Source: an uncultured Actinomycetota bacterium | GTDB lineage: Bacteria; Actinomycetota; Actinomycetes; Streptosporangiales; Streptosporangiaceae | Assembly: GCA_963816485.1 (NCBI GenBank) | Contig: CAWFKU010000004.1 | Coordinates: 642,454-706,453, forward strand | DNA: 64,000 nucleotides | Direction: 5' to 3' | In this document: one piece after another, positions 1 to 64,000 of the stretch | Layout: every line of letters starts with the position of its first letter | How positions within the stretch are numbered: position 1 is the first letter of the stretch | Program-made: the position numbers and the translations under genes | Notes under the pieces: model-generated | What the model was told of the DNA's origin: nothing | The model's database searches: none | The model's input: only the letters and a program-made list of their open reading frames with translations

Positions 1-385
1 ACTCGTCCGAGGCGTACTGGTCCCTGGGATAGGTCCATACCTCCTTGGCCTTGCCGTCGGTGAGGTGGAAGACCTGAACGGTGTCGTCCTGCAGGCTCCG
101 GCCCTCGCGTTCGGCGCGGACCGTCGTCAGGGCGACCGCGTGCTCGTCGTTGGCGATCACGTCGCGCACCTCGACGGTGATGGACCCCCAGCATGCCTCG
201 AATGTACGCAGCAGCCATCCCGCCACCTGATCGGCGCCGTAATAGTCACCGCCGAGCGGGCTCTTGCCGGGATAATGCCAGCGGATGTCCTCGGCGAAGA
301 ACCTGCTCTTCAGCGTATTGATATCACCATGCTCGAAGGCCGCATACCCGTCCCTCAGCCGATCTTCGTTGGCGTGTGCCGTCAT
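1..385 (-). CDS. SnoaL-like / NTF2-fold family protein (3' end runs off the window start)
   Basis: Minus-strand ATG at 385-383 gives MTAHANEDRLRDGYAAFEHGDINTLKSRFFAEDIRWHYPGKSPLGGDYY..., open to the window edge. Absent from the ORF track because it is edge-truncated. The sequence pattern is typical of SnoaL/NTF2-like proteins. Confidence 0.6.
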   Translation of the reverse strand, partial: MTAHANEDRLRDGYAAFEHGDINTLKSRFFAEDIRWHYPGKSPLGGDYYGADQVAGWLLRTFEACWGSITVEVRDVIANDEHAVALTTVRAEREGRSLQDDTVQVFHLTDGKAKEVWTYPRDQYASDE

Positions 386-445
386 CGTCTCTCCCTTCCA
401 TCAGTGCCAGCAGGAACTGGCTTCGCCGGGCAGTGTCAGGATTCG

Positions 446-2230
446 TCAGGAACTCGCAGGCTTAACTGGAGTCAGTCGCGCAGCGGCCGTCGTATGCAGG
501 TGACGGTGCACCAGGGGAATGGTGGCCGCGCCTTCTCCTGCCGCGGAGGAGACCCGTTTGACCGATCCGCGGCGTACGTCACCGACCGCGAACACCCCAG
601 GCAGGCTTGTCTCCAGCGGCAGCGGTGCGCGGCCGGAGGGCCAGCAGCCCACGGTGTCAGCGGGCACGTCCTGGCCGGTGCGAATGTATCCCCGCGGGTC
701 GCGCGCGACGGCTTTGCCGAGCCACTGCGTCCGTGGCTGTGAGCCGATGAGCACGAACAGCGCGTCAGCCGGGACGCTGCGCCTCGCCCCGGAGACGGTG
801 TCTTGCAATATCAGCGATTGGAGGTGGCCGGTGGCGGCGCCATCGGCCACCTGTACGCGGTAGCAGACGTCGACGTTGGGCGCAGCGTCTAGCTGGCGGA
901 TCAGGTAGTCGGACATACTGCTCGCCAGCGACTCTGCGCGCACCAGCACCGTTACCCGGCTGGCCCACTTGGCCATGTGCAGTGCGGTCTGCCCCGCGGA
1001 GTTGCCGGCTCCGGCGACGAACACGTTCCGCTCGCGCATAGCCGCTGCCTCGCTGGTCGCGGCGCCGTAGAAGACGCCCCGGCCTTGCAGGTGCTCCAGG
1101 TGCGGGATACCGAGCCGCTGGTAGGTAGCGCCGGTTGCGATGATAACGGTGCGCGTGGTGAGAGCGCTGCCGTCGGATAGCCGCAGCCGGTAGTGGCCGT
1201 CGCGTCTCGACAGGCTCTCGGCCCGGCGCATGTGCAAGAAGGTCGTGCCGAAGGTCCAGGCCTGCTGCCAGGTCTCCTGGGCCAGACTGGCGCCGCTGAT
1301 GCCCTGGGAGAAGCCGGGGTAGTTGCGGATCATCGAACTGGTCCCGGCCTGCCCCCCGATGGCCTCATGCTCGACTACCACGGTCCGCAGGCCTTCGGAG
1401 GACGCGTAGACCGCGGCTGCGAGCCCGGCGGGGCCTGCACCGACTACCGTTACGTCGAAAACCTCCGCGGCGGAGATCGGCCTCATCAGGCCGAAGGCGT
1501 CGGCGATCTCGCGGTTGGACGGATTAACCAGAGCCGGCTGCTCAGCGCCGAACCGGAGTGCGACAACGGGCAGTTCCGGCGACTCCAGGCCGAGTTCGTG
1601 CAGCATCTGCCGGGCGTGCTCGGAGGTCGCGTCATAAAACCCGACCGGGACCCGGTTGCGCGAGAAAAGGTCACGCAGTTCTTGAGACCGCGCGGACCAT
1701 CGCTCGCCGATTACCTGCGCTGCCTCGAAACCGCCGCCCCGCTGGCTGCTCCACTCCATCAGGAACTCGGTCACCGAGCGGTGGAATTCCTCGGCCGGGG
1801 CCTGCAGGGGACGCGTCAGCCAGTGATCGATCTTGCCCAGGGCGACCGCGTCGAAGATCGACCGCATCGAGTCCCAGTCACCCCAGCGAACCGCGGCCAC
1901 CCGAAGTGCCGTCGGGTCGAGGGCGCGGATCGCCGAAAGCGCCTCGATGCCGTCGGGATCCTGCGCACTGACGGCGCCAATGACCAGCGCAACCGGCAGC
2001 CCAGCGGCCACCAGATCGCGTATCCAGGAGACTAGCTCCGCGGACCGGTCACAGACCACGATCTGATAATCCGCGCCATACCGCTTGGACAGCTCCCGGT
2101 GGAGGATCTCACGCGCGCCAGGCTCACGGCAGACGACGACGATGGCCGCTCGCACCCCGGCAGTTTCACCGATCCGGGCGGCAGCTAGCTCTTCGTGCAC
2201 CGTTGTGGGAGTGCGGGCTGAGGTGGTCAT
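446..2230 (-). CDS. FAD-dependent pyridine nucleotide-disulfide oxidoreductase (thioredoxin-reductase-like) with N-terminal receiver-like domain
   Basis: ORF 446..2293. Preferred start is ATG 2230, preceded by GAAGGGGAG. FAD motif VVGAGPAGLAAAVYASSEG, NAD(P) motif VAGAGNSAGQTALHMAKW, and GVFAVGDVR near the C-terminus. About 200 aa of CheY-like N-terminus. I see no CxxC redox pair. Confidence 0.8.
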   Translation of the reverse strand: MTTSARTPTTVHEELAAARIGETAGVRAAIVVVCREPGAREILHRELSKRYGADYQIVVCDRSAELVSWIRDLVAAGLPVALVIGAVSAQDPDGIEALSAIRALDPTALRVAAVRWGDWDSMRSIFDAVALGKIDHWLTRPLQAPAEEFHRSVTEFLMEWSSQRGGGFEAAQVIGERWSARSQELRDLFSRNRVPVGFYDATSEHARQMLHELGLESPELPVVALRFGAEQPALVNPSNREIADAFGLMRPISAAEVFDVTVVGAGPAGLAAAVYASSEGLRTVVVEHEAIGGQAGTSSMIRNYPGFSQGISGASLAQETWQQAWTFGTTFLHMRRAESLSRRDGHYRLRLSDGSALTTRTVIIATGATYQRLGIPHLEHLQGRGVFYGAATSEAAAMRERNVFVAGAGNSAGQTALHMAKWASRVTVLVRAESLASSMSDYLIRQLDAAPNVDVCYRVQVADGAATGHLQSLILQDTVSGARRSVPADALFVLIGSQPRTQWLGKAVARDPRGYIRTGQDVPADTVGCWPSGRAPLPLETSLPGVFAVGDVRRGSVKRVSSAAGEGAATIPLVHRHLHTTAAARLTPVKPASS

Positions 2231-2661
2231 GCGCTCCCCTTCAGGTGAGTCGTGTTGGCGGGCGCCGGTCCGAGCGGTGATCGCATCGGCCACCCAGTCA
2301 AGCGGCCGGATGAACGCCAGAGACCAGGCTCGCTTCCGCCAGATACCGTCCTGCTGGCCACCTTGGCCCCAGGCTGGCGGGGGAGATGGATGGGACAGTG
2401 GGCGTCCTTATACCGAGCCGTATAGAACATGATGAGTGACGTGGCCACGATCTGGATCCCGCCGAGCACGATGAAGACGCCGGCATGAATGGCGATGGCT
2501 TGTGCTGTGGTCAGGAAGGACGCCAGGAGCCACATCTCAAAGGCCACCCGGCTGATGCCTGCCGAGCAGCGGGCCCTGATGAGGTGGGAAATCTGCGGTA
2601 CGTAGGCGGCTCCGGCCAGCCCGGCACCGACAAAACCCGCGATCTCTGTAGCGGTCAGCAT
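2227..2661 (-). CDS. PQ-loop (SemiSWEET-like) small membrane protein
   Basis: ORF 2227..2757. Likely start is ATG 2661 (MLTATEIAGFVGAGLAGAAYVPQISHLI...). Three hydrophobic helices and a PQ motif. The stop overlaps the ATG of the downstream oxidoreductase (ATGA). Confidence 0.6.
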   Translation of the reverse strand: MLTATEIAGFVGAGLAGAAYVPQISHLIRARCSAGISRVAFEMWLLASFLTTAQAIAIHAGVFIVLGGIQIVATSLIMFYTARYKDAHCPIHLPRQPGAKVASRTVSGGSEPGLWRSSGRLTGWPMRSPLGPAPANTTHLKGSA

Positions 2662-2941
2662 CGCGGACTCAAGGACTGAGCCGCCGAAAGGTCCGCCCGC
2701 GCCGTTGCCGTAGTCATGACTCCTCCTCCGCAGCCCCGGTACCGGGCCGCTCGGCAACCAGCTTGCGGCGAAGGTCGCGCCGCGGACGAGTGACGGTCTC
2801 GTACCACCACCTGGCCGGTCAGCTACTCGGACGAATCGGCATCAAATGACCAGCGGCACCCGCACATGCTGGGCCGACACGCCGGTCGGGAGTACGGAAT
2901 CTGTACTACCTTGGGCCGTGCCGACCAGGCATCATGGGCAT

Positions 2942-3652
2942 ATGACGAGCTACGCGGACTACTGCCCGATCTCAGTCGGCGTCGAGGTACTGGGTGACCG
3001 GTGGACGCCGCTGGTCATCCGCGAACTCATGATGGGCGCCGGTGGCTTCAACGAAATCCACCGGGGGATTCCGCGGATCAGCAGGACCATGCTGGCGCAG
3101 CGACTCCGACTGCTCGAGCGGCGCGGGCTGGTTTGCCGTGAGACTGCGGCCCGTGGACGGCCTGGCCGCTACACGCTGACCCCGGCGGGGGAGTCGGTCA
3201 CCCCGGTTATCTGGGCCATCGGCCACTGGGCGGCTGAGTGGACCTTCGGGGACCCAGCTGAAGGCGATTGCGACGGACGGTCGCTCATGTGGCGCCTGCA
3301 CCAGCATGCGATCGCGGCCAGGCTCCCCCGGCAGCGCACGGTCTTGCATCTGACGCTGACCGGGGCGGGCGCTGCTGAGGGCTGGCTCGATATTCAACAT
3401 GGCGCGGTCACAGTGTGCACCGACGACCCCGGCTACGACGTTGACCTGGCGATCGAAGCCGATACCGGGCAGATGCAGCGCTGGCTCGTCGGCCTCGTCC
3501 CGTTCCGCGACCTGATCGCCGACGGCAACGCCCGGCTGCTCGGGCCAAGCCGGCTGACCCGGGCGTTCCCGACCTGGTTCGACACCTCCTACTTCGCTGA
3601 CAGCCTGCGCCGGGCCGAGCAACGCCGCGGGCTGCAGACCGCGCTCGCCTAG
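2942..3652 (+). CDS. HxlR-family winged-helix transcriptional regulator with extra C-terminal domain
   Basis: MTSYADYCPISVGVEVLGDRWTPLVIRELMMGAGGFNEIHRGIPRISRTMLAQRLRLLERRGLV is a classic HxlR signature. Divergent from the PQ-loop/oxidoreductase pair. Confidence 0.8.
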   Translation: MTSYADYCPISVGVEVLGDRWTPLVIRELMMGAGGFNEIHRGIPRISRTMLAQRLRLLERRGLVCRETAARGRPGRYTLTPAGESVTPVIWAIGHWAAEWTFGDPAEGDCDGRSLMWRLHQHAIAARLPRQRTVLHLTLTGAGAAEGWLDIQHGAVTVCTDDPGYDVDLAIEADTGQMQRWLVGLVPFRDLIADGNARLLGPSRLTRAFPTWFDTSYFADSLRRAEQRRGLQTALA

Positions 3653-3736
3653 TTCTGCGCCCAGGTCTTCGCGTTTGGCCCCCTCGCCGAGACGGCCGCG
3701 TAGCCAGGATGTTCTTTAACAGGTATCTTTCGATAG

Positions 3737-4360
3737 ATGTCTATTAACAAACCTGCCTCAGACGCGGAGCCGGTTGCGCCAGTAGCGCCGCGCCCGATCG
3801 GTGATCCGCCGACGCTGCGCGCCCTGGCGCATCCGATCCGGATCGCCCTGCTCGAGGCGCTGGGCGGACGCGAGCCCCTCAACGCCACCGAGGCGGCCGA
3901 GATCATCGGCGAGTCGCCCTCGGCCTGCTCGTTCCACTTCCGGATGCTGGCCAAGTACGGCCTTGTCGAGGACGCCGGAGGCGGCACTGGCCGACGCCGG
4001 CCATGGCGCCGCGCGAGCCCGGCCGGCTTCACCTTTCCTGCGGTCAGCAACGACACGCAGGCCGGACTGGCGGCCGACGCCCTCTCGAGCGTCGTGTGGG
4101 GCAGGTACCTCGACCGGGCCCGAGCGGCGCTCGCCCGAAGGCCAGTGCTGGCCGCGGAGCAGGAAGCGCTCACCAGCGCCGCGCAGACCGTCGCCTACGT
4201 CACACGGCCGGAAGCCGCCGAGTTCCTGTCGGAACTGCAGGCCCTCATCGGCCGGTACCAGAACCGCCTGGCCGACCAGTCGCTTCGCCCGCCCGGCGCC
4301 GTGCCGCTGGAACTGCTGCTGTTCACCTATCCGCTCGACGCGATCCCCCCCGGAGGGTGA
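3737..4360 (+). CDS. ArsR-type winged-helix transcriptional regulator
   Basis: LRALAHPIRIALLEALGGREPLNATEAAEIIGESPSACSFHFRMLAKYGLVED is an ArsR/SmtB-like HTH. It sits immediately upstream of the MFS gene. Confidence 0.7.
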   Translation: MSINKPASDAEPVAPVAPRPIGDPPTLRALAHPIRIALLEALGGREPLNATEAAEIIGESPSACSFHFRMLAKYGLVEDAGGGTGRRRPWRRASPAGFTFPAVSNDTQAGLAADALSSVVWGRYLDRARAALARRPVLAAEQEALTSAAQTVAYVTRPEAAEFLSELQALIGRYQNRLADQSLRPPGAVPLELLLFTYPLDAIPPGG

Positions 4361-4364
4361 CGGC

Positions 4365-5624
4365 ATGCGGCGGCTCCTGCTCCATCGCAACCCCCGGCTC
4401 TATCTGTCCGGCCAGGTCATGTCGCTGTTCGGCGACAGCGCGCTATGGCTCGCCATCGCGATCTGGATCAAGGTCCTCACCGGCAGTTCATCGGCGGCGG
4501 GACTGTCCTGGTTCGCGCTGGCGCTGGGCAGCCTGTTCGGCCCCGTCGGCGGGATGCTGGCCGACCGGGTGCGGCGCAGGCCTTTGCTGGTGGCGACGAA
4601 CCTGGCCACGGCGGCCCTGGTGCTCCTGCTGCTGCTGGTCCGCGATCGTCACCAGGTCTGGCTGATCTACCTGGTCATGTTCGGCTACGGCGTGTCCGGC
4701 AGCTTGCTGGGCCCAGCTCAGACCGCCCTGGTCCAGGGCATCGTCCCGGCCGATCTCCTTAGCGACGCGAATGGCGTCCTCCAGACGGCGCAGCAGGGCA
4801 TGCGCCTGGTGACACCGCTCGCGGGCGCCGGACTGTTCGCCGTGCTCGGTCCCGGTCCCGTCATCATCGGCGACGCGGCCACCTTCCTGGTGGCGGTGGC
4901 GACCTTGCTCGCCATCAGGTTCCGCGAGCCGCCTCCAGTGCGGACCCGGCAGCGCTGGCTTGCGGAAGTGACCGCGGGCGCCCGTCACATTGCCCGGACG
5001 GCAGCGCTACGGCAGCTGACGGTGACGGCGGCCATTGTCGTTACCGCCTATGGCCTGTCGGAGACCATTCCGTTCGCCGTCGTCAGCCAGGGACTGCATC
5101 GGCCGGCGCCGTTTGTCGGAGTCATGACGGCGGCTCAAGGTGCGGGGGCGATCCTCGCCGGCATCGCGGCCGGCCCGCTCATGCGCCTGCTCAGCGAAGG
5201 ACTGGTGGCCACGCTGGGGTTGGGTTGCGCGGCAGTCGGCTATCTGCTGCTCATGCCGGCCCACCTGCCGCCGGTTCTCGTCGGCAGCGCACTGCTTGGA
5301 GCGTCACTGTCCTGGATCATTGCCGGGATCATGACCCTGTTTCAGCGCCGAACCCCGCCAGAACTCATGGGGCGCACCGACGCCGCGTTCACGTTCTGCT
5401 ACGCGGTGCCGCAGACGCTCGCGATCGTGGCCGGGGCCGGCCTCATCGCGGTGCTGAGCTACCGGATTCTGCTGCCGATCATCGCCGGAGTCATGACGCT
5501 GGCCGCTGTCTACGTCGCCACCCGAAGCGAGCAGCGGCGAATGATCCGTGCCCGGGTTGTGAGGGGCAACCTGAGCCTGGAACGCTATGGGAACACCTTT
5601 GCCGGAGAAGGGCCGCGCCGATGA
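4365..5624 (+). CDS. MFS transporter
   Basis: Within ORF 3801..5624, ATG 4365 gives MRRLLLHRNPRLYLSGQVMSLFGDSALWLAIAIWIKVLTG... About 12 hydrophobic segments and an MLADRVRRRPLL loop motif. Confidence 0.8.
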   Translation: MRRLLLHRNPRLYLSGQVMSLFGDSALWLAIAIWIKVLTGSSSAAGLSWFALALGSLFGPVGGMLADRVRRRPLLVATNLATAALVLLLLLVRDRHQVWLIYLVMFGYGVSGSLLGPAQTALVQGIVPADLLSDANGVLQTAQQGMRLVTPLAGAGLFAVLGPGPVIIGDAATFLVAVATLLAIRFREPPPVRTRQRWLAEVTAGARHIARTAALRQLTVTAAIVVTAYGLSETIPFAVVSQGLHRPAPFVGVMTAAQGAGAILAGIAAGPLMRLLSEGLVATLGLGCAAVGYLLLMPAHLPPVLVGSALLGASLSWIIAGIMTLFQRRTPPELMGRTDAAFTFCYAVPQTLAIVAGAGLIAVLSYRILLPIIAGVMTLAAVYVATRSEQRRMIRARVVRGNLSLERYGNTFAGEGPRR

Positions 5625-6493
5625 AAATGCCTCCCTTTGACTATGAGGCGCCTACGACCATCTCCGAGGCGGTCGACCTGCTGGCTGAGCATTTGGACCA
5701 GGCGAACGTGCTCGCGGGCGGCCAGAGCCTGATCCCGCTACTGGCGCTGCGGCTGGCCTACCCGGCGGTGCTCATCGACATCAACGGCATAGCTGGGCTG
5801 TCCGGGGTGTCAGCGACCGACGGCTGGGTGGCCATCGGTGCCATGACGCGGGAGTACGTCGCCGAGGAATCCAGGACCGTCGCCAGTGCCGTGCCGTTGC
5901 TGACCGCTGCTCTGCCGCTGATCGGCCATGAGGCAATCCGCAGCCGCGGCACGATCGGTGGCAGCCTGGCGCATGCCGACCCGGCAGCGGAGTTGCCGGC
6001 CGTCGCGCGGGCGCTCGATGCCGAGTTCGTTGTGCGCAGTCAGTCGGGCGAACGGGTTATCCCAGCGGCAGACTGGTTCGAGGGCTACCTCACGACGTCG
6101 CGCCGACCCGACGAGCTCCTCGTGGAGGTGCGCTTCCCAACCGCAGCACTGGGCACGGGGACTAGCTTCCAGGAGGTCGCCAGACGCCACGGCGACTTCG
6201 CGATTGTCGGCCTGGCAGCATCACTGACGCTCTCCGACGGCGCGATCAGCGATGCCCGGCTGGCTCTGGCCGGCATCTCCGCTGTGCCAGTCCGGGCCGC
6301 CGACGCGGAAGACCTCCTGGTCGGCGAGAGGCCGTCGGCCGAGCTGTTCGATGAGGCAGCGCGCCGGGCGACCGAGAATATCGACCCGCCAGCGGACCTG
6401 CACGGGTCGTCGGAGTACCGGAAGAAGGTCGGCGCCGCCCTGGTGCGTCGCGGCCTGCGAGCGGCCGCTGACAACGCCGACGAAAGGCAGTGA
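5621..6493 (+). CDS. Xanthine dehydrogenase/CO dehydrogenase family FAD-binding medium subunit (CoxM-like)
   Basis: ATG 5621 overlaps the MFS stop (ATGA). MKMPPFDYEAPTTISEAVDLLAEH..ANVLAGGQSLIPLLALRLAYPAVLIDINGI and AIRSRGTIGGSLAHADPAAELP are typical of this subunit. Confidence 0.85.
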   Translation: MKMPPFDYEAPTTISEAVDLLAEHLDQANVLAGGQSLIPLLALRLAYPAVLIDINGIAGLSGVSATDGWVAIGAMTREYVAEESRTVASAVPLLTAALPLIGHEAIRSRGTIGGSLAHADPAAELPAVARALDAEFVVRSQSGERVIPAADWFEGYLTTSRRPDELLVEVRFPTAALGTGTSFQEVARRHGDFAIVGLAASLTLSDGAISDARLALAGISAVPVRAADAEDLLVGERPSAELFDEAARRATENIDPPADLHGSSEYRKKVGAALVRRGLRAAADNADERQ

Positions 6494-6966
6494 CTCAAGT
6501 GGACATAACGCTGCGGATCAACGGCGTGACATGCACGGGCTCGCCGGAGGCGCGCAAGACACTGGCCGACTTCCTGCGCGATGACCTCAATCTCACCGGC
6601 ACCCACGTCGGCTGCGAGCACGGGGTCTGCGGTGCGTGCACCGTCATCGTCGACGGACGTACGGTGCGCTCGTGCCTGATGCTGGCGGTCCAGGCCGCCG
6701 GCGGCGAGGTAACGACAATCGAGGGGCTAGCGCCGGACGGCGAGCTTGGCCCGCTGCAGCAGGCGATGTTGGACTCGCACAGCTTCCAGTGCGGGTTCTG
6801 CACGCCCGGATTCGTCATGCAGGCTACGGCGTTTCTCCGAGCCCATCCCGACGCCGACGAGCAGCAGATTCGCGAGGCGCTGTCCGGCAACATCTGCCGG
6901 TGCACCGGCTACCAGAGCATCATCGACGGTGTCCTGCTGGCCGCCGAGAGGGCCCGTCAGAGCTGA
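6490..6966 (+). CDS. (2Fe-2S)-binding small subunit of a molybdenum hydroxylase (CoxS-like)
   Basis: GCEHGVCGACTV and CGFCTPGF...NICRCTGY cysteine motifs. 4-nt overlap with the upstream gene. Confidence 0.9.
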   Translation: MTQVDITLRINGVTCTGSPEARKTLADFLRDDLNLTGTHVGCEHGVCGACTVIVDGRTVRSCLMLAVQAAGGEVTTIEGLAPDGELGPLQQAMLDSHSFQCGFCTPGFVMQATAFLRAHPDADEQQIREALSGNICRCTGYQSIIDGVLLAAERARQS

Positions 6967-6979
6967 GCGAGGAGCGATC

Positions 6980-9349
6980 ATGGCAGGAATAGTGGCCGAG
7001 CGTTACACCGGCGCCAGCATCAAGCGTTCGGAGGACCCGCGCATTCTGACCGGCTCGGGTCGGTACGTCGACGACGTCAAGCTGCCGGGGATGCTGCACG
7101 CTGCCTTCGTGCGCTCTCCGCTGGCGCACGCGCGTGTGCTCTCCGTCGATGTCTCGGCTGCCCGGGCGCTGCCCGGAGTCGTCGCAGCGTTCACGGGGGC
7201 AGAGCTAGAAGCGATGACCGTCCCTGGGCCCGATGCGCTCTCGGCTCTCATGGGCACCGGCGGCCCCACCCCCCAGTTCACCCTGCTTGCGACGGACAAG
7301 GTGCGCTTCGTCGGTGATCCGCTGGCGGTCGTCATTGCCGAGAGCCGGTACCTCGCCGAGGACGGCTGCGAGCTAGTGGAGGTCGGATACGACGACCTGC
7401 CGCCGGTCACCAGCGCCGCCTTCGCGCTCGATCCGGCGAGCCCGCCGCTGTTCGCCAATCTCTGTGACAACATCGCCCGCCCGCACTCGCGCCACGAGTC
7501 CGGCGACGTCGACGGCATTTTCGGCGCCGCTGATCGCGTCTTCGATTTCCGCATCGACGTGCATCGTCACCAGAACGTGCCGATGGAGGGCCGCGGCTGC
7601 GTCGCGAGCTACGACGCCGACGCGGAGGTCATGACCGTGTATGCGGCGACGCAGAGCGTGCACGTCAGCAAGATCGCCGTGGCCATGCGCCTCGGCATGG
7701 CACAGGACAAGGTGCGCGTCCTGGCCGGCGATGTTGGCGGCTCGTTCGGCTTGAAGATCGGCGCGTCACGGGAAGAACTCGCGGTCGCGGCTGCCTCGCG
7801 TGCTCTCGGCCGGCCGGTCAGGTGGATCGAGGACCGGAGCGAGAACCTCATCGCGTCCGGCCAGGCACGCGAGGAGAGCTTCGATGTCCGGGCGGCCGTC
7901 AGCAACGACGGCGACCTGCTCGGCCTGGACGTGAAGATGGTCATCGACACCGGCGCCTACCCGGGTATGGGAGGCATGGTCCCGTCGATCGTCGAGGCGA
8001 TGCTGCCGGGTCCGTACAAGCTGGCGGCGCTCGGCTTCGAGTCCACCGCAGTGATCACGAACAAGGCGTCGTACGTTGCCTATCGCGGCCCGTGGGCGTC
8101 CGAGACGTTCGTGCGGGAGCGCATACTCGATGTCATCGCCAAGGCCCTTGGACTCGATCCGGTCGAGATCCGGCTGCGCAACGTCGCTCCCCGCAGCGAT
8201 CCGCCAGCCGCCATGATCACCGGGCGGCCGCTGGTCGGAATCACGACGCGGGAGTCACTGGAGCGGATCACCGAGCTCGTGGATATCCCGGCGTTCCGGC
8301 GCCAGCAGGCCGAAGCGCGAACCCGCGGGCGTTACCTCGGCATCGGCGTCGCAACGTTCATCGAGGCCGCCCCCGGCCCGCGCTCGCCGGACGGACCCAG
8401 CGGCCCGATGGGTATCGAGTCCATGCGCCTCCAGCTCGACGGGGGCGGCATGGTAGTGCTGTTCACCGGCCAGATGCCGCACGGCCAGAGCCACCAGACG
8501 ACCCTGGCCCAGATCGCTGCCGACGAATTCGGGGTGCCGTTCGAGCAGGTCCGCGTCGTCGTCGGCGACACCGACGTCGTCCCGTTCGGTCTGACCGGCG
8601 GCAGCCGGTCGGCCACCATGACCGGAGGCGTTGCCCTCCACGGTGCCCGGCAGCTCAAGGCCAAGGTGCTGGACTTCGCCTCGCATCTCATGGAGGCCCG
8701 CGCACAGGACCTCCAGATCGTCGACGGCAATGTCGTTGTGCGCGGCGACCCTGAGAGCGCGATCGCGGTCAGCGAGGTCGCGCGGCGGGCAGCATCGGGG
8801 CAGTTCGGCGCCGACGTGGACGCCAATCTCGAGGTCGAGGCCGCGTTCGACGGCGGCGAGGGCGGCTGGTCGGGCGGCAGTCACTGCGCCGTCGTCGACG
8901 TCGACGTCGAGACCGGCCTGGTGACCGTGCAGCGGTACGTCGTCGCCGAGGACTGCGGCGCGCTCATCAACCCGGCCGTGGTCGAGGGCCAGATCCGGGG
9001 CGGCGTCGCGCAGGGCATCGGCGCGGTGCTGCTTGAACGATCGGTGTACGACGAGGACGGCAACTTCCAGTCAGCCACCTTCATGGACTACCTGCTGCCG
9101 ACCGCCTGCGACATCCCCCGGATCGAGATAGCGCATCTGGAGACCGTGCCTCTTGATGCCGACGTCAACTTCCGCGGAGTAGGCGAGGGCGGAATGGTCG
9201 TCGCGCCGCCCACGATAGTGAACGCCATCGAGGACGCGCTCTCGCCCTTCGGCGTGCGGATCTACGAGCAGCACCTGCCTCCGGCCCGAATTCTGGAACT
9301 CATTGCCGCTGCTGCGCCCGGTCCGGCTCGGCCAGCGCATTCCGGGTGA
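6980..9349 (+). CDS. Molybdopterin-binding large subunit of xanthine dehydrogenase/aerobic CODH family (not a true CO dehydrogenase signature)
   Basis: ATG 6980 within ORF 6746..9349. MAGIVAERYTGASIKRSEDPRILTGSGRYVDDV..., GGSFGLKIG, RGVGEGGMVVAPPTIVNAIEDAL. The active-site loop reads VAYRGPWAS, so it lacks the VAYRCSFR cysteine of form I CODH. Confidence 0.85.
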   Translation: MAGIVAERYTGASIKRSEDPRILTGSGRYVDDVKLPGMLHAAFVRSPLAHARVLSVDVSAARALPGVVAAFTGAELEAMTVPGPDALSALMGTGGPTPQFTLLATDKVRFVGDPLAVVIAESRYLAEDGCELVEVGYDDLPPVTSAAFALDPASPPLFANLCDNIARPHSRHESGDVDGIFGAADRVFDFRIDVHRHQNVPMEGRGCVASYDADAEVMTVYAATQSVHVSKIAVAMRLGMAQDKVRVLAGDVGGSFGLKIGASREELAVAAASRALGRPVRWIEDRSENLIASGQAREESFDVRAAVSNDGDLLGLDVKMVIDTGAYPGMGGMVPSIVEAMLPGPYKLAALGFESTAVITNKASYVAYRGPWASETFVRERILDVIAKALGLDPVEIRLRNVAPRSDPPAAMITGRPLVGITTRESLERITELVDIPAFRRQQAEARTRGRYLGIGVATFIEAAPGPRSPDGPSGPMGIESMRLQLDGGGMVVLFTGQMPHGQSHQTTLAQIAADEFGVPFEQVRVVVGDTDVVPFGLTGGSRSATMTGGVALHGARQLKAKVLDFASHLMEARAQDLQIVDGNVVVRGDPESAIAVSEVARRAASGQFGADVDANLEVEAAFDGGEGGWSGGSHCAVVDVDVETGLVTVQRYVVAEDCGALINPAVVEGQIRGGVAQGIGAVLLERSVYDEDGNFQSATFMDYLLPTACDIPRIEIAHLETVPLDADVNFRGVGEGGMVVAPPTIVNAIEDALSPFGVRIYEQHLPPARILELIAAAAPGPARPAHSG

Positions 9350-9596
9350 GCAGGCGCGCCGCGATCAGCAGCGCGATCACCGGAACCGCGAGCTGGGCCA
9401 GCTACACCGCCGTGTGGTACGGATCCTCCTTCCACGGGCTGATCGCCCAGGCGGCCTTGTTCCGGATCTCCGGTACCGTCAGGGCCTCGAACACGGCGCT
9501 GCGTCGGCGCTGCCGCTGAGCATCAGCCCGCCGTCGCGACGACCGTCGGCTTTCTCCGGAGCCTGTGAGGTCCGCAGGCGGCCTGAGCATCGAGGG

Positions 9597-10472
9597 TTAC
9601 GCGGTCCAGAGGGCACGGAGCCGGTCCACCTCCGCTGCCGCTTGCCGGACGCCCGCCTCGTACGCGCCGGCCACCCTGGACGGGTTCATCAGCTCGGCGC
9701 CCCAGCCGCTCACCTCAAGGAACTCGGCGCCCGGGCCGATGATCTCCACCGCCGCGCCGCCGTCGCGCAGCACCGCGACCTCGGTCTCCATCTGGGCCGC
9801 GGTCGCTTCGAACACCGGGTCGCTGATCCCTTCAGGCAGGGTCATGGGCAGGCAGGACACCACGACTACCGCCGCGTAGCCGACGGCCAGGTCGGCGTTG
9901 AGCGGGGTGCGCATACCACCGTCCATGTAGCGCCTGCCGCCGATCGTCACCGGCGGGAACACCATCGGGACGGCGCAGCTCGACGCGACGGCGCGGTCCA
10001 GCGGCACGCCGGCCGTGGCGTCCCAGACCCGCAGCGCGCCGGTCCGCGTGTCGATGGCCGTGCACCGGAACGACGCTGGCCAGTCACGGCCGGCCAGGCG
10101 CGCGAACACCGCCGCCCCGGCGAAATCGCCTTCCGTCACCGTGTGCGCGTCCAGCGCGAGCTTGCCCAGCTCGCCGCGCATCTGCTCCGGGGTCTGCGCC
10201 CGGCTCGCGGCGTCGGCCCAGGCGGTCATCAGGTCGGCGATTGTCGCGCCCGCACCGGCCTCGACCGGCAGCGGCTGGGCCACCGCGCTGACTGTCCCGG
10301 CCAGTTCCAGCCCGAGGGCGAGCCCGGCCCCCACGATCGAGCCGGCCGAGGTTCCCACGACGAGGTCGGCCGCGTCGAGCGCGAGCCCGGCCTCGGCCAG
10401 GCCAGCGGCCAGCCCCGACTCCCAGCCCACGCCGACCGGACCACCGCCACCCAGCACCAGCGCTCGTGTCAT
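9597..10472 (-). CDS. Patatin-like phospholipase family protein
   Basis: ALVLGGGGPVGVGWESG (oxyanion GGGxxG) and VGTSAGSIVGA (GxSxG nucleophile elbow). Confidence 0.8.
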   Translation of the reverse strand: MTRALVLGGGGPVGVGWESGLAAGLAEAGLALDAADLVVGTSAGSIVGAGLALGLELAGTVSAVAQPLPVEAGAGATIADLMTAWADAASRAQTPEQMRGELGKLALDAHTVTEGDFAGAAVFARLAGRDWPASFRCTAIDTRTGALRVWDATAGVPLDRAVASSCAVPMVFPPVTIGGRRYMDGGMRTPLNADLAVGYAAVVVVSCLPMTLPEGISDPVFEATAAQMETEVAVLRDGGAAVEIIGPGAEFLEVSGWGAELMNPSRVAGAYEAGVRQAAAEVDRLRALWTA

Positions 10473-10516
10473 GGCGACACCTTAACCTGTTCCGCGCGGC
10501 ATTCCGCCCGAGGGAT

Positions 10517-10544
10517 TTGTTAATCCGGTAAATGTTTGTAAATT
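10517..10544 (+). promoter_or_regulatory. Candidate sigma70-type promoter upstream of the acylase gene
   Basis: TTGTTA, 16 nt, TAAATT in the only AT-rich patch of the 104-bp divergent intergenic region. GAGGGGG RBS lies upstream of ATG 10577. Confidence 0.3.
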
Positions 10545-10576
10545 AGGCCAGAACGCACAGAGGGGGCGATCGCCAC

Positions 10577-12983
10577 ATGCCGCTGTCGGCCGACGTGCCC
10601 GTGTCCGGGCTGCGGGCGCCGGCCGAGATCCTGACCGACCCGTGGGGTATCCCGCACATGTACGCGTCAAGCGCGCACGACGTGTTCTGGACGCAGGGGT
10701 TCCAGGTCGCGCGTGACCGGCTATGGCAGATCGACACCTGGCGGCGGCGCGGCCTCGGGCTGCTGGCGCAGGTGTGGGGCGCGGAGTATGCCGAGCAGGA
10801 CCGGGCCGCCAGGCTGTTCCTGTTCCGCGGGGATATGCACGCGGAATGGCGGGCCTACGCCGCCGACACCGAGGACATCGCCACCGCGTTCACCGCCGGG
10901 ATCAACGCCTACGTGGCCCTGACCCAGCAGGACCCTTCCCGGCTCCCGCCGGAATTCCGCGAGCTCGGCTACGAGCCCGCGTTCTGGGCGCCGTCCGACG
11001 TGGTCCGCATCCGCAGCCACGGCCTGTTCCATAACGTCACCCAGGAAGTGGCCCGCGCGCTGATGCTGCGCGACTTCGGGCCAGCGGCGGAGGAACTGCG
11101 GCGGCGGCGCGAGCCGGGCGGCGAGCTGACCGTGCCCGATGGCCTGGACCTGAGCGTCATCCCCGACGACGTGCTGCGTGACTACAAGCTCGCGGTGGCG
11201 CCGGCTCAGCTCCGGGGGCAGGCTGGAGCCCCGGCCGCGGCCGGGACCGGGCCCGCGCAGGCCGGCGAGGGCAGCAACAACTGGGCGCTCGCGCCGGAGC
11301 GGACCGGGACCGGGCGGGCACTGCTGGCCAACGACCCGCACCGGACCGTGTCGCTGCCCTCACTCCGGTACGTCGTGCACCTCAGCGCGCCCGGCTTCGA
11401 CGTGATCGGCGCCGGGGAGCCGGCCTTGCCCGGACTGTCGGTCGGCCACAACGGCCACGTGGCGTTCGGGTTCACGGTGTTCTCCGTCGACCAGGAGGAC
11501 CTGTATGTGTACCGGACCCGGCCGGGCCAGCCCCGGGAATACTGGTACCGGGACCGGTGGGAGCCGATGACGGTGGTCCGTGAGGAGATCCCGGTGCGGG
11601 ACTCGCCGCCGGTGCCGGCCGAGCTCTGGTTCACCAGGCACGGGCCGGTAATCCGCTCGGCCCCGGAATCCGACGCCGCGTTCGCCGTGCGGGCGGCGTG
11701 GCTGGAGCCGGGCATGGCCCCGTACCTGACAAGCATCGAGACCATGCGGGCACCGGACGCGGAGCGGTTCACCGCCGCGCTGGTCCGGTGGGGCGCGCCC
11801 GGTGAGAACCTGGTCTACGCCGACGAGTCCGGCACCATCGGCTGGAAGGCGGCCGGGCTGACCCCGGTCCGGCCGAACTGGGACGGCACCCTGCCGGTGC
11901 CTGGCGACGGGCGCTACGAGTGGGCCGGCTTTTACCACATGGACGCGCTGCCCGCGGAGGTGAACCCGGCGCGCGGCTGGATCGCCACCGCGAATGAGAT
12001 GAATCTTCCGCCTGGGTTCCCTGACGACCGGGTCATCACCCGCGACTGGCCCGCGCCGTTCCGCGCGGAGCGGATCGCCGAGGTCCTCGGCCCGGCCACG
12101 GGGAGCACCGTCGCCGACATGGTGCGCCTGCAGGGCGACTACGTCAGCTTGCCCGCGCGGCGGATAGTGCGCGCTCTGGCCGGGCGGCGCTGGACCGACC
12201 CGGCCGCGGAGCGCGCGGCCCGGATGCTGGCCGGCTGGGACGGGACCCTGGCCGCGGACTCCGCCGCCGGCCGCCGTGTTCCAGGTGTGGTACCGGCGGC
12301 ACCTGCGTCCTGGCCTCCGCGAGCTGGCGCTGGCGCAGATCCTGCCGCCCGGGAAGGTCCCGGCGGCGCTCGCCGCCGTGCTGCCCGGCGATGACCTGGC
12401 CGGGGATCCCCGGATCGACCTGGACCTGATCGAGAAGCCAGGCGATCGGCTTGGCGCGAACCCGGCCGCGGCCCTGGCCGGCCTGTTCGAGGCCACGCTG
12501 TCCGCCGCCATGGCCGACCTGAGTAGCCTGCTCGGCCCCGCCGAACAGGACTGGGCCTGGGGCCGGCTGCATCAGGCCCGGCTCGCCCACCCGGCCGGGC
12601 CCGGGATGTCCGCTGCAGCGCGCGAGCAGGCCGCGATCGACCCGGTGCCGCGCGGCGGCAGCTCGGACACGGTGGGCGCGACCACCTACGCGCCCGATTT
12701 CACGCAGGCCGCTGGCGCCACGTTCCGGCTGGTCGTGGACGTGGGCGGGTGGGACAACTCGGTGGTCATGAACAGTCCCGGCCAGTCAGGCGATCCGGCC
12801 AGCCCGCACTACGCCGACCTGCTCGCGCCGTGGGCGGCGGACGGAGCCGTTCCCCTGCTGTACAGCCGGGATCGGATCGAGGCCGTGGCCCGCGAGCGGA
12901 TCCGGCTGGTACCAGCGGGCTCAGTGACCGGCGGTCCGGCCGCCGTCGATGTGCAGGATCTCTCCGGTGACGTAGGGCGATGA
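10577..12983 (+). pseudogene. Penicillin acylase (Ntn-hydrolase) family gene interrupted by a single frameshift near 12265-12275
   Basis: ORF 10577..12394 carries GSNNWALAPERTGTGRALLANDPHR (beta-chain N-terminal Ser nucleophile region). ORF 12276..12983 continues the family C-terminus (FQVWYRRHL...NSPGQSGDPASPHYADL). Removing one G in gccgccGgccgcc restores DSAAAAVFQVWYRR. No N-terminal signal peptide is visible. Confidence 0.75.
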
Positions 12984-13643
12984 CTCCAGATACAGGATGC
13001 CGTTCACGACGTCACTGACCTGGCCCACGTGCCCTACCGGGGGGAGTTTCCCCGCGAGCGCCTCGGGCGTATAAGAATCGGCCGGGTGCAGCGGGGTCTG
13101 GATGATGCCCGGTGCGACGGCGTTGACGCGGATGCCGCGCGAGGCGTACTCGACGGCGAGTGACCTGGTGACCGCGGCCAGGCCACCCTTCGTCAGCGCG
13201 GCCAGCGCGGTTGGCTCCACGGAGTCCGCATGGTCCGCGATGCTGGCGCTGATGTTGACGACATGGCCGCCGCCCTGCTGCAGCATCTGCCCGATGGCGC
13301 GCTGGGTCAGCCAGAAGAACCCGGCCAGGTTGACGCCGGTGACCAGCGCGTAGTCCTCCGCCGTGTAGTCGGTGAATGGCTTGGCGACGAAGACGCCTGC
13401 GTTGTTGACGAGAGTGTCGACGCGCCCGAAGTGTTCGAGCGCCTGGCTGATGATCTGGCCGGCGCTGGCTTGCTCGGAGACGTCGCCCTGGACCGTCAGG
13501 ACGCCCGGGTCATTCGACGGCTTGATATGAAGCGAATTCGCCACGACCGCCCAGCCTCGCTGCCGGTACCCGGCGACGAGGCCGGCGCCGATGCCTTGCG
13601 AGCCGCCCGTGATGACTGCGACCTTCTGCGTCCTTTCGCTCAC
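12921..13643 (-). CDS. SDR family oxidoreductase
   Basis: GTG 13643 is preceded by GGAGAA. VSERTQKVAVITGGSQGIGAGL (TGxxxGIG), NNAG, and SASIADHADS...Y..TKGGL. The longer ORF upstream is Arg-rich and not protein-like. Confidence 0.8.
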   Translation of the reverse strand: MSERTQKVAVITGGSQGIGAGLVAGYRQRGWAVVANSLHIKPSNDPGVLTVQGDVSEQASAGQIISQALEHFGRVDTLVNNAGVFVAKPFTDYTAEDYALVTGVNLAGFFWLTQRAIGQMLQQGGGHVVNISASIADHADSVEPTALAALTKGGLAAVTRSLAVEYASRGIRVNAVAPGIIQTPLHPADSYTPEALAGKLPPVGHVGQVSDVVNGILYLESSPYVTGEILHIDGGRTAGH

Positions 13644-13669
13644 GGGTTCTCCGTTCTCAGGTGCTCGGG

Positions 13670-14620
13670 TCACAGGCGGGAGGTGAGCTCGGTCACGATG
13701 TCGGCCGCTGACTGTGGCTGTCTGGCGAGTGCGACGCTCTGCCCGGCCCACATCGAGAGCGCTTCGATATCGCCGGTCGTGCCGGCCATCGGCGGCGCTG
13801 GCTCGTAGCGAACAATTGACTCGGCGGAGGCGAAGTGCGCGATCACGTCTCCCTCGCCCGGCCGATGGCCGGGCGAGGGGCGGCCCGCTGCCTCCCACGC
13901 CCTGGCCGTTGAGTTGATCAGCGCGCGGTGGGGAGAATCGGGCCAGCCGACCTCGTACAGGTTGGGATACCACTGCGGATCGGTCTCGGCCGCGGCTATC
14001 AGCCGCCGTCGGTATTCCTCATGGATCGGCATCTCCTGCGCCAGCAGGAACCGCGTACCCAGCCACGCGGCCTGGGCGCCGAGGGCGAGTACCGCCGCGA
14101 CTCCCCGAGCGTCACCGATCCCGCCGGCCGCGATCACCGGTACCGGCGCCACCGCGTCCACCACAGCGGGCACCAGCGGCAGCGTCGCGACCTGACCCCA
14201 GACGTGCCCGCCGGCCTCCCAGCCCTGGGCGACGACCACGTCCACGCCGGCCGCGGCTGCCCGCCGTGCCTCCTCGGCACTGCCGACCGTATGCATCACG
14301 ATGCCCCCGGCGTCGTGCACGGGCTCGACGTAGCCGCTGGGATCTCCCCACATGAACGAGACGATCCGCAAGCCGGCCTCGAGGGCCTGGTCCAGCCGAG
14401 GGTGATGATCTTCGGTGAGAACCAGGTTGCCGCCGAACGGCCGCCCGGTCAGCGCCGCCGTCTCCCGAACCACGGCTCCGGCGTCATCGGACCACGTGAG
14501 CGTCACCATGCCGAGCGCGCCGGCATTCGAGACCGCCGCGGCCAGCCGGGGAATTGCGGCCATAGGTGCCTGGACGATCGGTCGTTCAATGCCGAGCAAC
14601 TCACACACCGGTGTGATCAT
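13670..14620 (-). CDS. Nitronate monooxygenase (NMO / 2-nitropropane dioxygenase-like, FMN)
   Basis: ATG 14620 gives MITPVCELLGIERPIVQAPMAAI..., then VVAQGWEAGGH, and VIAAGGIGDARGVAAVLALGAQAAWLGTRFL. Confidence 0.85.
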   Translation of the reverse strand: MITPVCELLGIERPIVQAPMAAIPRLAAAVSNAGALGMVTLTWSDDAGAVVRETAALTGRPFGGNLVLTEDHHPRLDQALEAGLRIVSFMWGDPSGYVEPVHDAGGIVMHTVGSAEEARRAAAAGVDVVVAQGWEAGGHVWGQVATLPLVPAVVDAVAPVPVIAAGGIGDARGVAAVLALGAQAAWLGTRFLLAQEMPIHEEYRRRLIAAAETDPQWYPNLYEVGWPDSPHRALINSTARAWEAAGRPSPGHRPGEGDVIAHFASAESIVRYEPAPPMAGTTGDIEALSMWAGQSVALARQPQSAADIVTELTSRL

Positions 14621-15222
14621 GATTGCTCGTAAGAGGTGGGCCTCGACTGCGCCGAACGCCGGTCCCATCCGTGAAACTTCGAGTAGTCCCCGGCGTCCCA
14701 GGCCTCGCGCAGCCCGGGGGTGCTCAGGTCCCAGTCCGGGCGGATCTCGGCGGTGGCAGCGCGCAGGTCGCGCCACAGGTCGTAGAACGACGGGCGGCCC
14801 CAGAACCAGTAGCCGTTGTAGATGCTGTGGACGACGAGTCCGGGCTTGAGCACGAGCGTGTGCGGGATCATCGGGTTGTGGTCGGGGTCGGTGTACTCCT
14901 GGATATCCAGATCCTTTTGCACAATCCGCTCGGGGTCGGACAGGAAGGGCCACTGGGCGCCGACCGAGTTGCGGAACTCCTGCAGCGTGTGATGGTCGTC
15001 GGTGGCGATCGTGGCGACCTGGGTATAGGCCACCGCGATCTTGGGGTAGTTCTCGGCCAGTTCCAGGTGCTGCCGGTGCTCTTTCGGGCAGTAGTTGCCG
15101 CGCGCGAGCGTCAGGATCATCGGGTCCCGGCCCTGGAGCTCGCTCAGCGTGCGGACGGTGCCGGCCTGGTCGGGCAGCGCGTAGTCGGGGAAGGTACCGC
15201 CGGGGACGATGTCGGAACGCAC
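14617..15222 (-). CDS. Redoxin/AhpC-TSA-like family protein
   Basis: In-frame GTG 15222 after GGAGAGG. PGGTFPDYALPDQAGTVRTLSELQGRDPMILTLARGNYCPKEHRQH. The stop overlaps the NMO ATG. The start codon choice is uncertain. Confidence 0.65.
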   Translation of the reverse strand: MRSDIVPGGTFPDYALPDQAGTVRTLSELQGRDPMILTLARGNYCPKEHRQHLELAENYPKIAVAYTQVATIATDDHHTLQEFRNSVGAQWPFLSDPERIVQKDLDIQEYTDPDHNPMIPHTLVLKPGLVVHSIYNGYWFWGRPSFYDLWRDLRAATAEIRPDWDLSTPGLREAWDAGDYSKFHGWDRRSAQSRPTSYEQS

Positions 15223-15359
15223 GTGATAAACCGCCTCTCCTGTGAGCCTGCCGATAGGCGTGCCCGTCGGCGCTCCTGCCCACACTCCCGTCAGCTGGGG
15301 AGGTCCGCCGGGCGCTCGCGGCCAGCTTGCCGTGCAGCAGTCCGGTGAACTGGCCGACT

Positions 15360-15740
15360 TCAGCGCTTGTATTCCTGGATCGCCCACATGTTTCCGTCGA
15401 TGTCTTCGAAGAAGCAGTAGCGTGAGCCGGGCGTGCCTTCGGGACCCATCTGCTGCACATCGCTGATGCCGACACCCCGGCCGGCGAGTTCGCCGCGGAT
15501 GGCGTCGAGGTCGTCGACGACGAGCTGAACTCCCTTGACCGAGCCGGGTTCGCCGAGCGGCAGGCCCTGGCCGATCACCACGGAGCACGCCGAGCCCGGT
15601 GGCGTCATCTGCACCACCCGCATGTTCTCGCTTGGCTTGACGTCCTGGTCGAGGGTGAAGCCCACCTGCTGGGTGTAGAAGTTCTTCGCGGCGTCGACAT
15701 CGCGCACCGGGATGGGAATGACCTCAAGTTTCATGTCCAT
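15360..15740 (-). CDS. VOC (glyoxalase/bleomycin-resistance) family protein
   Basis: MDMKLEVIPIPVRDVDAAKNFYTQQVGFTLDQD ... CFFEDIDGNMWAIQEY. Confidence 0.8.
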   Translation of the reverse strand: MDMKLEVIPIPVRDVDAAKNFYTQQVGFTLDQDVKPSENMRVVQMTPPGSACSVVIGQGLPLGEPGSVKGVQLVVDDLDAIRGELAGRGVGISDVQQMGPEGTPGSRYCFFEDIDGNMWAIQEYKR

Positions 15741-15785
15741 GAATCGTCACGTTACCGAGCCGGGCCGGGCCGCCGTCGCGTCGGC

Positions 15786-16163
15786 CTAGACAGCACTGGC
15801 GGCCAGCAGCAGGGCGGCCGATCCCGCAAGCAGGAAGGGGCAGACCTTGAACCAGATCACCGCCGTCCGGGCGCCGGTCAGCCCGGTCAGTGCGGCCAGC
15901 GCGATCAGCAGCGCGGCGGCGGCCCGGTAGACCCAGTCCCGCGTGCCAGCCCCAGGTCCGCCACCGGACGCGGTGGCCGCGACGACGATCGCCGCCACGC
16001 CCCACATGGTGAAGGCCTCGGCCAGCCATTCCTGCAGGACGACGCGGCGGTTGTCCGCCGTGACCGGCGCGAACCCGGCCAGCATCCGGCTCGTCGGGAT
16101 CGCGTGCGCGACGCCCCACAGGGCGATGACGCCGGCAGCGGCGTACGCGAGGACCGAGCTCAT
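15786..16163 (-). CDS. Small integral membrane protein, unknown function
   Basis: 125 aa with four hydrophobic helices (MSSVLAYAAAGVIALWGVAHAIP...). High GC3. Confidence 0.55.
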   Translation of the reverse strand: MSSVLAYAAAGVIALWGVAHAIPTSRMLAGFAPVTADNRRVVLQEWLAEAFTMWGVAAIVVAATASGGGPGAGTRDWVYRAAAALLIALAALTGLTGARTAVIWFKVCPFLLAGSAALLLAASAV

Positions 16164-16287
16164 GCCTCACATCCTCGGCAGGCCGGCCTCATCGCTGGTG
16201 AATCGTGCTTAATCGGCTCCGCTGCGGGGACATTGGCTGCAGGCCCGGTCGTAGACGGGATGAGAATCCGACCAACGGAGGTGCTGG

Positions 16288-16599
16288 ATGGCCGATAGCT
16301 CGCCGCCAGAGGGGATTGTGCTGGCGCACTTCATCGTGTCGGACGATGTCGAGCGCTCTAGGCGCTTCTACAGCGAGGTTCTCGGCGGCAGGGTGGTCTT
16401 TTCCGGAGACGTGTACGCCGAGTGGAGCGCCCGCGGTGCTCAGTTCCTGACGCCTCCGAAACAGCACCAGTACGAGAAGCGCTGCTACATCCGCGATCCC
16501 GACGGCCATCTGATCGAAGTAGGGCAGACCACCGACCCAGAGGGTGACTGGTCGCCCGCGCACTGGCCACCGAGTACGCGCGCCGGCGATTCCGAGTGA
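16288..16599 (+). CDS. Short VOC/glyoxalase-like protein (possibly truncated)
   Basis: LAHFIVSDDVERSRRFYSEVLGGRVV ... CYIRDPDGHLIEVGQ. At 103 aa it is shorter than typical family members. Confidence 0.55.
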   Translation: MADSSPPEGIVLAHFIVSDDVERSRRFYSEVLGGRVVFSGDVYAEWSARGAQFLTPPKQHQYEKRCYIRDPDGHLIEVGQTTDPEGDWSPAHWPPSTRAGDSE

Positions 16600-16614
16600 A
16601 TGCAATCAGGACTG

Positions 16615-17247
16615 TCAGGCTCGGTCAGCCGGGCGGTCACTAGTGGCGGACTGGCGACCGCCGTAGGAGGCGGCTAGCGCCGCGGCGACGTTCGCGGCAT
16701 CCGCCCCGGCCACCTTCTCCGGGTATTCGGGCAGCAGGTCGTCCCAGATGACCAGCCATGATCCGTAGAGCTGGGCCTGTCCCTCGGGCCGGGCGAAGAA
16801 CCAGATGTGCAGGTGCGCGGCACCGTCCCCGATGCGATACACGTGGGCTCGGGAGATATTCGGCAGGGCCTGCATGTGGCGGACGATATGTGTGGTCAGC
16901 ACACCCAGTTCGGCGGCCCGCTCATCGGGCAGGTCCGCCAGGTCGTAGTGATCGCGCGGATGCAGCATCAGCACCAGTGGCACGCCGACGCCGCGTATCC
17001 GGGTGAGCCGCCAGGTGTCGTCGAGCCAGATCCCTTCGTCCCTGGCGCGGCAGGAGTTGCAGTCTGCCGGGTCATCGCCAGCCCGGCCCGGCTCGGGCAT
17101 GACCGGCCGGCGCAGCGGCGCGACGCGCAGTCCGTCCGGCTCGAACGGACTGATATCCCACCCGGTCATGCGGGCAAGCGGGAGCCGGCACTCACCGTCA
17201 GCAGCAGCTAGGGCATGGTCATAGAACTCGTCGGGTCGCAACGCCAT
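16615..17247 (-). CDS. HIT-superfamily-like hypothetical protein
   Basis: ATG 17247 (MALRPDEFYDHALAA...). The segment IGDGAAHLHIWFFARP resembles the HIT histidine triad region. Assignment is tentative. Confidence 0.45.
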   Translation of the reverse strand: MALRPDEFYDHALAAADGECRLPLARMTGWDISPFEPDGLRVAPLRRPVMPEPGRAGDDPADCNSCRARDEGIWLDDTWRLTRIRGVGVPLVLMLHPRDHYDLADLPDERAAELGVLTTHIVRHMQALPNISRAHVYRIGDGAAHLHIWFFARPEGQAQLYGSWLVIWDDLLPEYPEKVAGADAANVAAALAASYGGRQSATSDRPADRA

Positions 17248-17353
17248 GATCCGAAGGCTAGCCCGGTCCCGGCGGCGCCTTCCAAACGCGCACCCGAACG
17301 CACTCCGGGCGGATGGGCGTTTCATCATTGACGAGATGTGGAGGCAACTGGCG

Positions 17354-17959
17354 TTAGCCGACGCGGCGATAGCGGATGTGGGTGGTCAGCGGTGAGTGAA
17401 GCACCTCGGCGGGTTCGAAGCCGAAGGATTCAACCCCGTCGAAGATGCGTTCGCCCGAACCGAGCAGGACCGGTGCGATGTCGAGGGTGAGCTCGTCGAT
17501 CACGCCGGCGATCAGTGCCTGGCGGACGGTCGAGGCCCCGCCGGCGATGTCCACGCCGTTGTCCCCGGCGGCCTGGCACGCTGCGGAGTAGGCCGCGTCG
17601 AAGCCCTCGGTGACGAAGTGGAAGGTCGTCCCCCCGTCCATCTGGATCGGGTCATGTCCGTGATGGGTCAGCACGAACACCGGCGCGTGATACGGCGGTT
17701 CGGGGCCCCACCACCCGGTCCACTCCTCTTCCCAGTCCCCGCGGATCGGGCCGAACATGTTCCGACCCATCACATACGCGCCCCGCGGGCGCATGAGCCA
17801 CCCGTTCGCGACCTTGTCGGCGTCGTTGGCTCGCGGGTCGCCCATGTGCCAGCCGTGCAGTTCCCGCCCCCGCTTGCCCAGGGGGTCCTCACGGCTCTGG
17901 TCCGGCCCGGCGACGAAGCCGTCCAGCGAGATCGACATATGGCAGGTAGTGTCCGGCAC
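17354..17959 (-). CDS. Dihydrofolate reductase family protein (RibD C-terminal domain type)
   Basis: GTG 17959 after GGAGG. CHMSISLDGFVAGPDQS...MGRNMFGP...VDIAGGASTVRQALIAGVIDELTLDIAPVLLGSGERIF. Confidence 0.75.
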   Translation of the reverse strand: MPDTTCHMSISLDGFVAGPDQSREDPLGKRGRELHGWHMGDPRANDADKVANGWLMRPRGAYVMGRNMFGPIRGDWEEEWTGWWGPEPPYHAPVFVLTHHGHDPIQMDGGTTFHFVTEGFDAAYSAACQAAGDNGVDIAGGASTVRQALIAGVIDELTLDIAPVLLGSGERIFDGVESFGFEPAEVLHSPLTTHIRYRRVG

Positions 17960-18086
17960 CGCGAACCTCCTGAGTGATTGCGGCTGGCGAGCGCTCCAGA
18001 CTCGGCCTGAAACTGACCTACCAGCCAGGCGACAAGACCTACGAACAGAGGTCAACCTGACGAGCGCCGCAGCATTGGCATTTCGA

Positions 18087-18174
18087 TGGTGTCCGAGGGG
18101 GGACTTGAACCCCCATGCCCTTTACGGGCACTAGCACCTCAAGCTAGCGCGTCTGCCTATTCCGCCACCCGGAC
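18087..18174 (-). tRNA. tRNA-Leu (anticodon GAG), CCA encoded
   Basis: Reverse complement is GTCCGGGTGGCGGAATAGGCAGACGCGCTAGCTTGAGGTGCTAGTGCCCGTAAAGGGCATGGGGGTTCAAGTCCCCCCTCGGACACCA. It has a 7-bp acceptor stem, anticodon stem CTAGC/GCTAG with loop TTGAGGT, a long variable arm, and T-arm GGGGG-TTCAAGT-CCCCC. Confidence 0.9.
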
Positions 18175-18303
18175 TCACCTGGACCTGGTTGTCAACCAGC
18201 CCAGCCGCATCACGATAGCAAATCAGGTCACCAGCGTGCGAGGTGCCGACCAGAGCGGACATCTCGCGGCAACTCTGTTAACCCGTGGTGGCACTATGGC
18301 CGG

Positions 18304-19608
18304 ATGACGACCATCACAGCGCAGCAGGAAGTCGCGGGCCTCGCCAGCGACCTGATCAGGATCGACACGACGAACACGGGTGATGACTCGGGGCCGGGCG
18401 AGCGCCTGGCGGCCGAGCATGTCGCCGGGCTGCTGGCCGAGGTCGGTCTCGAGCCGACCGTGCTCGAGTCGCGCCCGAACCGGGCCAGCGTGGTGACCAG
18501 GATCGAAGGCGAAGACCCGTCCAGGCCCGCGCTGCTGATCCACGGCCACCTGGATGTCGTGCCCGCGGATCCCGACGACTGGCGCGTGCATCCCTTGTCG
18601 GGCGAGATCTCCGGTGACTGCGTCTGGGGCCGTGGTGCCGTCGACATGAAGGACATGGACGCGATGATGCTGGCCGTGGTCCGGCAGCGGCTGCGCGAGG
18701 GCCGCAAGCCGCCCCGCGACATCGTGCTCGCCTTCCTGGCGGACGAGGAGGCCGGCGGAAATCACGGCGCTGGCTGGCTGGTCGACAACCATCCCCAGCT
18801 CTTCGACGGGGTCACCGAGGCGATCGGCGAGGTCGGGGGCTTCAGTACGGTCATCGGCGGCCAGCGGCTCTACCTGCTCCAGACGGCCGAGAAGGGGATC
18901 GCCTGGCTGCGGCTGACCGCCCGCGGCACTGCCGGGCACGGCTCGATGCTCCAGCCCGACAACGCGGTCACCGAGCTGGCCGAAGCGGTCGCCCGGATCG
19001 GCCGCCACGAATGGCCGGTCCGGCTGACCCCGTCGGTGACCGCCTTCCTGGAGGCCGCCTGCGAGGCACTCGGAATCAGCTTCTCGCGCGAGGATCCGAC
19101 GGCGGTACTGGCGAAGATCGGGCCGATCGCCCGCATGATCGGGGCGACGCTGACGAACACGGCGAACCCCAGCATGCTGCACGCTGGCTACAAGGTGAAC
19201 GTCGTGCCGCAGACAGCGTCGGCGCAGGTCGACGGCCGGTTCCTACCGGGCCACGAGGAGGAGTTCTTCGCCGAGCTAGACGAGCTGCTCGGGCCGGGAG
19301 TCCGCCGGGAGTTCGTGAACAACGCGATCGCGATGGAGACGACCTTCGACGGCGCGCTCTGCGACGCGATGACCCAGGCACTGCTGCGCGCCGACCCGGA
19401 CGGCAAGGTCGTGCCGTATTGCCTGTCCGGCGGCACCGACGCGAAGTCCTTCAGCAGGCTGGGCATCCGCTGCTTCGGGTTCACGCCGCTGCGGCTGCCA
19501 CCGGACCTGGATTTCGCTGGCCTGTTCCACGGCGTTGACGAGCGGGTGCCGGTGGCGGCGCTGGAGTTCGGCACCGAGGTGCTCGACCACTTCATCGACC
19601 TGTGCTGA
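18304..19608 (+). CDS. M20/M25/M40 family metallo-hydrolase (dipeptidase-like)
   Basis: LLIHGHLDVVPADPDDW, GRGAVDMKDMDA, and ADEEAGG metal-ligand motifs. Confidence 0.85.
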   Translation: MTTITAQQEVAGLASDLIRIDTTNTGDDSGPGERLAAEHVAGLLAEVGLEPTVLESRPNRASVVTRIEGEDPSRPALLIHGHLDVVPADPDDWRVHPLSGEISGDCVWGRGAVDMKDMDAMMLAVVRQRLREGRKPPRDIVLAFLADEEAGGNHGAGWLVDNHPQLFDGVTEAIGEVGGFSTVIGGQRLYLLQTAEKGIAWLRLTARGTAGHGSMLQPDNAVTELAEAVARIGRHEWPVRLTPSVTAFLEAACEALGISFSREDPTAVLAKIGPIARMIGATLTNTANPSMLHAGYKVNVVPQTASAQVDGRFLPGHEEEFFAELDELLGPGVRREFVNNAIAMETTFDGALCDAMTQALLRADPDGKVVPYCLSGGTDAKSFSRLGIRCFGFTPLRLPPDLDFAGLFHGVDERVPVAALEFGTEVLDHFIDLC

Positions 19609-19629
19609 CTGATCGACCTGTGCTGACTC
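19594..19629 (+). repeat. 18-bp tandem duplication spanning the M20 stop codon
   Basis: atcgacctgtgctgactg followed by atcgacctgtgctgactc (17/18 identical). Each copy contains an in-frame TGA (..IDLC*). Confidence 0.9.
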
Positions 19630-20213
19630 ACCGGTCGGCGCTCGCCGATGTTCGCGCAGGTAGTTCGATAAATGGGCAGGCGGGCTCGCACACCGTGATC
19701 ACTACGCATTAGTCAGTAACCGTTATGTAGTTTCGCGGTTTGCCCCACGCAAACCCTGAGTAGTGCTACGGTGACACTTCGTGTGGGGCTGACTGCAAGA
19801 CGTACCCCTTCCGCTACGTCTAGTCAGCAATCCATACGTAGCCGGTTGGACGAGGAGGGTTGCCTGTGCTGCCGGATCAGCTCCAGGGCCCCGGTGGGCC
19901 GTCACCTGCCCGCGCTGTCTGGGGGGCGGGTGGCGTTGCGCCTTGTGCGGCGTCCTGGCAGTCCGGCTGCTTGATCCTTGTACCCGGCAGCGGAACGGGT
20001 TCCGCTCCGGTGGCCACGGCTGGTGCGGCGCCGCATCTGGTCGTGGCCACCGGAACCCGAAGGTAGAACGGCGCGGCGCGACGAACAACGAAGCATTGGC
20101 ATGCACTATGTCAGTTACAGAATGTAGTTGCTTAGATACAAATCAATACATAGTACGGCAACGGGGGATCGGGGCTAGACGTCAGCGAAGTAGTAATTGA
20201 GCGAGGAGCGCAC
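19630..20213. other. Unusually long, locally AT-rich intergenic region with repeated GTCAG-N8-9-AYGTAG motifs and strong stem-loops (possible sRNA or complex regulatory region)
   Basis: Motif copies lie near 19710-19736, 19821-19845 and 20108-20132, with a looser copy near 20181-20197. There is a 12-bp perfect stem CCGGTGGCCACG/CGTGGCCACCGG at 20007-20053 and a hairpin AGCGGAAC-GG-GTTCCGCT at 19989-20006. No convincing ORF. Confidence 0.4.
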
Positions 20214-21128
20214 ATGCAGACGTGGGCGACACTGGCGGCGAAGCACGCCGCCCTTACCTCGGGTATCGGACTCGGTGCCATCCCGGCGATGGGGTGGGAC
20301 TCGCTGGACGGCGTCGCGGTGGGCGCGCTGCTGGCCGGAGTCGGATTCGCGGTCCTGAATTCCCCGCGGCGAGCGCAGAACTGCCAGCTCCCGCTGACGA
20401 CGTACGAGGCCGCCGGGCAGGCGCAGGCCAGCCGGGCGGCGCACGGGCGGCTCGCCAGGGTCAGGCGGCGGGTGGACGGAGTGCTCACCGGAATGCTCAG
20501 TGACGACTCTGGCCGGATGACGCCGGCTCTCGCGACCTGGCCGAGCCAGGCGCCGGAAGACCAGCGGCCATACGAGCAGCCGCCGCGTGAGCAGTCATCG
20601 GCCGGGCCGTCGCCGGCCGAGGACGCGTGGCCTGGTCTGGCCCCTGAGGAGCTGACGGCGGTATCCGCGCACGCCGAGCCCGCCACTGCGGATGCCGAGC
20701 CCACTGCGCACGCCGAGCCCGCCACTGCAATCGCCGAGCCCGCGGCAGCAGGCGCCGAGGCCGCGACGGACGCCGAGCCGGCCGCGGACGCCGAGCCGGC
20801 GGCACGCGCCGAGCCGGCCGCAGACGCCCAGCCGCCGGCTGACGAAGCGCCCAGGGCAATGGCCGGCTCGGTGGCGGACGCCGAGCCGCCTGCCCGCGCG
20901 TCCGACGAGGGATTCTGGGGCCCGGCCGAGCCAGGAAGCGCGGCCCCGGCCAGCGGCTACCGCAGCAGGCACCGCCTGGACGCGCCGGCCATGAGCGCTG
21001 CGCCTGCCGCGGGCGGCCGGTCCGGTCCCCGGCACGCTGCCCCGCGAGCCGGCTTCGGTGCCGCTCTCAGCCGCACCCTGACTAGCCCCAGGCTGACCAG
21101 CCGGTCCGCCGCCCACGCCGGCGGCTGA
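20214..21128 (+). CDS. Ala/Pro/Glu-rich repeat protein with N-terminal hydrophobic segment, unknown function
   Basis: ATG after GAGGAG. N-terminus GIGLGAIPAMGW...VAVGALLAGVGFAVL. The central region has 9-10 AEPA(A/T)(D/H)-type repeats. High GC3. Confidence 0.6.
   Translation: MQTWATLAAKHAALTSGIGLGAIPAMGWDSLDGVAVGALLAGVGFAVLNSPRRAQNCQLPLTTYEAAGQAQASRAAHGRLARVRRRVDGVLTGMLSDDSGRMTPALATWPSQAPEDQRPYEQPPREQSSAGPSPAEDAWPGLAPEELTAVSAHAEPATADAEPTAHAEPATAIAEPAAAGAEAATDAEPAADAEPAARAEPAADAQPPADEAPRAMAGSVADAEPPARASDEGFWGPAEPGSAAPASGYRSRHRLDAPAMSAAPAAGGRSGPRHAAPRAGFGAALSRTLTSPRLTSRSAAHAGG
20668..20845 (+). repeat. Imperfect 18-21-bp tandem repeats (GAC GCC GAG CCG GCC GCG type) inside the coding sequence
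   Basis: Direct reading shows about nine consecutive units encoding (D/H)AEPA(A/T). Confidence 0.8.
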
Positions 21129-21168
21129 CGACCAGCGCCGGTCACGCGACCTGGTCCGGCCATACCGA

Positions 21169-21399
21169 TCAGGTCCGCCAGAACTGGCCGCTAGCCGGCC
21201 CCGTCTTCGCGCTTGCCTGCCGGGGCCGGATAATCTTGCGGCGCAGGGTGGCCGTCCGGCTGCCGTCGGCCGCGAGGCGGAGCCTGGCCAGCTCCCAGTG
21301 CCCGTACTCGGCATGGTCCGTCAGGATCCGCCGCGCGACGTCCCTGGACGTTCCGCGCGGAAGATTGAGCACGAGGTAGGAGTACTCCGCCATCACCAC
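21169..21399 (-). CDS. Small conserved actinobacterial protein (DUF5703-like)
   Basis: MVMAEYSYLVLNLPRGTSRDVARRILTDHAEYGHWELARLRLAADGSR. I recall this family next to the M20 peptidase and topA in actinomycetes. Family name is from memory. Confidence 0.6.
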   Translation of the reverse strand: MVMAEYSYLVLNLPRGTSRDVARRILTDHAEYGHWELARLRLAADGSRTATLRRKIIRPRQASAKTGPASGQFWRT

Positions 21400-21559
21400 T
21401 TATTGTGCGCGACCGCGGCGGTGATTCAATCAGGTGCGAGGGAATCAGTTACCCGAAAGGCGTTTGGTGGATCAGATGAGCGATGTGATCGGACGCGCGG
21501 AGTCAGCCCGCCACCTAGGGTAGCCTCCTGGCGTCTGCGAGATGTGAGGTAGAGAAGGC

Positions 21560-24424
21560 GTGGCAGCAAGGACGAGCCCGGCAGGACGGAACGGCAAGGC
21601 GACCGCCGGTACCGCGGATAACGGTACCCGCAGGCTGGTCATCGTCGAGTCGCCGAACAAGGCCAGAACGATCGCCGGGTACCTCGGCAAGGGCTACGTC
21701 GTCGAGTCGAGCATCGGTCATATCCGCGATATGCCGGGTAGCGCCGCTGACATTCCGGACAACCTTCGCAAAGAGCCGTGGGCGAGGCTTGGCGTCAATA
21801 TCGACGCCGACTTCGAGCCGCTCTATGTGGTGAACGCCGACAAGCGCCAGCAGGTCAGCAAGCTCAAGAAGCTGCTGAAGGACGCCGACGAGCTCCTGCT
21901 CGCCACTGACGAGGACCGCGAGGGCGAGGCCATCGCCTGGCACCTGGTGCAGGAGCTCAAGCCCAAGGTGCCCACGAGGCGGATGGTGTTCCACGAAATT
22001 ACGCCTGAAGCGATCGCCGCGGCCGTCGCCAGCCCCCGCGAGATGGACAACGGCCTCGTCGAGGCGTACCAGACCCGCCGGGTTCTCGACCGGCTCTACG
22101 GCTACGAGGTCTCGCCCGTGCTGTGGAAGAAGGTCATGCCGCAGCTGTCGGCGGGCCGGGTCCAGTCGGTGGCGGTCAGGCTCGTGGTCGACCGGGAGAA
22201 GGAGCGGATCGCCTTCCGGCCGGCCCGCTACTGGGATCTCGAGGCCGAGTTCGCGCCCCGGCCCGCTGACCAGGACGCGACCTGGTTCGCCGCCACCCTG
22301 GTCGCCCTCGACGGCCGGCGGATCGCGCAGGGCCGCGACTTCGCCCCGACCGGAGAGCTGCGGTCCGCCGCCGCCGGCCAGGGTGCGGAGGACAAGCAGG
22401 GGGCACCGGTTCTGCATCTGGACGAGGCGGCCGCCGCCAGCCTGGCCGACCGGCTCAGCGGCGCTTCGTTCAATGTGAAATCGGTTGAACGCAAGCCCTA
22501 CCGTCGGTCGCCGTACGCGCCGTTCCGTACGACGACGCTGCAGCAGGAGGCCTCGCGCAAGCTCGGCTTCTCGGCCAAGTACACGATGCAGGTGGCGCAG
22601 CGCCTGTACGAGAACGGTCACATCACCTATATGCGGACGGACTCGGTGACGCTGTCCCAGACGGCGATCACTGCGGCCAGGGCGCAGGCACGCGAGCTCT
22701 ACGGCCCCGAGTACATCCCGGACACCCCGCGGACCTACGTCAGCAAGGTGAAGAGCGCGCAGGAGGCGCACGAGGCGATCAGGCCGGCCGGCGACAGGTT
22801 CCGCACCCCGGCGAGCGCCGGCATCTCAGGTGACGAGCTGCGGCTGTACGAGCTGGTCTGGAAGCGCACGGTCGCCTCGCAGATGAAGGACGCGGTCGGG
22901 GAGTCCGTCTCGGTCCGGGTCGCCGGCCGGTCGACGGCGGGCGAGGAGGCCGAGTTCGGCGCCTCCGGCAAGATCATCACCTTCTACGGCTTCCTCAAAG
23001 CCTATGTCGAGGAGGTCGAGGAGGGCGACGGTACCGACCGGGACGACCGCGAGCGCAGGCTCCCGCCGCTGGCCGAGAACGACCCGCTGGCCCACCGGAA
23101 CCTGCACCCGGCCGACCACGCGACCAGGCCGCCGGCCAGGTACACGGAAGCGTCGCTGATCAAGGAACTGGAAGACCGCGAGATCGGGCGGCCGTCGACG
23201 TACGCGTCGATCATCGGCACGATCCTGGACCGCGGCTACGTGTTCAAGAAGGGCACCGCGCTGGTGCCCTCGTTCGTCGCCTTCGCGGTCGTCAACCTGC
23301 TCGAGCGGCACTTCACCCACCTGGTCGACTACGAGTTCACGGCCAGCATGGAGGAGGCGCTGGACGAGATCGCCAGGGGCGAGGCGGGCCGGGTGCCGTG
23401 GCTGCGCCGGTTCTACTTCGGCGCCGACGCTCCCGCGGGCGGCGACGGTCACCGGGAGGAAGGCCTCAAGGACCTGGTCAGCGATCTCGGCGACATCGAC
23501 GCCAGGGACGTGAGCTCGTTCCCGCTGGCCGGTACCGACATCGTGATCAGGGTCGGCCGGTACGGGCCGTACCTGGAGCGCGACGGCGAGCGCGTGAACG
23601 TCCCCGAGGGGACGGCGCCGGACGAGCTGACGCCGGAGTACGCCAGCGAGCTGTTCTCCCGGCCGAGCGGCGACAAGATCCTCGGCACGGACCCCGGCAG
23701 CGGGCTGACCATCGTCGCGCGGGCCGGCCGGTTCGGCCCGTATGTCACCGAGGTGTTGGAGCAGGACGCGGCGTCGGCGGCCAAGCCGAGGACGGCCTCG
23801 CTGCTGAAGGCGATGGACCTGGACAGCGTCACGCTGGACGAGGCGCTGCGGCTGCTCACCCTGCCGAGGACGATCGGCGAGATCGACGGCGAGCAGGTCA
23901 CCGTGCAGAACGGCCGCTACGGGCCGTACGTCAAGAAGGGCACGGACAGCCGGTCGCTCGAGTCGGACGAGCAGCTGTTCACGCTGACGCTTGACCAGGC
24001 CACGGAACTGTTCGCGCAGCCCAAGCAGCGTGGCCGGGGCGCGCGGGCGGCGGCGGCGCCGCCGCTGCGCGAGCTGGGCGACGACAGCGCGAGCGGCAAG
24101 CCGATCGTGCTGCGGGAGGGCCGGTTCGGGCCGTACGTGACCGACGGCGAGACGAACGCGTCGCTGCGCAAGGGCGACGCGCCCGAGTCGATCACCCTGC
24201 AGCGAGCCATCGAGCTGCTGGCTGAGCGCCGGGCCGCGGCTCCGGCGCCGAAGCGGCGCGCGGCGACGGCCAGGAAGCCGGCGGCAGCTTCGGCTAAGAA
24301 GACGCCCGCCAAGAAGCCGGCGGCAGCCAAGAAGACTACGACGGCTAAGGCCACGACGGCCAAGAAGACCACGTCGCGGTCGGGCCCGTCCCGGCCGGGA
24401 ACGGGCAGCCAGGAAGCCGGCTGA
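21560..24424 (+). CDS. topA: DNA topoisomerase I (type IA) with lysine-rich C-terminal tail
   Basis: GTG start. LVIVESPNKARTIAGYLG (Toprim), ATDEDREGEAIAWH, the active-site region GHITYMRTDS, and repeated GRFGPYV/GRYGPYV C-terminal modules. The tail reads KKTPAKKPAAAKKTTTAKATTAKKTT. Confidence 0.95.
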   Translation: MAARTSPAGRNGKATAGTADNGTRRLVIVESPNKARTIAGYLGKGYVVESSIGHIRDMPGSAADIPDNLRKEPWARLGVNIDADFEPLYVVNADKRQQVSKLKKLLKDADELLLATDEDREGEAIAWHLVQELKPKVPTRRMVFHEITPEAIAAAVASPREMDNGLVEAYQTRRVLDRLYGYEVSPVLWKKVMPQLSAGRVQSVAVRLVVDREKERIAFRPARYWDLEAEFAPRPADQDATWFAATLVALDGRRIAQGRDFAPTGELRSAAAGQGAEDKQGAPVLHLDEAAAASLADRLSGASFNVKSVERKPYRRSPYAPFRTTTLQQEASRKLGFSAKYTMQVAQRLYENGHITYMRTDSVTLSQTAITAARAQARELYGPEYIPDTPRTYVSKVKSAQEAHEAIRPAGDRFRTPASAGISGDELRLYELVWKRTVASQMKDAVGESVSVRVAGRSTAGEEAEFGASGKIITFYGFLKAYVEEVEEGDGTDRDDRERRLPPLAENDPLAHRNLHPADHATRPPARYTEASLIKELEDREIGRPSTYASIIGTILDRGYVFKKGTALVPSFVAFAVVNLLERHFTHLVDYEFTASMEEALDEIARGEAGRVPWLRRFYFGADAPAGGDGHREEGLKDLVSDLGDIDARDVSSFPLAGTDIVIRVGRYGPYLERDGERVNVPEGTAPDELTPEYASELFSRPSGDKILGTDPGSGLTIVARAGRFGPYVTEVLEQDAASAAKPRTASLLKAMDLDSVTLDEALRLLTLPRTIGEIDGEQVTVQNGRYGPYVKKGTDSRSLESDEQLFTLTLDQATELFAQPKQRGRGARAAAAPPLRELGDDSASGKPIVLREGRFGPYVTDGETNASLRKGDAPESITLQRAIELLAERRAAAPAPKRRAATARKPAAASAKKTPAKKPAAAKKTTTAKATTAKKTTSRSGPSRPGTGSQEAG

Positions 24425-24477
24425 CAACCACGTTCCGTCGGCCAGCGGCGCTGCCCCAGTCTCGATAGCCTTGCACA

Positions 24478-26661
24478 ATGAGCCTTAGGTCCGCATTCGG
24501 GCAGCACCAGGACGGCGTGCTGTCGATCAGGCCCTTCAGGCGGCTGTGGATCGCGACCTCACTGTCCAGCCTGGGGGACTGGCTGAGCCTGCTCGCGCTG
24601 TCCGCGCTGGCCTACTCGCTGACGGGCAGGCATGTCCAGGCGACCGCCGGCGCGATCGCCGTCAGCGGCGTCTGGATCACCTCGCTGCTGCCTTACCTGC
24701 TCTTCGGGCCGCTGGCCGGCGCCGTAGCCGACCGGCTCGACCGCCGGATGAACCTGGTGATCGGCGACGTGGTCAGGGCGGTCCTGTACCTGTCCATCCC
24801 GCTGAACCTGATCTTCGGCTTCGCCAACAAGCTGACCTGGCTCTATGTCGCCCAATTCCTGGCCTGCTGCGCCTCGCTGTTCTGGACCCCGGCCAAGGAC
24901 GCGTCGATACCGAACCTGGTGCCGCCGGACAAGCTCGAGCAGGCCAACCAGTACAGCCTGCTGACCACGTACGGGACGGCGCCGGTCGCCTCGCTGCTGT
25001 TCGTCGTGCTGGCGGCGATCAGCAGCGGCCTGGCCGAGAGCAGGCTCAGCTATTTCGGCAACCCGGCCACCGGCCAGGTCAGCCTGGCGCTGTACTTCAA
25101 CGTGGTCACGTTCGTGATCTCCGCGGTGGCCTGCTACTCGCTCAGGGAACTGCCCCGCCGCCGGGCGGGCGACGCGATCTCGGTTCCCTCGGTGGCCAAG
25201 TCGATCTGGGAAGGGTGGCGGTTCGTCGGCCAGAACCGGGTCGTCCGCGGTATCACGATCGGCATGATCGGCGCGTTCGCGGGGGCCGGTGCGGTCGTCG
25301 GCCTCGGCTATGTGTACGTGAAGGGGACGCTGAAGGGCGGGTCTGCGGGCTGGGGCCTGGTGTTCGCGGCCATCTTCGTCGGGCTGGCCGTCGGCATGTC
25401 AGCTGGGGTCCGGGTGCTCGGCCAGTTCAGCAGGCGTCGGCTGTTCGGCCTGGCCATCGCGGCGGCCGGCATCCCGCTGGCCCTGATCGGGCTGATCCCC
25501 AACCTGCCGGTCGTGGTGTTCCTCGTCGTCGTGCTCGGAATCCTGGCCGGAATGGCCTACGTGACCGGCTATACGATCATCGGCCGCGAGGTCGACGACG
25601 ACACTCGCGGCCGGACGTTCGCCTTCCTGCAGTCGGCCCTGCGGGTCGTGATGTTCGCGGTGATCGCGATCGCCGGTGCGCTCGCCGGCGGCGTCACCTC
25701 GCTGGTCGGCCGGCTCTCCGGGTCAGACAACCTGTCGATCGGCACGGTGAAGTACGTGGCAGTGGGCAACAACGTGGTGCTGCTGCTCGCCGCCGTCGTG
25801 GCGATGGTGCTCGGCTTCACCTCCTACCGGCAGATGGATGACCGGCCTGGTGTGCCGCTGCTCGCCGACCTGGCGGCCGCCGTCCGCGGGAGGTCGGCGC
25901 CATACGAGCCCGATGCGGCCGGCGGCGATGGCGGCGCCGGCCGATACGCCGACGGCAGTCTGGCCGACCTGGCGGCCAGCCGCCCGCCGGGTCACGGCCT
26001 GCTGATCGCGTTCGAGGGCGGCGAGGGGGCCGGCAAGTCGACCCAGGCCAGGCTGCTCGCGATCTGGCTGCGCGAGAACGGCTACGACGTGCTCGCGACG
26101 CACGAGCCAGGTGCCACCAAGATCGGCATGCGGCTCCGCGCGCTGCTGCTCGACACCGCCCACACCGGCCTGTCACCCTGGGCCGAGGTGATGATGTACG
26201 CGGCGGACCGGGCCGAGCACGTGGCCAGCGTGATCAGCCCGGCGCTGGCCAGGGGGACGATCGTGGTGACCGACCGGTACGTCGACTCGACGCTGGCCTA
26301 CCAGGGCGGCGGGCGCCAGCTCCCCTTCAACGCGATCCGGCGGGTCAACGAGCTGGCCACCGGTGGCCTGGTGCCCCACCTGACGTTCCTGCTCGACCTG
26401 CCGCCGTCCGCCGGGCTGGGCCGCCGGGCGAGCTCAGCGGACCGGCTCGAGGCCGAGCCCGAGGAGTTTCACGACCGGGTTAGGGACGCGTTCCTCGGTC
26501 TGGCCAAGGACGACCCCGACCGGTACCTCGTGCTCGACGCCACCATGGAGCCCTCGCAGATCAGCCGGGCCGTCCAGGCCGCGGTGCGGGACCGGCTGCC
26601 CGACCCGGTGCCCGAGCGGGCCGAGGAGATCACGGGCTCCATCCCGGTGATCCGCGAATGA
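24478..26661 (+). CDS. tmk: MFS-type membrane domain fused to thymidylate kinase (dTMP kinase)
   Basis: The N-terminal ~470 aa is polytopic. The C-terminus reads LLIAFEGGEGAGKSTQARLLAIWLRENGYDVLATHEPG...DRYVDSTLAYQGGGR. Confidence 0.85.
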   Translation: MSLRSAFGQHQDGVLSIRPFRRLWIATSLSSLGDWLSLLALSALAYSLTGRHVQATAGAIAVSGVWITSLLPYLLFGPLAGAVADRLDRRMNLVIGDVVRAVLYLSIPLNLIFGFANKLTWLYVAQFLACCASLFWTPAKDASIPNLVPPDKLEQANQYSLLTTYGTAPVASLLFVVLAAISSGLAESRLSYFGNPATGQVSLALYFNVVTFVISAVACYSLRELPRRRAGDAISVPSVAKSIWEGWRFVGQNRVVRGITIGMIGAFAGAGAVVGLGYVYVKGTLKGGSAGWGLVFAAIFVGLAVGMSAGVRVLGQFSRRRLFGLAIAAAGIPLALIGLIPNLPVVVFLVVVLGILAGMAYVTGYTIIGREVDDDTRGRTFAFLQSALRVVMFAVIAIAGALAGGVTSLVGRLSGSDNLSIGTVKYVAVGNNVVLLLAAVVAMVLGFTSYRQMDDRPGVPLLADLAAAVRGRSAPYEPDAAGGDGGAGRYADGSLADLAASRPPGHGLLIAFEGGEGAGKSTQARLLAIWLRENGYDVLATHEPGATKIGMRLRALLLDTAHTGLSPWAEVMMYAADRAEHVASVISPALARGTIVVTDRYVDSTLAYQGGGRQLPFNAIRRVNELATGGLVPHLTFLLDLPPSAGLGRRASSADRLEAEPEEFHDRVRDAFLGLAKDDPDRYLVLDATMEPSQISRAVQAAVRDRLPDPVPERAEEITGSIPVIRE

Positions 26662-27824
26662 CCCCGTGGGCCGTGTTCGGCCAGCTAGCCGGCCAGGAGA
26701 CCGTCGTCGAGCAGTTGCGGGCGGCGGCCGACGGACGGGGCGGCCTGACGCACGCCTGGCTCTTCACCGGGCCGCCCGGCTCGGGACGATCGGTCGCCGC
26801 CCGTGCCTTCGCGGCGGCGCTGCTCTGCCACGACCAGGGCTGCGGCGAATGCGCGAGCTGCCATCAGGTCGCCGTCGGCGCCCATGCCGACCTGCTGCTG
26901 ATCCGGCCGGACGGGCTCTCCTACGGGGTCCGGCAGACCAGGGAGCTGGTGCTCAAGGCGTCCGCCTCCCCGGTGTACGGCGGCTGGCGGATCGTGCTGT
27001 TCGAAGACGCCGACCGGGCGACCGAGCAGGCGGCAAACGCGCTGCTCAAGGCTATCGAGGAGCCGCCGCCGCGGACCATCTGGCTGCTCTGCGCGCCGTC
27101 GGCGGCCGACCTGCCGACGACGATCAGGTCCCGGTGCAGGCTGATCACGCTGCGGACCCCGCCGACGGCGGCCGTGGCCGCCATCCTCGAGCGGGAGGGC
27201 GTCAGTCCGGAGGCCGCGCTCGACGCGGCACGTGCCTCGCTCGGCCACATCGGCCGCGCCCGCCGGCTGGCGACTGACCCCGACACCGCCCGGCACCGGG
27301 CCGAGGTCCTCTCGGTGCCGCTCCGGGTCACCGGCCTGGCCGAGGCCTTCGCGGCCGCCGCCGCTCTGGAGAAGGCGGCCAAGGCCGAGGGAACGGCGAC
27401 GAAGGAGGCGCTCGACGAGCCCGAGCGCGAGGCGCTCAGGCGGGCGTTCGGCGAGGGTTCCACGGGGAAGGGCGTCGCGGCCGCGATCAGGGGCTCGGCG
27501 GGCGCCATGAAGGACCTGGAGGCGCGGCAGAAGTCTCGTGCGACCAGGATCGAGCGGGATGCTCTTGACCTCGCGCTGCTCGATCTGGCGGCGTTCTACC
27601 GGGACGTGCTCGCGATCCAGTTCGGGGCCGACGTGGAGCTGGCGAACGCGTCCAGGGAGCCCGACCTGCGCCGGATCGCCGAATCCTCGACACCGCGGAT
27701 CACGGTGCGCCGGATTGAGGCCATCATGCTCTGCCGGGAGCGGCTGGCCGCCAGTGTCGCCCCGCTGCTCGCCGTCGAAGAGCTGGCACTCGCCCTGGCC
27801 AGCCGCCCCTCCGTCCTCGCCTGA
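26658..27824 (+). CDS. holB: DNA polymerase III subunit delta prime
   Basis: HAWLFTGPPGSGRSVAARAFAAALLC..GCGECASC.., ANALLKAIEEPP, and TIRSRC. 4-nt overlap with tmk. Confidence 0.9.
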   Translation: MTPWAVFGQLAGQETVVEQLRAAADGRGGLTHAWLFTGPPGSGRSVAARAFAAALLCHDQGCGECASCHQVAVGAHADLLLIRPDGLSYGVRQTRELVLKASASPVYGGWRIVLFEDADRATEQAANALLKAIEEPPPRTIWLLCAPSAADLPTTIRSRCRLITLRTPPTAAVAAILEREGVSPEAALDAARASLGHIGRARRLATDPDTARHRAEVLSVPLRVTGLAEAFAAAAALEKAAKAEGTATKEALDEPEREALRRAFGEGSTGKGVAAAIRGSAGAMKDLEARQKSRATRIERDALDLALLDLAAFYRDVLAIQFGADVELANASREPDLRRIAESSTPRITVRRIEAIMLCRERLAASVAPLLAVEELALALASRPSVLA

Positions 27825-27865
27825 CGCCGCCCCCCGTCCGGCCGCCCCTCCGCGGCTTACGCTTC

Positions 27866-27918
27866 CATGATCACGGAGACTTCCCGGTCGTCAGTGCTGT
27901 CAAGTCTCCGTGATCATG
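27866..27918 (+). terminator. 17-bp perfect inverted repeat (hairpin) downstream of holB
   Basis: CATGATCACGGAGACTT (27866-27882) and AAGTCTCCGTGATCATG (27902-27918) with a 19-nt loop. No U-tract follows. Confidence 0.4.
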
Positions 27919-28094
27919 AAGATCGTCGGTCGAGCGGAGGCCGACCGGGCCCGAACGCCGGGTTTGCGTCCGCGGCCTGGTAGCGGGCGCCGAGGCCGGC
28001 CAGCCCGCCGGGATGAAGGGCGTACGCTCCGTTAACGGACAAAGAACGGTTCCCGATCTAACGGATTGCCGTGATCTGGCCGTAACCTTAGACG

Positions 28095-28943
28095 GTGCCG
28101 ATGATGATGGCGGTGAGCTTCGAGCGGCGTGGCCAGCTGCATTACCTGGACCCCGGGTCGCACCGGCCGGCCGTGGGCGACAAGGTACTTGTCCCGACCG
28201 ATACCGGGCCGGAGGTCGCCGAGTGCATCTGGGCGCCGCAGTGGATCGACGACGACATCGGCGGCCTGCCGGTCTGCGAAGGGCTGGCGACGGAGGCTGA
28301 CCTCGCGCGGGCCGAGGGGAACCGGGCCAGGCGGGCCGAGGCCAAGGTGGTGGCGCGGCGGCTGGTACGCGAGCACGACCTGCCGATGAAGGTCATCGCG
28401 GTGGACTATATCTCCGCCGCGCAGCAGCTGATCATCTACTTCAGCGCGCCGCGCCGGGTCGACTTCCGGGCCCTGGTCCGCGATCTGACCGGGCGGTTGC
28501 GCGCGAAGGTCGAGCTGCGCCAGGTCGGGCCGAGGGACGAGGCCAGGCTGCAGGGCGGCATCGGGCCCTGCGGGCGGGACCTGTGCTGTTCCACGTTCCT
28601 CAAGGACTTCGAACCGGTAACGATCAGGATGGCCAAGGACCAGGACCTTCCGGTCAACCCGATGAGGATCGCCGGCGCGTGCGGCCGTCTGATGTGCTGC
28701 CTGAAGTACGAGCACCCGCTGTACGTCGACTTCCGGGCCCGCGCGCCGAAGCTGGGCGCCTCGGTCGAGTCGCCGGAGGGTGCCGGTGTGGTCGTCGGGT
28801 ACAGCGTTCCGGCCGATCAGGTGATCGTGAAGGTCGCCGAGACCGGCTCTCGCTGCGCCTGCCCGAGAGCGAGCGTCTGCGGGTCCCGGCAGGCCTACGA
28901 AGCTACCCATGGCCGGAAGCGAGAACTGCCCGGCGACCGGTAG
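28095..28943 (+). CDS. PSP1 domain protein (RicT/YaaT-like)
   Basis: GDKVLVPTDTGPEVAECIW...MKVIAVDYISAAQQLIIYFSAPRRVDFRALVRDL...LRQVGPRDEARLQGGIGPCGRDLCCSTFL. Start is GTG 28095 or ATG 28101. Confidence 0.85.
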   Translation: MPMMMAVSFERRGQLHYLDPGSHRPAVGDKVLVPTDTGPEVAECIWAPQWIDDDIGGLPVCEGLATEADLARAEGNRARRAEAKVVARRLVREHDLPMKVIAVDYISAAQQLIIYFSAPRRVDFRALVRDLTGRLRAKVELRQVGPRDEARLQGGIGPCGRDLCCSTFLKDFEPVTIRMAKDQDLPVNPMRIAGACGRLMCCLKYEHPLYVDFRARAPKLGASVESPEGAGVVVGYSVPADQVIVKVAETGSRCACPRASVCGSRQAYEATHGRKRELPGDR

Positions 28944-28975
28944 ACTCTCTGAGCCGCCGCCTTCTGGGCCGGCGC

Positions 28976-29072
28976 GCCGCCTTAGCTCAGTCGGCAGAGC
29001 GGTTCACTCGTAATGAACAGGTCGTCGGTTCTCGTAATGAACAGGTCGTCGGTTCGATTCCGACAGGCGGCT
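28976..29072 (+). tRNA. tRNA-Thr (anticodon CGT) gene carrying a 24-nt internal tandem duplication (97 nt instead of 73)
   Basis: GCCGCCT TA GCTC AGTCGGCA GAGC G GTTCA CTCGTAA TGAAC AGGTC GTCGG TT [CTCGTAATGAACAGGTCGTCGGTT] CGATT CCGAC AGGCGGC T. Removing either 24-nt copy gives a canonical cloverleaf. Confidence 0.85.
29007..29054 (+). repeat. Perfect 2 x 24-bp tandem duplication inside tRNA-Thr
   Basis: ctcgtaatgaacaggtcgtcggtt at 29007-29030 and again at 29031-29054. The unit starts at the same base as the att direct repeat. Confidence 0.95.
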
Positions 29073-29073
29073 C
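29031..29073 (+). repeat. attL core (3' 43 nt of tRNA-Thr)
   Basis: ctcgtaatgaacaggtcgtcggttcgattccgacaggcggctc is identical to 51614-51656. Confidence 0.85.
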
Positions 29074-29130
29074 ACATTAGTACTGGCCACAGGAATATTT
29101 CGTTGCTACTTTCGTCATTGATCATCTTCC

Positions 29131-29154
29131 CGTGGACCGGGTCGTGGACCGGGT
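29131..29154 (+). repeat. Tandem 12-mers CGTGGACCGGGT x2, 58 nt downstream of the attL core (arm-type site candidate)
   Basis: Direct reading. The same offset and near-identical 12-mers are found after attR (51714). Confidence 0.7.
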
Positions 29155-29295
29155 CGCCTGATCGGCCGGCCGGGTGCCCTGATCGCCGGTCACTGACGGT
29201 GATGGCGACAGGTGGTGCGGTGCTCCTGGCTGGCAGGCGGGGGCTGCGATCGGGGAGCGCGACGCGAGAATTAGCCTTGTATGGGCTGGTTTCGG

Positions 29296-29800
29296 CTAGC
29301 CGTGCGGTCCCCTGGTTGCCTCTCGGCTGCCGGTGGCCTGGTGCGGCCGGATGGCTGTCGGACAGGCCGGTGACCCGTCAATGAGAAGCTCCTGCGGTAA
29401 CTCTGTTCTCCGGAGCCGGATACCCAGTGTTCGAGCAGTCGCCCGGTCACCTCGGCTCGGCAGGAGCGCGGCGACGATGCCCCTGCCGCGTGCGGCCATA
29501 CGGCTGATCCTGGTGGCGACTGCATCCAATCACCTGTCGCTGTCAACGCTGCGGGTCATGGTTTCGTCGGAGGACCACCGCTGTCTCCGGAATGGATCAT
29601 GGTGCCTATCTGCAGGCGCCACGAGCGGAAAGAGGCTGGTTTGGCCAGCTGCATTCCCACGGTCTCGCGCCCGTGATCGGCGAAGGTGATCATCACGGCG
29701 ACGGCGGCCGGGCCGTAGATCTTGACCCAGCGCACCCGAGCTGAACTGCTTGAGCAGAACGGCCGCGGAACGGTGATGGGTCATCTTGAACCTGCCGAGA
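29296..29800 (-). pseudogene. Possible heavily decayed DDE (rve-type) transposase/integrase remnant
   Basis: Pieces across three minus-strand frames read ITFADHGRETVGMQLA, TMIHSGDSGGP, ISRMAARGRG and AIRPHQ. They occur in the order expected for the D..(SR.vGw), HSD.G, SMSr.G and RPH motifs of IS3/IS481-like catalytic cores. This is motif-level resemblance only. Confidence 0.3.
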
Positions 29801-30054
29801 GAAGCGAATCCCCCAGTCAAGGAATGGCGGTGACCTGCTCGCCAGGAGCCAAGGTCCCCGGTACTGGCCCTGCCCTCGATCCCGGCTCGCCTGGCAAAGG
29901 GACGAGACCAAAGGGGCGGGCGGCCGGGACGTTGGGCTCTACCGGGCCGCGCGTCCGGCAGCCACGCTGGGGCGACTAGAGGGCGGTCGCTTCCCGGTCA
30001 CGGGAGCGGCTGCGCTATTGGCGCACCGATGCGAGTCGAAAGGCGGCGGTTCCG

Positions 30055-31267
30055 ATGAGGAGGCGCTCGGCGGCATTAGCGATCGGAAGGCTCGTCCGGG
30101 TGCTGCCCGTTGTCGTACTCGCCGCGGGCGTGGCGGCTGTCCCGGCGGCTGCGGGGGCAGTCGGCGCCGCAGCGGCGCCAGGCTCCGGTCACCGCGCGGC
30201 CGCTCCAAGCACGTTCCGCGGTACCTGGCGGCTGCTGCCGAGCGCACCGGTGACCAGTCTGCCGGCGTCGTGGGCGGTGTCCCATGCCTGGACCGGGCGG
30301 CACCTGATCGTGCACTATGCCCTGCTGGGCTCCTCGCAGGCTGGGAGCCGCGCCGTCACGTTCTCCTTTACCCCGGCCGGCAATGCCTGGGCGAAGCTCC
30401 CGGCCGGCCCGAAGCCCGTGCCTGCTCAAGGTGACGACGCCGCGGCGTGGACCGGATCCCGGATGCTCGTCTACGGACTGACGGGCGGAGCGTACTCGCC
30501 GGCCAGCAACACCTGGCAGCGCATCGCGCGGCCCGGCAGGCCGCCGAGCCAGATCAGCGGCTGGACCGGCAGCCGGCTGGTGGTCTGGGACGAGATCTGC
30601 TGCGGCATGACCGTCAACACCGCGGAGGTCTACAACCCGGCGGCCGATGCCTGGCACACGTCGACGTCGCCGCTGGACAAGCGGTCGGGCGCGATGGGTG
30701 CCTGGACCGGCAAGGAACTGGTCATCTTCGGCGGCTTTTCCGGCTTCCCGGCCGGAGGCAGGGTCTTCAGGGACGGCGCCGCGTACAACCCCGCGACGGA
30801 CACCTGGCGGCGGCTGCCGCCGATGCCGCAACGCCGCGGCGGCGGGACGGCGGTCTGGGACGGCAGGGAAGTGCTATTCCTCGGCGGCACGGGACCGGGG
30901 ACCAGCCAGCCTTCACTGCGCGGCATGGCATTTAACCCGGCGACCAACAACTGGCGGCTGCTGCCCGTTATGCAGTACCGGCGAGCCCGGCTTCGCGGCG
31001 GTGTGGACCGGTCGGGACGTCCTGGTGTGGGGCGGGCTGTCCGGGCATCTGGGCGCGTGGGTCGTCCCGCCGCACGGCGAGGCGTACAACCCGGCGGCCA
31101 ACCAGTGGAGTGCGCTGCCGAAGTCACCGTTGCAGGGCCGTGAGGTCGCCGTCGCCGTGTGGACGGACCGCCGGTTGATCGTCTGGGGCGGCTACATCCC
31201 GGGGCCAGGCCAGTCCGTGCAGCGGACCTTCCTCAACGGCGCCGCATTCACCCCGCGCCAGCCCTGA
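30055..31267 (+). pseudogene. Secreted Kelch-repeat protein, frameshifted near 30975-30990
   Basis: Signal-peptide-like N-terminus. Repeated W(T/D)G..(L/V)(V/I).(G)G ... YNPA(T/A)(D/N).W units. ORF 30055..31143 loses the repeat pattern after NNWRLLPVMQY. The pattern resumes in ORF 30647..31267 (EPGFAAVWTGRDVLVWGG...AYNPAANQWSALP). Confidence 0.7.
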
Positions 31268-31395
31268 CATTGCCGTCGGGCGCGGCCCTGGGCCGGAAAA
31301 GATTCGCGATGCACACGTACTCCGTCCGCGCCATCGTGGCACTGGCTCAGTACAGGCCGGACCTCGGGGTAGGACTGCGCGACGCTGGCCTACCG

Positions 31396-31564
31396 CGTCG
31401 CGACCGGAGCGCAGGTGTGGGTCGCGCGGTACAGCGGCCACGGCAGGGCGCGTGACACCGCCTTCGCGGTGGCCACCGGCTCTGGCGGCGGGGTGTTCGT
31501 CACCGGGAGCAGCGCCGTCTCGGCGTCGCAGGCCGGCTACGAGACCGTCGCCTACGGCGGCTAG
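31396..31564 (+). pseudogene. C-terminal fragment of an SBBP-type beta-propeller repeat protein
   Basis: The frame ending at TAG 31562-31564 reads ATGAQVWVARYSGHGRARDTAFAVATGSGGGVFVTGSS...YETVAYGG. It matches the repeat unit of the 33244-34669 gene, with no start codon or signal peptide. Confidence 0.55.
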
Positions 31565-31941
31565 TGGACCGGGCGGCCCGATGCATCGGCTGGGCGCCCT
31601 GATCGTCGGCCCGGTCATCAGGTGCGCCCTCGCTCCGGCTAGGTCCCGCGATCTCGTGGCACCGTGCCCGTCCCGAGTCCTTGTCCTGACCGGCAAGCGG
31701 CGCCGGTGGCCGATGGCCAGCCATGCCACCGAATGCCCATCCGGCGTCCCCGGAGCAGCACCCGAACGCGGCCGGCTGGCGGGGTGGCTGGTTGCGGGCA
31801 AGCGTTATCCCGGCGCTGCTGGAGGGCAGCCTTAAGTACCGAGTCATTGCACCACGCTTACGGCTCCGATCTGTGAGCACCAATGAACAGCCTGTCGTGA
31901 TCTCGGCACCAGGTGATTAGCAGACTTCTGGGAGCATCGAA

Positions 31942-31978
31942 AGCAGGAGGCCGGGCGGCTCGCTCCGGCCTCCTGCTT
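31942..31978. terminator. 13-bp GC-rich stem-loop
   Basis: AGCAGGAGGCCGG (31942-31954), 11-nt loop, CCGGCCTCCTGCT (31966-31978). It lies between gene remnants and the convergent epimerase gene. Confidence 0.4.
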
Positions 31979-32178
31979 GGTGCTGGCGATTAGCGGGCGT
32001 GCGTCTCACGCCCCCGGGTCAGCGCCCCCGGTGCGGTCGGCCAAGACCGGGAAGGACCTGCGTGCCCTCAGCCTGAACGGCGGGCCCCGCCGGCCTTCCT
32101 CGAGCCTCCCGAGCTGCCCGAGCCCAGCCTGACGTGGGGCACCTGGTAGTTCCTATCTGAGTAGGCGTGCGCCGTCGG

Positions 32179-33172
32179 TCATGGCGCGAGCCCGCCGCGC
32201 ACCGTGTCGCGCAGCGCCTCCAGCGCGGTGAACCGGGGCGACCAGCCGAGCAGCTCCCTTGCCCGGGTCGTGCTCATGATCGCTGGCCGGCTCACCGCCT
32301 CCGCCCAGCCGGCCACGCCCGGGAGGGCGGGTAGCGCGGTCAGCAGCCTCGCGGCGGCCTGCGCGGGAGCGGCGGGCAGCGGCACCGGCAGCAGCCCGAG
32401 CTCGCGGATGATGCCGGCCGGGGTGACGATGCCGTCGGCGGCGATGTTGTAGGCGCCGGGCGGCCCCGCGCCGACCGCGCAGAGCAGCAGCGCACTGCCG
32501 ACGTCCTGCTCGTGCACGAGCTGCAGAGGCAGCGCCGGCGCGGCGACGGCTAGCGAGATCGGCGGCCGGACCTGATCACGGCGTCGGCTAGGCGCCGGCC
32601 GAGCGGCACCAGCGCGCCGGGCAGCAAGTCCTTGGCCCCTACGCTGGCGCGGGCCGACCACGATGCACGGCCGGAGCAAGTAGAGCGCAGGCTGCCCGGG
32701 ACCGGCGGCCTCGGCGTTGAGCAACTGCTCGAGCTCAGCCTTCTGGCGCGCGTAGAACAACCGCGCCGCCGGCCGCACTGGCCACTCTTCGGTCATCTCG
32801 GCTGGATTGTCGCGATGGAATCCGTAGGCGGCGACCGACGAGGCGTAGACGAAGCGGCGGGCGCCTGCTGCCGCAGCAGCGCGGTACGCGTTCAGCGTCC
32901 CCTCGACATTGGTCTGCTCGATCTCTCCCGGTGGCTCTACGCCAGTGACCATGAACGCCAGGTGCACGACGACGTCGGCCCCGCGGAACGCGGCAGCCAG
33001 GGTCGTGGGGTCACGCACGTCGCCGCGCCGGTAGAGCAGTTTCGTCCAGCCGCGTGCCGCAGGATCGAACGGGCGCCTAGCCACGCCCGTCACCAGCCCG
33101 ATCCGGGAGTCGGCCTGAAGCAGCGGAATCAGGCCGAACCCGAACGTTGCCGGTCGGTCCGGTCACTGCCAC
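32179..33172 (-). pseudogene. NAD-dependent epimerase/dehydratase family gene with an N-terminal frameshift (and a probable internal out-of-frame stretch)
   Basis: ORF 32179..33093 carries DVVVHLAFMV, YASSVAAYG and YARQKAELE (YxxxK). The Rossmann N-terminus VAVTGPTGNV(G)FGLIPLL lies upstream (to GTG 33172) in another frame. Residues around 32550-32640 read better in an alternate frame (GAKDLLPGALVPLGRRLADAV). Confidence 0.6.
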
Positions 33173-33243
33173 GGCCTTTCGCCGGGCGTTACGTGCAAAG
33201 GTTGAGGCGAATTACGAACGCTCGAAGGTGAGGGGATCACGCA

Positions 33244-34669
33244 ATGCGCGGAACCATGAGGCATGCGTGCGCCGCGATAGCGGCGGTCGCGACGCTCGGC
33301 GGGCTCGGAGTCCTCGGGGCCGGGGCCGCCAGCGCGGCTGGAACCGCCAGTCCGGCAACGGCCCTCTCGGCGGCTGTTGGGGGCGCTCGGCTGTGGGTGA
33401 GCCGCTACGACGGCCCGGGCCACGGCTTCGACGGCGCCAGCGCGGTGGCGGTGACCGGGGGTGGCCGTAAGGTGTTCGTGACGGGAACCAGCGGGCGCAT
33501 GGCCGCCACGATCGGCTACGACGCCTCCACTGGCGCGCGGCTGTGGGTCAAGCGGTACGGCGGGCCCGGTGACCGCGGAGCCAACGGCGAGGCGGTCGCG
33601 GTTAGCCCGGATGGCGGCACGGTGTTCATGGCCGGGTTCAGTTCCGGTGCCACCTCACGCGATGACTACGTCACGATCGCGTACAACGCCGCAACCGGGG
33701 GGCGGCGCGGCGGCGCACTACAACGGCTCGGCCAGCAACGGCGATGAGGCATTCGCCCTGGCGGTCTCACCGGACGGCAAGACCCTGTTCGTCACCGGGC
33801 AGAGCGCCGGCGTCGGCTCAGGCGCCGACTACGCCACGATCGCCTACAGCACGGCCACCGGCGCGCGCCTGTGGGCGGCGCGGTACAACGGCCCCGGCAA
33901 CAGCTACGACACCGCGAGGTCCCTGGCGATCGGGCCTGGCGGCCACAGAGTATTCGTGACGGGGTTCAGCACGGGGGCGAGTACTGCCGGGCAGTACGCC
34001 ACGGTCGCCTACGACGCTGCCTCCGGCAGGCAGCTCTGGGTGCGGCGGAGCCCTGGCCCGGGCCTCGCCTTCGCTTCATCGGTTGCGGTCGGTCCGGGCG
34101 GCGGCCGGGTGTACGTCACCGAGACCAGCGGCATCACCGCCGCGACCCTGGCCTACGACGCGGTCAGCGGAGCGCGGCTGTGGGCCACGCGGTATCGGGG
34201 CCAGGACTCCCGGGGTGCCTTCGCCGCCAAGGTGGCCGTCAGCCCGGACGGCGACACGGTATACGTCGCCGCCACGTCCGGACAGGTGGTCAGCGACGAC
34301 TACGCCACCATCGCCTACAACGCCAGCACCGGTGCGCGAAAGTGGCTCCGGCTCTACAACGGTCCCGGCAACAGCGTGGACGACGCGACCGCCCTGGCCG
34401 TCAGCCCGAGCGGCACGGTCTACGTCACCGGCGCGAGCAGCAGCGGCAGCGCGACCGCGACTGACTACGCCACGGTCGCCTACAGCGCCGCTGGCCGGCA
34501 ACTATGGGTTGGCCGATACAACGGCCCGGCCAACGGCGAAGACCACCCAGCCGCGATCACAGTCAGCTCGGCAGGCAGCCGAGTGTTCGTCACCGGCCAG
34601 AGCCTCGGCGCCACGACCTCCGGCCACAACGCCGGCTTCGACTACGCCACCGTCGCCTACTCCGGCTAG
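33244..34669 (+). pseudogene. Secreted SBBP-like beta-propeller repeat protein, disrupted near 33697-33715
   Basis: Signal peptide MRGTMRHACAAIAAVATLGGLGVLGAGAASA. About 9 repeats of DYATIAY(N/S/D)A.TGARLW..RYNGPGNS.D.A.A.AVSPDG..V(F/Y)VTG.S. ORF 33244..33747 and ORF 33569..34669 are the two halves. The junction repeat lacks the LW residues, which suggests a small out-of-frame deletion in a G-run. Confidence 0.7.
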
Positions 34670-34994
34670 CCCATCCGCGACCTCGGCCACCCAAGAGCAG
34701 GCTGGCGACATCCTTTACACGGCCACCGCCACACGGCGCCAGTTCTGGGCCGTGGGCAGCTAGTTCTCATCGTCGCGAGGAAAGACCGTCACAATGCGCC
34801 GCTGCCAGCCGTAACACCACCGTTCCGAGCCTTTGCCGGATCGGCCGCCGAAGGGGCCCCGGCTGATGGCCGGCCAGGCGGTCAGGGCGAGAGAACATCG
34901 CCTGAGCTGGCTTGGCGCCGCCGCCACCAAGCCCGCGCCGTCACTGCCAGTACCAGCGGCGACGAGAACGAGTTCACTAAGTGCGGCTGCCGTA

Positions 34995-36377
34995 TTAGTG
35001 GTGGCGCAGCCAGACGCCGAAGTCCTGTCCCGCGTTAGAGAGGACTGAGGCGTCCGCCACGACCGCCCCGGCATGGGTACCGTCGGTGGTGTCAATCCAC
35101 CGGCTGGTGGCCCAGGGGCCGAGGATGCTGCCATGGCCGCCGCGGTAGGTGGTGGCTTTGCTGCCGGTGAACTGCCATATCTGAGTGTCCGCCGGTGGCG
35201 GGCTCATGGTGCTGTTGTCGAACATCGCGAGCACTTCGGCTGAGTTCAGCGGCATCTGAGCGGCATATGGCGCGGCCACCGTGACGGTCTGGCTGGTTCC
35301 CCTGGTGGGATCGCTGACGGTGAAGGCGTAGTGGCCGTTCCGGTCGTAGTAGATGCTGACCGCCAGCTGGTCACCGGGCGCGGGGTTCACAGCGAACGTG
35401 CCCTGAGCCGCGTTGGAGGCGAAGCTGATGCTGCCCGCGCCGCCGCCGGGAAGGACCTCGATGTCCGCGTACGGCCGCGGGGTCGGCCCGCCGTTGTGGC
35501 CGAGGCTGACCAGCGCCGTGCCGCCGTTGGCGGCCGGTGCCTGCGCTGGGGGCACCGTCATGGTCGTGGCGATATACCGGAAGGGGCCCGCGCTGTCTGA
35601 GTAGCCGGCGAAACCCGAGGTGTAGGTCAGCGGCAGCGCACGCAGCCAGACGCCGAAGTTCGCCCCGCCCTTCGACAGTCCGGACGGGCTCCTGACCACC
35701 GCGCCCGTAGAGGTGCCGGTGCTGGTCTGGATCAGCTGCCTGGTTTGCCACGGGCCGGTCACCGTGCCGCGGGTGCCGCTGTAAGTGGTCAGCCGTGCGC
35801 CAGTTACCTGCCATAGCCGCGTGTCGGCGGTTGGAGGCGGCACCGGCCCGCCACCCGCGTTGCCGGATAGCGAGGCCACGTTATAGACGGCTTTGCCGGT
35901 CTTGACCCGCACGGTGCGGGTGACGTCCTGGGTAACATCCACGGCGGTGAAGTAGATATGGCTGTTGCGGTCGTAGTAGATGCTGACCCGGAGCCGATCA
36001 CCGGTCTTCGGGTTCATCGCGAGTGGGGTCAGTATCTGGCCATCGCCCCATCCGACGGTGCCGGAACCGCCGCCAGGACGAACCACGATGCTGAAGGGCG
36101 GACTCATGGGCGCGGCGTTTCGCAGCGTCATGATCATCTGGCAGAAATAGCTCTGGGACGGGATGACCTGCGGGACGGTCACCGTGGCCTCGACGTACCG
36201 GAACCACCGCCCCGTGGACACGTAACCCGCATCGTTAGTGGTGTAGACCGACGGGCCCAGCGACCCCAGGGCCGCGATAGCCGGGGACGCAGCCCCGGCA
36301 AAGCCGAGAGTGACGGACGTCATGCCCGCCGCTGCTGTGGCATACAGCGCGTGGGTGAAGTGGCTGCGCATCGACAA
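34995..36377 (-). CDS. Secreted protein made of two homologous ~200-aa domains (G1 glutamic-peptidase / concanavalin-like fold suspected)
   Basis: Signal-like N-terminus. The two halves align: AGYVSTGRWFRYVEATVTVPQ...DRLRVSIYYDRNSHIYFTAVD...RLWQVTGARLTTYSG...FGVWLR versus AGYSDSAGPFRYIATTMTVPP...DQLAVSIYYDRNGHYAFTVSD...QIWQFTGSKATTYRG...FGVWLRHH. The fold guess is weak. Confidence 0.7.
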   Translation of the reverse strand: MSMRSHFTHALYATAAAGMTSVTLGFAGAASPAIAALGSLGPSVYTTNDAGYVSTGRWFRYVEATVTVPQVIPSQSYFCQMIMTLRNAAPMSPPFSIVVRPGGGSGTVGWGDGQILTPLAMNPKTGDRLRVSIYYDRNSHIYFTAVDVTQDVTRTVRVKTGKAVYNVASLSGNAGGGPVPPPTADTRLWQVTGARLTTYSGTRGTVTGPWQTRQLIQTSTGTSTGAVVRSPSGLSKGGANFGVWLRALPLTYTSGFAGYSDSAGPFRYIATTMTVPPAQAPAANGGTALVSLGHNGGPTPRPYADIEVLPGGGAGSISFASNAAQGTFAVNPAPGDQLAVSIYYDRNGHYAFTVSDPTRGTSQTVTVAAPYAAQMPLNSAEVLAMFDNSTMSPPPADTQIWQFTGSKATTYRGGHGSILGPWATSRWIDTTDGTHAGAVVADASVLSNAGQDFGVWLRHH

Positions 36378-36925
36378 GACCTCCTGCCGTGCAGCCCAGG
36401 GCCGGATAACCGTGGCCTATTATCAACAATGGCCCCGTGGCCGGTCCCAGGCCCAATCCTCGGTTGCTCCGCATTCTGCTGGCCGCTGGTACGCCAAGTC
36501 GGGAGTAGGACGTCACTCCAGTGACCACCCAGCAATTTGATTTTCCCGAGATCCCAGACCATCAGGGCAGGGCCATTCGGCCTGTCGGCCACGGCAGACG
36601 ACTCCCGTGAGGGCCGGATACGCACGAGAGAACGACCAGACAGAGCAATAACTGCTGGAGGCATCACCGGAACTCATAGATCAGCGCGTAGCAGGTCGCG
36701 CCCGGCGGGTCGACCGAAAAGACGCTACTGCGATCGCGGTCAGCGCTCATGCGCCGTCTCTGGCTGGAACGCGGAGATGTGCCAGGCGGGCCAGTGACTC
36801 ATGACCGGGTCCAGCCGGCTGTTGCCGACCGGGCGGATCGTTGCGTGTGCATGGCTCGGGCGCTGCCAGAGCGGGGAAGTGGGTCGCCGGGATGCCCGGG
36901 ACTGCGTTCGGGCTGGGCTACCCGG

Positions 36926-37236
36926 GAGCTTGCGGAACTCAGCCGTGGTCAGGGTCGCCCTGGTGATCGAGGCCAGGGTTCCGCGCTTGATCGTGCCGTG
37001 CTCAGAAACCACGGCCGCCCCGCCCTCGGCGTCGCGGTCGACGGCGTGGCTTCCCTTAACCCGCGCCCTCGAAGCCTGCGACCCGCGGTCCGCGACATCG
37101 CGGACCGGCAGGTCCGACAGCGCCGGACTGAGGCAGCAGGCAGCGCGGACGAGGCCCACCAGCGGCGTGCTGAAGACATAGAGCGCCGGGTCGTCCGCTT
37201 CATCCAGGTAGAGTCCGACGGCCTCCGCAAGGCTGG
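36926..37236 (-). pseudogene. Decayed hicB-hicA toxin-antitoxin remnant (paralog of 50923-51365)
   Basis: SLAEAVGLYLDEADDPALYVFSTPLVG..SPALSDLPVRDVA...VKGSHAV.RDAEGGAAVV...GTIKRGTLASITRATLTTAEFRKL. It parallels the intact pair (SLAEAVGLYLDEVDDPERYVSSTPLV / SPALSDLPGRDVA..VKGSHAVYGDADGRVAVVPGLGTIKRGTLASILRRAGLTTDEFLKL). The HicB N-terminus is missing, there is an internal shift, and the stop codon is lost. Confidence 0.65.
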
Positions 37237-37283
37237 GCCTTGTGGCTGGCCGTCGTGGTCACCGTGCGGATTGCCGCACCTAA

Positions 37284-37715
37284 TCACCCGGCCGGTTTCC
37301 ACGCGGGATAAAACGCGGACCAGAAACCTGATGCTGTCGGGTACCTGGTGATCCACGGGGCGCGGTGCAGGCCGCGAACCGCCGCCTCCGCGTACGGAGA
37401 CGGCTGCCGGGTCCCGGCTGCCGAGGGAGCGCCGATGATCTGCTTGCTGCCGATCCGCCGCCACGGGCCTGCGAAGCCGCCGCCGATGAGCTTGGCCCAC
37501 AGCCCGTCGCGGTAGCCGTGGATCAGGATCGATCCGCCGTTGCTCTCCGGGATGTAAGCGATCGCCGGCGCATTCCTGGTATGACCGCCGACCGACGTCC
37601 ACCGCCAGTGCGCGAATGAGGACGTCGTCCGGACGCCGTGGTCGGTCCATCCGGCCGCGACCTCCCTCCGCCTCGCTGCGCAGCCCTCCCTTCCCTGGGC
37701 TCGCAATAACCCCAC
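37284..37715 (-). pseudogene. Fragment of a beta-propeller (PLL/DUF346-like repeat) protein
   Basis: WTSVGGHTRNAPAIAY....SILIHGYRDGLWAKL...GPWRRIGSKQIIGAPSAAG has the W..(I/V)GG....AP...(V/I)..(G).DG.LW periodicity. High GC3, but only about 1.5 repeats and no credible start. Confidence 0.3.
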
Positions 37716-38013
37716 CGTTCCGCGACCGCAGGTGACCTGTCACCACCTGCCCGTCGGTGTCAACCTAGAGAAACGGCCGTAGGGTCGGCCGGGGAGGCCC
37801 GGGCAAGAGGGCTCTCCGAGCGGGTAATGATCAGTGGCCGTGTTCAGGCAGCCACCGGCCCGTCCTGGCTGCGGCGTCCACCTAGGTGAATTCGGGCGGT
37901 AGGTGATGACAGGTCACCTGCCGGGGTGTGAGCCTAAGATCGCGATGCAGCGGCCGGGTAACGGCTGCGGCGGAGTCGATGAACCGCCTGGCAAGGGATG
38001 CCAGTGAAACTGG

Positions 38014-38353
38014 AGGAGGGCCCATGACCGCCGATACACCTGTCCTTGACACCCTCGCCGACATCACCGCGGCGTCGGTCGAGCACAATTCTCTTGCCCC
38101 GCGCGAGCTCATGCTCGCCAGGATCGCCGCCCTGATCGCGGTGGACGCGCCGCCTGCCTCCTACCTCGCCAACGCCGGCGCCGCCGAGGACAGCGGGGTC
38201 ACCGCCGACGACGTCCAGGGAGTCATGATCGCGGTTGCCCCGGTGGTGGGCACAGCCAGGGTGGTCTCGGCAGGCGGGAAGATCCTTAGGGCGCTGGGTT
38301 TCGCGATTGAGGTGGCCGCCGAGTTGGCCGACGACGCCGATGCGGGGCAGTAG
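38014..38353 (+). CDS. Carboxymuconolactone decarboxylase (AhpD-like) family protein
   Basis: ATG 38014 after GGAGGAGGG. LAPRELMLARIAALIAVDAPPASYLANAGAAEDSGVTADDVQGVMIAVAPVVGTARVVSA. Confidence 0.65.
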
Positions 38354-38889
38354 CAGCAACCAGGCCCAAAGGTCGAGGAAGTGATCGAGAACGCTGTGAC
38401 CAGGGCGGAGAAGCAGACAACCAAGGAGCTTGACGTGGATCTGAAGGACCTCGACAAGGGCCATCGCGGCGGTCGAACGGCTCGGTGATCTCAGGGCGGG
38501 CAGCCGCCGGACGGTCTCAGGGCGGCTGACGCGAACCTGACGATTCTGCGGGCCTGCTTTCTGTGGGGAGATATCGGCGCTCAGCTGGAAAATGACCGCT
38601 GGGCGGCCGGGCTGGAAGGCCTCGGGTCGCCTTGGCGGCCATCGGCTTGCTGGGCGGTTGGCACGGGCCTACCATCGAAGACCCGTCCTAGGCGGCCGGA
38701 CTACGAATACACGCACGCAGCCTGACTCAGCCAGAACCCGCAGGTCACCCGGACTGAATCGTATTGTCGAGGTACAAGATCAGACCGGCGGCGCAGGTGG
38801 CTGCCGTGTCGACGCCCGGAAACCCGCCGATGTGGCGGGGCGCGATCCGTCAGTAGGGTCGGTCTGAACGTATCGTGGAAGGAGGCCTG

Positions 38890-39237
38890 ATGGGCGAGCA
38901 GGAGTACCTACCCGATGTGTATCTGAGTTTCCGGGACCGATTTCCGGCGGTGGCAGCCGCTGTGGACAAGCTCGCGGAATCCGCCGATGCAGCGGGCCCG
39001 CTGGACGAGCGGACCGTTCGCCTGGTAAAGCTCGGGCTAGCGGTCGGAGGTCTCGCCGAAGGCGCGGTGCGCTCCAACGCCCGCCGCGCGCTGAGCGCTG
39101 GGGCCACGCCAGCGGAGATCTGGCAGGTGGTGGCGCTGGCGGTGACCACGAGCGGGTTTCCCTCGGCTGTCGCTGCCTTCGGCTGGATCCGTGAGGTGCT
39201 CGAGCCGGCGGTGCCGGGGGTAGCCGACCGCAGCTGA
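38890..39237 (+). CDS. Carboxymuconolactone decarboxylase (AhpD-like) family protein
   Basis: ATG 38890 after GGAAGGAGG. LDERTVRLVKLGLAVGGLAEGAVRSNARRALSAGATPAEIWQVVALAVTTSGFPSAVAAFGWI. Confidence 0.7.
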   Translation: MGEQEYLPDVYLSFRDRFPAVAAAVDKLAESADAAGPLDERTVRLVKLGLAVGGLAEGAVRSNARRALSAGATPAEIWQVVALAVTTSGFPSAVAAFGWIREVLEPAVPGVADRS

Positions 39238-39349
39238 TGGGCCTGCGGCTTCAGCCGCGCATCGCGTGGCCGATGCTTTTCCGTTGGCCAGACGGCTTCC
39301 GTCGTCCTCGCCCTCGGCGTCTGTTGGTCTCGAAGTTGGTGGTTCTCCT

Positions 39350-40291
39350 TCACCGGGTGAAGCGTTCCCACCATTCCGGATCCGGACGGAACGGCGCTGC
39401 CGGCAGGCCGGTGGCATCGGTGTCCACCCGGTAGACCAGTCCGGCGGCCAGATCGGAGCGGCGCTGCTCGTCGGTCCAGCCCTCTGTCGCTGTCGTGACG
39501 AAGAGCCGGTGCAGGCCGGGGCCGCCGAAGGCACAGCACGTGCACTGCTGGGCCGGGATGGGGTACACGTCGCGCAGCGAGCCGTCGGGTGCGTAGTGGT
39601 TGACCCGCCCGCCGCCGTAGATCGCCACCCAGAGGTCACCCGCAGCGTCCACCGTCATCCCGTCTGGTGCTCCGATGTCTTCGGGCACGGTGACCAGGAC
39701 TCGCCCGGCGGAGATGGTGCCGCGATCACCGTCGAAGGTGAACGCGTGGACCACCCGCGGGCCGCTGTCCACTAGGTACATTGTCCGCCCGTCGGGGCTC
39801 CAGCCAATTCCGTTGGAGATCGTCAGGCCCTCGAGCACCACCTCGGTCCGCCCTGTCCGGTCCAGCCGGTAGAGCGCGCCCCCGCCGGTGTGGTGGTCGT
39901 CGGCCAGGGTCCCGCCCCAGAACCTGCCCTGGGGATCGCAGGCGCCGTCGTTCATGCGGGTCCCGGCCGGTGCGACCTGGGCGATGGTGCGGTGGGTGCC
40001 GTCGAGCGCGAGGTGAACGAAGCCGCGCCCGGCCCCCAGTACCCAGCCGTCGTCCCCCTGGATGGGAGCGATCATCCCGACCGTTCCAGGCAGCTGGTAG
40101 ACCCCGACGCGCTCGATCAGGCCGTCCTCGCGGAGCAGGCCCCGGGCGACCCGTCCGGCCAGGATGTCGACTGCCAGCAGCTCGCCGCGGCGGCCGTCCC
40201 ACCGGATGCCCTCACCGAGCTGAGTCTGCTCGGTATTGCAGGCGACTGCCTGGCCGTCTCGCAGGGGACCGTTTTTCGTGTTAGTTACCAT
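39350..40291 (-). CDS. SMP-30/gluconolactonase/LRE family protein (sugar lactonase)
   Basis: ATG 40291 after GGAGG. QLGEGIRWDGRRGELLAVDILAGRV..., NDGACDPQGRFWGGT, ISNGIGWSPDGRTMYLVDS, PDGMTVDAAGDLWVA. Last gene of the minus-strand operon. Confidence 0.85.
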   Translation of the reverse strand: MVTNTKNGPLRDGQAVACNTEQTQLGEGIRWDGRRGELLAVDILAGRVARGLLREDGLIERVGVYQLPGTVGMIAPIQGDDGWVLGAGRGFVHLALDGTHRTIAQVAPAGTRMNDGACDPQGRFWGGTLADDHHTGGGALYRLDRTGRTEVVLEGLTISNGIGWSPDGRTMYLVDSGPRVVHAFTFDGDRGTISAGRVLVTVPEDIGAPDGMTVDAAGDLWVAIYGGGRVNHYAPDGSLRDVYPIPAQQCTCCAFGGPGLHRLFVTTATEGWTDEQRRSDLAAGLVYRVDTDATGLPAAPFRPDPEWWERFTR

Positions 40292-40293
40292 TG

Positions 40294-41340
40294 TCAGCCT
40301 CCGAAGTCGACGACGACCTTGATGTCGTCTGGCCCGCGCTGCAGGGCGTCGGCGATGTTCTGGGGCGGGACCCGGCGGGAGATCAGCCGGGCCAGCCAGG
40401 CCCGGTCGGCCCGGGCCAGCTCCTCGGCGGCCCGGTAGAAGTGCCGCCGGTTGGCGTTGACCGAGCCGAGGACCACGTTGTTCTGCAGGACGACCTGTTT
40501 GGCGACGTCGGCCGTGGATAGCCCGCTCGGCGCCCCTCCGCTGCCCACTCCGGTGAGGCAGACCACCCCGCCGGCGCCGACGTGGCGGATCGAGTCGATG
40601 ATCACCGAGCCGACCCCGGTGCACTCGATCACGACATCGGGTTCGAGGCCCAGGGCGTCAATGGCCCCGGCATGGTAGGTAGCGCCGAGGTCGGAGACGA
40701 GCTGAGGCTTGGCGCCCTTGGTGACCTGGTCGAGGACGTGGACGTCGAGCCCGTGCTGGACGCCGATCAGGGCGGCGAGCATGCCGATCGGGCCGGCGCC
40801 GGTGACCAGCACGTGCCGGGGTTCCCAGAAGGCCCGCGCTCGCATGGCCGCGACCAGTTCCCAGGCCTTGGCCACCACGGTGGCCAGCTCGAGCAGCACG
40901 CCGAGGACGCCGAGGGAGGGGTCGAGCTTGGTGAAGTACCCGGGTTCGATCCGCCAGCGTTCGGACATGAACCCGTCGATCTGCTTGATGCCCCGCTCGG
41001 TGTACTGACCGTTGCGGCACATATCCCACTCACCGACGGCGCAGTTGGGGCAGGGCACCGGGTCGGGGCGCCGGACGATCCCGACGATAAGGTCGCCGGC
41101 CTGCAGCCCGCTGCGCGGCCCGGGATCCACGACCCGGCCGAGCGACTCGTGGCCGAGGATGAGCCGGTCCCGCCCGGGAGGCGCCCAGCCGTAGGCGCCC
41201 GAGGTGATCTCGACGTCCGTTCCGCAGATGCCGACGGCCACCGCCTCGACCAGGACCGAGCCGGTGCTCTGGTCCGGTTCGGGGACCTCCTCGAAGCGAA
41301 CCGACCCCGCGACGCCCGGCTGAACCGTTACTGCTTTCAT
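40294..41340 (-). CDS. Zinc-dependent MDR dehydrogenase, glucose 1-dehydrogenase-like
   Basis: MKAVTVQPG...VAVGICGTDVEITSGAYGWAPPGRDRLILGHESLGRVV..., CPNCAVGEWDMCRNGQYTERGI, VLVTGAGPIGMLAAL. Its stop lies 2 nt before the lactonase ATG, and its ATG overlaps the upstream stop. Confidence 0.8.
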   Translation of the reverse strand: MKAVTVQPGVAGSVRFEEVPEPDQSTGSVLVEAVAVGICGTDVEITSGAYGWAPPGRDRLILGHESLGRVVDPGPRSGLQAGDLIVGIVRRPDPVPCPNCAVGEWDMCRNGQYTERGIKQIDGFMSERWRIEPGYFTKLDPSLGVLGVLLELATVVAKAWELVAAMRARAFWEPRHVLVTGAGPIGMLAALIGVQHGLDVHVLDQVTKGAKPQLVSDLGATYHAGAIDALGLEPDVVIECTGVGSVIIDSIRHVGAGGVVCLTGVGSGGAPSGLSTADVAKQVVLQNNVVLGSVNANRRHFYRAAEELARADRAWLARLISRRVPPQNIADALQRGPDDIKVVVDFGG

Positions 41341-44300
41341 GACTGCTCCCCAGATAGTCTTTTTCGCTGGGCCGGAGGCGCGATCTGAATCACCGGGAGT
41401 TGAGCTCTCCGTCGCGGGAGAGCGGGCGCTGCCCCTCGCCCGGCGGGACGATCGGCCCGCAGCCGCGCGCATGACGGGCAGAGCTCGCGGTCCAGAAGGG
41501 CCGCCATGTGATCCGGCAGGCGATCGCGGATGAATTCCCGGTGCGCGGGCGTCTGCGTCGGCGCGCCGCATTCGCTACAGGTCAGCAGCGGCTGCTCGCA
41601 CACGACGGTTCCGGTGATGACCGTGCGGCGCACGAGGTCCGGCGCGGCGCCGCCGAGCGCGCCAGCCAACAGGTCGACCTCATCCTCGATCCGGATGGCG
41701 CCGGTCGGGCATACCTGGGTGCAGGCGCCGCAGCCGATGCACAGCTCGGCTGGGCGGGTGAAGTCGAAGTAGGCGAGCCGGCCGGCGTCGGTGTCTGACA
41801 TGCGCAGCGCGTCGACGCCCATCTCGCTGCAGGCTGCCATGCACAGGCCGCAGCCGATGCAGACGTCGCAGCGCAGGCAGCGGCGCGCCTCGTCGTGTGC
41901 CATCGCGTCAGTCAGGCCCTCCTCGATCTGGACGTAGTTGCCGAGGCCGACAACGTCGTCGGCGGTCCGCTCGGGCATCACGGCACGGGGCAGGTAGGTG
42001 CGATCGTCCGCCCCGACGGTCAGGGGAATGACGTCGGCGCGGCGTACTGGCGTGCCGGTGGCGACGTCCATGGGCTCCCCGCGCAGCCAGGCATCGATCG
42101 CGTTCGCGGCGATCTTCCCGGAGCGGATGGCCTCCACGACCGTCCGCGGGCCGTGCTCGACGTCGCCCCCGGCGTAGACGCCTGGCACCTTGGTCATCAG
42201 AGTCTTCGGGTCGGTGAGGATGAAGCCGTGGGTGGTCTCGACCTCGCTGCCGTGCAGGATCGTCAGGTCGGTGCCCTGACCGGTGGCGAGGATCACGTGG
42301 TCGCCCTCGAGCTTCAGCAGGCGGGCGGCGTCGAACTTCGGATCAAAGGCTCCGGTCTCGTCGTGGACCTGCTCGCAGAACTGGAAGGTGGTCTCGCCGT
42401 CCGCCCCGATCCGGACCGGGCCCCAGCCGGGGTGCAGTTGCACGCCTTCCCCGACGGCGTTCTCGATCTCGTGGGCGCTGGCCGGCATCTCGCGGCGGTT
42501 CTCAAGGGAGACCATGTCGACATGCGTTGCGCCTTGGCGCAGGGCCGTCAAGGCGACGTCGATCGCGACGTTGCCGCCGCCGACGACGATCACCCGCGGC
42601 CCTACCCGGACCGGCTGGCCGCTGCGCACGTCCCGAAGGAAATCGATGCCCCCGAGCACGAAGGGCTGATGGACACCTTCGATCGGGATCAGGCGCGAGC
42701 GCTGGGTGCCGAGGCCGAGGAACACGGCGTCGTAGTTCTTGCGGAAGGCATCGAGGCTGCCGACCTCGGCACTGGTGCGGATCGCGATGCCCAGCGCCCG
42801 GATCTGGTTGAGCTCCTGGTCGAGGAGGTCGGGCGGCAGGCGGTAGGCCGGAATGCCGTAGCGCAGCATTCCGCCGGCCTTCTCCTGCTCCTCCAAGATC
42901 TCGACCTCGTGACCGAAGGTGCGCAGGTAGTAGGCAGCGGTGAGGCCGGCTGGGCCGAGCCGGCGATGCCGATCCGCTTGCCGCTGTCCGGCGCGATCTC
43001 GGGTTTCGGGTAGCCGCCGTCGGCGAGGCAGTGCTCGGCCGCCTTGGCCTTCATCGGCCGGATGAACACGGCGCCGTTGCTGTCGCCGCGAACGCAGGCC
43101 GATTCGCACGGCGCCGGGCAGACCAGGCCGCAGGTCAGCGGCAGCGGGTTGTCACGCCTGATGACCTCGATCGCCGCCCGGTAGTCGCCATGGCCGATGT
43201 GAGCGATGAAGCTCGGGATGTCGATGTTGGCCGGGCACGTGCCGTGACACGGCGCGGCCTGGTGCTCGAAGCACAGCCCCTCCGGGCAGGACTCGCGCCG
43301 GGCGTGACGCTCCCACTGCTGGCGGTAGTAGCGCAGCGAGCTGCCCAGCGGCCACGCGGCCGCCAGCCCCTGCGTGCCCAGCTCGAGCGCGACTTCGTCG
43401 AGTGCTCGGAGATCGGCGGCGTCACCGCGGCCGAGCGTTAGCTCGGCCACCAGGCGGCCGGCCCGGGCGAGCAGGGGCCGCACCGGATCGCCTTCGGCGT
43501 TGTCGGCGAGCTGCCAGTGCCGGTAGAGCGCGCGGCGCGTCTGGCGCAGCAGGCACGCGCCCTCGGCCATCACCATCAGCGTGGACGGCACGGGCTCGAC
43601 GCCGGCGGAGGCGAGCGACAGCGGCCGGCATGACACGTCGGCCTCGGACAGCGGTAGGAAGCCGCCCAGGCCGTCGTCGAACACGAGCACCGGGTCCTGG
43701 CCCGCCACCTCAACGCCACCACCCCAGGCGTCGATCTGCCGGCGCAGGCTCTGTGACTGGGCGAGCTCGACCAGGCCGCGCTGCTTGATGCCGCGCCGCA
43801 GCGTCAGCAACGACGCCCCGGGGCCCGACGCGCCGGCGAACAGCAGGGCGATCCGGCACCAGGTCTCAGGCGTGTGGATGAGCCGCGAGGCGTCGTTGGG
43901 CGGTCCCTCCGCCCACGGGCCGGGGTGGCTGTCGCGCTGCACGGTCAGCTGCATGCGGGGCGTGGTGACGTGGGCGAGCGAACGGATCGCGTCGACGGCG
44001 TTCAGGAGGGCGGCTTCGTGACCGTTCAGCTCGGCCGGGAGGCGCAACTGGACCTCGCGGCTGTCGCGCAGGCCAGCGGCGATCAGCACCCCCTCGGCCA
44101 GCAGCCGCGGAGCGCCATCGAGGACCGCGGCTGTGCCGCGGGCGCGCGGATCGAGGCCGGTGGCATCGATCACCAGTACCGTAGGGCCGATGCCGCGCAG
44201 AAACCGGCGCCAGGCCACAGAGACCGGCTCGCCCGCACGGCTGCTCTCCGCGAGGCCCGACTCCTGCACGCGCTGCAACCGCTGCAACGGCGTCAGCTCC

Positions 44301-44416
44301 CGCGCCTGGGCCAGGCCCGGCAACGCGCCGGCGAGCGTGGCCGCCGGCGGCACAGGACCGACCAGGGCGGCGGCGCCCGGGTCAAGCCAGCTCGGCAGCG
44401 TCTGGACCGCGCTCAT
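41337..44416 (-). pseudogene. Fusion oxidoreductase: degenerate NuoF/RnfC-like N-domain + GltD-like (4Fe-4S + FAD/NAD(P)) + C-terminal 2x[4Fe-4S] ferredoxin. Reading frame broken once near 42955
   Basis: ORF 42689..44632 (ATG 44416) ends in out-of-frame text after GKRIGIAGS. ORF 41337..43109 continues with PAGLTAAYYLRTFGHEVEILEEQEKAGGMLRYGIPAYRLP..., IVVGGGNVAIDVA, VYAGGD, then CLRCDVCIGCGLC and CIGCGACTQVCP. One missing base in ggctcggcccagcc (expected GSGPAG) restores a single ~1026-aa ORF. This is either a genuine frameshift or a homopolymer sequencing error. Confidence 0.75.
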
Positions 44417-44940
44417 GGCGAGGTGTCCTCGCCGCCCGGCGGCTCGGCGAGGATGTGCCGGGCGTAGCGCTCGCGGCGCGGGTCCGGCAGCTCGTTGGCC
44501 TCGCCGAAGGACAGGCAACCGGTCACGCACTTGGTGACGCAGGCGGGCTGCAGCCCGGCGTCGAGCCGGTCCATGCAGTAATCGCACTTGACCACCTTGT
44601 TCGTGGCGGGGTCCCACTGCGGAGTGCCCCACGGACAGGCCGCGATACAGCTCTTGCAGCCGATGCAGAGGCTGTCCTCGACAAACACGATGCCGTCCTT
44701 CTCACGTTTTTGCATCGCGCCGGTCGGGCACGCCCGGACGCACCACGGGTCTTCGCAGTGGAAGCACGGCATGAACACGAAGCGGGTCAGGGGCAGTCCG
44801 TCGGCCTCGACCGGTTCCAGCGCGATGACCCGGCACGGATCGGGGCCGGGACCGAGCTGCTTGTTGGTCTTGCAATGGACTTCGCAGGCCAGGCACCCGA
44901 TGCAGTTGGCCTCGTCGTGGCGAAGCTCGTATTTGCTCAT
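44413..44940 (-). CDS. 4Fe-4S dicluster subunit (DmsB/PsrB-like electron-transfer subunit)
   Basis: CIGCLACEVHC, CFHCEDPWCVRACP, CIGCKSCIAACP, CDYC...CVTKC. ATGA-type overlaps with both neighbours. Confidence 0.85.
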   Translation of the reverse strand: MSKYELRHDEANCIGCLACEVHCKTNKQLGPGPDPCRVIALEPVEADGLPLTRFVFMPCFHCEDPWCVRACPTGAMQKREKDGIVFVEDSLCIGCKSCIAACPWGTPQWDPATNKVVKCDYCMDRLDAGLQPACVTKCVTGCLSFGEANELPDPRRERYARHILAEPPGGEDTSP

Positions 44941-47090
44941 CCGGCTGCTCCTTCCGGTGTCCGGCGCCTCACCTGCACGACCGTCTCGGTCAGCGCATTG
45001 CCGCCGCCGGCGGGATCGAAGTCGTAGAGCTTGCCGTGCTGCAGGCGCTGGTCGGCGACGCCGAGGCCGCGGGCGCGGGTGGCGAGTGGCACCGTGGCGC
45101 CGTAGCCGTGCAACATGAACACCGCGTCGGGATGGATCCAGCGGGTGACCTTCGCCGGCAGGCAGCCGGTGTAGCGGCCACCGCCGTTGACCTCCACCTC
45201 GTCGCCGTCGGCGATCCCGAGCGCCGCGGCACGGTCGGGGTGGATCCAGAGCACCTGTTTGGGTGCTCTCTCGTTGAGCAGGGGATTGTTGAGCGACTGG
45301 CCCTGCGCGAGCGTCGCCGTCTTCGCGAACAGCAGCGTGAACTTCTCGCCCGTCGGCGCATCTTTGGGGACGTACGCCGGCAGGCTCTCAAGCCCGGCCT
45401 GCTTGAGGACCTCGCTCTCGATCTCGATCTTCCCTGAGGGCGTCGGGAACGTGAGCTCGTCGCGGGGGATCAGTTTCGGAGCCGCCGCCAAGCCGACCAG
45501 GCCGGCCTCGCGCATCTTCGAGACGGTGACGCCGGTGCCATCGAGCTGGTAATTCCACAGCTCCTCGATGGTCTCGAAGTCAAGCGCCTGTCTGATGCCC
45601 ATCCGGTGCAGGATCTCGCGGAAGATCCACCACGCCGGGCGGCTGTCGAAGCGCGGTGCGATCGCCTGGTCGCGCATGGCGAAGACCGGCACCGGGCCGT
45701 TCATCTGGCAGAGGATGTTCGCGCGCTCCAGGTAGGTCGACTCGGGGAGGATGACGTCGGCGAACCAGCCCAGTTCCGAGTAGCGCACGTCGATCGAGAC
45801 GAGCAGCTTCAGCTTCTCGATCGCCCGTTGCGTCGCCTCCGGGTCGGGCATGCCGGTGAACGGGTCGTGGCGGTAGGCGAAGTAGGCGCCGATCCCGTAC
45901 GGCTGCCCCGTCTCCATCGCGGCGAAGGCCTGATGCAGCATGCCGATCGCCGGATCCCATTGCGGCCGCTTGCCGCCAGCGCCATCCACGCGCGGCTCCC
46001 TGACCTCCGGCACCCGATCTATCAGATGGTTCAAGCCCTTGCGGCCGTAGTGCTCGGGCGGCTTCCCCAGCACGCATCCACCCGGAAGCTCGATGTTGCC
46101 CATCAGCGCGTTCAGGATCAGCGCCGACCGGCTCACGTAAAACGACTGCTTGTGACGAGCTGACATCCACCCCGGATGGAAGATCACATGTGGTGCGTCC
46201 GCAGCGATCTCGGTCACGAACGCGCGAAGCTCGGCGGCGGGAACGCCGGTGTGCGGCTCCTGCCACTCCGGCGTTGTGTCCTTAACCGCCTCCCGCAGGT
46301 AGTCCAGGCCGGAGACGAAACGGGCGACGAAGTCCTTGTCGTAGGCATCCTGCCTCAGGACCTCATGGATTATGGCGAGGTTCAGCGCGTAGTCGCTCTT
46401 CGGTCGCACCTGCCAGTAGCGGGTGGCCTTGGACGCCGTGATCGTGGCGCGCGGATCGATGTAGGTGCAGCGCATCCCCCTCGCCACCGCGGCCATGAAC
46501 GCCTTAGCCTCCTTGACCATCAGCGATTCGACGACATTGCGGCCGTAGAGCACGAGATGCTTGCAGTGCTGGTAGTCGAACAAGAGCCCTGCGGCGCCGA
46601 AGCCGTAGAGCGAGCGTGTGGCGTTATGAACATTGCCGGCGCAAGCGGCATCGTGATCGAAGTAGTTCGGCGAGCCAAGCGCCCGAACGAAGGTCTGGGT
46701 CAGGTCAGTAAAGGGGCCGCCACGATCGGAAAGCGCGATACCGCGCCCGCCGAAGACATCGATCGTCTCAGTCAGCTTCTCGGCGATGTAGTCGAGGGCC
46801 TCGTCCCAGGACACCCGCCGCCACTGGCCGCCGCCACGCTCGCCAGCACGGATCAGCGGCGCCTGCGGCCGCTCGTCGTCAGACTCCAGAAACAGGCCGG
46901 CCGCGCCCTTCGCGCACAGGCTGGCGCCGAGGGCCCGGTCGTGCGTATTGCCCTGCAGCCAGGTCACACGGCCGTCCTCGACCGTCACCTCCATCGGGCA
47001 ACGCACCGCGCACATGCCGCACATGCTGTAGACCGTGCGCCGGCCTGGAGCACCCACGCCGCTTACGTTCGGTGCCATAGGGGAAGTCAT
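44937..47090 (-). CDS. Molybdopterin (bis-PGD) oxidoreductase catalytic subunit, cytoplasmic (no Tat signal), substrate unknown
   Basis: ATG 47090 after GGAG. The N-terminal FS0 motif is CGMCAVRC...CAKG. A candidate Mo-ligand Cys is in FDHDAACAGNVHNATRSLYG. The C-terminal beta-barrel region reads LWIHPDRAAALGIADGDEVEV. No RRxF(L/V)K twin-arginine motif upstream. Confidence 0.85.
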   Translation of the reverse strand: MTSPMAPNVSGVGAPGRRTVYSMCGMCAVRCPMEVTVEDGRVTWLQGNTHDRALGASLCAKGAAGLFLESDDERPQAPLIRAGERGGGQWRRVSWDEALDYIAEKLTETIDVFGGRGIALSDRGGPFTDLTQTFVRALGSPNYFDHDAACAGNVHNATRSLYGFGAAGLLFDYQHCKHLVLYGRNVVESLMVKEAKAFMAAVARGMRCTYIDPRATITASKATRYWQVRPKSDYALNLAIIHEVLRQDAYDKDFVARFVSGLDYLREAVKDTTPEWQEPHTGVPAAELRAFVTEIAADAPHVIFHPGWMSARHKQSFYVSRSALILNALMGNIELPGGCVLGKPPEHYGRKGLNHLIDRVPEVREPRVDGAGGKRPQWDPAIGMLHQAFAAMETGQPYGIGAYFAYRHDPFTGMPDPEATQRAIEKLKLLVSIDVRYSELGWFADVILPESTYLERANILCQMNGPVPVFAMRDQAIAPRFDSRPAWWIFREILHRMGIRQALDFETIEELWNYQLDGTGVTVSKMREAGLVGLAAAPKLIPRDELTFPTPSGKIEIESEVLKQAGLESLPAYVPKDAPTGEKFTLLFAKTATLAQGQSLNNPLLNERAPKQVLWIHPDRAAALGIADGDEVEVNGGGRYTGCLPAKVTRWIHPDAVFMLHGYGATVPLATRARGLGVADQRLQHGKLYDFDPAGGGNALTETVVQVRRRTPEGAAG

Positions 47091-47636
47091 CGCAATCTCC
47101 GTCCCCGCGCCGCCATTGGCGTCAGGCCTCCGGGCCGCGCGGCGCTTGGCTGGCGGTGTACTTGTCCTCGCATCGATCGATCGTGGCACCCTCCCGGAAT
47201 GGCAGGCAGGGCCGTAGCGCCTGCTCCAAGGGGACCAATGGCCTCGCGAGGACCGGGGCGGCGAGGCAGCCGGGTAGGCGGGGGACTGTGCATCCGCGAC
47301 AGGGCGTCGGCACGCCCAGGGTCGTCGCCGTCGGCGGCGGCAATATCGTCGAGGCTTGGGCTTCGAAATCATGGTGGCCGAGGCCGAGGTGGCCGAGGAC
47401 GCGGGCGCCACTCAGTAAGCCCAGGCTCCCTTCAGGCACCCGATGAGCCGGGAGATCGCCGGCTCCCCAGGTCGCCGATCTCGTGGCCGGACCGCAGGTC
47501 CTTGACCAGGAGTATGGCCGTCCGATCTGGGCATCGACAACACCGGGCACTAGGAGGAGGTACCTATCCCGGCCGACGTCAACAGCACGCTGCAGACCGG
47601 CGGCGACGTGCCAGTGGAGGAAGCTGGCGGCATGTA

Positions 47637-48944
47637 ATGTCTTTCTCGCCAACTTCCAGCAAAAGGGGCCTGGCAGTGGATACTGGCCTTGCGCTTGTCG
47701 GTCTGACGCTGCTGCTCGTCGCCGCGGTATCCCGACCTCTGTCGAGCACGCCCATCACGCCCGCGATCGTGGTGGTCGCGGTCGGTGTTCTGGTCGGCCC
47801 GCTCGTGCTTAACGACCTGACGGTGCGACCCACGAGCTCGACGGTGCAGACACTCGCCGACGCGACGCTCGCGGTGGTGCTGTTCTCGGATTCCTCGCGC
47901 GTGAACCTGCGGGCGCTGCGGCGTGAGGCGTCGATGCCTGTCCGCTTGCTTGGCCTCGGTCTGCCGCTGACGATCGTGCTGGGTGGGCTGATCGCGGTTG
48001 CCCTGTTCGGCTCGTTCTCGATCAGCGAGGCGCTGATCCTTGGCGTGATCCTCGCTCCGACCGACGCCGGGCTTGGTAGCGCGGTCGTCACGGACACGAG
48101 GCTTCCGCAAGTTGTTCGGCAGTCGCTGAACGTCGAGAGCGGCCTGAACGACGGGATCTGCGTCCCGCTGCTGTTGATCGTGCTGGCTACCGTCTCCGGC
48201 GCTGGCAGCGAGTCCCACCCGTTGCGGGTGCTCGCCGAGGAGATCGGCTACGGGCTGCTCGGCGGGCTCGCTGCTGGCGCGCTCGCCGCGGCGGTTGTGA
48301 TCCTTGCCGGACGACGGCACTTGATCGACGATGCTTGGCGGCAGATCATTCCGTTGTCCTCAGCGGTGCTCGCGTACGGGATCGCGAACGCCCTGGGCGG
48401 TTCGGGATTCATCGCCGCGTTCGTAGCCGGCGCACTGTTCGGCCTGCTCGCTGGCGACCGAGCCGCGGGAATGATGCCCTTCACGGAGGAAGCCGGGGCC
48501 GCGCTCGACAACGTTACGTTCCTCGTGTTCGGTGCCGTGCTGCTCGGCCCGGCGTTCGAGCATATGAGCTGGCAGATCGCGCTGTATGCCGTGCTGAGCC
48601 TCACGGTCGTGCGGATGTTGCCGGTGGCGATCTCGCTGTGGGGCACTCACGCGCGGGTTCCGACGGTCGCGTTCATTGGCTGGTTTGGCCCGCGCGGGCT
48701 TGCGTCGATCGTGTTCGCGGTGATCGTCGAGGACGCGCATCTCCCTCACGCCGGGACGATCGTCGCGGTCAGCTACCTGACCGTCGGGCTGTCGGTCCTA
48801 GTACACGGGCTTTCGGCCGCGCCGCTGGTAAGTCGCTATGCCAGCTGGTACCAAGCCGCCGCGGAGAAGAGCCCTCCTGTGATGGAGAGCCAGCCAGCGC
48901 ACGAGCACCGGGCGCGGGGATCCGCCGCGGTGCCGAGCAGGTGA
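47637..48944 (+). CDS. Cation:proton antiporter (CPA1, Na+/H+ exchanger family)
   Basis: C-terminal part of ORF 46176..48944. ATG 47637 (or GTG 47676). LILGVILAPTDAGLG, SGLNDGICVPLL, WFGPRGLASIVFA. About 12 TM segments. Confidence 0.8.
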   Translation: MSFSPTSSKRGLAVDTGLALVGLTLLLVAAVSRPLSSTPITPAIVVVAVGVLVGPLVLNDLTVRPTSSTVQTLADATLAVVLFSDSSRVNLRALRREASMPVRLLGLGLPLTIVLGGLIAVALFGSFSISEALILGVILAPTDAGLGSAVVTDTRLPQVVRQSLNVESGLNDGICVPLLLIVLATVSGAGSESHPLRVLAEEIGYGLLGGLAAGALAAAVVILAGRRHLIDDAWRQIIPLSSAVLAYGIANALGGSGFIAAFVAGALFGLLAGDRAAGMMPFTEEAGAALDNVTFLVFGAVLLGPAFEHMSWQIALYAVLSLTVVRMLPVAISLWGTHARVPTVAFIGWFGPRGLASIVFAVIVEDAHLPHAGTIVAVSYLTVGLSVLVHGLSAAPLVSRYASWYQAAAEKSPPVMESQPAHEHRARGSAAVPSR

Positions 48945-49376
48945 CCGCTGGCCTAGGCCAGTAGCGGGTCGGCCATCATAGACAGCCATTCTCGGCGGCG
49001 CGGTTGGAGGTGACCACGGTCGAGGACCAGGACGGAACACTTTCTGCGGCTTCCTGGAACTGGCTCGCGACAACCTCGTGCAGCTGCGCACCGGGCACGC
49101 GTGCACGCTCGACGACATCGCCCGCGACCGCGCCGGCCGCGGTGAGGCGCTGACAGATGAGGTGCAGGTCATGCGCGAGATGGTCATTCGCCTGTACCCG
49201 CGCTGGGCACGTCTCATCACTGGTACCAGCCCATTGGCCATCACCGCATACGGCGCGGCCCGCGTCGCCCGGCGGTGTGGTCGCCGGGTGAGCACCTGGT
49301 GATCGACTGGGCGCACAGGGCGGGCGGGCTGGTGTTCTGCGCCCGCGGGTGCGGCAGCAGAAGCGAAGGCAATACG

Positions 49377-49475
49377 AAGGTCTTGACGGTGTATGCGCAC
49401 CACCACCCGCGGTCGTTCTGCCATGGCGTACTGGAATGGTTCACCGACGGCTTGCAGCGGGCCGGTCACACCAGC
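49377..49475 (+). pseudogene. N-terminal fragment of a flavodoxin-like-fold NAD(P)H oxidoreductase, start codon apparently ACG
   Basis: KVLTVYAHHHPRSFCHGVLEWFTDGLQRAGH matches the M-KVL-VYAHPEPRSF-N..L......L..AGH opening of this family. The codon before K is ACG, 5 nt after GAAGG. Family similarity stops after about 32 aa. Confidence 0.4.
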
Positions 49476-49901
49476 GGCGCGTCACGTCCGGGCATCGCGC
49501 AAGCCGTGATCCCAGGAGGCCTGGACGCCGAATCCGGGGCAGCCAACCATGTTGAGGAATCGGTGTCTGCCGCGCTGACCACCCGCGCGACGTGGCCTCC
49601 AGCCGGGATGACGACGGCCCTGTCGCTTCATAAGACCAGACGGCCGCCCGGCATGAGGGTCATCTACGCTCGTCCTGGCCGGTCCGTGCCAGCCTGGAAG
49701 CGGCGGTGAGAATGCCGGTCGCCTGGCGCGTCACCCCCAGCCAGTACCACATCCAGCCGCTTCGCCGGCGCGACCGCGCCAGCGCACCAGCCGGCTTGAC
49801 CAGGACGCTGGTTAAGGGCGGCAATGCAACCGGCCAGGAGGTTGCCGGCGCAGCCGCGTCAGCGGCGCCGCCTTGGTCGGCGCCGGGATCCGGGCCGCGC
49901 C

Positions 49902-50174
49902 CTAGCAGCGGGCTCGCTCGTGAGGCATCGAGCTGAGGTGCTCATCGAGCGCCGCCACGCCGTTGGCTAGCGCGGAGTGCGGCCCGCGGAGCTTCTGAAG
50001 CTCGGGCGACACCTGGTCGTAATTCAGGTTCGGGTCGTCGCCGCAGACCGGGCAGATGACCTCGTACTTGCCCGTGTAGCCGACCGATGTACGGCCATCG
50101 ACCACGCGGGCCGGCTGCGCTCGCAGAAACACGCCGTCGTGGTGCCCGGCGGCCCGATGACTGACATCCCCCAT
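49902..50174 (-). CDS. Small hypothetical protein
   Basis: MGDVSHRAAGHHDGVFLRAQPARVVDGRTSVGYTGKYEVICPVCGDDPNLNYDQVSPELQKLRGPHSALANGVAALDEHL. Protein-like composition. I recognise no family. Confidence 0.45.
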   Translation of the reverse strand: MGDVSHRAAGHHDGVFLRAQPARVVDGRTSVGYTGKYEVICPVCGDDPNLNYDQVSPELQKLRGPHSALANGVAALDEHLSSMPHERARC

Positions 50175-50922
50175 GCCGCCATTCTGCAGCGCGAGCCGCC
50201 CGCAGCAGGAATGGGCCAGATGAACACTAGGAGACAATCAGGCGCAATGCCGCCGAACTCCCGGCGCTCATGCCGGACCGGTAGGTCGCCGCCTGCCTGG
50301 CGCTCGCCCGTCCCATCGGTCGCGCGTCCGACCGTTTGAGTAAGTGATCGTGGCGGGTCACGGGGCCCGGACTCCTCCGTTCGAAGTAGACCGTGGACGC
50401 TTGCGGCCGCCTGGTTTCCGCCCGAAGCGTCCAGCAGCAGAACGCGTCCGAGGGCATGGCCGCCGAGATCGTGCCCGGCCAGGCTCGGATCATCGTGACG
50501 CAACCACGAACGACAACGCAAGGGAGACGGCGCGAGAACTGGCCGTTCCGTTGCCCTCACCCGCCGCGAATTTCGTCATCGGCCAGCCAATGCACGGTCC
50601 GGGGCGCTCCGGGCTGATTAACCGTATGGGTGCCGATCCGCCGGAGCTATCACACGCCGTCACCAGCGCTTCCGTGTGCTTGACGCGCCGGACCCGCCGT
50701 TCTGGGCGGCAACCCGGTCGCTGGCGTGGCGGCTCGTGGTGCGCCCGAACGGGTGGAGCTGTGGCGGCCAGGCGCGCAGCGGGCGCAGCTGACCGACGCG
50801 CTTTTCTGGTGACCGGATGTTATGCCGGGCTTGACGGTCGGGCTGAGGGCTCGCTGGTGGGTGCCGCGGATGGCGAGCTGGCGACAGGGGTCGCCGGAAT
50901 GCCCGGGACTGCCTAGGCTGCG

Positions 50923-51147
50923 CTAGTCGAGGAGCTTGAGGAACTCATCCGTGGTCAGGCCCGCCCGCCGCAAGATCGAGGCCAGGGTCCCACGCTTGAT
51001 CGTGCCGAGCCCGGGAACCACGGCCACCCTCCCGTCGGCATCGCCGTAGACGGCGTGGCTTCCCTTGACCCGCACCCGCTCGAAGCCCGCGGCCCGCAGG
51101 GCGCGCGCCACGTCGCGGCCCGGCAGGTCCGACAGCGCCGGGCTCAC
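50923..51147 (-). CDS. hicA: Type II toxin-antitoxin system HicA family toxin
   Basis: GTG start overlapping the hicB stop. SPALSDLPGRDVARALRAAGFERVRVKGSHAVYGDADGRVAVVPGLGTIKRGTLASILRRAGLTTDEFLKLL (YcfA/HicA pattern). Confidence 0.85.
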   Translation of the reverse strand: MSPALSDLPGRDVARALRAAGFERVRVKGSHAVYGDADGRVAVVPGLGTIKRGTLASILRRAGLTTDEFLKLLD

Positions 51148-51365
51148 GCAGCAGGCAGCGCGAACGAGGTGACCAGCGGCGTGCTGGAGACGTATCGCTC
51201 CGGGTCGTCGACTTCATCGAGGTAAAGCCCGACCGCCTCCGCGAGGCTCGCGAGCGCCTCATCGATGGTCCGGCCCTGGCTGGCGACATCGACCTCCAGG
51301 CACTGGGCCACGTACCAGTCCTCTTCCCGGTGCACTGCGGCAGTCAGGGTCCGCGACTCGGCCAT
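51144..51365 (-). CDS. hicB: Type II toxin-antitoxin system HicB family antitoxin
   Basis: LTAAVHREEDWYVAQCLEVDVASQGRTIDEALASLAEAVGLYLDE is the typical HicB N-domain. It lies immediately upstream of hicA. Confidence 0.8.
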   Translation of the reverse strand: MAESRTLTAAVHREEDWYVAQCLEVDVASQGRTIDEALASLAEAVGLYLDEVDDPERYVSSTPLVTSFALPAA

Positions 51366-51500
51366 GAGCTCAGCCTAACCCAGGCAGGCCCGAGCTCGTT
51401 TGGGCTGTCGGGCCAGCCCGGAACGCCGAGCGCCCCAGCACCCGGACCTGCACCTTGACTACTGGCGGTTACCTGGTCAGGCCAGGCCGGCTGGCGGGCG

Positions 51501-51524
51501 CGTGGAACGGGTCGTGGACCGGGC
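51501..51524 (+). repeat. Tandem 12-mers CGTGGAACGGGT CGTGGACCGGGC, 90 nt upstream of the attR core (arm-type site candidate)
   Basis: Direct reading. Same family as 29131-29154 and 51714-51749. Confidence 0.65.
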
Positions 51525-51613
51525 GGAGTGCTCAACGGGTGCATCGTGTGCATTCTGTGCGTTCGGGCGTGCTATCTGTGCAGCTAGCGCGTCTGGTGCT
51601 GGCGGGCGTGTTT

Positions 51614-51656
51614 CTCGTAATGAACAGGTCGTCGGTTCGATTCCGACAGGCGGCTC
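51614..51656 (+). repeat. attR core: orphan copy of the 3' 43 nt of tRNA-Thr(CGT)
   Basis: ctcgtaatgaacaggtcgtcggttcgattccgacaggcggctc is identical to 29031-29073. No tRNA 5' half precedes it. Confidence 0.9.
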
Positions 51657-51713
51657 TCTTTCCCGCGGTTCAGTGATGTTTATCGATTTAAATTTCGACG
51701 GCTTGTCAATCTC

Positions 51714-51749
51714 CGTGGAACGATTCGTGGAACGAGTCGTGCGGTCGGG
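51714..51749 (+). repeat. Tandem 12-mers CGTGGAACGATT CGTGGAACGAGT (plus a degenerate third unit), 58 nt downstream of the attR core
   Basis: Same spacing from the core as the 29131 repeat after attL, preceded by a comparably AT-rich spacer. Confidence 0.65.
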
Positions 51750-52070
51750 ACAGCCGGACGCAAGGGTTAGCTTGCTACGGTCAGTAATCGACGGTCGTGT
51801 GTCAGTTCCGCTTGGGCACGGCGACCCGACACGCAGCCGTCCGCCAGCTGCGTGCCATCGTCGGGCATCTCGCCCTCGCCAGCTAGATGATCCGTGCGCT
51901 GCGCCTCGTCCGTCGGCGCGCTCCAGTCCAGCGCGGCACCGTTCCGGGGGTTCAGTGTGCCGCCGGGTTAACGCGTCGTCCTGTGTGCGGGCCGGCTGAC
52001 ACTCACGGCGGGCACCGGCCAGCTGGCCTGGTCCAATGCGCACCGGCGCTCTGCTCATGCTTGCGCGGCG

Positions 52071-52446
52071 ATGGTCGCCGCTGCAAGGCTGCTCATGGGC
52101 AGGCGCCCTCCCCGGATGGCGTCACGGAGTGTTGCGACGGGCTCAACACGTACGCGCAAGTACGGCTCTGATTGCGTGGGTGCAGGCGCTGCGGGTTCTC
52201 CCGTAACGGCAGAATCCACCTCGTTCCCTTCCGGGCACGCCGCGTCGGCGTTCGCGTTCGCTTACGCGGTTGGGCGGTACGTACCGGAGCTGGCCGTGCC
52301 GGTCAGGCTGCTGGCAAGCGGGGTCGCCTACTCTCAGGTCCACACGGGCGTGCATTTATCCGGGCGACGTGGTGATCGGCTCGGTTCTCGGCGCGGGAAC
52401 TGCGGCCATGGTCGCGGCGGCGTGCGATCGGATCCTGCCGGTTTAG
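52071..52446 (+). pseudogene. PAP2-superfamily phosphatase remnant (frameshifted, N-terminally truncated)
   Basis: RLLMGRRPP (K/RxxxxxxRP-like), SFPSGHAASAFAFAY, then SQVHTGVH followed by a shift. An extra T in catTtatcc is needed to read YPGDVVIGSVLGAGTAAMV. TM helices expected upstream are missing or out of frame. Confidence 0.5.
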
Positions 52447-52590
52447 CGAGAACCGGCCTGATCCTGCCATCCGGCCGGCCCACGGCTGCCCTTCAGCCCG
52501 AGCCAGAGGCGCAGGTTCTGCGGTCTTGGCAGGCGGTGATAGCCACTAAGGCTCGTGGAGCACGCTGGCGGATGTCGACGCGTGCGGCGG

Positions 52591-52857
52591 TCAAGTCGCT
52601 TCTGCCTGGTCGAGGTAGCTGGCGCCGTAGACGTGCTCGACGGTGATCTCCAGGACGACGCGGTTCATGGCGGCCAGGTCCGCGTCGCTCATCGGTTCGA
52701 CCGGCTGGCCGCCGATGCGCGACCACACGTACGCCGTGTCGGAGCCGATGTCGACCGCTGGCACAAGATCTGGGCGGGTCTGGGCATCCCGGAGGTGCAG
52801 GTTGCTGCCTTCGGCGTCGGCGGTGAGCTGCTGATCTGCGTGCGGAATAATCGGCAA
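52591..52857 (-). CDS. Hypothetical protein
   Basis: 88-aa ORF with protein-like composition (..IGSDTAYVWSRIGGQPVEPMSDADLAAMNRVVLEITVEHVYGASYLDQ). No family recognised. Confidence 0.35.
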   Translation of the reverse strand: MPIIPHADQQLTADAEGSNLHLRDAQTRPDLVPAVDIGSDTAYVWSRIGGQPVEPMSDADLAAMNRVVLEITVEHVYGASYLDQAEAT

Positions 52858-52925
52858 GACATGTCAGGGTCGCCGTCGGCCGAGTCGGCGGCGGCCATCC
52901 CGCGCCGTTCTTGGGGGAGGCTGCG

Positions 52926-53225
52926 ATGGAGGAGAACTTCATCTGGATGACAACACGCCGGATCAAGCCGGGCACGCTGGCTGACTTCAAGCGGACCTGG
53001 CGACCTGAGCGTCATCCCGACGGCATGCTGCACGCGTACGCACACTGGTCTGACGATGAGCAGGAGATCGTCGCCGTGTCGTCGTGGGCCTCCAGGGAGG
53101 CATGTGACAGATGGCGGGCATCGTGGGAGGAAACGCGGCGCCGGGCGGCGATGGATCCTTACGTTCTGAGCGAGCACGAGGGGTTTTACCATGGCCGCGA
53201 GCTGATCGTGTCAGCGGCGCCCTGA
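52926..53225 (+). CDS. Small ferredoxin-fold (ABM-like) protein
   Basis: ATG 52926 after GGGGGAGG. MEENFIWMTTRRIKPGTLADFKRTWRPERHPDGMLHAYAHWSDDEQEIVAVSSWASREACDRW. Confidence 0.55.
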   Translation: MEENFIWMTTRRIKPGTLADFKRTWRPERHPDGMLHAYAHWSDDEQEIVAVSSWASREACDRWRASWEETRRRAAMDPYVLSEHEGFYHGRELIVSAAP

Positions 53226-53279
53226 CCAGCCGGGGCCGAACGCCAGGTCACCCCTGCGAGTCCTCCGCCCAGGAACCAG

Positions 53280-53420
53280 TTACCGGGGCAACGGCTCGAG
53301 TTCGTCGATGACGACCATGACACCGTGTCCGAGCCAGGCCAGCCCCCGACGACCGCGTCGCGTTGCTCCCGGGTCCGCGTAGATCTTTCCGGCTGAAGTG
53401 GCTATGTTCTGGGCGCTCAT
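53280..53420 (-). pseudogene. C-terminal remnant of a BON-domain paralog
   Basis: ..RRGRRGLAWLGHGVMVVIDELEP.. parallels the C-terminus of the 55683-56336 gene (RDAVEAAAWLAQGVMVVINETEVTG). The shared DNA string is gatgacgaccatgac. Confidence 0.4.
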
Positions 53421-53653
53421 CCTTCGCCGTCGTCCTCAACCTTCCTGTGGTCGTGCTGCCTTCTTTGCAGAGCGCTAGGGCTGAGGCCGCCGCTGGCAAG
53501 ACCCCCGCCGAGGCGCAGCCAAGACTGGCGTTCGGCGTCCAAGAGGTCGCCGACGCCCTCGGCGTCAGCCGCGAACTCGTCAAGCAGCTCGGCCGCCGCC
53601 TCATCAGCCGCAAAGCCCTGGACCGCTTCCTCGCCGGCACCGACCACGCGTAA
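53363..53653 (+). CDS. Possible excisionase-type (MerR-like) HTH protein, degenerate
   Basis: The C-terminal part LAFGVQEVADALGVSRELVKQLGRRLISRKALDRFLAG resembles Xis-family HTH proteins. The only upstream start is TTG and the N-terminal half is not protein-like. Confidence 0.35.
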   Translation: MLPGPRRSFRLKWLCSGRSSFAVVLNLPVVVLPSLQSARAEAAAGKTPAEAQPRLAFGVQEVADALGVSRELVKQLGRRLISRKALDRFLAGTDHA

Positions 53654-53935
53654 CGCCGCCCAGCCCGCCGAGAAGCGCGGCAAAGCCTCCGAGTACCGCC
53701 AGCCTGCGAGAGCGATCATCTCCGCCGGTGCCCTACCTGAAGCCGCCTGCTCCGTGAGCTTGGCCTACACATGGCGTTTTCAGCGGTGCTTGATCTGCGC
53801 CGCTCTACGGCCAGCTCGGCGATCTCGGCCGACGACTGGTGCGACGTTCGCCAGCGTCCGCATGGAGAAGTCGGCGGCGCGCGTGCCGGGGTCCATGGCC
53901 ACGCTGGAAGGAGTGATGCGGCGAGCCATGCCAGA

Positions 53936-54616
53936 TCAGCCGGTGACTATCAGGTCATCACGAACGTTGCTGACGCCGACGCCCCTCCATGCAGCGTCGA
54001 TGACCGCGTCATGCTCGCCCAAGGTCTCGACATGGCCGCTGATAGTGACGGTGCTGTCGCTGGCGGCGACCTGCACGTCGGTGTCACCCGGTAGCACCCC
54101 GTAGCGGTCCAGGGCGCCTTGCACCAGATCGGTCACGTCAGCAGCCTGGATGTCTTTGAGGATCTCGATGTCGTCGCTGATGCCGCGGACGCCGGTCAGC
54201 CCCGCGACGGCCTGCTCGGCCGCGTCGCGCTCGAACCGGTTAGCCACCATGCCGGTCAGCCAGACATCTCCCTCGGTGACGCTGGCCTCGACGCTGGCAG
54301 GCACGCTGACGCTCATCTTCAGGGCCTTGTTCGCATCCGTCGCCAGAAGCACATCGTCCCGGAAATCGGCAAACGGCAGGTCAACCATCAGGTGGTTATG
54401 CACCCTGGTGACCCCTTGCACCCGCCTGGCCGCCGCAGCAGCGTGCAGGTACTGCGGGTAGCTGGGCACGGTGCCGTTCAGCGCCACATTCCCGCTCATG
54501 TTCTTCACGATTATGCGCGACGCGTCGACGAGCGGGTCGTAGTCGAGTTCCTTCCGGACAGCCTCGCGGACATCCTTGCTCCTGCGAGCTGCCTCGCGTG
54601 GGCTCTTTACCGCCAC
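53936..54616 (-). CDS. BON-domain protein (three BON repeats, OsmY-like, no signal peptide)
   Basis: GTG 54616 after GGAAGGGGGA. DVREAVRKELDYDPLVDASRIIVKNMSGNVALNGTVPSY...GVTRVHNHL; ...VWLTGMVANRFERDAAEQAVAGLTGVRGISDDIEI; ...VTISGHVETLGEHDAVIDAAWRGVGVSNVRDDLIVTG. Confidence 0.8.
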   Translation of the reverse strand: MAVKSPREAARRSKDVREAVRKELDYDPLVDASRIIVKNMSGNVALNGTVPSYPQYLHAAAAARRVQGVTRVHNHLMVDLPFADFRDDVLLATDANKALKMSVSVPASVEASVTEGDVWLTGMVANRFERDAAEQAVAGLTGVRGISDDIEILKDIQAADVTDLVQGALDRYGVLPGDTDVQVAASDSTVTISGHVETLGEHDAVIDAAWRGVGVSNVRDDLIVTG

Positions 54617-54967
54617 GGCTAGGTCCCCCTTCCCGCCAGCCGGCTGGTGCTCTCTGCTTATGTCCCTTGAACCTACCCACGGCCAGCAACCGCCAGTCGT
54701 CGCAATCATCGGCTTCTGGATGCCTGGTGGCCGTGGGCGCCGGATTCCAGCAGCAGGAGAATCGGCCAGCTATTTCGTAGCGGGCCTCCAGCCACGTGGA
54801 GGTGGTCAGCCGCCAGCACTCCTCAGCATCGCCGTGGTCAGCCCGGTCACCTGAAGGGGGCCTGTGGGCCGCGCGCCAACGGCGGGCGGCTGCTGAACGC
54901 AAGCGGGCCGCTCGCCGTGGACGCACGGCCCGCTTGCACGCCCGGCGCCGACAGGAAGCAGGCGAGC

Positions 54968-55384
54968 TCAGGCCGAGTTGAGCTGCTTGGCGTCCTGGCT
55001 GGTGATCTCGACCTCGCGCGGCTTCGCCGACTCGCGCACGGGGATCGACAGAGGCAGCACGCCGGTGGTGGTGTAGTCAGCACTCATGTGCTCGGGGTCG
55101 AGCGTTTCGCCGCGGAATACCTGCCGGGTGAACACGCCGGCTGGGCGCTCGGCGACGATCAGTTCTGGTCCGTCTGGCTGACTGCCGGCGCGCTCGGCGC
55201 GGATCGTCAGGACGCTCTGCTCGACGGTCAGGTCGATCGAGTCGAGCTGGATGCCGGGGAGATCAAGGTGAATGTAGAACGCGTCGCCCTGGCGGTATGC
55301 GTCCATCGGCATCGCCGCAGGCCTTGCCATCGTGCCGAGGACCTGCTGGGTGAGCCGGTCGAACTGGGCCACGAGCTTGCGCAT
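54968..55384 (-). CDS. Hsp20/alpha-crystallin family small heat-shock protein
   Basis: ATG 55384. MRKLVAQFDRLTQQVLGTMARPAAMPMDAYRQGDAFYIHLDLPGIQLDSIDLTVEQSVLTIRAER...VFTRQV.LGETLD...ADYTTGVLPLSIPV. Confidence 0.85.
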   Translation of the reverse strand: MRKLVAQFDRLTQQVLGTMARPAAMPMDAYRQGDAFYIHLDLPGIQLDSIDLTVEQSVLTIRAERAGSQPDGPELIVAERPAGVFTRQVFRGETLDPEHMSADYTTTGVLPLSIPVRESAKPREVEITSQDAKQLNSA

Positions 55385-55459
55385 CCGCTTCAATGCGATG
55401 GCGCTGGCATCCAGCGGCGGTCCCTCGACCAGGCGCCGTAGTGCCTGGTCCGCTCGCCT

Positions 55460-55576
55460 CACGTCAAACGCTGGCGGCCGCTGCCCGAGCAGGTAGTTCT
55501 CCGCCCAGTAGTTCCAGATCAGGTTCCCTGGGCGCAGCCAGGCGAACACCTCGGCCTCCTCTCGGGTGTACCGGCC
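55460..55576 (-). pseudogene. Fragment of a poly(3-hydroxyalkanoate) synthase (PhaC) gene
   Basis: GRYTREEAEVFAWLRPGNLIWNYWAENYLLGQRPPAFDV matches the conserved F..LRPNDLIWNYWVNNYLLG..PPAFD segment of PhaC. It is isolated, with no flanking PhaC sequence in frame. Confidence 0.55.
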
Positions 55577-55682
55577 TGGTTTCTCTTCCGCCGCAGGTGC
55601 CGAAGTGCTCCCAGCGGTCGGCCGAATCGGGGGCCCGCGACAGCTCGGGCCGGTCCAGATAACACATGACGTCGGCCATCGG

Positions 55683-56336
55683 TCAGCCAGTGACCTCGGT
55701 TTCGTTGATGACGACCATGACCCCCTGAGCCAGCCAGGCAGCCGCCTCGACGGCATCACGCTGCACGCGGGTCCGCACATGTCCGACCAGCACGACCTTG
55801 CCGCCGGTGACATTCGCGGTCACGTGAGTGTCGTCGGGAAGTACCTGGTGGCGGTCGAGCGCCTGCCTGACCAGCCGGTTGACGTCGGCCGGGTCCACCT
55901 CGAAGGTGAGCTCGACTTGGTCTTCAACGTTCCGCACCCCGGGTAGCCCGATCACGGCTGATTCGGCCGCAGCGCGCTGCCGCCGGTACTTGACCATGCC
56001 AGTCAGGCGCAGGTTTCCGTTCTTAGCGATCGCCTTGACCCGTTCGAGCCCAGCAGCGCTGGCCGCAAGGGCATTGTTCGCCTCCGTGGCCAGCCTGGCG
56101 TCATCGCGCTGATTCTCCTGCGGCAGCGCGACCTCCAGGTGATTGCGCACGCTGGTGACCCCGGCGATGCGCCAGGCCGCGTGTACGGCTTCGAGGTATT
56201 GCGGGTAGCTGGGTACGGTCCCGTTAAGCGACACGTCTCCGCTGATCGTCAGGACGGTGATGCCGTCGGCGTCGATAACCGGGTCGTCGGCTAGCTCTGC
56301 TTCCACTGCCTCGCGGACCTCTTTGGTCTTGGGCAT
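55683..56336 (-). CDS. BON-domain protein (three BON repeats)
   Basis: ATG 56336 after GGAAGGGAG. MPKTKEVREAVEAELADDPVIDADGITVLTISGDVSLNGTVPSYPQYLEA...GVTSVRNHL...LRLTGMVKYRRQRAAAESAVIGLPGVRNVEDQVEL...VVLVGHVRTRVQRDAVEAAAW. Confidence 0.8.
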   Translation of the reverse strand: MPKTKEVREAVEAELADDPVIDADGITVLTISGDVSLNGTVPSYPQYLEAVHAAWRIAGVTSVRNHLEVALPQENQRDDARLATEANNALAASAAGLERVKAIAKNGNLRLTGMVKYRRQRAAAESAVIGLPGVRNVEDQVELTFEVDPADVNRLVRQALDRHQVLPDDTHVTANVTGGKVVLVGHVRTRVQRDAVEAAAWLAQGVMVVINETEVTG

Positions 56337-56430
56337 GCCTAGTCTCCCTTCCGGCTGCGACGTGGCTGCCTGCTGATTTCCTTCCCAGTTGCCTACGTCA
56401 GACATCAGGATCTATTGGAGCCGAGGTTCG

Positions 56431-56772
56431 TCAATGCAGGACTGGGACGGCGAGGTAGACGGCGGCGATGACGAAGGCGACCAGCGCAGGCGCTGCCTCT
56501 TTGATCCGGTCGCCGGCCCGCCGGTGGCTGACCAGCGCGCCGATTAGGAGCAGGACCATGCCGCTAGCGGCAGCCAGGCCCAGAACGTGCCACAACAGGC
56601 CAGCCAGGACGCCGGCCGCAGCGGCCAGTTCGGCCACGCCGATGAGCTGGTAGCTCCGCCACGAGATGCCGAAGTGCGCAGCGGCCTGCCGCATCCTCGG
56701 CAGCCCAAGGACCTTGGACAATCCGGGCACCAGGCAGACCGCGGCCAGGAGCACTGAGAGCGCGACGTACAT
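56431..56772 (-). CDS. DoxX-family membrane protein
   Basis: 113 aa with four helices. LSKVLGLPRMRQAAAHFGISWRSYQLIGVAELAAAAGVL...VSHRRAGD. Confidence 0.65.
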   Translation of the reverse strand: MYVALSVLLAAVCLVPGLSKVLGLPRMRQAAAHFGISWRSYQLIGVAELAAAAGVLAGLLWHVLGLAAASGMVLLLIGALVSHRRAGDRIKEAAPALVAFVIAAVYLAVPVLH

Positions 56773-56859
56773 GGGATCCTCCTTCGCTTAAGGCCGTTGA
56801 ACGGCAGCCGGCCGAGAGTCCCAGCGCCACGCCGCGGCCCGTCCGGCGACTTGCTGACG

Positions 56860-56888
56860 AACTTATCATGACTGTGATGGATTATCAA
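56860..56888 (-). promoter_or_regulatory. Candidate sigma70-type promoter for the doxX-BON-hsp20 transcription unit, inside a 140-bp AT-rich patch
   Basis: Minus strand reads TTGATA (56888-56883), 17 nt, TAAGTT (56865-56860), about 90 nt upstream of doxX ATG 56772. Duplicated TGACGAAC and GATGGGAG words occur nearby. Confidence 0.3.
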
Positions 56889-57314
56889 TCTCGATGGGAG
56901 ACTTCATCAGGGTCTTCTGTGTCCGGGCATCAGATGGGAGCTACGTCGTTCTGTGACGAACAATCAATACTGATGATATTCGCTATGCTGGCTCATGTGA
57001 GTCGGCCCTGGCGGTCGGGGCGAGGGGAGAATGATGATGGGCGCGGCAGGAGCGGCCGAAGTACCCTCGGTACGGCCGCCGCGCCGCGGGATGCGGCCCA
57101 CGCTGGACAGCGGCCAGCTCGGGATCGTCATTGTCGGCCCGCCCAGCGCTCCGCCCCCGCACGGCAGGTATGCATTTCGGGATCCGCCAGGCAGCGCTGC
57201 GGGACCGTTCCCCGGCGGCAGCTGAGCGCGGCGCGGCTTGGTCCGCCCATCCCGCCGCGGCGCTAGGCCGTCCGGCCTGGTCCGGGATCCGTCCCGGACC
57301 GGCTAGCCAAGCCT

Positions 57315-57848
57315 TCAGGACCGTTGCGCGTGCCGCACCTCGAAACCGACGACGATGTCGGAGATGCCGCGGAACAGGGCGAAGAACCGGACCCAGAAGA
57401 TGAGCAGGGCTGCTCTGGTCGGAAAGGCCTGCTGCGATGCCCAGAATCCGATGATGATCTCAGCGATTCCGGCAAGCAGGCCGAGCCACCAGGCTGGGTT
57501 GATCGTCCTGGCGTTGATGGACATCACCAGGTCCAGGCTGCCGCGCAGGATGAGCAGCAGCCCGACGATGGTGGCGAGCGCCCAGAACGCGTTGTACGGG
57601 TGGACGAAGGCCCAGATGGCTGCGCCGATGAACAGGACGCTCATCAGGATGTGCAGCCAGCCCCAGCTGGCCCGGGCCGATGCCAGCACAATCTCGCTTA
57701 CAGACGCGATCAGGAACACCGCGCCGATCAGCACCCCGATGGTGGTGATCGAGGTGGTGCTGAACCGCAGCACCGCAGCCGAAATGATCAGCCAAGCGAC
57801 GCCGGTCGCCAGCAGGATCCACCACGGCCCGCCGAGCTCCCTGAGCAT
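57315..57848 (-). CDS. HdeD/DUF308 family membrane protein
   Basis: MLRELGGPWWILLATGVAWLIISAAVLRF... has six helices with the repeated W..(L/I)..G(I/V)..(I/L)..G pattern. An alternative start is at 57932. Confidence 0.65.
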   Translation of the reverse strand: MLRELGGPWWILLATGVAWLIISAAVLRFSTTSITTIGVLIGAVFLIASVSEIVLASARASWGWLHILMSVLFIGAAIWAFVHPYNAFWALATIVGLLLILRGSLDLVMSINARTINPAWWLGLLAGIAEIIIGFWASQQAFPTRAALLIFWVRFFALFRGISDIVVGFEVRHAQRS

Positions 57849-57964
57849 GGCACGACGGCGTTCCTGCGGCTGAGCTGGAGTAGTCGTTTGCGTGCGGTAG
57901 TCATTGCACGCTCTCTTCAGCGGACCCGGCATTTCAGCCGGGTCGGTCGGATGCGGCGGGGCCG

Positions 57965-58651
57965 TCAGCCGGTGATCACCAGGTCATCGCGGACGGCGGT
58001 GACGCCGAGCCCGGCCCAGGCGGCCTGGATCACCGCGTCGTGCTCGGCCCAGTCCACGACGTGCCCGGTGAGCGTGATGGTGCCGTCGCTGGCGTTGACC
58101 ATGACGTCGCTGTCGTCAGGGAGCAGCGAGTACCGGTCGAGCGCGTCCTGGACCAGGAACGAAACGTCTTCGGCTTCGACGTCGCTGAAGATCTCGATGT
58201 CGTTGGTGATGCCGCGTACGCCGGTGAGCCCGGCGACCGCCTGGCCGGCGGCGTCGCGCTCGAACCCGTTCCGCACCGTGCCGGTGATCCAGATGTTGCC
58301 TTCGTAGGAACTGGCCTCGACGGTGGCCGGCACACTGACGGTCTGGGCCAGGATGTTGTTCGCCGCCGTGGTCAGCTGCGGGTCGTCGCGGTAGCTGGCG
58401 GGCGGAAGGGCCACCGCCAGGTGGTTATGCACTCGGGTGACGCCCTTGACGCGCTTGGCGGCGTCGGCTGCGTGCAGGTACTGCACGTAGCTCGGCACGG
58501 TGCCGTTCAGCGCCACGTCCCCGTTCATGTTCTTCACCCTGATACCGGCCGCATCGACCAGCGGGTCGAAGTCCAGCTCCTTCACCACGGCCGCGCGGAT
58601 GTCCTTGGCGGCCTGGACCTTTTCCCGGATCGGGTCCTTCTTCGGTGCCAT
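57965..58651 (-). CDS. BON-domain protein (three BON repeats)
   Basis: ATG 58651 after GGGAGGGGGA. MAPKKDPIREKVQAAKDIRAAVVKELDFDPLVDAAGIRVKNMNGDVALNGTVPSY...GVTRVHNHL...IWITGTVRNGFERDAAGQAVAGLTGVRGITNDIEI...ITLTGHVVDWAEHDAVIQAAWAGLGVTAVRDDLVITG. Confidence 0.8.
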   Translation of the reverse strand: MAPKKDPIREKVQAAKDIRAAVVKELDFDPLVDAAGIRVKNMNGDVALNGTVPSYVQYLHAADAAKRVKGVTRVHNHLAVALPPASYRDDPQLTTAANNILAQTVSVPATVEASSYEGNIWITGTVRNGFERDAAGQAVAGLTGVRGITNDIEIFSDVEAEDVSFLVQDALDRYSLLPDDSDVMVNASDGTITLTGHVVDWAEHDAVIQAAWAGLGVTAVRDDLVITG

Positions 58652-58859
58652 CGCGGGTCCCCCTCCCAGCCAGCACGAATAGCCATCATTGCGGCTGTAC
58701 CCCCGTCGGCCGCTCCCTAGACGGACAGCCGGCCTCCTTCTGGCAGGGCCGCCGGGGCCGCCCCGAGCAGTCGCCAGAACACGGCGGCGGCGTACGTCGC
58801 CGGGCAGCAAGGACGAGCAAGATCATTCGAGGCTGTTGGTGGCACCATTCCGCCGTCCG

Positions 58860-59123
58860 AAGATGATCCCGACCCGTCGTGTGATGCGCGTTGTATCGGA
58901 GAACCCATGGATGCGGTCGAGCACGGCCAGTCGTTCACGGTGACCAGGGACGGGTACCCGATCGCGGAGTTGATCCGTTGCGGCGGCGGCGAAGGCTGGT
59001 TCCGCGGCGGGAGTTCGTCGTTATGTCGCGTCGCGTAATGCTCCTGGCATGGACCCGGAGGCGTTCCGGGCAGACCAGCAGGCCGCGCTCGACGACGAGG
59101 CCAGCAGCCGGTATGACCGTTGA
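58860..59123 (+). pseudogene. Phd/YefM-type antitoxin (vapB-like) remnant, multiple frameshifts
   Basis: The pieces MDAVEHGQSFTVTRDGYPIAELI and PGMDPEAFRADQQAALDDEASSRYDR lie in different frames. The end overlaps the PIN gene ATG by 11 nt. Confidence 0.45.
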
Positions 59124-59489
59124 GAGGCTGCGGCAGAGTCTGCTCGATACCAACATCGTGATCTTGCGCAAGTGGTTCGATCCGGGTGAGTTGCCCGCGG
59201 AGATGGCGAGCAGGACGCCTACGACGAGCATGCCGAGCGGGCGCGGCGCTTGGAGATCTTGCAGCGGGCCGAGAGCGAGTTCGAGCCGGTGCCGTTCGAC
59301 GCCGAGGCGGCTCGCCTGTTCGGCCGGGCGACCGCTGCGATCGGGCGCAAGCCGCGCCGGCGGGTCGCGGGCTTGATGATCGCTGCAACCGCGATGGCCG
59401 AGGGCCTGCCAGGACTTCTGGTGACCACCAGCCAGGACAACGCCCGGCCGTCCACCCGGACTTATCCGACTGGCAGCCGGTCGTCGTAG
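59113..59489 (+). pseudogene. PIN-domain toxin (vapC-like), frameshifted near 59210-59250
   Basis: MTVERLRQSLLDTNIVILRKWFDPGELPAEMA (frame 1), then EILQRAESEFEPVPFDAEAARLFGRATAAIGRKPRRRVAGLMIAATAMAEGLPGLLVTTSQD (ORF 59250..59489). Confidence 0.55.
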
Positions 59490-59628
59490 TTGAGCACCAC
59501 CGTCCCAGGAAACCCGGCCAGGGCGCGCTGATCGGCTCCGCCTGGGCTGAATGCCGGGCTTGCCATGATCGACGACCGTCAGGGCGTGATCGGTTGGTTG
59601 GCGCGGGCCTGTCAGGAGGCCGACAACA

Positions 59629-59796
59629 GCGGAAGCGGAGCCGCTTGGGATCCCATCTGCGGGCCTGCCCGTGCGGGGCCAGCATGGCCGTCCAGGCGAG
59701 CAGGTCGCAGGCCAGGACGACGATCTCGGTCCAGATCTGGTTCTGAGCGAAGCCTTCGTGGAAGCGGCGAGAGCCCTCTCGTGCTCGCTGACGCAC
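59629..59796 (-). pseudogene. C-terminal fragment of an IS1380-like transposase
   Basis: FHEGFAQNQIWTEIVVLACDLLAWTAMLAPHGQARRWDPKRLRFR matches the conserved ..NaaW..l..lA.NLlaW...L.......ePKrLRyR tail of IS1380-family transposases. No catalytic domain is present. Confidence 0.5.
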
Positions 59797-59876
59797 CGGC
59801 TACTGGGTGCGCATGAGGCGGCAACGACTCAGCCTGGCGGAAGGTCAGCGTAACTTATCGTCCGTCTCGGGTGCGG

Positions 59877-59906
59877 TTTACATTAAGGTCGCCAAACCCC
59901 TATAAT
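59877..59906 (+). promoter_or_regulatory. Near-consensus sigma70 promoter upstream of the AI-2E transporter gene
   Basis: TTTACA (59877-59882), 18 nt, TATAAT (59901-59906) in a low-GC patch, about 60 nt upstream of ATG 59969. Confidence 0.4.
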
Positions 59907-59968
59907 GCGCAATTCGCTTCGAACGGGACGTGGGTGGCACGCAATAAGGCGCCTGCGCGCTGCTCAAC

Positions 59969-61528
59969 ATGCTTTGCGATCATGGAAACATGGACAAGGA
60001 TAGGCGGCCAGCCTCCCGCTCGGAGAGGTTCTGGGCTGGCGCCAATGTCAAGGGTATTCCCCTGCAGGCAATCGTAGCTACGGTGGCAGTCGTCGCCGCA
60101 ACATACCTGGCCGGAAAGCTGCTCTACCGGCTGCGCGATGTTGTCTTGCTGCTACTACTTGCAGGCTTTTTTGCGGTGCTCTTGAACCCTCTTGTCACTG
60201 GTCTGCAACACCGGGGAGTCCGGCGCCGTGGTGCCGCGGTCTTTGTCGTGACAGTGCTGGCGGTGCTGGTGTTTGGTGGCCTCGCAACTGCGTTCGGTTA
60301 TCCACTCTCCCGCGGGATCGCTCACCTAGCGCACGCCATGCCCGGGTATGTCGCTCAGGCTAAGAGCGGCCGGGGCTGGATTGGTCATCTCGTACGCCAG
60401 TACCACCTGGCAGGCTGGGTCAGCCGCAATGAGTCAAAATTTGTTAAATTCGGCCAGGACCTGGCGAGGCCGGCGCTGACTGTAGGCAAGGGCGCCGTAT
60501 CGCTGCTGGCGGCGCTGGCGACACTCGTCGTGCTTGTCGTGCTCTTGCTCCTGGACGGGCCCGCGCTGGTGCAAGGGATACTGAACGCGATGTCGCCCGC
60601 GCACGCCGAAAGGTTCTCCCGAATTGCCGGCGAGGCCAGCCGCGCGGCCACCGGCTACATGGCCGGTAACGGCCTGACGTCGCTGATCGCTGGCATCGTT
60701 GTGTTCGTCACGCTGTTCATCCTGGGCGTGCCTTTCCCGTTTTTGTGGGGACTTTGGGTGGCACTCATCGATTTCGTACCGCAGGTCGGCGGCGCGCTCG
60801 CAGGAATACCGACAGTGCTGTTCGCGGCAGCCCACTCGCTGACGGCCGGAATCGTCACTGCAGTGGTTTTTGCGGTCTATACCCAGATCGAGAACCATGT
60901 GCTCAATCCCGTTGTCATGAGCAAGACGGTCCGAGTCAGCCCGCTGTTTGTCCTCGTCTCGGTGCTGGTCGGGGCGTCCATCGGGGACTGGCTGGGCGGA
61001 GTCGTCGGCGCTGTCGTGGCGGCTCTGCTCGCGGTCCCGACCGCCGCGGCGCTTCAGACGGTCCTACGGGAGCTATGGCGGGAAACCGCACCCGAGAGAT
61101 CATCGCCTTCCGGCAACGGCAAGTTACCCGTATGCACCTGCCGGGCCGCGGATCTGGTCCTTCCATCCGCGACTGGGCCGACTCATCTCCAGCGCCAGCC
61201 CGATCTCGAAGGGACGGTAGGCAACCGGTTCCAGCGCGACGCAGCTGAGCAGGCCATAGCCGTGCTACCGGGGGTGCGAGGCATCGTCGACGACATCGAG
61301 ATCTTCAGCGACATCGAGGCGGCCGACGTCACCGACCTGGTGCAAGGCGCTCTCGATCGCTACGGGGTGCTTCCGTTTGACAACGACGTCGCGGTGCAGG
61401 CCGGCGACGGCACCATCACTCTTACCGGCAGCGTGGGCAGCTGGGGCGAGCATGACGCGGTGATCGACGCGGCCTGGCGGGGCATCGGCGTCAGAAATGT
61501 CCGCGATGACCTGGTAGTTACCGGTTGA
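59969..61528 (+). CDS. AI-2E family transporter (PerM-like) whose ORF runs in-frame into a BON-domain gene remnant (chimeric C-terminus)
   Basis: The transporter part reads FAVLLNPLV..., LIDFVPQVGGALAGIP, YTQIENHVLNPVVMSK. From about 61200 the ORF reads GTVGNRFQRDAAEQAIAVLPGVRGIVDDIEIFSDIEAADVTDLVQGALDRYGVLPFDNDVAVQAGDGTITLTGSVGSWGEHDAVIDAAWRGIGVRNVRDDLVVTG. This is close to the C-terminal 1.3 BON repeats of the 53936-54616 gene, but on the opposite strand. Confidence 0.7.
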   Translation: MLCDHGNMDKDRRPASRSERFWAGANVKGIPLQAIVATVAVVAATYLAGKLLYRLRDVVLLLLLAGFFAVLLNPLVTGLQHRGVRRRGAAVFVVTVLAVLVFGGLATAFGYPLSRGIAHLAHAMPGYVAQAKSGRGWIGHLVRQYHLAGWVSRNESKFVKFGQDLARPALTVGKGAVSLLAALATLVVLVVLLLLDGPALVQGILNAMSPAHAERFSRIAGEASRAATGYMAGNGLTSLIAGIVVFVTLFILGVPFPFLWGLWVALIDFVPQVGGALAGIPTVLFAAAHSLTAGIVTAVVFAVYTQIENHVLNPVVMSKTVRVSPLFVLVSVLVGASIGDWLGGVVGAVVAALLAVPTAAALQTVLRELWRETAPERSSPSGNGKLPVCTCRAADLVLPSATGPTHLQRQPDLEGTVGNRFQRDAAEQAIAVLPGVRGIVDDIEIFSDIEAADVTDLVQGALDRYGVLPFDNDVAVQAGDGTITLTGSVGSWGEHDAVIDAAWRGIGVRNVRDDLVVTG

Positions 61529-61529
61529 C

Positions 61530-61756
61530 CCAACCGATCGCCCGCGCCCTCCTGGGTGTGACTGGTCTGCCGCCTGCCCGGCGTCGCTGGCCGGGTCCGC
61601 TTGGAGGCTTTGCGCTGCCCTGAGCTGTTCGACGCGGGCCGTGATCTGCTGGCTGGTTTCCCGGCTCGCTTGTTCCACGGACTCTTTGAGCTCATTGACC
61701 TGGCGCTGCAATGCGTCGATGTGCTGGCGAACTGCCTGCGGCTCGCGAACGCTCAT
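61530..61756 (-). CDS. Possible small coiled-coil protein (only the N-terminal part of ORF 61265..61756 looks genuine)
   Basis: MSVREPQAVRQHIDALQRQVNELKESVEQASRETSQQITARVEQLRAAQSLQ. The remainder of the ORF is antisense to the BON remnant and Arg/Gly-rich. Confidence 0.3.
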
Positions 61757-61957
61757 GTTCCCCCCTGACTCGCGCCAGCCTGCCTGCTTCTCTACGGCTT
61801 GCAGTCAGGCGCTTGCACTGTCACCGTAACAAGGCCCACTCCGGACCAGCCAGAGCGGCAGGTCACGCCGATCATCTGACCGATGGATGACCTGGTGCTG
61901 CGGTGCCGGGTCACTGGCACAGCCACAGGTTTCGGCGGCGATCAGGGCACCTTTCCA

Positions 61958-63142
61958 TCAGCGATCTGACTGGCCTGGGCTGACTTCTCCCGAGCCGTCA
62001 GACCCGGATCCCGCCCGTCTGTGAGCAGCTCTCGCGTACTGGCGGCGGTAGAGCAGGTAAGCGGGCAAGCCCGAGACAAGTGGTAGCCAGTAGGACGCGA
62101 GCCGGTATGCGAGGGTGGCCAGGACGGCGTTGGCGGGGTGCACGCCGGCCAGGATGAGCAGGCTGCTCAGGCCCGCCTCGACGATGCCGAGCCCGCCCGG
62201 GGTGATCGGCACGAGGGCGAGAATGCCTGCGGCGGCGTACGCCAGCAGTACCAGTGCGGGCTGGGGCGAGCTGGTGGTCGCGTGCAGCGCCGCCAGCAGG
62301 CAGCCGTAGTCGAAGGCCAGCCGCCCGGTGGTCAGTAGCAGCGCCTTCCGCCAGTGCTCGCCGAGTACCGTGCGGACGGCGTCGCGGTCGGCCAGAAGCC
62401 GCTGATCCAGGCCGGTGACCGGATGCCGGCCGAGGGTCAGCCAGTTCCACACCTTCTGCCCGACCCGTCCGGCTGTGGCCAGCGGCCGATCCGTCGTGAG
62501 CACAAGTGCGCCAAGGCCGGCGAAGAGAACGAAACCTGCCAGTCCGATGAGCGCTGCATGGGCCAGACCCGGGCTCACCCGAATTCCGGCGATCATCGCC
62601 GGCGCGGCGAACAGCGGCAGCCCCAGCAGCGCGGCGACTCCGATAAACGAGATTGCTGCCAGCCCGCTGAGGGCGGTGTCGGTGTCGAATCCGGCGGTGG
62701 AGAGCATCCGGAACTGAACGCCGGCACCTATCGCGCTGCCGCCCGGCAGGCTGTTAGTGACCGAGTTGCCCGCCAGGCCGGCCGTGACGACGGCGAACCA
62801 GCCTTTCGCTCGCAGTGCCAGCCGCTGCAGCCCGAAGTTACAGGTGAAGGACGCAACCTCCGCGGCCAGCGCGACGGTGAACCAGATGGGATCCAGGGTG
62901 GTCAGACGCGGCCAGGCACTCAGCACCTTCGTTATCGCCGGGAAGAGCACGTAGATCGCGGCGCCGGCGACAGCTAGCGGGATGGCGCGTTTCAGCAGCG
63001 CCCGCCAGGTCGGCGGGTGCTTCCGCGCCGCGTCGATCGCGGCGGTCTTCTTCTGGATCGCTGACTCCCGGCCGCCGGCTGACCTTGCGGCAGCTGACGG
63101 GGCGTCATGCCCGGCTGAAAGTTTGTGATCCAAGATAGCCAC
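61958..63142 (-). CDS. UPF0104 / lysylphosphatidylglycerol-synthase-TM-region family membrane protein (flippase-like)
   Basis: Polytopic. LAGNSVTNSLPGGSAIGAGVQFRML and ALVPITPGGLGIVEAGL are the family signature. Confidence 0.7.
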   Translation of the reverse strand: MAILDHKLSAGHDAPSAAARSAGGRESAIQKKTAAIDAARKHPPTWRALLKRAIPLAVAGAAIYVLFPAITKVLSAWPRLTTLDPIWFTVALAAEVASFTCNFGLQRLALRAKGWFAVVTAGLAGNSVTNSLPGGSAIGAGVQFRMLSTAGFDTDTALSGLAAISFIGVAALLGLPLFAAPAMIAGIRVSPGLAHAALIGLAGFVLFAGLGALVLTTDRPLATAGRVGQKVWNWLTLGRHPVTGLDQRLLADRDAVRTVLGEHWRKALLLTTGRLAFDYGCLLAALHATTSSPQPALVLLAYAAAGILALVPITPGGLGIVEAGLSSLLILAGVHPANAVLATLAYRLASYWLPLVSGLPAYLLYRRQYARAAHRRAGSGSDGSGEVSPGQSDR

Positions 63143-63796
63143 CCGGTCCGGCGGGCTCGCAAGTCAGGACAAATCGGGTTCGGGCGAGACCTCGCCGCGA
63201 GCTTCGGCTGGCAAGGCCAGCTCGGTCGACCTGGCCCACTTATCCCGCGCCGCAATCTGCGGCGATACAGCGTCGGAATCGCGAGCAGGTCTGCGACCGC
63301 ACCGAACGTGCCGCCTGCCCGTTGCCGTTGCCCCCTGTTCCCCCGGTTTCGTTCCCCCCGGTGGCCCTGGTTGGGCTCTTGCAACGCTAAACAAGTACCC
63401 CGGGTGCCGGACCGGCGAAACGGTCCTGGGAGTGTCAGCACATGCTGTGGCTAGGTCCGGCGACTCCCAGACCGGCCACTCGAGGGCATGACAGGGGGCA
63501 CGCAGGGACGAAACACGATGTCCGGGGATGTAACCATCTCGCTGCCCGACCCGTGCATAGCGAGCGGGAGTAGCGATCAGTGACCGGGCACGTGTGGAGG
63601 CACACGTCCACCGCCTCGGTCACCGGGTGGCAGGACTGGAAGTCGACCGGGTTGAGATACGACGATGAGTCCGTCGGCTAGGGATTGGAGTTCGACGTGA
63701 TGATCCTCGTCGGAGCGGATGAGGACAGCGTGCGTCACTATCTGTCAGCCAGCGATCCCGCCAAGCGCGCCCGGGCGAAAACTCGTCGGCTGTGGC

Positions 63797-64000
63797 TTAG
63801 GTCAGCTTGATCACCTTCGGGGAGGGGGTTTCCCGGCTGGGCACAGAAGTCGCGGCGGCAGAGAGGGTCCACGGCAGGCGCGGCAGTCGGGGCGCGGTCG
63901 CCACGTCGGCGATGACCCGGTCTGGCCGCACGAGGACGGCCAGCCCAGGGTCGCGGATCAGGGCCTGCAGCGCCGCTGCCTCGTGGCCGCGTGGCGGGCT
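63797..64000 (-). CDS. C-terminal end of an oxidoreductase-like gene entering from the right edge (FAD-monooxygenase-type tail suspected)
   Basis: The minus frame reads ..PPRGHEAAALQALIRDPGLAVLVRPDRVIADVATAPRLPRLPWTLSAAATSVPSRETPSPKVIKLT* with TAA at 63799-63797. The LVRPD motif resembles the tail of aromatic-ring hydroxylases. Partial, so a weak call. Confidence 0.3.
   Translation of the reverse strand, partial: SPPRGHEAAALQALIRDPGLAVLVRPDRVIADVATAPRLPRLPWTLSAAATSVPSRETPSPKVIKLT

Follow-up and report, generated by a model that had tools for sequence, protein, structure and literature searches.

Islands inserted in tRNA genes (tDNAs), and the tandem arrays that they form, are described in the work on Islander (Hudson, Lau and Williams 2015, PMC4383910) and are among the closest known counterparts of the locus reported here. 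Canonical integration leaves fragments that include an end of the tDNA and never internal ones (PMC4383910); internal tDNA fragments are not generated by integration, and Islander filters them out (PMC4383910). Crossover at the anticodon loop makes up the ‘A’ class of the Islander scheme (PMC4383910). Integrative elements of actinomycetes (AICE) have been reviewed (PMC2440964), and a further way in which an element can alter its target is tRNA-dependent lysogeny, where a common core of ~10 bp is used, the tRNA is destroyed and the phage provides a replacement tRNA (Guerrero-Bustamante & Hatfull 2024, PMC10865867). On the RNA side, the relevant comparison is with class II tRNAs and with nev-tRNAs, which have a V arm and an unexpected anticodon (PMC3333845; PMC9976931). 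The identity elements of threonine tRNAs consist of acceptor-stem pairs and anticodon bases (PMC9976931).

The locus studied here lies in a 64,000-nt stretch of DNA, the whole of which is called the window below. Much like other tDNA islands, it contains an island (E1) with a 3′ fragment of the target tDNA, in direct orientation, at its far end, and related genomes have a precise empty site where E1 is absent. It departs from such islands in two respects: there is no integrase gene inside the island, and the target tDNA has not been regenerated intact, as the gene at attL holds a 24-nt internal duplication.

A 24-nt tandem duplication in tRNA-Thr(CGT)

The 24-mer CTCGTAATGAACAGGTCGTCGGTT is present twice, head to tail, in the tRNA-Thr(CGT) gene (29007-29030 and 29031-29054), and the layout of 28976-29073 is GCCGCCTTAGCTCAGTCGGCAGAGCGGTTCA / CTCGTAATGAACAGGTCGTCGGTT / CTCGTAATGAACAGGTCGTCGGTT / CGATTCCGACAGGCGGCTC (Table 1). 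TRF reports the repeat at 29007-29055 with a period of 24, 2.0 copies, 100% matches and a score of 98, and its phase can be shifted by 1 nt, as C29055 carries the period on. There are three matches to the 24-mer in the window, starting at 29007, 29031 and 51614, compared with none in 100 shuffles. Copy 1 holds the anticodon loop CTCGTAA, the 3′ anticodon stem, the variable loop, the 5′ T-stem and bases 1-2 of the T-loop; it is an internal tDNA fragment (tRNA positions ~32-55) that ends two bases into the T-loop. The part of the gene that precedes it (28976-29006) has the same sequence in the nine closest relatives (L081-L089, described below) and is supported both by ARAGORN on the single-copy form and by the alignment to the Rfam family RF00005. 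The perfect internal 24-bp tandem duplication of the original prediction was thereby recovered at the same coordinates, with 100% matches by TRF and the three 24-mer matches. Two of its structural claims also held: the anatomy is that of a tRNA 5′ part, a 24-nt partial core and a full 43-nt core, and the duplicated unit starts where identity with the distal repeat starts, copy 1 matching exactly from 29007 and 51614.

When one copy is deleted, ARAGORN returns a canonical 74-nt tRNA-Thr(cgt), and when both are kept it gives a 98-nt ‘tRNA-His(atg)’. We rejected the latter label, as it would require a D arm of poor quality and an anticodon stem with mismatches.

Table 1. Positions of the duplicated gene, the att cores and the associated elements in the window
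Feature	Position	Strand	Description and basis
tRNA-Thr(CGT) 5′ part	28976..29006	+	Acceptor 5′ strand, D arm, anticodon stem 5′ strand; chromosomal side of attL
Copy 1 of 24-nt unit	29007..29030	+	TRF, sequence matching
Copy 2 of 24-nt unit	29031..29054	+	Opening 24 nt of the full att core
Full 43-nt att core, attL of E1	29031..29073	+	Anticodon loop to C74; identical to 51614-51656
Distal 43-nt core, attR of E1 and attL of E2	51614..51656	+	GTGTTT directly before
Island E1, 22.5 kb	29074..51613	.	Pfam; relatives’ empty sites
HicA toxin and DUF7387 (HicB-like) pair	50923..51365	-	Pfam; right end of E1
Left end of older element E2	51657..52168	+	blastn; includes arm-type motif 51715-51734
Predicted arm-type tandem motif GTGGACCGGGTCGTGGACCG	29132..29151	+	P′ arm of E1, 58 nt after core
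Predicted arm-type tandem motif GTGGAACGGGTCGTGGACCG	51502..51521	+	P arm of E1, 112 nt before distal core
Predicted arm-type motif of E2 left end	51715..51734	+	Third GTGGAMCG pair

Related loci, att cores and integrated elements

A scan with the adjacent PSP1/RicT gene gave 80 related loci, from Streptosporangiaceae and Trebonia-like MAGs and isolates, and a protein search and contigs added nine closer relatives (L081-L089) with 95-97% PSP1 identity and ~88-92% upstream DNA identity. Synteny with the relatives runs from position ~18 kb of the window to the tRNA and ends there. In seven of the nine closest (L081, L083-L087, L089) a normal tRNA is followed directly by TCTTTCC…GTGGAACGATTCGTGGAACG, which is the sequence of the window from 51657 on. 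Since the tRNA of these relatives abuts the sequence that is found here past the distal core, 29074-51656 is an insertion. The remaining two, L082 and L088, carry other elements in that place, and these end in HicAB, arm repeats and the GTGTTT-core junction (compare 50910-51656 of the window).

The stretches 29031-29073 and 51614-51656 are identical over 43 nt on the same strand, or over 45 nt with the preceding TT (29029-29073 and 51612-51656). The original prediction took this direct repeat for an att core, and the relatives bear it out, as their normal tRNA runs straight into the sequence that follows the distal core; judged from this comparison of sequences, the 43-nt repeat is an att core. 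All 86 cores found in 90 sequences start at the anticodon loop, and the left edge of the duplication is therefore the crossover edge of the family. Two or more cores are seen in 11 of the 68 core-containing loci, with three cores in 2 of them; the three cores are serial in L081 and L084. The tRNA-Thr(CGT) gene is a hotspot at which elements with tyrosine integrases insert, with the crossover at the anticodon loop. The junction of GTGTTT with CTCGTAA, as at the distal core, is seen again in L002, L003, L081, L082, L084 and L088, and GTGTTT is typical of the family.

By Pfam, the cargo of E1 comprises Kelch and beta-propeller proteins, an epimerase, a peptidase A4, a glucose dehydrogenase, an Fe-S/molybdopterin oxidoreductase operon and HicAB, the last of which also stands before the GTGTTT-core junction in L082 and L088. 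No transfer, replication, int or xis genes were identified in E1, and ARAGORN finds no tRNA genes in 29074-64000. The left junction of E1 has no match in metagenomes, where a sister copy of E1 was not found, and an attP-like GTGTTT-core sequence, the free form of the element, has no match in IMG/VR. The left end of E2 is 88-94% identical by blastn to the sequence right after the tRNA in L081, L083 and L084. Both E1 and E2 are decayed elements.

Several other features were observed within and beyond E1. The Kelch/PQQ-type beta-propeller ORFs contain eight diverged units of ~57 nt (…LWV.RY.GPG…; 31400-34650). A degraded HicA/HicB-like paralogue lies at 36893-37234 (~82% to 50910-51248), 14 kb from the intact copy, and past it (~36.9-37.2 kb) there is no degenerate att core or arm repeat. 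Just upstream of a CMD-family ORF (37928-38353) is a 24-nt inverted repeat, 92% complementary, with its arms (37728-37751 and 37898-37921) 146 nt apart. Downstream of the conserved end of E2, a stress-type gene cluster (~53900-61500) includes a BON-domain protein (53936-54709) and an AI-2E transporter-BON fusion (59969-61528); by eye, its translations also appear to contain an Hsp20-like ORF, a VapBC-like pair and an IS1380-like transposase fragment (~58.7-59.8 kb).

Two tandem repeats were observed on the other side of the tRNA gene. A perfect 18-nt tandem duplication, ATCGACCTGTGCTGACTG (x 1.9, 100%), covers the stop codon of the gene that ends at 19605 (19594-19628); L082 has it in a diverged two-copy form and L084 has a single copy. 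Because it is common to L082, though diverged, short tandem duplications are biological in this lineage. A complex tandem array with nested periods of 18, 21 and 39 nt, rich in GCCGAGCCC, lies upstream of the topoisomerase I gene (20665-20844).

In attP sites of the pSAM2/L5 type, paired direct repeats (arm-type sites) are found on either side of the core. The paired motif GTGGAMCG-N4-GTGGAMCG has exactly 3 sites in the window, compared with 0.02 expected, and these lie 58 nt past core 1, 112 nt ahead of core 2 and 58 nt past core 2. The P-arm motif (51502-51521) is kept in L081, L082, L084, L088 and L002, and the GTGGAMCG motif also follows tRNA-Thr(CGT) in L002, L003, L010 and L043. The pair is probably an arm-type binding site for an integrase or RDF. 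In L010, a 424-aa Phage_integrase ORF begins immediately after the arm-type repeats at tRNA-Thr(CGT); the integrase gene of this type carries a frameshift in L017, and no more than a stub of it is left in L043 and L002. No integrase was detected in the window by Pfam on ~30 ORFs, by tblastn with the L010 integrase (only E >= 0.6) or with an HMM of the integrases of 24 relatives (best E 0.055 over all window ORFs). An imperfect 21-nt tandem repeat (85%; 29149-29189) stands right after the P′ arm, at the place where the integrase gene starts in intact relatives.

Other paired direct repeats occupy the first ~130 nt past the tRNA in the related loci (L001-L089), namely CGTAGCAGTTT, GGGGAGCC, TGCTAACA, GTACAGC, GAGTGACTA and GGGGCGACT. 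As differing paired repeats stand at one position, several integrase specificity families use tRNA-Thr(CGT). In L088, the region 10950-14390 is chimeric: the left end combines GGGGCGACT repeats with part of an integrase, the right end belongs to another family (HicAB, GTGGAAC arm repeats and the GTGTTT-core junction), and there is no core between the two ends. The lack of an intermediate core in L088 is evidence of core-removing deletions in these arrays.

Genuineness and origin of the duplication

The duplicated form of the gene was seen in the window alone. ARAGORN finds 74 tRNA-Thr(cgt) genes in 73 related loci, and all 74 are 74-79 nt in length, with none longer. There is no other truncated internal core among 86 cores and 89 related loci, and no tDNA fragment of the T-loop type in the close relatives. 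The junction GTCGTCGGTTCTCGTAATGAACAGG has 0 matches in 185,579 GTDB species genomes and the JGI metagenomes, and a degenerate form of the duplication junction has 0 matches in IMG/VR. Both the missing junction in these collections and the uniform length of the relatives’ genes would be expected if the duplication were an artefact of assembly or consensus and the true gene were a normal 73-74-nt tRNA-Thr(CGT). Furthermore, the closest relatives are metagenome assemblies, some of them rich in frameshifts (L081), the source may be of the same kind, and strain heterogeneity exactly at the att site is conceivable in a metagenome contig. However, a 43-nt repeat is too short to mislead long-read assemblers, and since the repeat makes no de Bruijn graph cycle, the junction k-mers must exist in the reads. 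In the window, the ORFs of the housekeeping genes that flank the locus are intact over their full length. Consensus errors typically lack the perfect match and the clean edges of this repeat, and the second short tandem duplication of the window (19594-19628) is common to L082 in diverged form. We consider an artefact quite unlikely, and we infer, tentatively, that the sequence is real and that the attL copy of the tRNA gene may well have suffered a genuine lesion specific to this lineage.

The explanation of the lesion that we favour, with a confidence somewhat short of even, is that an exchange or a repair went wrong at the crossover edge of the integrase. E1 would have integrated normally between tRNA-Thr(CGT) and the older E2. 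In a single later event of a non-canonical kind, the T-loop (…GTCGGTT) would have been fused to the anticodon loop at its 5′ edge (CTCGTAA…), where the integrase crosses over. These two positions may have undergone an unequal or aberrant exchange, or a repair. Alternatively, a further element that once sat between two cores may have been lost imprecisely, in which case the TT ahead of copy 2 would be a remnant of the GTGTTT found before the cores of this family. The outcome would be an internal 24-nt repeat and no canonical att fragment. Microhomology at the join amounts to 3 nt (TTC) if the right partner was GTGTTT-core, and to 1 nt if the duplication arose purely in place. Decay by deletion is common at the locus: the window, L002 and L043 have lost the integrase, that of L017 is broken, and the chimeric element of L088 lacks an intermediate core. 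The coincidence of the boundaries would arise by chance in ~1 in 25-40 cases (about 3-4%), before other notable landmarks are counted. Three observations stand against an event at the integrase edge: it does not recur in 86 cores or three large collections, the window has no integrase able to act recently, and the T-loop site is unlike the anticodon-arm core site in sequence. As there is no second truncated internal core and no match to the junction elsewhere, recurrence gives no support for an enzyme-driven event.

The duplication could instead be real and independent of the att site, a short tandem duplication produced by slippage, or by fill-in and end-joining at a staggered break, that starts at the anticodon-loop edge by chance. 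We regard this as possible but doubtful. That such repeats arise with no att site nearby is seen at 19594-19628, the window has no integrase, nothing similar recurs in the 89 related loci, and canonical integrase chemistry is precise, with integration leaving end fragments only (PMC4383910). The difficulty lies in the place where the repeat has fallen, for at ~1-2 duplications per 64 kb the 74-nt gene would receive roughly 0.1-0.2% of them, and the start must also lie no more than 1 nt from the edge of the att core (about 3-4%). In addition, the microhomology available to it is 1 nt only, and the best direct repeat, CGGTTC (26 nt apart), was left unused. Slippage on CGGTTC itself was rejected, as copies 26 nt apart would give a 26-nt product that retains ‘CA’, which is not observed. 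Deletion of a former element with random endpoints was likewise set aside, since the coincidence that it requires is far greater than for a duplication in place. Among the recombination readings, only the integrase-linked version is competitive with in-place duplication, and only it explains the boundary. The original prediction of a recombination scar in place of slippage is thus borne out as to the att context and the coincident edge, while the preference for a scar over slippage is not established.

A canonical integration product, in the form of a displaced att fragment of an earlier element or of E1 inserted at a secondary site in the T-loop, appears highly improbable, even though the locus reads as a partial core followed by a full core and the TT before copy 2 fits the GTGTTT that precedes cores at the right ends of elements. 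Displaced fragments reach the 3′ end of the tDNA (PMC4383910), whereas the 24-nt piece is internal, stops in the T-loop and does not reach the tDNA end. Had E1 integrated at the T-loop, attR would contain no more than the terminal ~19-21 nt of the tRNA, and attR has a full 43-nt core; the close relatives have no fragment of the T-loop type.

Predicted RNA product and comparison with known systems

With both copies retained, the 97-nt sequence scores 60.5 bits (gathering threshold 29) against the Rfam tRNA model RF00005, over model positions 1-71, and copy 1 provides the anticodon arm. The alignment puts a 25-nt insertion in the variable region, giving a variable region of 29 nt in total; for comparison, the single-copy tRNA-Thr(CGT) of L081 scores 70.1 bits with the Rfam tRNA model. 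It had been predicted that the transcript could form no canonical T-arm, which proved wrong, as GTCGG of copy 2 pairs with CCGAC and the Rfam tRNA model is matched at full length with 60.5 bits. The variable region is predicted to form an extra hairpin (GUUC/GAAC with a 7-nt loop), and the class-II-like fold that includes it has -33.2 kcal/mol, compared with -35.4 for the MFE. By these models, the 97-nt RNA can keep the acceptor stem, the D arm, the CGU anticodon arm and the T arm. On the minus strand, 28976-29073 gave a 25.6-bit match to the Rfam family ‘Plastid-ycf2 5′UTR’ (gathering 65.7); we regard it as spurious and tRNA-derived, as the normal tRNA of L081 gives the same match.

The predicted RNA fits neither class of tRNA fully. 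Much like a class I tRNA-Thr(CGU), it has all four arms and a score above the Rfam gathering threshold, but its variable region (29 nt) and length (97 nt) are outside the 4-5 nt variable loop and ~73-77 nt of that class. As for class II, the anticodon is Thr CGU and not one for Leu, Ser or Tyr (or Sec), and all relatives lack the extra arm. To our knowledge, a 29-nt variable region is longer than the variable arms of natural bacterial class II tRNAs. The threonine identity elements are untouched by the duplication. The modelled product would be a tRNA that is either crippled or tolerated despite its oversized extra arm. A bolder reading takes it for a functional class-II-like tRNA-Thr(CGU) in which the 29-nt variable arm is a second version of the anticodon arm, or takes the duplication for the record of a single event in which the integrase cleaved at both crossover subsites, the anticodon-loop edge and the T-loop; we consider this unlikely.

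ACG accounts for 49% of the Thr codons in the neighbouring housekeeping genes, so demand for tRNA-Thr(CGU) is high. If its function were lost, the cost would be high unless a further copy of the gene or a UGU isoacceptor compensates. If the duplication is real, the gene would be a clean natural case of collateral damage to the tRNA gene targeted by integration, with the limited weight of a single unreplicated case, and if the functional class-II-like tRNA were true, it would give a snapshot of the one-step origin of extra-arm tRNAs. It raises the questions of how strongly the structure of a tRNA can be distorted and still be tolerated, and of whether island arrays damage the genes that they target as they decay. 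There is also a consequence for annotation, as ARAGORN mislabels the gene as tRNA-His(atg) and finders of the Islander type drop internal tDNA fragments.

Set against the known systems, the locus is closest in its layout to the islands and tandem arrays of Islander: a 43-nt 3′ segment of the tRNA lies at both ends of a 22.5-kb insertion that relatives lack, the cores are serial, arm-type repeats stand beside the cores and tyrosine integrases are present in related loci. It differs from them in that the window has no integrase and the attL tDNA holds an extra internal fragment of 24 nt. With the integrative elements of actinomycetes it shares an actinobacterial host and a tRNA gene as target, and with attP of the pSAM2/L5 type the paired repeats, which flank the core of E1; in L010, the integrase gene starts right past the P′ arm. 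Unlike AICE, E1 carries metabolic cargo and no identified replication or transfer genes, int or xis. A tRNA at an actinobacterial att site that is left non-canonical after element events is also found in tRNA-dependent lysogeny. Here, however, the 43-nt core can rebuild the tRNA, the island encodes no tRNA, and the change is a duplication as opposed to a truncation. We rejected this mechanism because the core is sufficient to rebuild the tRNA and ARAGORN finds no tRNA in 29074-64000. The predicted RNA resembles class II and nev-tRNAs in having four arms and an extra stem-loop between the anticodon and T arms, and differs in that its extra arm is a fresh copy of its own anticodon arm and occurs in no relative. 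The locus is neither a canonical att scar nor an established class II tRNA; it is a typical actinomycete tDNA island array of the anticodon-loop class, with its integrases lost and one atypical lesion in the target gene.

Follow-up and report, generated by a model that had tools for sequence, protein, structure and literature searches.

Two copies of the 3' end of a tRNA-Thr(CGU) gene bracket 22.5 kb of DNA in the genome of an uncultured actinomycete, which raises the question of whether this island is a single element that integrated once and then became immobilised, as a first-pass annotation had proposed, or a composite with a longer history. The window analysed here is the whole stretch of 64,000 nucleotides around the island, and it was compared with genomes of relatives and with metagenome contigs. 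We suggest that the tRNA-Thr(CGU) hotspot probably carries a CIME-like tandem array of integrase-less, partly decayed units that share one att family and were gathered by accretion and decay. Genome islands of this kind are known, although some details of this one are unusual.

The tRNA-Thr gene, the two cores and their arms

The perfect direct repeat described in the first-pass annotation was recovered in full: there are exactly two copies, at 29031-29073 and 51614-51656, both on the + strand and 43/43 identical (0 mismatches). The chance expectation for a repeated 43-mer is 0, and none was matched in 100 dinucleotide-preserving shuffles. Identity reaches 2 nt (TT) further left, giving 45 bp. 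Within the gene, the core opens with the first anticodon-loop nucleotide and extends through the 3' end. The left copy indeed lies within a tRNA gene (called at 28976-29072/3; Rfam tRNA, 60.5 bits, with 24 extra nucleotides treated as a variable-region insertion), and the right copy does lack a tRNA 5' half. The features of the two sites and of the DNA to their right are as follows.

28976-29073, + strand: tRNA-Thr(CGU) gene, 98 nt instead of 74 (5' part 28976-29006; truncated core 29007-29030; full core, O of attL, 29031-29073)
29074-29177, + strand: P' arm of the left site (attL), with the pair CGTGGACCGGGTCGTGGACCG at 29131-29151, 100 bp from the core start
51455-51613, + strand: P arm, 159 bp, with the pair CGTGGAACGGGTCGTGGACCG at 51501-51521, 113 bp upstream of the core (nhmmer E 3.9e-74)
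51614-51656, + strand: second full 43-bp core (O), P on its left, P' on its right
51657-52168, + strand: P' module right of the second core, non-coding, 512 bp, with the pair CGTGGAACGATTCGTGGAACG at 51714-51734
52169-59441, unstranded: probable further unit E2, with PAP2, three BON-domain genes, HSP20, DoxX and DUF308 (Pfam)

The left site holds a third, partial copy of the core, as the first 24 nt of the repeat (CTCGTAATGAACAGGTCGTCGGTT) occur in tandem directly upstream of it, and the gene is therefore 98 nt long. The tRNA-Thr(cgt) of relatives is an intact 74 nt without the duplication, whose junction was found in 0 of about 160 related loci. A minimum-free-energy fold of the 98-nt tRNA keeps the acceptor, anticodon and T arms and has one extra hairpin; the tRNA-Thr does not appear to be regenerated in canonical form. 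ARAGORN miscalls the 98-nt gene as tRNA-His. In the duplication, a core that breaks off in the T loop would be followed by a complete one, with the joint falling exactly on the P/O boundary; the duplication might most simply be the scar of another illegitimate event, e.g. the loss of a former first unit; the two pointers to such an origin are a 2-nt microhomology and the coincidence with that boundary.

Arm-type direct-repeat pairs (CGTGGAMCG N3 CGTGGAMCG) occur at 29131, 51501 and 51714, with 0.1 expected, and at fixed distances from the core start (113 bp upstream, -113, and 100 bp downstream, +100). About 80 metagenome contigs show the same layout of core and arm pairs, as do several genomes of relatives, and the -113 spacing is seen in about 70 of the 80 contigs. 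Conservation across contigs is 96-100% in the core and about 95-100% in the arm pair, and about 50% beyond -160. The modules have shared edges: the left P' arm, which fits the P' profile in nhmmer with E 2.9e-31, loses its blastn similarity to the corresponding arms of 12 contigs at 29173-29177, and the left boundary of the P arm, at 51455-51456, is common to about 25 contigs. Judged from their sequence, the CGTGGAMCG pairs are presumably candidate arm-type sites that would be bound by a tyrosine integrase provided in trans. That both repeats are genuine att-type sites of elements integrating at a tRNA 3' end is supported.

The right copy fits both profiles, P (E 4e-74) and P' (E 2e-77). The P' module that follows it matches the P' profile over 298 positions (nhmmer, E 1.9e-77), is 85-87% identical to four contigs over about 560 bp, and in four of the five compared sequences divergence from one another begins at one nucleotide, immediately after ...GTACGGCTC. 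The second core thus has a conserved P arm on its left and a conserved element-type P' arm on its right, so that 51656 does not close the array; the right repeat has the appearance of a P-O-P' junction inside a tandem array extending further to the right. Such junctions make up about 25 of the roughly 80 metagenome contigs, and several of these contigs carry two, 3.8-13.5 kb apart. The earlier reading of the repeats as an attL/attR signature thus holds in so far as both are att-type sites of tRNA-3'-end-integrating elements, and fails at the right copy, which is a P-O-P' junction and no plain attR. The P' module right of 51656 could also be an old remnant fixed in the lineage, an effective chromosomal flank. 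In L148, the closest relative, a P'2-like arm stands directly after the tRNA, an observation counted toward this old-remnant reading of the module.

The probable unit E2 ends in a decayed vapBC (58901-59441), with both genes frameshifted (blastn/tblastn) and with homology to the TA module that L132 has beside its P arm. Between this vapBC and position 64000 there is no further P arm, P' arm or core, and the window holds no right end of E2.

Contents of the island

We refer to the DNA between the repeats as E1 and to its left and right parts as E1a and E1b.

29178-36750, unstranded: E1a cargo, comprising the next four genes
30055-31267, + strand: Kelch-repeat gene, split by frameshift (Pfam, frame plot)
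32179-33093, - strand: epimerase-like gene (Pfam)
33244-34669, + strand: beta-propeller repeat gene, split by frameshift (Pfam, frame plot)
34995-36377, - strand: peptidase A4 (Pfam)
36751-37234, - strand: truncated hicA-hicB pseudo-copy (hicAB'), about 85% identical to hicAB at 50875-51260
37235-50874, unstranded: E1b cargo, comprising the next two entries and then four ORFs without a family match
37928-38353, + strand: CMD-family gene (Pfam)
39368-48946, - strand except for the exchanger: conserved block, 9.6 kb, with SGL lactonase, glucose dehydrogenase-like gene, flavoprotein, Fer4_11, PhsA-like Mo-oxidoreductase and a + strand Na+/H+ exchanger (Pfam and NCBIfam)
50875-51454, - strand: intact hicAB module (hicA 50923-51147, hicB-like gene 51144-51365)

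At the island's right edge the hicAB module is intact, as claimed, with both genes full length. The hicB-like gene (73 aa, DUF7387) lies upstream and overlaps hicA by 4 nt; Pfam scores are 4e-14 for HicA_toxin and 2e-7 for DUF7387. Full-length amino acid identity in 10-12 contigs is 81-92% for HicA and 85-99% for HicB, the exact HicB is present on five other contigs, and the module's left boundary at 50875-50877 is common to at least eight. By its HicA domain, its overlapping upstream antitoxin gene and the full length of both, the module fits a predicted HicAB type II toxin-antitoxin system. The pseudo-copy hicAB' retains the family's left module boundary and carries frameshifting indels of 1, 2 and 4 nt, and its similarity to all relatives breaks off at 37232-37234, inside hicB. 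We interpret the pseudo-copy as a scar left where the junction between the units E1a and E1b was deleted. Repeat families D1-D9 are among the evidence on the E1a cargo, and related contigs carry similar propeller cargo.

The conserved block of E1b aligns with the chromosome of another relative, L161, along 7752 bp (88.9% nucleotide identity) and along 1276 bp (83%), and no att site was found there within the 4-8 kb of fetched flanks. The comparison of k-mer usage with the core that the first-pass annotation had recommended found the E1b operon indistinguishable from the core genome (tetranucleotide r 0.987). Because it is conserved in L161 with no att site in the fetched flanks and has a core-like composition, the operon may never have been mobile cargo. 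The statement that many genes inside the island are broken was too strong: indels in the 7.7-kb operon comprise seven in-frame ones and one frameshift, a 1-nt G-run deletion near 42957 that splits the flavoprotein (Fer4_20/Pyr_redox_2/Fer4, 1030 aa). A frameshifted gene is also present outside the island. The earlier picture of one immobilised 22.5-kb element is not supported in view of the truncated second hicAB and this lineage-conserved operon, which lies elsewhere in relatives.

An insertion hotspot and the missing mobility genes

The block left of the site (topA, MFS-tmk, holB, PSP1, tRNA) ends at attL just as had been described; synteny with relatives stops at the tRNA. In relatives an intact 74-nt tRNA-Thr(CGU) occupies the same position after PSP1 and is followed by unrelated DNA, with integrases directly after it in about 20 of 80 and RepSA (pSAM2-type) in six. 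These integrases are tyrosine integrases, and their presence together with RepSA therefore marks a genuine integration hotspot. In this soil actinomycete group, the tRNA-Thr(CGU) gene that follows PSP1 serves as an insertion hotspot across the lineage. The comparison proposed earlier, for an empty site, showed other DNA after the tRNA in relatives and no exact empty site; no true empty site for E1 turned up in a close strain. Unit number and size differ between near relatives (4.1 kb in L148 vs 22.5 kb here), and small TA-only units lie between the tRNA and P-O at loci L002, L003 and L132.

As the first-pass annotation had stated, we found no recombinase or replication gene between the repeats. 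Pfam scans of the main ORFs there detected no conjugation domain and no integrase, and tblastn with three lineage integrases found no integrase either. The suggested search for recombinase remnants was also negative: among all window ORFs of >=25 aa, the lowest E value reached was 1.4 with a profile built from 15 lineage integrases and 1.5 with a RepSA profile. Integrases are likewise absent from seven of eight fully bounded units carrying this P arm. About 160 loci yielded no member that combines an integrase with these arm repeats; the integrases that relatives have close to such sites go with arm repeats of other types, and the cognate integrase was not found.

Several classes were considered. 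A direct repeat of the tRNA 3' part at both ends and arm-type repeats flanking the core are what tRNA-3'-end elements have, but a plain element of this kind does not fit, as there is no integrase and the right end has the 512-bp P' module instead of P-O-B' on native chromosome. An AICE was rejected because int/xis, RepSA/RepAM/Prim-Pol and an FtsK/SpoIIIE-type transfer gene are all absent from the Pfam scans. Flanking att sites without recombination and transfer genes correspond to the definition of a CIME (definition and accretion model in PMC5704250). The array also has deletion scars (hicAB' cut at 37234, the decayed vapBC, the duplicated core); no remnants of ICE or AICE genes were found.

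Proposed accretion and decay, and rival readings

On our best reading, the 22.5 kb between the repeats were pieced together from at least two remnants of integrating elements, none with an integrase, that are stacked at the tRNA-Thr gene. Each unit would start with a P' arm and end with a TA module (here hicAB), the 159-bp P arm and the 43-bp core. Units would have entered one by one through site-specific recombination in the tRNA anticodon loop, the newer ones closer to the tRNA, leaving P-O-P' junctions between them, and later deletions would have removed parts of units. E1 would accordingly consist of E1a (29074-37234) and E1b (37235-51613), fused by a deletion from inside hicB' at 37234, and the right repeat would be the junction of E1b with E2. 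We propose that TA modules next to the P arm persist because their loss is counter-selected. Since both ends have perfect cores and intact arm repeats, E1 should remain excisable by a cognate integrase; it would then count as CIME-like and not as dead.

Under the first-pass reading, the whole 22.5 kb arrived as one element in a single integration and its integrase was lost afterwards, with 29031-29073 as attL and 51614-51656 as a plain attR on native chromosome. This would account for the perfect 43-bp repeat, for the proper P' arm at the left end and P arm at the right, and for the absence of the island's genes downstream of the tRNA in 80 relatives. We nevertheless regard it as improbable: the internal hicAB' keeps the family's left boundary yet is cut inside hicB, what lies beyond the right copy is not unique chromosome but a P' arm of the element type that carries arm repeats, and the 9.6-kb block has a syntenic counterpart on the chromosome of a relative, where the fetched flanks contain no att site. 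Alternatively, the 22.5 kb would represent neither one element nor several: the att copies would be old, vertically inherited scars with nothing mobile left between them, and the stretch from the tRNA to the old hicAB-P-O scar would have been filled and reshuffled, following an ancient integration, by ordinary indels, rearrangements and relocation of the operon. In favour of this are the core-like composition of a lineage-conserved operon under purifying selection (7/8 indels in-frame), junction modules that are 85-92% identical among contigs, near the coding-DNA divergence of relatives, and the near absence of integrases close to these sites. Old scars of this kind are unlikely, though they have some claim to consideration, as the non-tRNA core copy is still 43/43, the core (96-100%) and arm pairs (about 95-100%) stand out from adjacent DNA (about 50%), identical module boundaries abut unrelated DNA in many contigs, and units vary in number and size among near relatives. 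Taken together, conserved cores and arms, shared boundaries and unit variation point to continuing site-specific exchange. Misassembly of a repeated att sequence, producing the second core copy or the 24-bp duplication, might be suspected because the closest relatives are MAGs and the assembly is hence probably of the metagenome type, because genes within the island and beyond it are frameshifted, in one case at a G run, and because the duplication junction is unique among about 160 loci. It is very improbable, however, since the P-O-P' context of the right copy recurs in dozens of independent contigs and a 24-bp tandem duplication would be atypical of homopolymer or collapse errors.

The CIME-like array invites comparison with the ICESt1/ICESt3-related islands of Streptococcus thermophilus, described as CIMEs with tandem accretion (Pavlovic 2004 and Bellanger 2011, as cited in PMC5704250). 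Shared are the retention of att sites in the absence of integration and transfer genes, the tandem arrangement at one target gene with att junctions between, and a history inferred as integration, decay and further integration. Here, by contrast, the target is the part of an actinomycete tRNA-Thr that reaches from the anticodon loop to its 3' end, no parent ICE/AICE with the same arm repeats was found, and units consistently end in a TA module by the P arm. A single tRNA-Arg gene of Streptomyces avermitilis hosts two tandem AICEs, AICESav3728 and AICESav3708, separated by a 44-bp att site, and remnants of AICEs are described as well (PMC2440964). The actinomycete host, the tRNA 3' end, the tRNA-derived att of about 43-44 bp between units and the decayed remnants are common to both; int, xis, rep and tra are present there, whereas the window has none of them. 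The tRNA-Thr 3' part also serves as attachment core for pSE101 of Saccharopolyspora erythraea, which integrates in a tRNA-Thr gene (PMC2440964), and occurs on Mycobacterium prophiT36-2b, Microbacterium phage vB_MoxS-R1 and Tsukamurella and Paenarthrobacter plasmids; unlike in our att family, the match to these actinobacterial phages and plasmids is limited to 37-48 bp of core region, and P arm, P' arm and hicAB had no match in plasmid and phage collections.

TA cassettes stabilise chromosomal integron arrays and genomic islands. One example is the TA system that maintains SGI1, as cited in PMC5704250. An integron-like cassette array was rejected, as there is no integrase in 64 kb and no platform integrase beside the primary site, the sites are tRNA-derived with arms and not attC, and units of this att family range from 1.5 to 22.6 kb and can hold operons, in contrast to integron cassettes, which are mostly single promoterless ORFs. 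The resemblance to TA cassettes lies in the persistence of TA modules amid dispensable DNA, to the point of the TA-only units seen in relatives.

The 43-bp repeat, its tRNA-Thr gene and the integration hotspot

We conclude that the 43-bp repeats are an att signature, and that the DNA they enclose consists of two fused units, part of a longer array that lacks integrases and sits at a hotspot tRNA. The window contains just two exact copies of the 43-mer CTCGTAATGAACAGGTCGTCGGTTCGATTCCGACAGGCGGCTC, at 29031-29073 and 51614-51656, and none arose in 100 shuffles of the sequence; a direct repeat at a tRNA 3' end with the character of an att signature, as proposed in the first-pass annotation, is therefore real. 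Upon inspection of the sequence, identity between the copies was seen to reach 2 bases further left (TT). The left copy lies inside the sole tRNA call at that spot (Rfam tRNA, 60.5 bits, 28976-29072). A third, tandem copy of the first 24 nt of the repeat, at 29007-29030, had been overlooked, and is the reason why ARAGORN reports the window gene as a 98-nt 'tRNA-His'. Less one 24-nt unit, the gene is 74 nt long and 100% identical to that of the closest relatives, which lies 30-60 bp after PSP1 and is called tRNA-Thr(cgt) by ARAGORN. The additional 24 nt are placed in the variable region by the Rfam alignment, and in the minimum-free-energy structure the acceptor, anticodon and T arms are retained, with an extra 4-bp hairpin. 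As a side possibility, a 98-nt tRNA-Thr with a 24-nt extra arm might be expressed and functional; the duplication is a natural att-site accident by which the cell may have lost a tRNA, or may not.

The duplication junction is absent from all ~160 related loci. It joins a core (O) cut after the second T-loop base to a full core, precisely at the boundary between the core and its left arm (P; the right arm is P'), the TT being common to both partners. Had replication slipped between the two CGGTTC repeats of the tRNA, the unit would be 26 nt and not the actual 24 nt, and we therefore favour illegitimate deletion or aberrant recombination at a former junction as the source. At a relative's locus, L003, an integrase C-terminal fragment runs straight into the final 13 nt of a P arm and a core copy (12426-12694); this deletion, which stops 13 nt from the P/O boundary, is comparable to the duplication scar of the window.

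Upstream of the tRNA, topA is followed by a fusion of MFS and thymidylate kinase, then by holB and PSP1; the fusion is a single 730-aa ORF (24469-26658) in which an MFS transporter domain is joined to thymidylate kinase between topA and holB. A PSP1 scan with one genome per species returned 80 loci, mostly from Streptosporangiaceae or Trebonia-like MAGs (top identity 90%), with holB and PSP1 conserved throughout; no protein on record was an exact match to the PSP1 of the window. The island genes, and the genes at 51657-64000, were all absent from the 10 kb downstream of the tRNA in these 80 loci. The DNA after the tRNA is hypervariable in relatives, with tyrosine integrases in ~20 of the loci and pSAM2-type RepSA in 6, and the tRNA-Thr site is therefore a real integration hotspot. 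Such tRNA hotspots are already known for actinomycete integrative elements (PMC2440964).

Content and history of the 22.5 kb

Genes between the two repeats (Pfam):
Kelch and beta-propeller repeat genes, each split between frames
epimerase-like gene and peptidase A4
CMD-family gene
operon of SGL lactonase, glucose dehydrogenase-like protein, Fer4_20/Pyr_redox_2 flavoprotein, Fer4_11 and PhsA-like molybdopterin oxidoreductase
Na+/H+ exchanger
hicA and a hicB-like gene

The Pfam results for the island include no domain of an integrase, excisionase, replication or transfer protein, tblastn with three lineage integrases and RepSA gave no match, and neither did profiles of 15 integrases and 6 RepSA from relatives searched against all window ORFs of at least 25 aa. 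This agrees with the first-pass annotation, in which no intact recombinase, replication or conjugation gene had been seen between the repeats. NCBIfam searches of hicAB and the unassigned ORFs added nothing.

A second, truncated hicAB copy (36751-37234) shares ~85% identity with the intact module and carries 1-, 2- and 4-nt indels, and its similarity to every relative ends at 37232-37234, within hicB. We read it as the left part of a former hicAB-P-O junction of which the remainder has been deleted, and the 22.5 kb thus comprises at least two fused units (29074-37234 and 37235-51613). To the right of the scar, just upstream of the CMD-family gene, we noticed a 24-nt inverted repeat (37728-37751 and 37898-37921, 92% complementary, 146 nt apart).

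Homologues of the oxidoreductase on large contigs number in the hundreds, at 77-92% identity. A relative, L161, has a counterpart of 39368-47094 at 88.9% nucleotide identity (83% for the Na+/H+ exchanger), with no core, P or P' in its fetched flanks of 8 and 4.4 kb, and in other relatives the operon has different flanks again. In L161 a fragment of a group II intron maturase (GIIM, 18289-18603) adjoins the operon, so its surroundings in that relative are in flux as well.

The first-pass annotation had also described many of the enclosed genes as broken. Seven of the eight indels between the operon and its L161 counterpart are multiples of three; the eighth, loss of 1 nt from a G run near 42957, breaks the 1030-aa flavoprotein gene in two. 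A penicillin amidase gene (10547-12980) that lies well away from the island is split into two frames at ~12269, with Pfam profile positions 1-496 and 496-675 on overlapping ORFs, so frameshifts are not confined to the island; one relative's assembly has a similarly split gene. The breakage is thus inseparable from assembly indels and not island-specific. The proposed comparison of composition was run and did not discriminate: with a tetranucleotide correlation of 0.95-0.99 everywhere and a GC content of 0.67-0.73 throughout the window, tetranucleotide usage does not single out the island.

The right repeat copy and the DNA beyond it

The window contains three CGTGGAMCG N3 CGTGGAMCG direct-repeat pairs, where 0.1 would be expected:
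29131, repeat pair 100 bp after the start of the left core
51501, repeat pair 113 bp before the right core
51714, repeat pair 100 bp after the start of the right core

In two relatives' loci, L002 and L003, an intact tRNA is separated by 1.5-1.7 kb from a partial core copy starting at the identical nucleotide; a P arm homologous to 51455-51613 is present in L002, and a P' arm with the CGTGGAMCG pair in both. Scanning metagenomes with the last four P-arm bases plus the core start returned 80 contigs, nearly all with a CGTGGAMCG pair exactly 113 bp upstream of the core and ~25 also with the +100 pair; several have two junctions each, 3.8-13.5 kb apart. Profiles of P and P' built from these contigs (nhmmer) were searched against the window. 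The P-arm profile matched 51371-51656 (E 3.9e-74), the entire P' profile was matched by 51614-51907 (E 1.9e-77), and P' was matched at the left site by 29031-29219 (E 2.9e-31). No other copy of P, P' or core was found in the window at E below 10, including degenerate copies near 37.2 kb or at 52-64 kb. With arm matches on both sides of its core, the right repeat copy is therefore a complete P-O-P' site and not a junction of P-O with chromosome. Together with the hicAB scar, this replaces the earlier picture of a single immobilised 22.5-kb element with that of two fused units in a longer array.

Conservation over 51 distinct contigs is 96% for the unconstrained part of the core and ~95-100% for the repeat pair, compared with ~85% for the remaining P arm and ~50% for DNA beyond -160. 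This defines a candidate att site of a ~159-bp P arm, the 43-bp core and a P' arm of at least 100 bp. The module boundaries are sharp: the left boundary of the hicAB-P-O module (50875-50877) is common to at least 8 contigs, and the P arm alone begins at 51455-51456 in ~25 others. The non-coding P' module (51657-52168) is 85-87% identical to four contigs, and in the window and three of them (L156, L113 and L100) it ends at one nucleotide (52168, ...GTACGGCTC), after which each differs; in L150 the end lies ~25 bp beyond. The final six bases of the module equal the end of the tRNA core (CGGCTC), a possible second recombination point. A minus-strand ORF across the junction (51477-52058) was rejected as a real gene, as it is conserved as nucleotide sequence, has indels of lengths not divisible by three and shows no GC signal by codon position. 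Viral contigs yielded 0 matches to the P-arm/core junction, and matches of the 1.3-kb junction module to plasmid and phage collections were limited to the core region (37-48 bp).

PAP2, BON-domain, HSP20, DoxX and DUF308 genes (Pfam) follow the P' module. Three BON-domain paralogues cluster with the HSP20, DoxX and DUF308 genes at 53936-58810, and an AI-2E transporter with fused BON domains (59969-61528) comes next; together these look like a stress or envelope gene set. A vapBC module at 58901-59441 is decayed, antitoxin and PIN toxin each being split between frames, and shares 76-81% nucleotide identity with the toxin-antitoxin (TA) module that adjoins a P arm in L132 and a core in L095. No further core or arm was detected from the P' module to 64000. 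This would fit a third, decayed unit that has lost its right junction.

Integrase-less units elsewhere and the origin of the array

Among 12 non-redundant, fully bounded units, 8 end in the window-type P arm, and 7 of these 8 lack an integrase; they range from 1.5 to 22.6 kb, that of the window being the largest. A Pfam census of 150 representative ORFs around junctions gave 161 families, with integrases represented by only two ORFs. Beta-propeller proteins, regulators, transporters and PIN/HTH pairs were commonest, and no Rep or Tra family was among the 25 most frequent families listed. Where integrases adjoin cores in relatives, the repeat pairs are of other types and lie 50-70 bp after the core (L001, L005, L042, L083, L094, L096 and L128); by integrase lineage, the P' arm pairs are CGTAGCAGTTT x2, GGGGAGCC x2, GTGACTAA-like and GGCGACT x2. 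No integrase adjoins the CGTGGAMCG type in ~160 loci. The L096 integrase was rejected as the cognate enzyme: its unit ends in the window-type P arm and has GGCGACT as its own P' repeat, and is for that reason probably chimeric.

What can be seen directly at these loci is that the cores derive from the tRNA and have conserved arms, that junctions occur in tandem, that deletions have left scars, that TA modules are retained and that recombinase genes are lacking. We suggest that a tyrosine integrase brought the units in by recombination within the anticodon loop, since identity begins at the first loop base, and that successive integrations into the tRNA stacked them, newer ones lying closer to it. 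Deletions would then have fused the two units between the repeats and taken out other junctions, while TA addiction would have kept the modules adjoining P arms. The 22.5 kb may still be a substrate for an integrase supplied in trans. This array matches the accretion-and-decay model and the definition of cis-mobilizable elements (PMC5704250), and resembles the tandem actinomycete integrative and conjugative elements that have a 44-bp att site between them (PMC2440964) in that an att copy separates tandem units. It is not itself such an element, having no int, rep or tra, and tested negative as an integron.

It could also be that the CGTGGAMCG-armed units are not debris of once-autonomous elements and form instead a non-autonomous cassette system, shuffled and stacked by a trans-acting tyrosine integrase; we regard this as unlikely. 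Integrase-less segments of any content, from 1.5 to >20 kb, may then occupy tRNA-Thr(CGU) in soil Streptosporangiales-like bacteria, each bearing a conserved TA plus P-O-P' module of ~0.3-1.3 kb, and may represent a tRNA-anchored analogue of integron cassette arrays, able to capture chromosomal operons. The seven integrase-less bounded units, the lack of an integrase beside this arm type, the near-invariant cores and arm repeats and the sharp module boundaries against unrelated DNA are all compatible with it. The significance of the locus would be greater if the units were indeed trans-mobilised cassettes. None of these findings overturns current concepts. The locus shows that soil actinomycetes, largely uncultured ones, have a tRNA-Thr(CGU) hotspot at which integrase-less, TA-anchored units pile up. 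It also illustrates how a textbook attL/attR repeat can mislead: the second repeat is an internal junction, and the DNA between the copies is made of fused units, with a lineage-conserved operon among its contents. Island boundaries drawn from tRNA-fragment repeats alone would misjudge both extent and history.

The exact HicB protein of the window was found on five other contigs. In a 1.46-Mb contig (L165, 2330-10471, same orientation as the window), an 8.1-kb integrase-less unit lies between two junctions and carries trypsin-like, Usp, Zip and cation-efflux genes, followed by a terminal hicAB whose HicB is identical to that of the window.

Follow-up and report, generated by a model that had tools for sequence, protein, structure and literature searches.

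The tandem 12-mers of this actinomycete locus are very probably arm-type attP sites of one mobile-element family that integrates at tRNA genes and whose islands have become stacked behind a tRNA-Thr gene. In the window (the whole 64,000-nt stretch of DNA that was analysed), the order is tRNA, core, P′ arm (A type), a 22.5-kb island (island 1), P arm, second core and an F-type P′ arm, hereafter F (Table 1). Tandem 12-mers CGTGGAMCGRNT begin 58 nt past both tRNA-Thr(CGU) cores (43–45 bp). Recomputed coordinates confirm the three tandem sets and their 58-, 58- and 90-nt offsets claimed in the initial annotation (29131 − 29073 = 58; 51714 − 51656 = 58; 51614 − 51524 = 90). Exact matches to the pattern CGTGGAMCGRKT start at 29131, 29143, 51501, 51714 and 51726, five in all against 0.12 expected, a count of at least five being reached in 0 of 100 shuffles, and the unit at 51513 (CGTGGACCGGGC) is one base off the pattern. 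All copies in the window lie on the + strand with all arm pairs in direct orientation, and a relaxed search of both strands of the 64 kb returned no tandem pair beyond these three. The initial annotation had also described the two spacers as AT-rich with similar ends and the F set as carrying a degenerate third unit, and both statements stand in part. Indeed, both spacers of 57 nt have a low GC content (0.40 and 0.42 vs 0.69 for the whole window), but they have only 23 of 57 positions in common, no more than shuffled controls would give (p about 0.1); they are alike in length and composition, not in sequence. The third unit is retained from one F copy to the next, yet it does not truly match the 12-mer.

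Table 1. Features of the tRNA-Thr locus in the window
Feature	Position	Strand	Remarks
tRNA-Thr(CGU) gene, integration target	28976–29073	+	Rfam tRNA model 60.5 bits, anticodon CGU
attL core CTCGTAATGAACAGGTCGTCGGTTCGATTCCGACAGGCGGCTC	29031–29073	+	tRNA 3′ part from anticodon loop on
Island 1, whole	29074–51613		22.5 kb, no integrase
P′ arm A type, AT-rich spacer	29074–29130	+	57 nt, GC 0.40
P′ arm A type, tandem 12-mers CGTGGACCGGGT x2	29131–29154	+	proposed Int arm-type sites
P′ arm A type, outer box GTCACTGACGGTGAT	29189–29203	+	
Island 1 cargo	29204–50922	.	Pfam
Truncated second hicA/hicB right-end module	36920–37240	-	84–89% identical to 50974–51248
hicA toxin	50923–51147	-	Pfam; TA pair abuts P arm
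DUF7387 protein in hicB antitoxin position	51144–51365	-	Pfam
P arm outer box CTACTGGCGGTTAC	51459–51472	+	P-arm homology of nine loci begins here
P arm tandem 12-mers CGTGGAACGGGT CGTGGACCGGGC	51501–51524	+	start 113 nt before core
P arm, seven phased GTGC boxes	51528–51599	+	including conserved GTGCAGCTAGCGCG at 51578
attR core of island 1 (second copy of CTCGTAATGAACAGGTCGTCGGTTCGATTCCGACAGGCGGCTC)	51614–51656	+	displaced tRNA 3′ fragment
P′ arm F type	51657–51789	+	57-nt AT-rich spacer containing GTTTATCGATTTAAATTTCGA
F-type tandem 12-mers	51714–51737	+	
F-type degenerate unit	51738–51749		conserved
F-type outer box GCTACGGTCAGTAATC	51774–51789	+	
F module extension	51790–52170	.	common only to L119, L122, L002

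The anatomy of the arms recurs beyond the window. Boxes analogous to GTCACTGACGGTGAT are present in the P and P′ arms of related loci, and a P′ arm 72% identical to the A type lies behind the core of a different tRNA in locus L014. In the P arm, 20 of the first 21 positions of the 12-mers are invariant in an alignment of nine loci, and their spacing to the core (112–113 nt) is the same in the relatives L119, L120 and L122. The GTGC boxes, spaced by 11, 9, 9, 12, 9 and 18 and far denser than background (7 in 72 nt vs 0.6 per 100 nt), are conserved across P arms and may constitute a second class of protein-binding site. The hybrid junction inside the array, in which a core separates a P arm from a P′ arm, spans 51459–51789 and is also found in L120, L122 and L023; such a junction between two elements is a feature of tandem accretion arrays at tRNA genes.

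The repeated core derives from the 3′ part of the tRNA. The exact identity between attL and attR covers 45 bp (29029–29073 = 51612–51656) and begins at the anticodon loop, an identity block that holds the crossover being a feature of lambda-type attachment sites; the second copy is a tRNA 3′ fragment and not a tRNA gene. Relatives L119–L122 hold one to three exact core copies, and the displaced cores show 0 changes in 43 positions within blocks that are ∼10% diverged. The attL tRNA itself carries an exact 24-nt tandem duplication (29007–29030 = 29031–29054) of the segment from anticodon loop to T-loop, i.e. the first part of the core, which the Rfam model reads as a variable-region insert. This duplication, absent from the initial annotation, is unique to the window, the tRNA gene of L119–L122 being normal. 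ARAGORN miscalled 28976–29073 as a tRNA-His of 98 nt.

The link between the 12-mers and integrase genes comes from 80 metagenome loci chosen by integrase peptide patterns alone, blind to the 12-mer motif. In 62 of them, an intact tRNA is followed by 28–48 nt, tandem 12-mers, about 30 nt and the start codon of a ∼500-aa tyrosine integrase (475–520 aa in the family), whose catalytic domain matches Pfam Phage_integrase (PF00589). A genome scan placed at least 81 of 131 tandem sites in a P-type or P′-type context with fixed spacing; at 53–60 sites of the scan, the 12-mers lie at the matching P-type distance from a T-loop motif. The 12-mers thus stand beside int and tRNA and also, in the window and close relatives, 112–113 nt ahead of displaced cores made of a tRNA fragment, and therefore belong to both arms, P and P′, of an attP of ∼340 bp. 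Arm sites distinct from the core, on both of its sides and at fixed distances, are found in the window, L119–L122, L023 and L164, the latter a complete 5.8-kb element with 12-mers on both arms. The cognate integrase adjoins attP in related elements only: in the window, neither an integrase homolog (tblastn with 60+ family integrases, permissive thresholds included) nor an excisionase or transfer gene was detected, so the window is not tied to any active system. At the same ricT/tRNA-Thr(CGU) locus of related MAGs, intact integrase-bearing elements (L206, L207) encode a TrwC relaxase or T4 coupling protein, and the P′ arms of integrase-bearing elements at this tRNA are of another type with a 38-nt spacer.

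Within the 12-mer pairs, a variable dinucleotide (AC, AA, GA or CA) is identical in both units in 62 of 62 loci. It covaries best with integrase residues 1, 10, 13, 25 and 32, counted from the conserved N-terminal motif GHIEQLPSGS, in a region of about the first 33 residues; the first 36 columns hold 5 of the 10 top covarying columns (hypergeometric p = 1e-4; mean MI/H 0.43 vs 0.22–0.36 elsewhere), a covariation that is confounded by phylogeny and target tRNA. In island 1, the units read GGACC in the P′ arm and a mixture of GGAAC and GGACC in the P arm; in this subfamily, then, the dinucleotide does not strictly encode specificity. The AF2 model of an integrase predicts an N-terminal beta(7–11), beta(17–25), beta(32–39), alpha(42–58) block (pLDDT 56–87) within a whole model of modest quality (mean pLDDT 64, pTM 0.38); Foldseek returned full-length lambda Int among the top matches, whole chains being compared, and Pfam arm-binding domain models gave no match to the integrase at E < 0.01. 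The integrases also carry an inserted GntR winged-helix domain or Cys/His-rich segment and are at most about 30% identical to phage and plasmid integrases in the collections searched. Together, the 62 integrase loci, the spacing to displaced cores and the N-terminal covariation bear out the arm-type reading first put forward from the window.

Xis sites, as in lambda and L5, are typically tandem direct repeats. The 12-mers could on this ground be att-arm sites of an accessory protein (Xis/RDF or a repressor) or an operator of the int promoter rather than sites of the Int N-domain, since the P′ pair also covers the likely promoter, 30–50 nt ahead of the int start codon, and L164 encodes an XRE/ImmA pair. 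Nevertheless, the sites occur on both arms and not on the P arm alone, the motif variant covaries most strongly with N-terminal integrase residues, and compact elements showed no conserved Xis-like gene, which makes this possibility unlikely. The same sites could both serve as an operator and bind Int.

The DNA to the right of attR had been proposed to open with an element-type arm, and the relatives L119–L122, whose flanks are 90–92% identical and whose islands at the tRNA-Thr differ, uphold this proposal. F directly adjoins the tRNA in L119 and L121; in the window, L120, L122 and L023, it comes after the second core. The island that F opens in L119 measures 6 kb and ends in a P arm and core of its own, and behind the third core of L119 stand 12-mers and an integrase gene that is truncated. 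In a single array of the related MAG CAVTYS01, an F-type arm occurs three times, twice without an adjoining tRNA core (L002, L023). The initial annotation had named F straight after the tRNA in orthologous loci as a finding against its view; this is literally the arrangement in L119 and L121, yet it does not refute the idea because F is there the left end of an att-bounded island. We read F as the P′ (left) arm of an older resident element, and the distribution indicates either that it was already in place when island 1 came in or that L119 and L121 have since lost island 1 by excision.

The opposite reading, in which the F flank (51657–51790) is ancestral chromosomal B′ DNA and its 12-mers are coincidental or the flank was copied by elements, can call on the tRNA directly preceding F in L119 and L121, on a divergence of F between genomes (about 10%) that equals that of core-genome flanks, and on the lack of an integrase or distal att site with F in the window. 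It is nonetheless highly improbable in view of the three F-type arms of CAVTYS01, two of them without tRNA core, and of the L119 island that F opens and a P arm plus core closes. Besides, A-type and F arms share parts and the +58 spacing, the F 12-mers are of the same kind as those of integrase-linked P′ arms, and the breakpoints are nested, all keeping exactly the ∼135-nt arm. The dissimilar sequences of the A and F spacers imply that nothing was copied between the two.

The nested breakpoints include those of the F module extension, in which no gene was recognised. No further core (≤5 mismatches), P-box or tandem 12-mer was found in 51750–64000; the distal closure (P arm, core, B′) seen for the F-led island of L119 has no counterpart in the window, and with no distal att site within 51.75–64 kb, demonstrable element DNA right of attR amounts to only ∼135–500 bp. 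In more distant relatives, homologs of the 53–63 kb genes have no att site in the 10 kb around them, and these genes may be ordinary chromosome rather than cargo of the older element.

Island 1 encodes, according to Pfam, a Kelch protein, an epimerase, a beta-propeller repeat protein, a peptidase A4, a CMD protein, a gluconolactonase, a glucose dehydrogenase, an Fe-S/Mo oxidoreductase cluster and a Na/H exchanger; Pfam on selected candidate ORFs and tblastn revealed no integration/excision or transfer gene between 29.07 and 51.6 kb. The truncated hicA/hicB copy, 83% identical to the modules of L120 and L122, is an internal junction scar and makes island 1 composite. The hicAB-P-core-F block of the window is 88–91% identical to that of L120 and L122, the tRNA-proximal parts being different. 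This, together with arrays in other MAGs that mix cores of different tRNAs (L013, L005), which simple serial integration does not predict, and the documented transfer of whole CIME-ICE tandems (PMC5704250), could mean that the array was not built stepwise here and that a pre-assembled composite (island 1 plus F element) arrived as one unit or modules were shuffled by homologous recombination between conserved arms. We consider such an origin rather unlikely, as the tRNA-F state is present in L119 and L121 and the divergence of the block equals that of the flanking chromosome, a pattern in keeping with vertical inheritance of a resident F or hicAB-P-core-F and later turnover at the locus. A metagenome mis-join producing the cores, arms and 24-nt duplication might also be invoked for a source that looks like an uncultured soil actinomycete, with relatives that are all MAGs (the comparison sequences being MAGs or metagenome contigs throughout) and a duplication seen in the window alone. 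It is barely credible, given that four other assemblies independently reproduce the P-core-P′ F junction with the same spacing (L120, L122 and L023; F-tRNA in L119) and that the arms differ in sequence and so are not collapsed repeats.

Stepwise accretion thus remains the preferred history, and a model can be proposed on sequence grounds. The attP of ∼340 bp would open with a P arm of about 160 nt that holds an outer box, the tandem 12-mers and the phased GTGC boxes; next would come the 43-bp core (tRNA-Thr(CGU) from anticodon loop to 3′ end) and then a P′ arm of about 135 nt, in which the AT-rich spacer of 57 nt precedes tandem 12-mers and an outer box. The 12-mers would be bound by the N-terminal beta-beta-beta-alpha domain of a heterobivalent tyrosine integrase of the lambda type (about 475–520 aa), while strand exchange by its C-terminal domains would take place in the core, with the anticodon loop as the probable site. 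At each integration, the tRNA would be rebuilt from the core copy of the element and the older core pushed distally. An older element would first have left its P′ arm F beside the tRNA; one or two later elements would then have inserted between tRNA and F and finally lost their integrase and internal junction, giving a 22.5-kb att-flanked CIME-like island whose right end retains the hicAB toxin-antitoxin pair and the P arm. Such an island might still be mobile in trans today.

Lambda Int and L5 Int are heterobivalent tyrosine integrases with arm-type sites, and L5 targets the 3′ part of a tRNA gene, as is the case here. The attP sites are alike in their size of a few hundred bp and in a core placed between P and P′ arms with short repeats that are distinct from it and include tandem pairs; the integrases are alike in a C-terminal catalytic domain and, as predicted here, a small N-terminal beta-sheet-plus-helix domain. 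Unlike lambda and L5, the present integrases are larger (475–520 aa) with an inserted segment, the arm pairs are all in direct orientation, and the attP has additional phased GTGC boxes and outer boxes. A CIME keeps attL and attR, has lost integration and transfer genes and stems from, or is mobilisable by, an ICE or IME with the same att site (PMC5704250). Island 1 conforms to the first two points and to tandem accretion in ICESt1 of Streptococcus thermophilus and in Streptomyces pathogenicity islands: it is flanked by attL/attR with both cores exact and P′/P arms kept, is devoid of integration and transfer genes, and stands in tandem with another element remnant through a common internal att site, while same-site relatives include elements with relaxase or coupling protein. 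In contrast to ICESt1, there is no ICE in the window, the host lineage is an uncultured actinomycete and the integrase family is different.

In the island arrays at ssrA of Dehalococcoides, the 3′ end of a small-RNA gene is repeated one island after another in direct orientation (PMC3146451). There too, repeated 3′ ends delimit islands whose content varies strongly between close relatives; here, however, the target is tRNA-Thr(CGU), and the arms that flank every repeat are legible and sort the junctions into attL, hybrid (P-core-P′) and attR types. ICEs of actinomycetes such as pSAM2, SLP1 and pMEA300 likewise integrate tRNA-specifically through a tyrosine integrase whose gene, int, stands beside attP (PMC2440964). 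Their Rep plus FtsK/TraB-type transfer module is absent from the window, and intact relatives carry a TrwC-type relaxase or VirD4-type T4CP instead. The arm repeats of pSAM2 are not known to match the present 12-mers. Finally, chromosomal integron cassette arrays, which toxin-antitoxin cassettes stabilise, resemble this locus in their short att-delimited units beside a fixed anchor, many with a TA pair alone (here L035, L055, L121 and the hicAB of the window), but differ in that large attP-type sites with arms replace attC hairpins, a tRNA gene serves as the anchor, and a resident integrase and Pc promoter are lacking.

To conclude, a search of the accessible literature did not turn up the 12-mer sequence, and the 12-mers most likely serve as docking sites for an integrase family that is widespread yet undescribed. 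Several integrase-less gene islands would have piled up behind one tRNA-Thr gene, in a CIME-type array that illustrates tandem accretion, a known way of genome growth.

The window contains six 12-mers, exactly where the initial annotation had placed them, around two copies of a core that corresponds to the 3′ part of a tRNA-Thr(CGU) gene, starting at its anticodon loop (identity block of 45 bp, exact). These copies, attL and attR, enclose an integrase-less segment, here island 1; P and P′ arms denote the attP parts to the left and right of a core, the P′ arm opening island 1 being of A type and the one right of attR being named F. A pattern search of the 64 kb gave five exact matches to CGTGGAMCGRKT for 0.12 expected, and none of 100 shuffles gave five. 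A relaxed tandem search of both strands recovered three 12-mer pairs only; a two-mismatch search was left aside, its 64 matches versus 43 expected being mostly noise. As first described, both downstream pairs start at +58 nt from their core, and 90 nt separate the end of the upstream pair from the second core. The 57-nt spacers reach a G+C content of 40-42% versus 69% for the window, so that their claimed AT-richness stands, but their claimed likeness in sequence does not (23 of 57 identical positions, p about 0.1 versus shuffles). Since this likeness is at shuffle level, we dropped the idea of a copied arm or of a close kinship between the two arms.

Features of the att region of the window (window positions)
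Feature	Position	Remarks
24-nt tandem duplication in the left-end tRNA-Thr(CGU)	29007-29054	exact, 29007-29030 = 29031-29054; covers anticodon loop to T-loop start
Core, attL copy	29031-29073	
A-type P′ arm	29074-29203	
12-mers, A-type arm	29131, 29143	exact matches to CGTGGAMCGRKT
Outer box, A-type arm	29189-29203	CTAC-N5-GTNAC or GTCAC-N5-GTGAT; outer boxes flank the 12-mers in both arms
Truncated paralog of the hicA/hicB right-end module	36920-37240	84-89% identical to 50974-51248
Outer box, P arm	51459-51472	CTACTGGCGGTTAC; same box types; homology start in nine P arms
12-mers, P arm	51501, 51513	first exact, second one base off CGTGGAMCGRKT
Seven GTGC boxes	51528-51599	phased about 9-12 nt, from 12-mers to core; last is GTGCAGCTAGCGCG
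Core, attR copy	51614-51656	
F arm	51657-51789	
12-mers, F arm	51714, 51726	exact matches to CGTGGAMCGRKT
Outer box, F arm	51774-51789	same box types

A scan for tandem pairs in one genome per species revealed at least 118 loci, most of those listed belonging to uncultured Actinomycetota and Streptosporangiaceae MAGs, and the contexts among the matches listed sort into few recurring types. The commonest listed type combines a 12-mer pair, phased GTGC boxes, a conserved GTGCAGCTAGCGCG box and a tRNA 3′ fragment, a layout that matches positions 51501-51656 of the window. In another listed type, the pair lies 30-60 nt past a complete tRNA and 20-55 nt ahead of an ORF starting ...GHIEQLPSGSWRVKVY..., which encodes a tyrosine recombinase of 475-520 aa (Pfam PF00589) with an inserted GntR winged-helix domain in many members of the family. 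By automated criteria, at least 81 of 131 listed sites are of these two kinds (67 P-type and 14 P′-type); most other listed sites are missed att sites or in-frame coding repeats. To avoid the bias of a motif search, JGI metagenome contigs were also searched blind to the motif with an alignment of four integrases, yielding at least 519 integrase relatives among at least 600 pattern matches, of which the best 80 loci were kept (L123-L202). An intact tRNA (Lys-UUU, Met-CAU or Thr-UGU), 28-48 nt, a tandem YRTGGNNYGNNNYRTGGNNYG pair, ~30 nt and the integrase start codon follow each other at 62 of these 80, and the few others with enough upstream sequence carry near-variants of the pair as judged by eye. 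Besides, the complete 5.8-kb element of locus L164 displays a 12-mer pair on both arms. The role of att arm sites initially proposed for the 12-mers is borne out by the motif-blind loci and by L164, and we conclude that they are arm elements of attP in this element family.

At all 62 loci, the variable dinucleotide of the 12-mer (AC, AA, GA or CA) is the same in both units. Across 59 integrases, the columns that best predict it cluster in the first ~33 residues, by a statistic that ignores kinship, for example W10 and K/R13 accompanying GGACC, F10 and S13 the other variants, and Y1 GGCAC or GGGAC. Five of the ten top columns fall in the N-terminal region (hypergeometric p = 1e-4, uncorrected for phylogeny), which also has the highest mean normalised mutual information among 36-column blocks. 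For an integrase of the tRNA-Thr(CGU) type, an AlphaFold2 model, weak overall (pLDDT of 64), exhibits a beta-beta-beta-alpha arrangement at residues 7-58, and the best fold matches of this weak model include full-length lambda Int and Tn1549 Int. In the best-supported reading, inferred from covariation and modeling, the integrase N-terminal domain would thus bind the 12-mers. At L123-L202, a TAnnnT-like hexamer (e.g. TATCGT or TACCGT) is found about 7 nt ahead of the integrase start codons, which suggests leaderless integrase transcripts; in that case, the P′ 12-mers and the -35 region would overlap, permitting Int autoregulation.

Because alignments of nine P arms and of eight F-type right flanks delimit the arms, attP is estimated at about 160 + 43 + 135 bp. 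Across the P arms, only one A/G position of the 12-mers varies, and conservation extends to the GTGC boxes and the core. All eight F flanks retain the spacer, the 12-mers and the box GCTACGGTCAGTAATC, together about 135 nt, past which they diverge at nested breakpoints. The A-type arm displays the same parts as the F arm, and its 72%-identical counterpart follows the core of a different tRNA at locus L014. Phased GTGC boxes are likewise present in the P arms of L015, L016, L019, L023, L069, L090, L097 and L104, and inverted TGCAC boxes stand behind the 12-mer in some P′ arms (L016, L015 and L097); both may constitute a second class of binding site, perhaps for an RDF. The outer boxes become near-perfect palindromes at other loci, such as GGTCACGCAGCGTGACC in L105, and L164 is devoid of an obvious one. 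The sequence of the outer boxes resembles GntR-type operators, and a GntR domain occurs in many of the family's integrases.

This integrase family, with 968 proteins at E <= 1e-30, is large and appears to be uncharacterised. There is no curated NCBIfam model for it, and the phage and plasmid collections, where a characterised attP was sought, contain no relative above about 30% identity; the searchable literature gave unrelated primer matches only for the 12-mer motif and nothing relevant for GntR-containing integrases. The GntR winged helix is inserted between the N-terminal and catalytic parts in L118, L115, L067, L062 and L164, and is located at the C-terminus in L032. In the tRNA-Thr(CGU) subfamily (L048, with an Int of 484 aa, L206 and L207), it is replaced by a segment with 12 invariant Cys/His (residues 124-171) that may bind zinc. 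L206 and L207 encode intact integrases of 474/475 aa beside tRNA-Thr(CGU), in the same ricT neighbourhood of related MAGs. Equipped with a TrwC relaxase of 1296 aa or with a coupling protein of VirD4/TraG type, their elements are thus ICE- or IME-like and not AICEs, and the system found in the window is no AICE either. At L122, one of four close relatives of the window, a 275-aa Phage_integrase gene lies on the opposite strand directly past the tRNA (11053-11880), without P′ 12-mers and with a weak match to the family (35% over 83 aa); the hotspot may also serve another type of integrase.

The four close relatives (L119-L122) were reached through orthologs of the left flanking gene ricT, whose products are 95-97% identical to the RicT of the window, the flanking DNA being 90-92% identical. 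All four display ricT and tRNA-Thr(CGU), followed by differing gene content with one to three exact core copies. F comes after a second core in L120 and L122, behind the same hicAB-P arm block (88-91% identical), and likewise in MAG CAVTYS01 (L023), where three F-type arms occur within 20 kb, two without adjoining tRNA core. In L119 and L121, F directly follows the tRNA at the same +58. Such a placement at an island-free locus had been proposed as the mark of ancestral flanking DNA copied by the element; the placement is formally there, but neither locus is island-free, and the argument therefore does not bite. Indeed, the F arm of L119 opens a 6-kb island closed by its own P arm and core (16852-17007), and past a third core lie 12-mers and a truncated integrase gene. 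F is therefore a mobile-element arm that was resident beside the tRNA ahead of the present island 1. The L119 island and the CAVTYS01 arms in particular agree with the initial proposal that the DNA right of attR starts as the left end of an older element. The span shared with other F copies is about 135-500 bp only, and no third core, P-box, F-spacer box or relaxed tandem 12-mer was found between 51.75 and 64 kb. Displaced cores are unchanged within blocks that are about 10% diverged, suggesting continued use or frequent renewal.

The 24-nt duplication of the left-end tRNA is missing from the four relatives. It would provide the tRNA with a long variable-arm-like insert that duplicates the anticodon stem-loop, and because of it ARAGORN miscalled a 98-nt tRNA-His; this call was rejected, as the Rfam model reads anticodon CGU and a long variable-region insert. 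The duplication fits a deletion between GGTTC in the T-loop of the tRNA and GTTTC immediately left of a displaced core, and it could therefore be, as a speculation, the scar of an imprecise loss of an earlier proximal element.

Between the cores, 22.5 kb of cargo comprise a Kelch protein, an epimerase, a beta-propeller repeat protein, a peptidase A4, a gluconolactonase, a glucose dehydrogenase, an Fe-S/molybdopterin oxidoreductase cluster and a Na/H exchanger, with a HicA/DUF7387 toxin-antitoxin (TA) pair immediately left of the P arm. The homology of the truncated second copy of this module breaks off sharply within the DUF7387 (hicB-position) gene; this copy marks a lost internal junction, and island 1 is therefore itself composite, made up of two or more accreted units. 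The whole window yielded neither an integrase nor an excisionase or transfer gene, and tblastn with first four and later over 60 integrases of the family, permissive thresholds being also applied past both P′ arms, gave noise only for integrase remnants. Right of the second core are found a PAP2 protein, three BON paralogs, HSP20, DoxX, DUF308, an AI-2E transporter and an LPG-synthase-like protein. In more distant relatives, homologs of the 53-63 kb genes (82-85% identity) occupy other contexts, att-free within 10 kb. The stretches 53936-58810 and 59969-61528 comprise the BON paralogs (repeat families D1, D3 and D10), HSP20, DoxX and DUF308, as well as the AI-2E transporter ORF, which continues at its C-terminus into a BON domain absent from the homologs in relatives; these cover only about 74% of the ORF. 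Two further repeat regions bear no relation to att sites: internal repeats at 31368-34660 (D2, D4 and D7), mirroring the repeat-rich beta-propeller/PQQ-like protein region, and an 18-nt periodic repeat at ~20.7-20.9 kb (20672-20899).

Altogether, a hybrid P-core-P′ junction lies at 51.46-51.79 kb, attL has another type of P′ arm, the composite island lacks an integrase, and turnover at this tRNA is high among relatives. We infer that newcomers would integrate in the tRNA-proximal core and rebuild the tRNA, displacing older units distally. The integrase gene, located directly behind the P′ arm in intact elements, would later be lost by deletion, and right ends made of a TA pair and a P arm would survive. 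This persistence is supported because TA pairs make up the short units between successive P-core sites of other arrays (RHH/PIN and ParE in L035, HigB/HigA-like in L055 and PSK/PIN in L121). TA modules seem to be the longest-lasting part of decayed elements.

Att sites lie 1-4 kb apart in L035, L055, L121, L104 and L105, with three P-core sites in 2.4 kb in L035, and the short inter-site units encode TA pairs only (RHH/PIN, ParE, Gp49/HTH and PSK/PIN). In L013 and L005, P arms with cores of different tRNAs (Met-CAU-type, Thr-UGU-type and Thr-CGU-like) coexist in one array, a mix that simple serial integration at a single tRNA fails to explain. Arrays anchored at tRNA genes could represent an integron-like capture platform made of lambda-type attP sites, although we consider this rather unlikely. 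Tandem arrays of uncultured soil Actinomycetota may then be dynamic, many units being a TA pair and a P arm alone, and integrases acting in trans would take up, stack and shuffle tRNA-anchored, integrase-less att units. These integrases would be "trivalent", possessing, on top of arm-binding and core-binding domains, an inserted third module, either a GntR winged helix or a Cys/His-rich one, that would read the outer CTAC-N5-GTNAC or the phased GTGC boxes.

Returning to tandem accretion, the initial observation is confirmed and its interpretation supported. The phenomenon is of a known kind: the system would work like lambda or L5 Int with arm-type sites, and the structure is a tandem accretion of CIME-like remnants, in the sense established for ICESt1 and related systems (PMC5704250). 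Comparable arrays made of fragments of small-RNA genes are known, for example, in Dehalococcoides (PMC3146451). The element and the integrase family are new. The signature, a tandem CGTGGNNCGNNT on either side of a tRNA 3′ fragment, at about 113 nt to its left and 30-58 nt to its right, types junctions (attL, hybrid or attR) in genomes and MAGs of soil actinomycetes even when no integrase survives, which makes the order of accretion readable. Besides, the predicted arm site and its specificity variants offer a hypothesis for EMSA and for orthogonal integration tools. Finally, the analysis marks out the 29.07-51.6 kb part of the window as DNA gained horizontally, which may still be excisable in trans.
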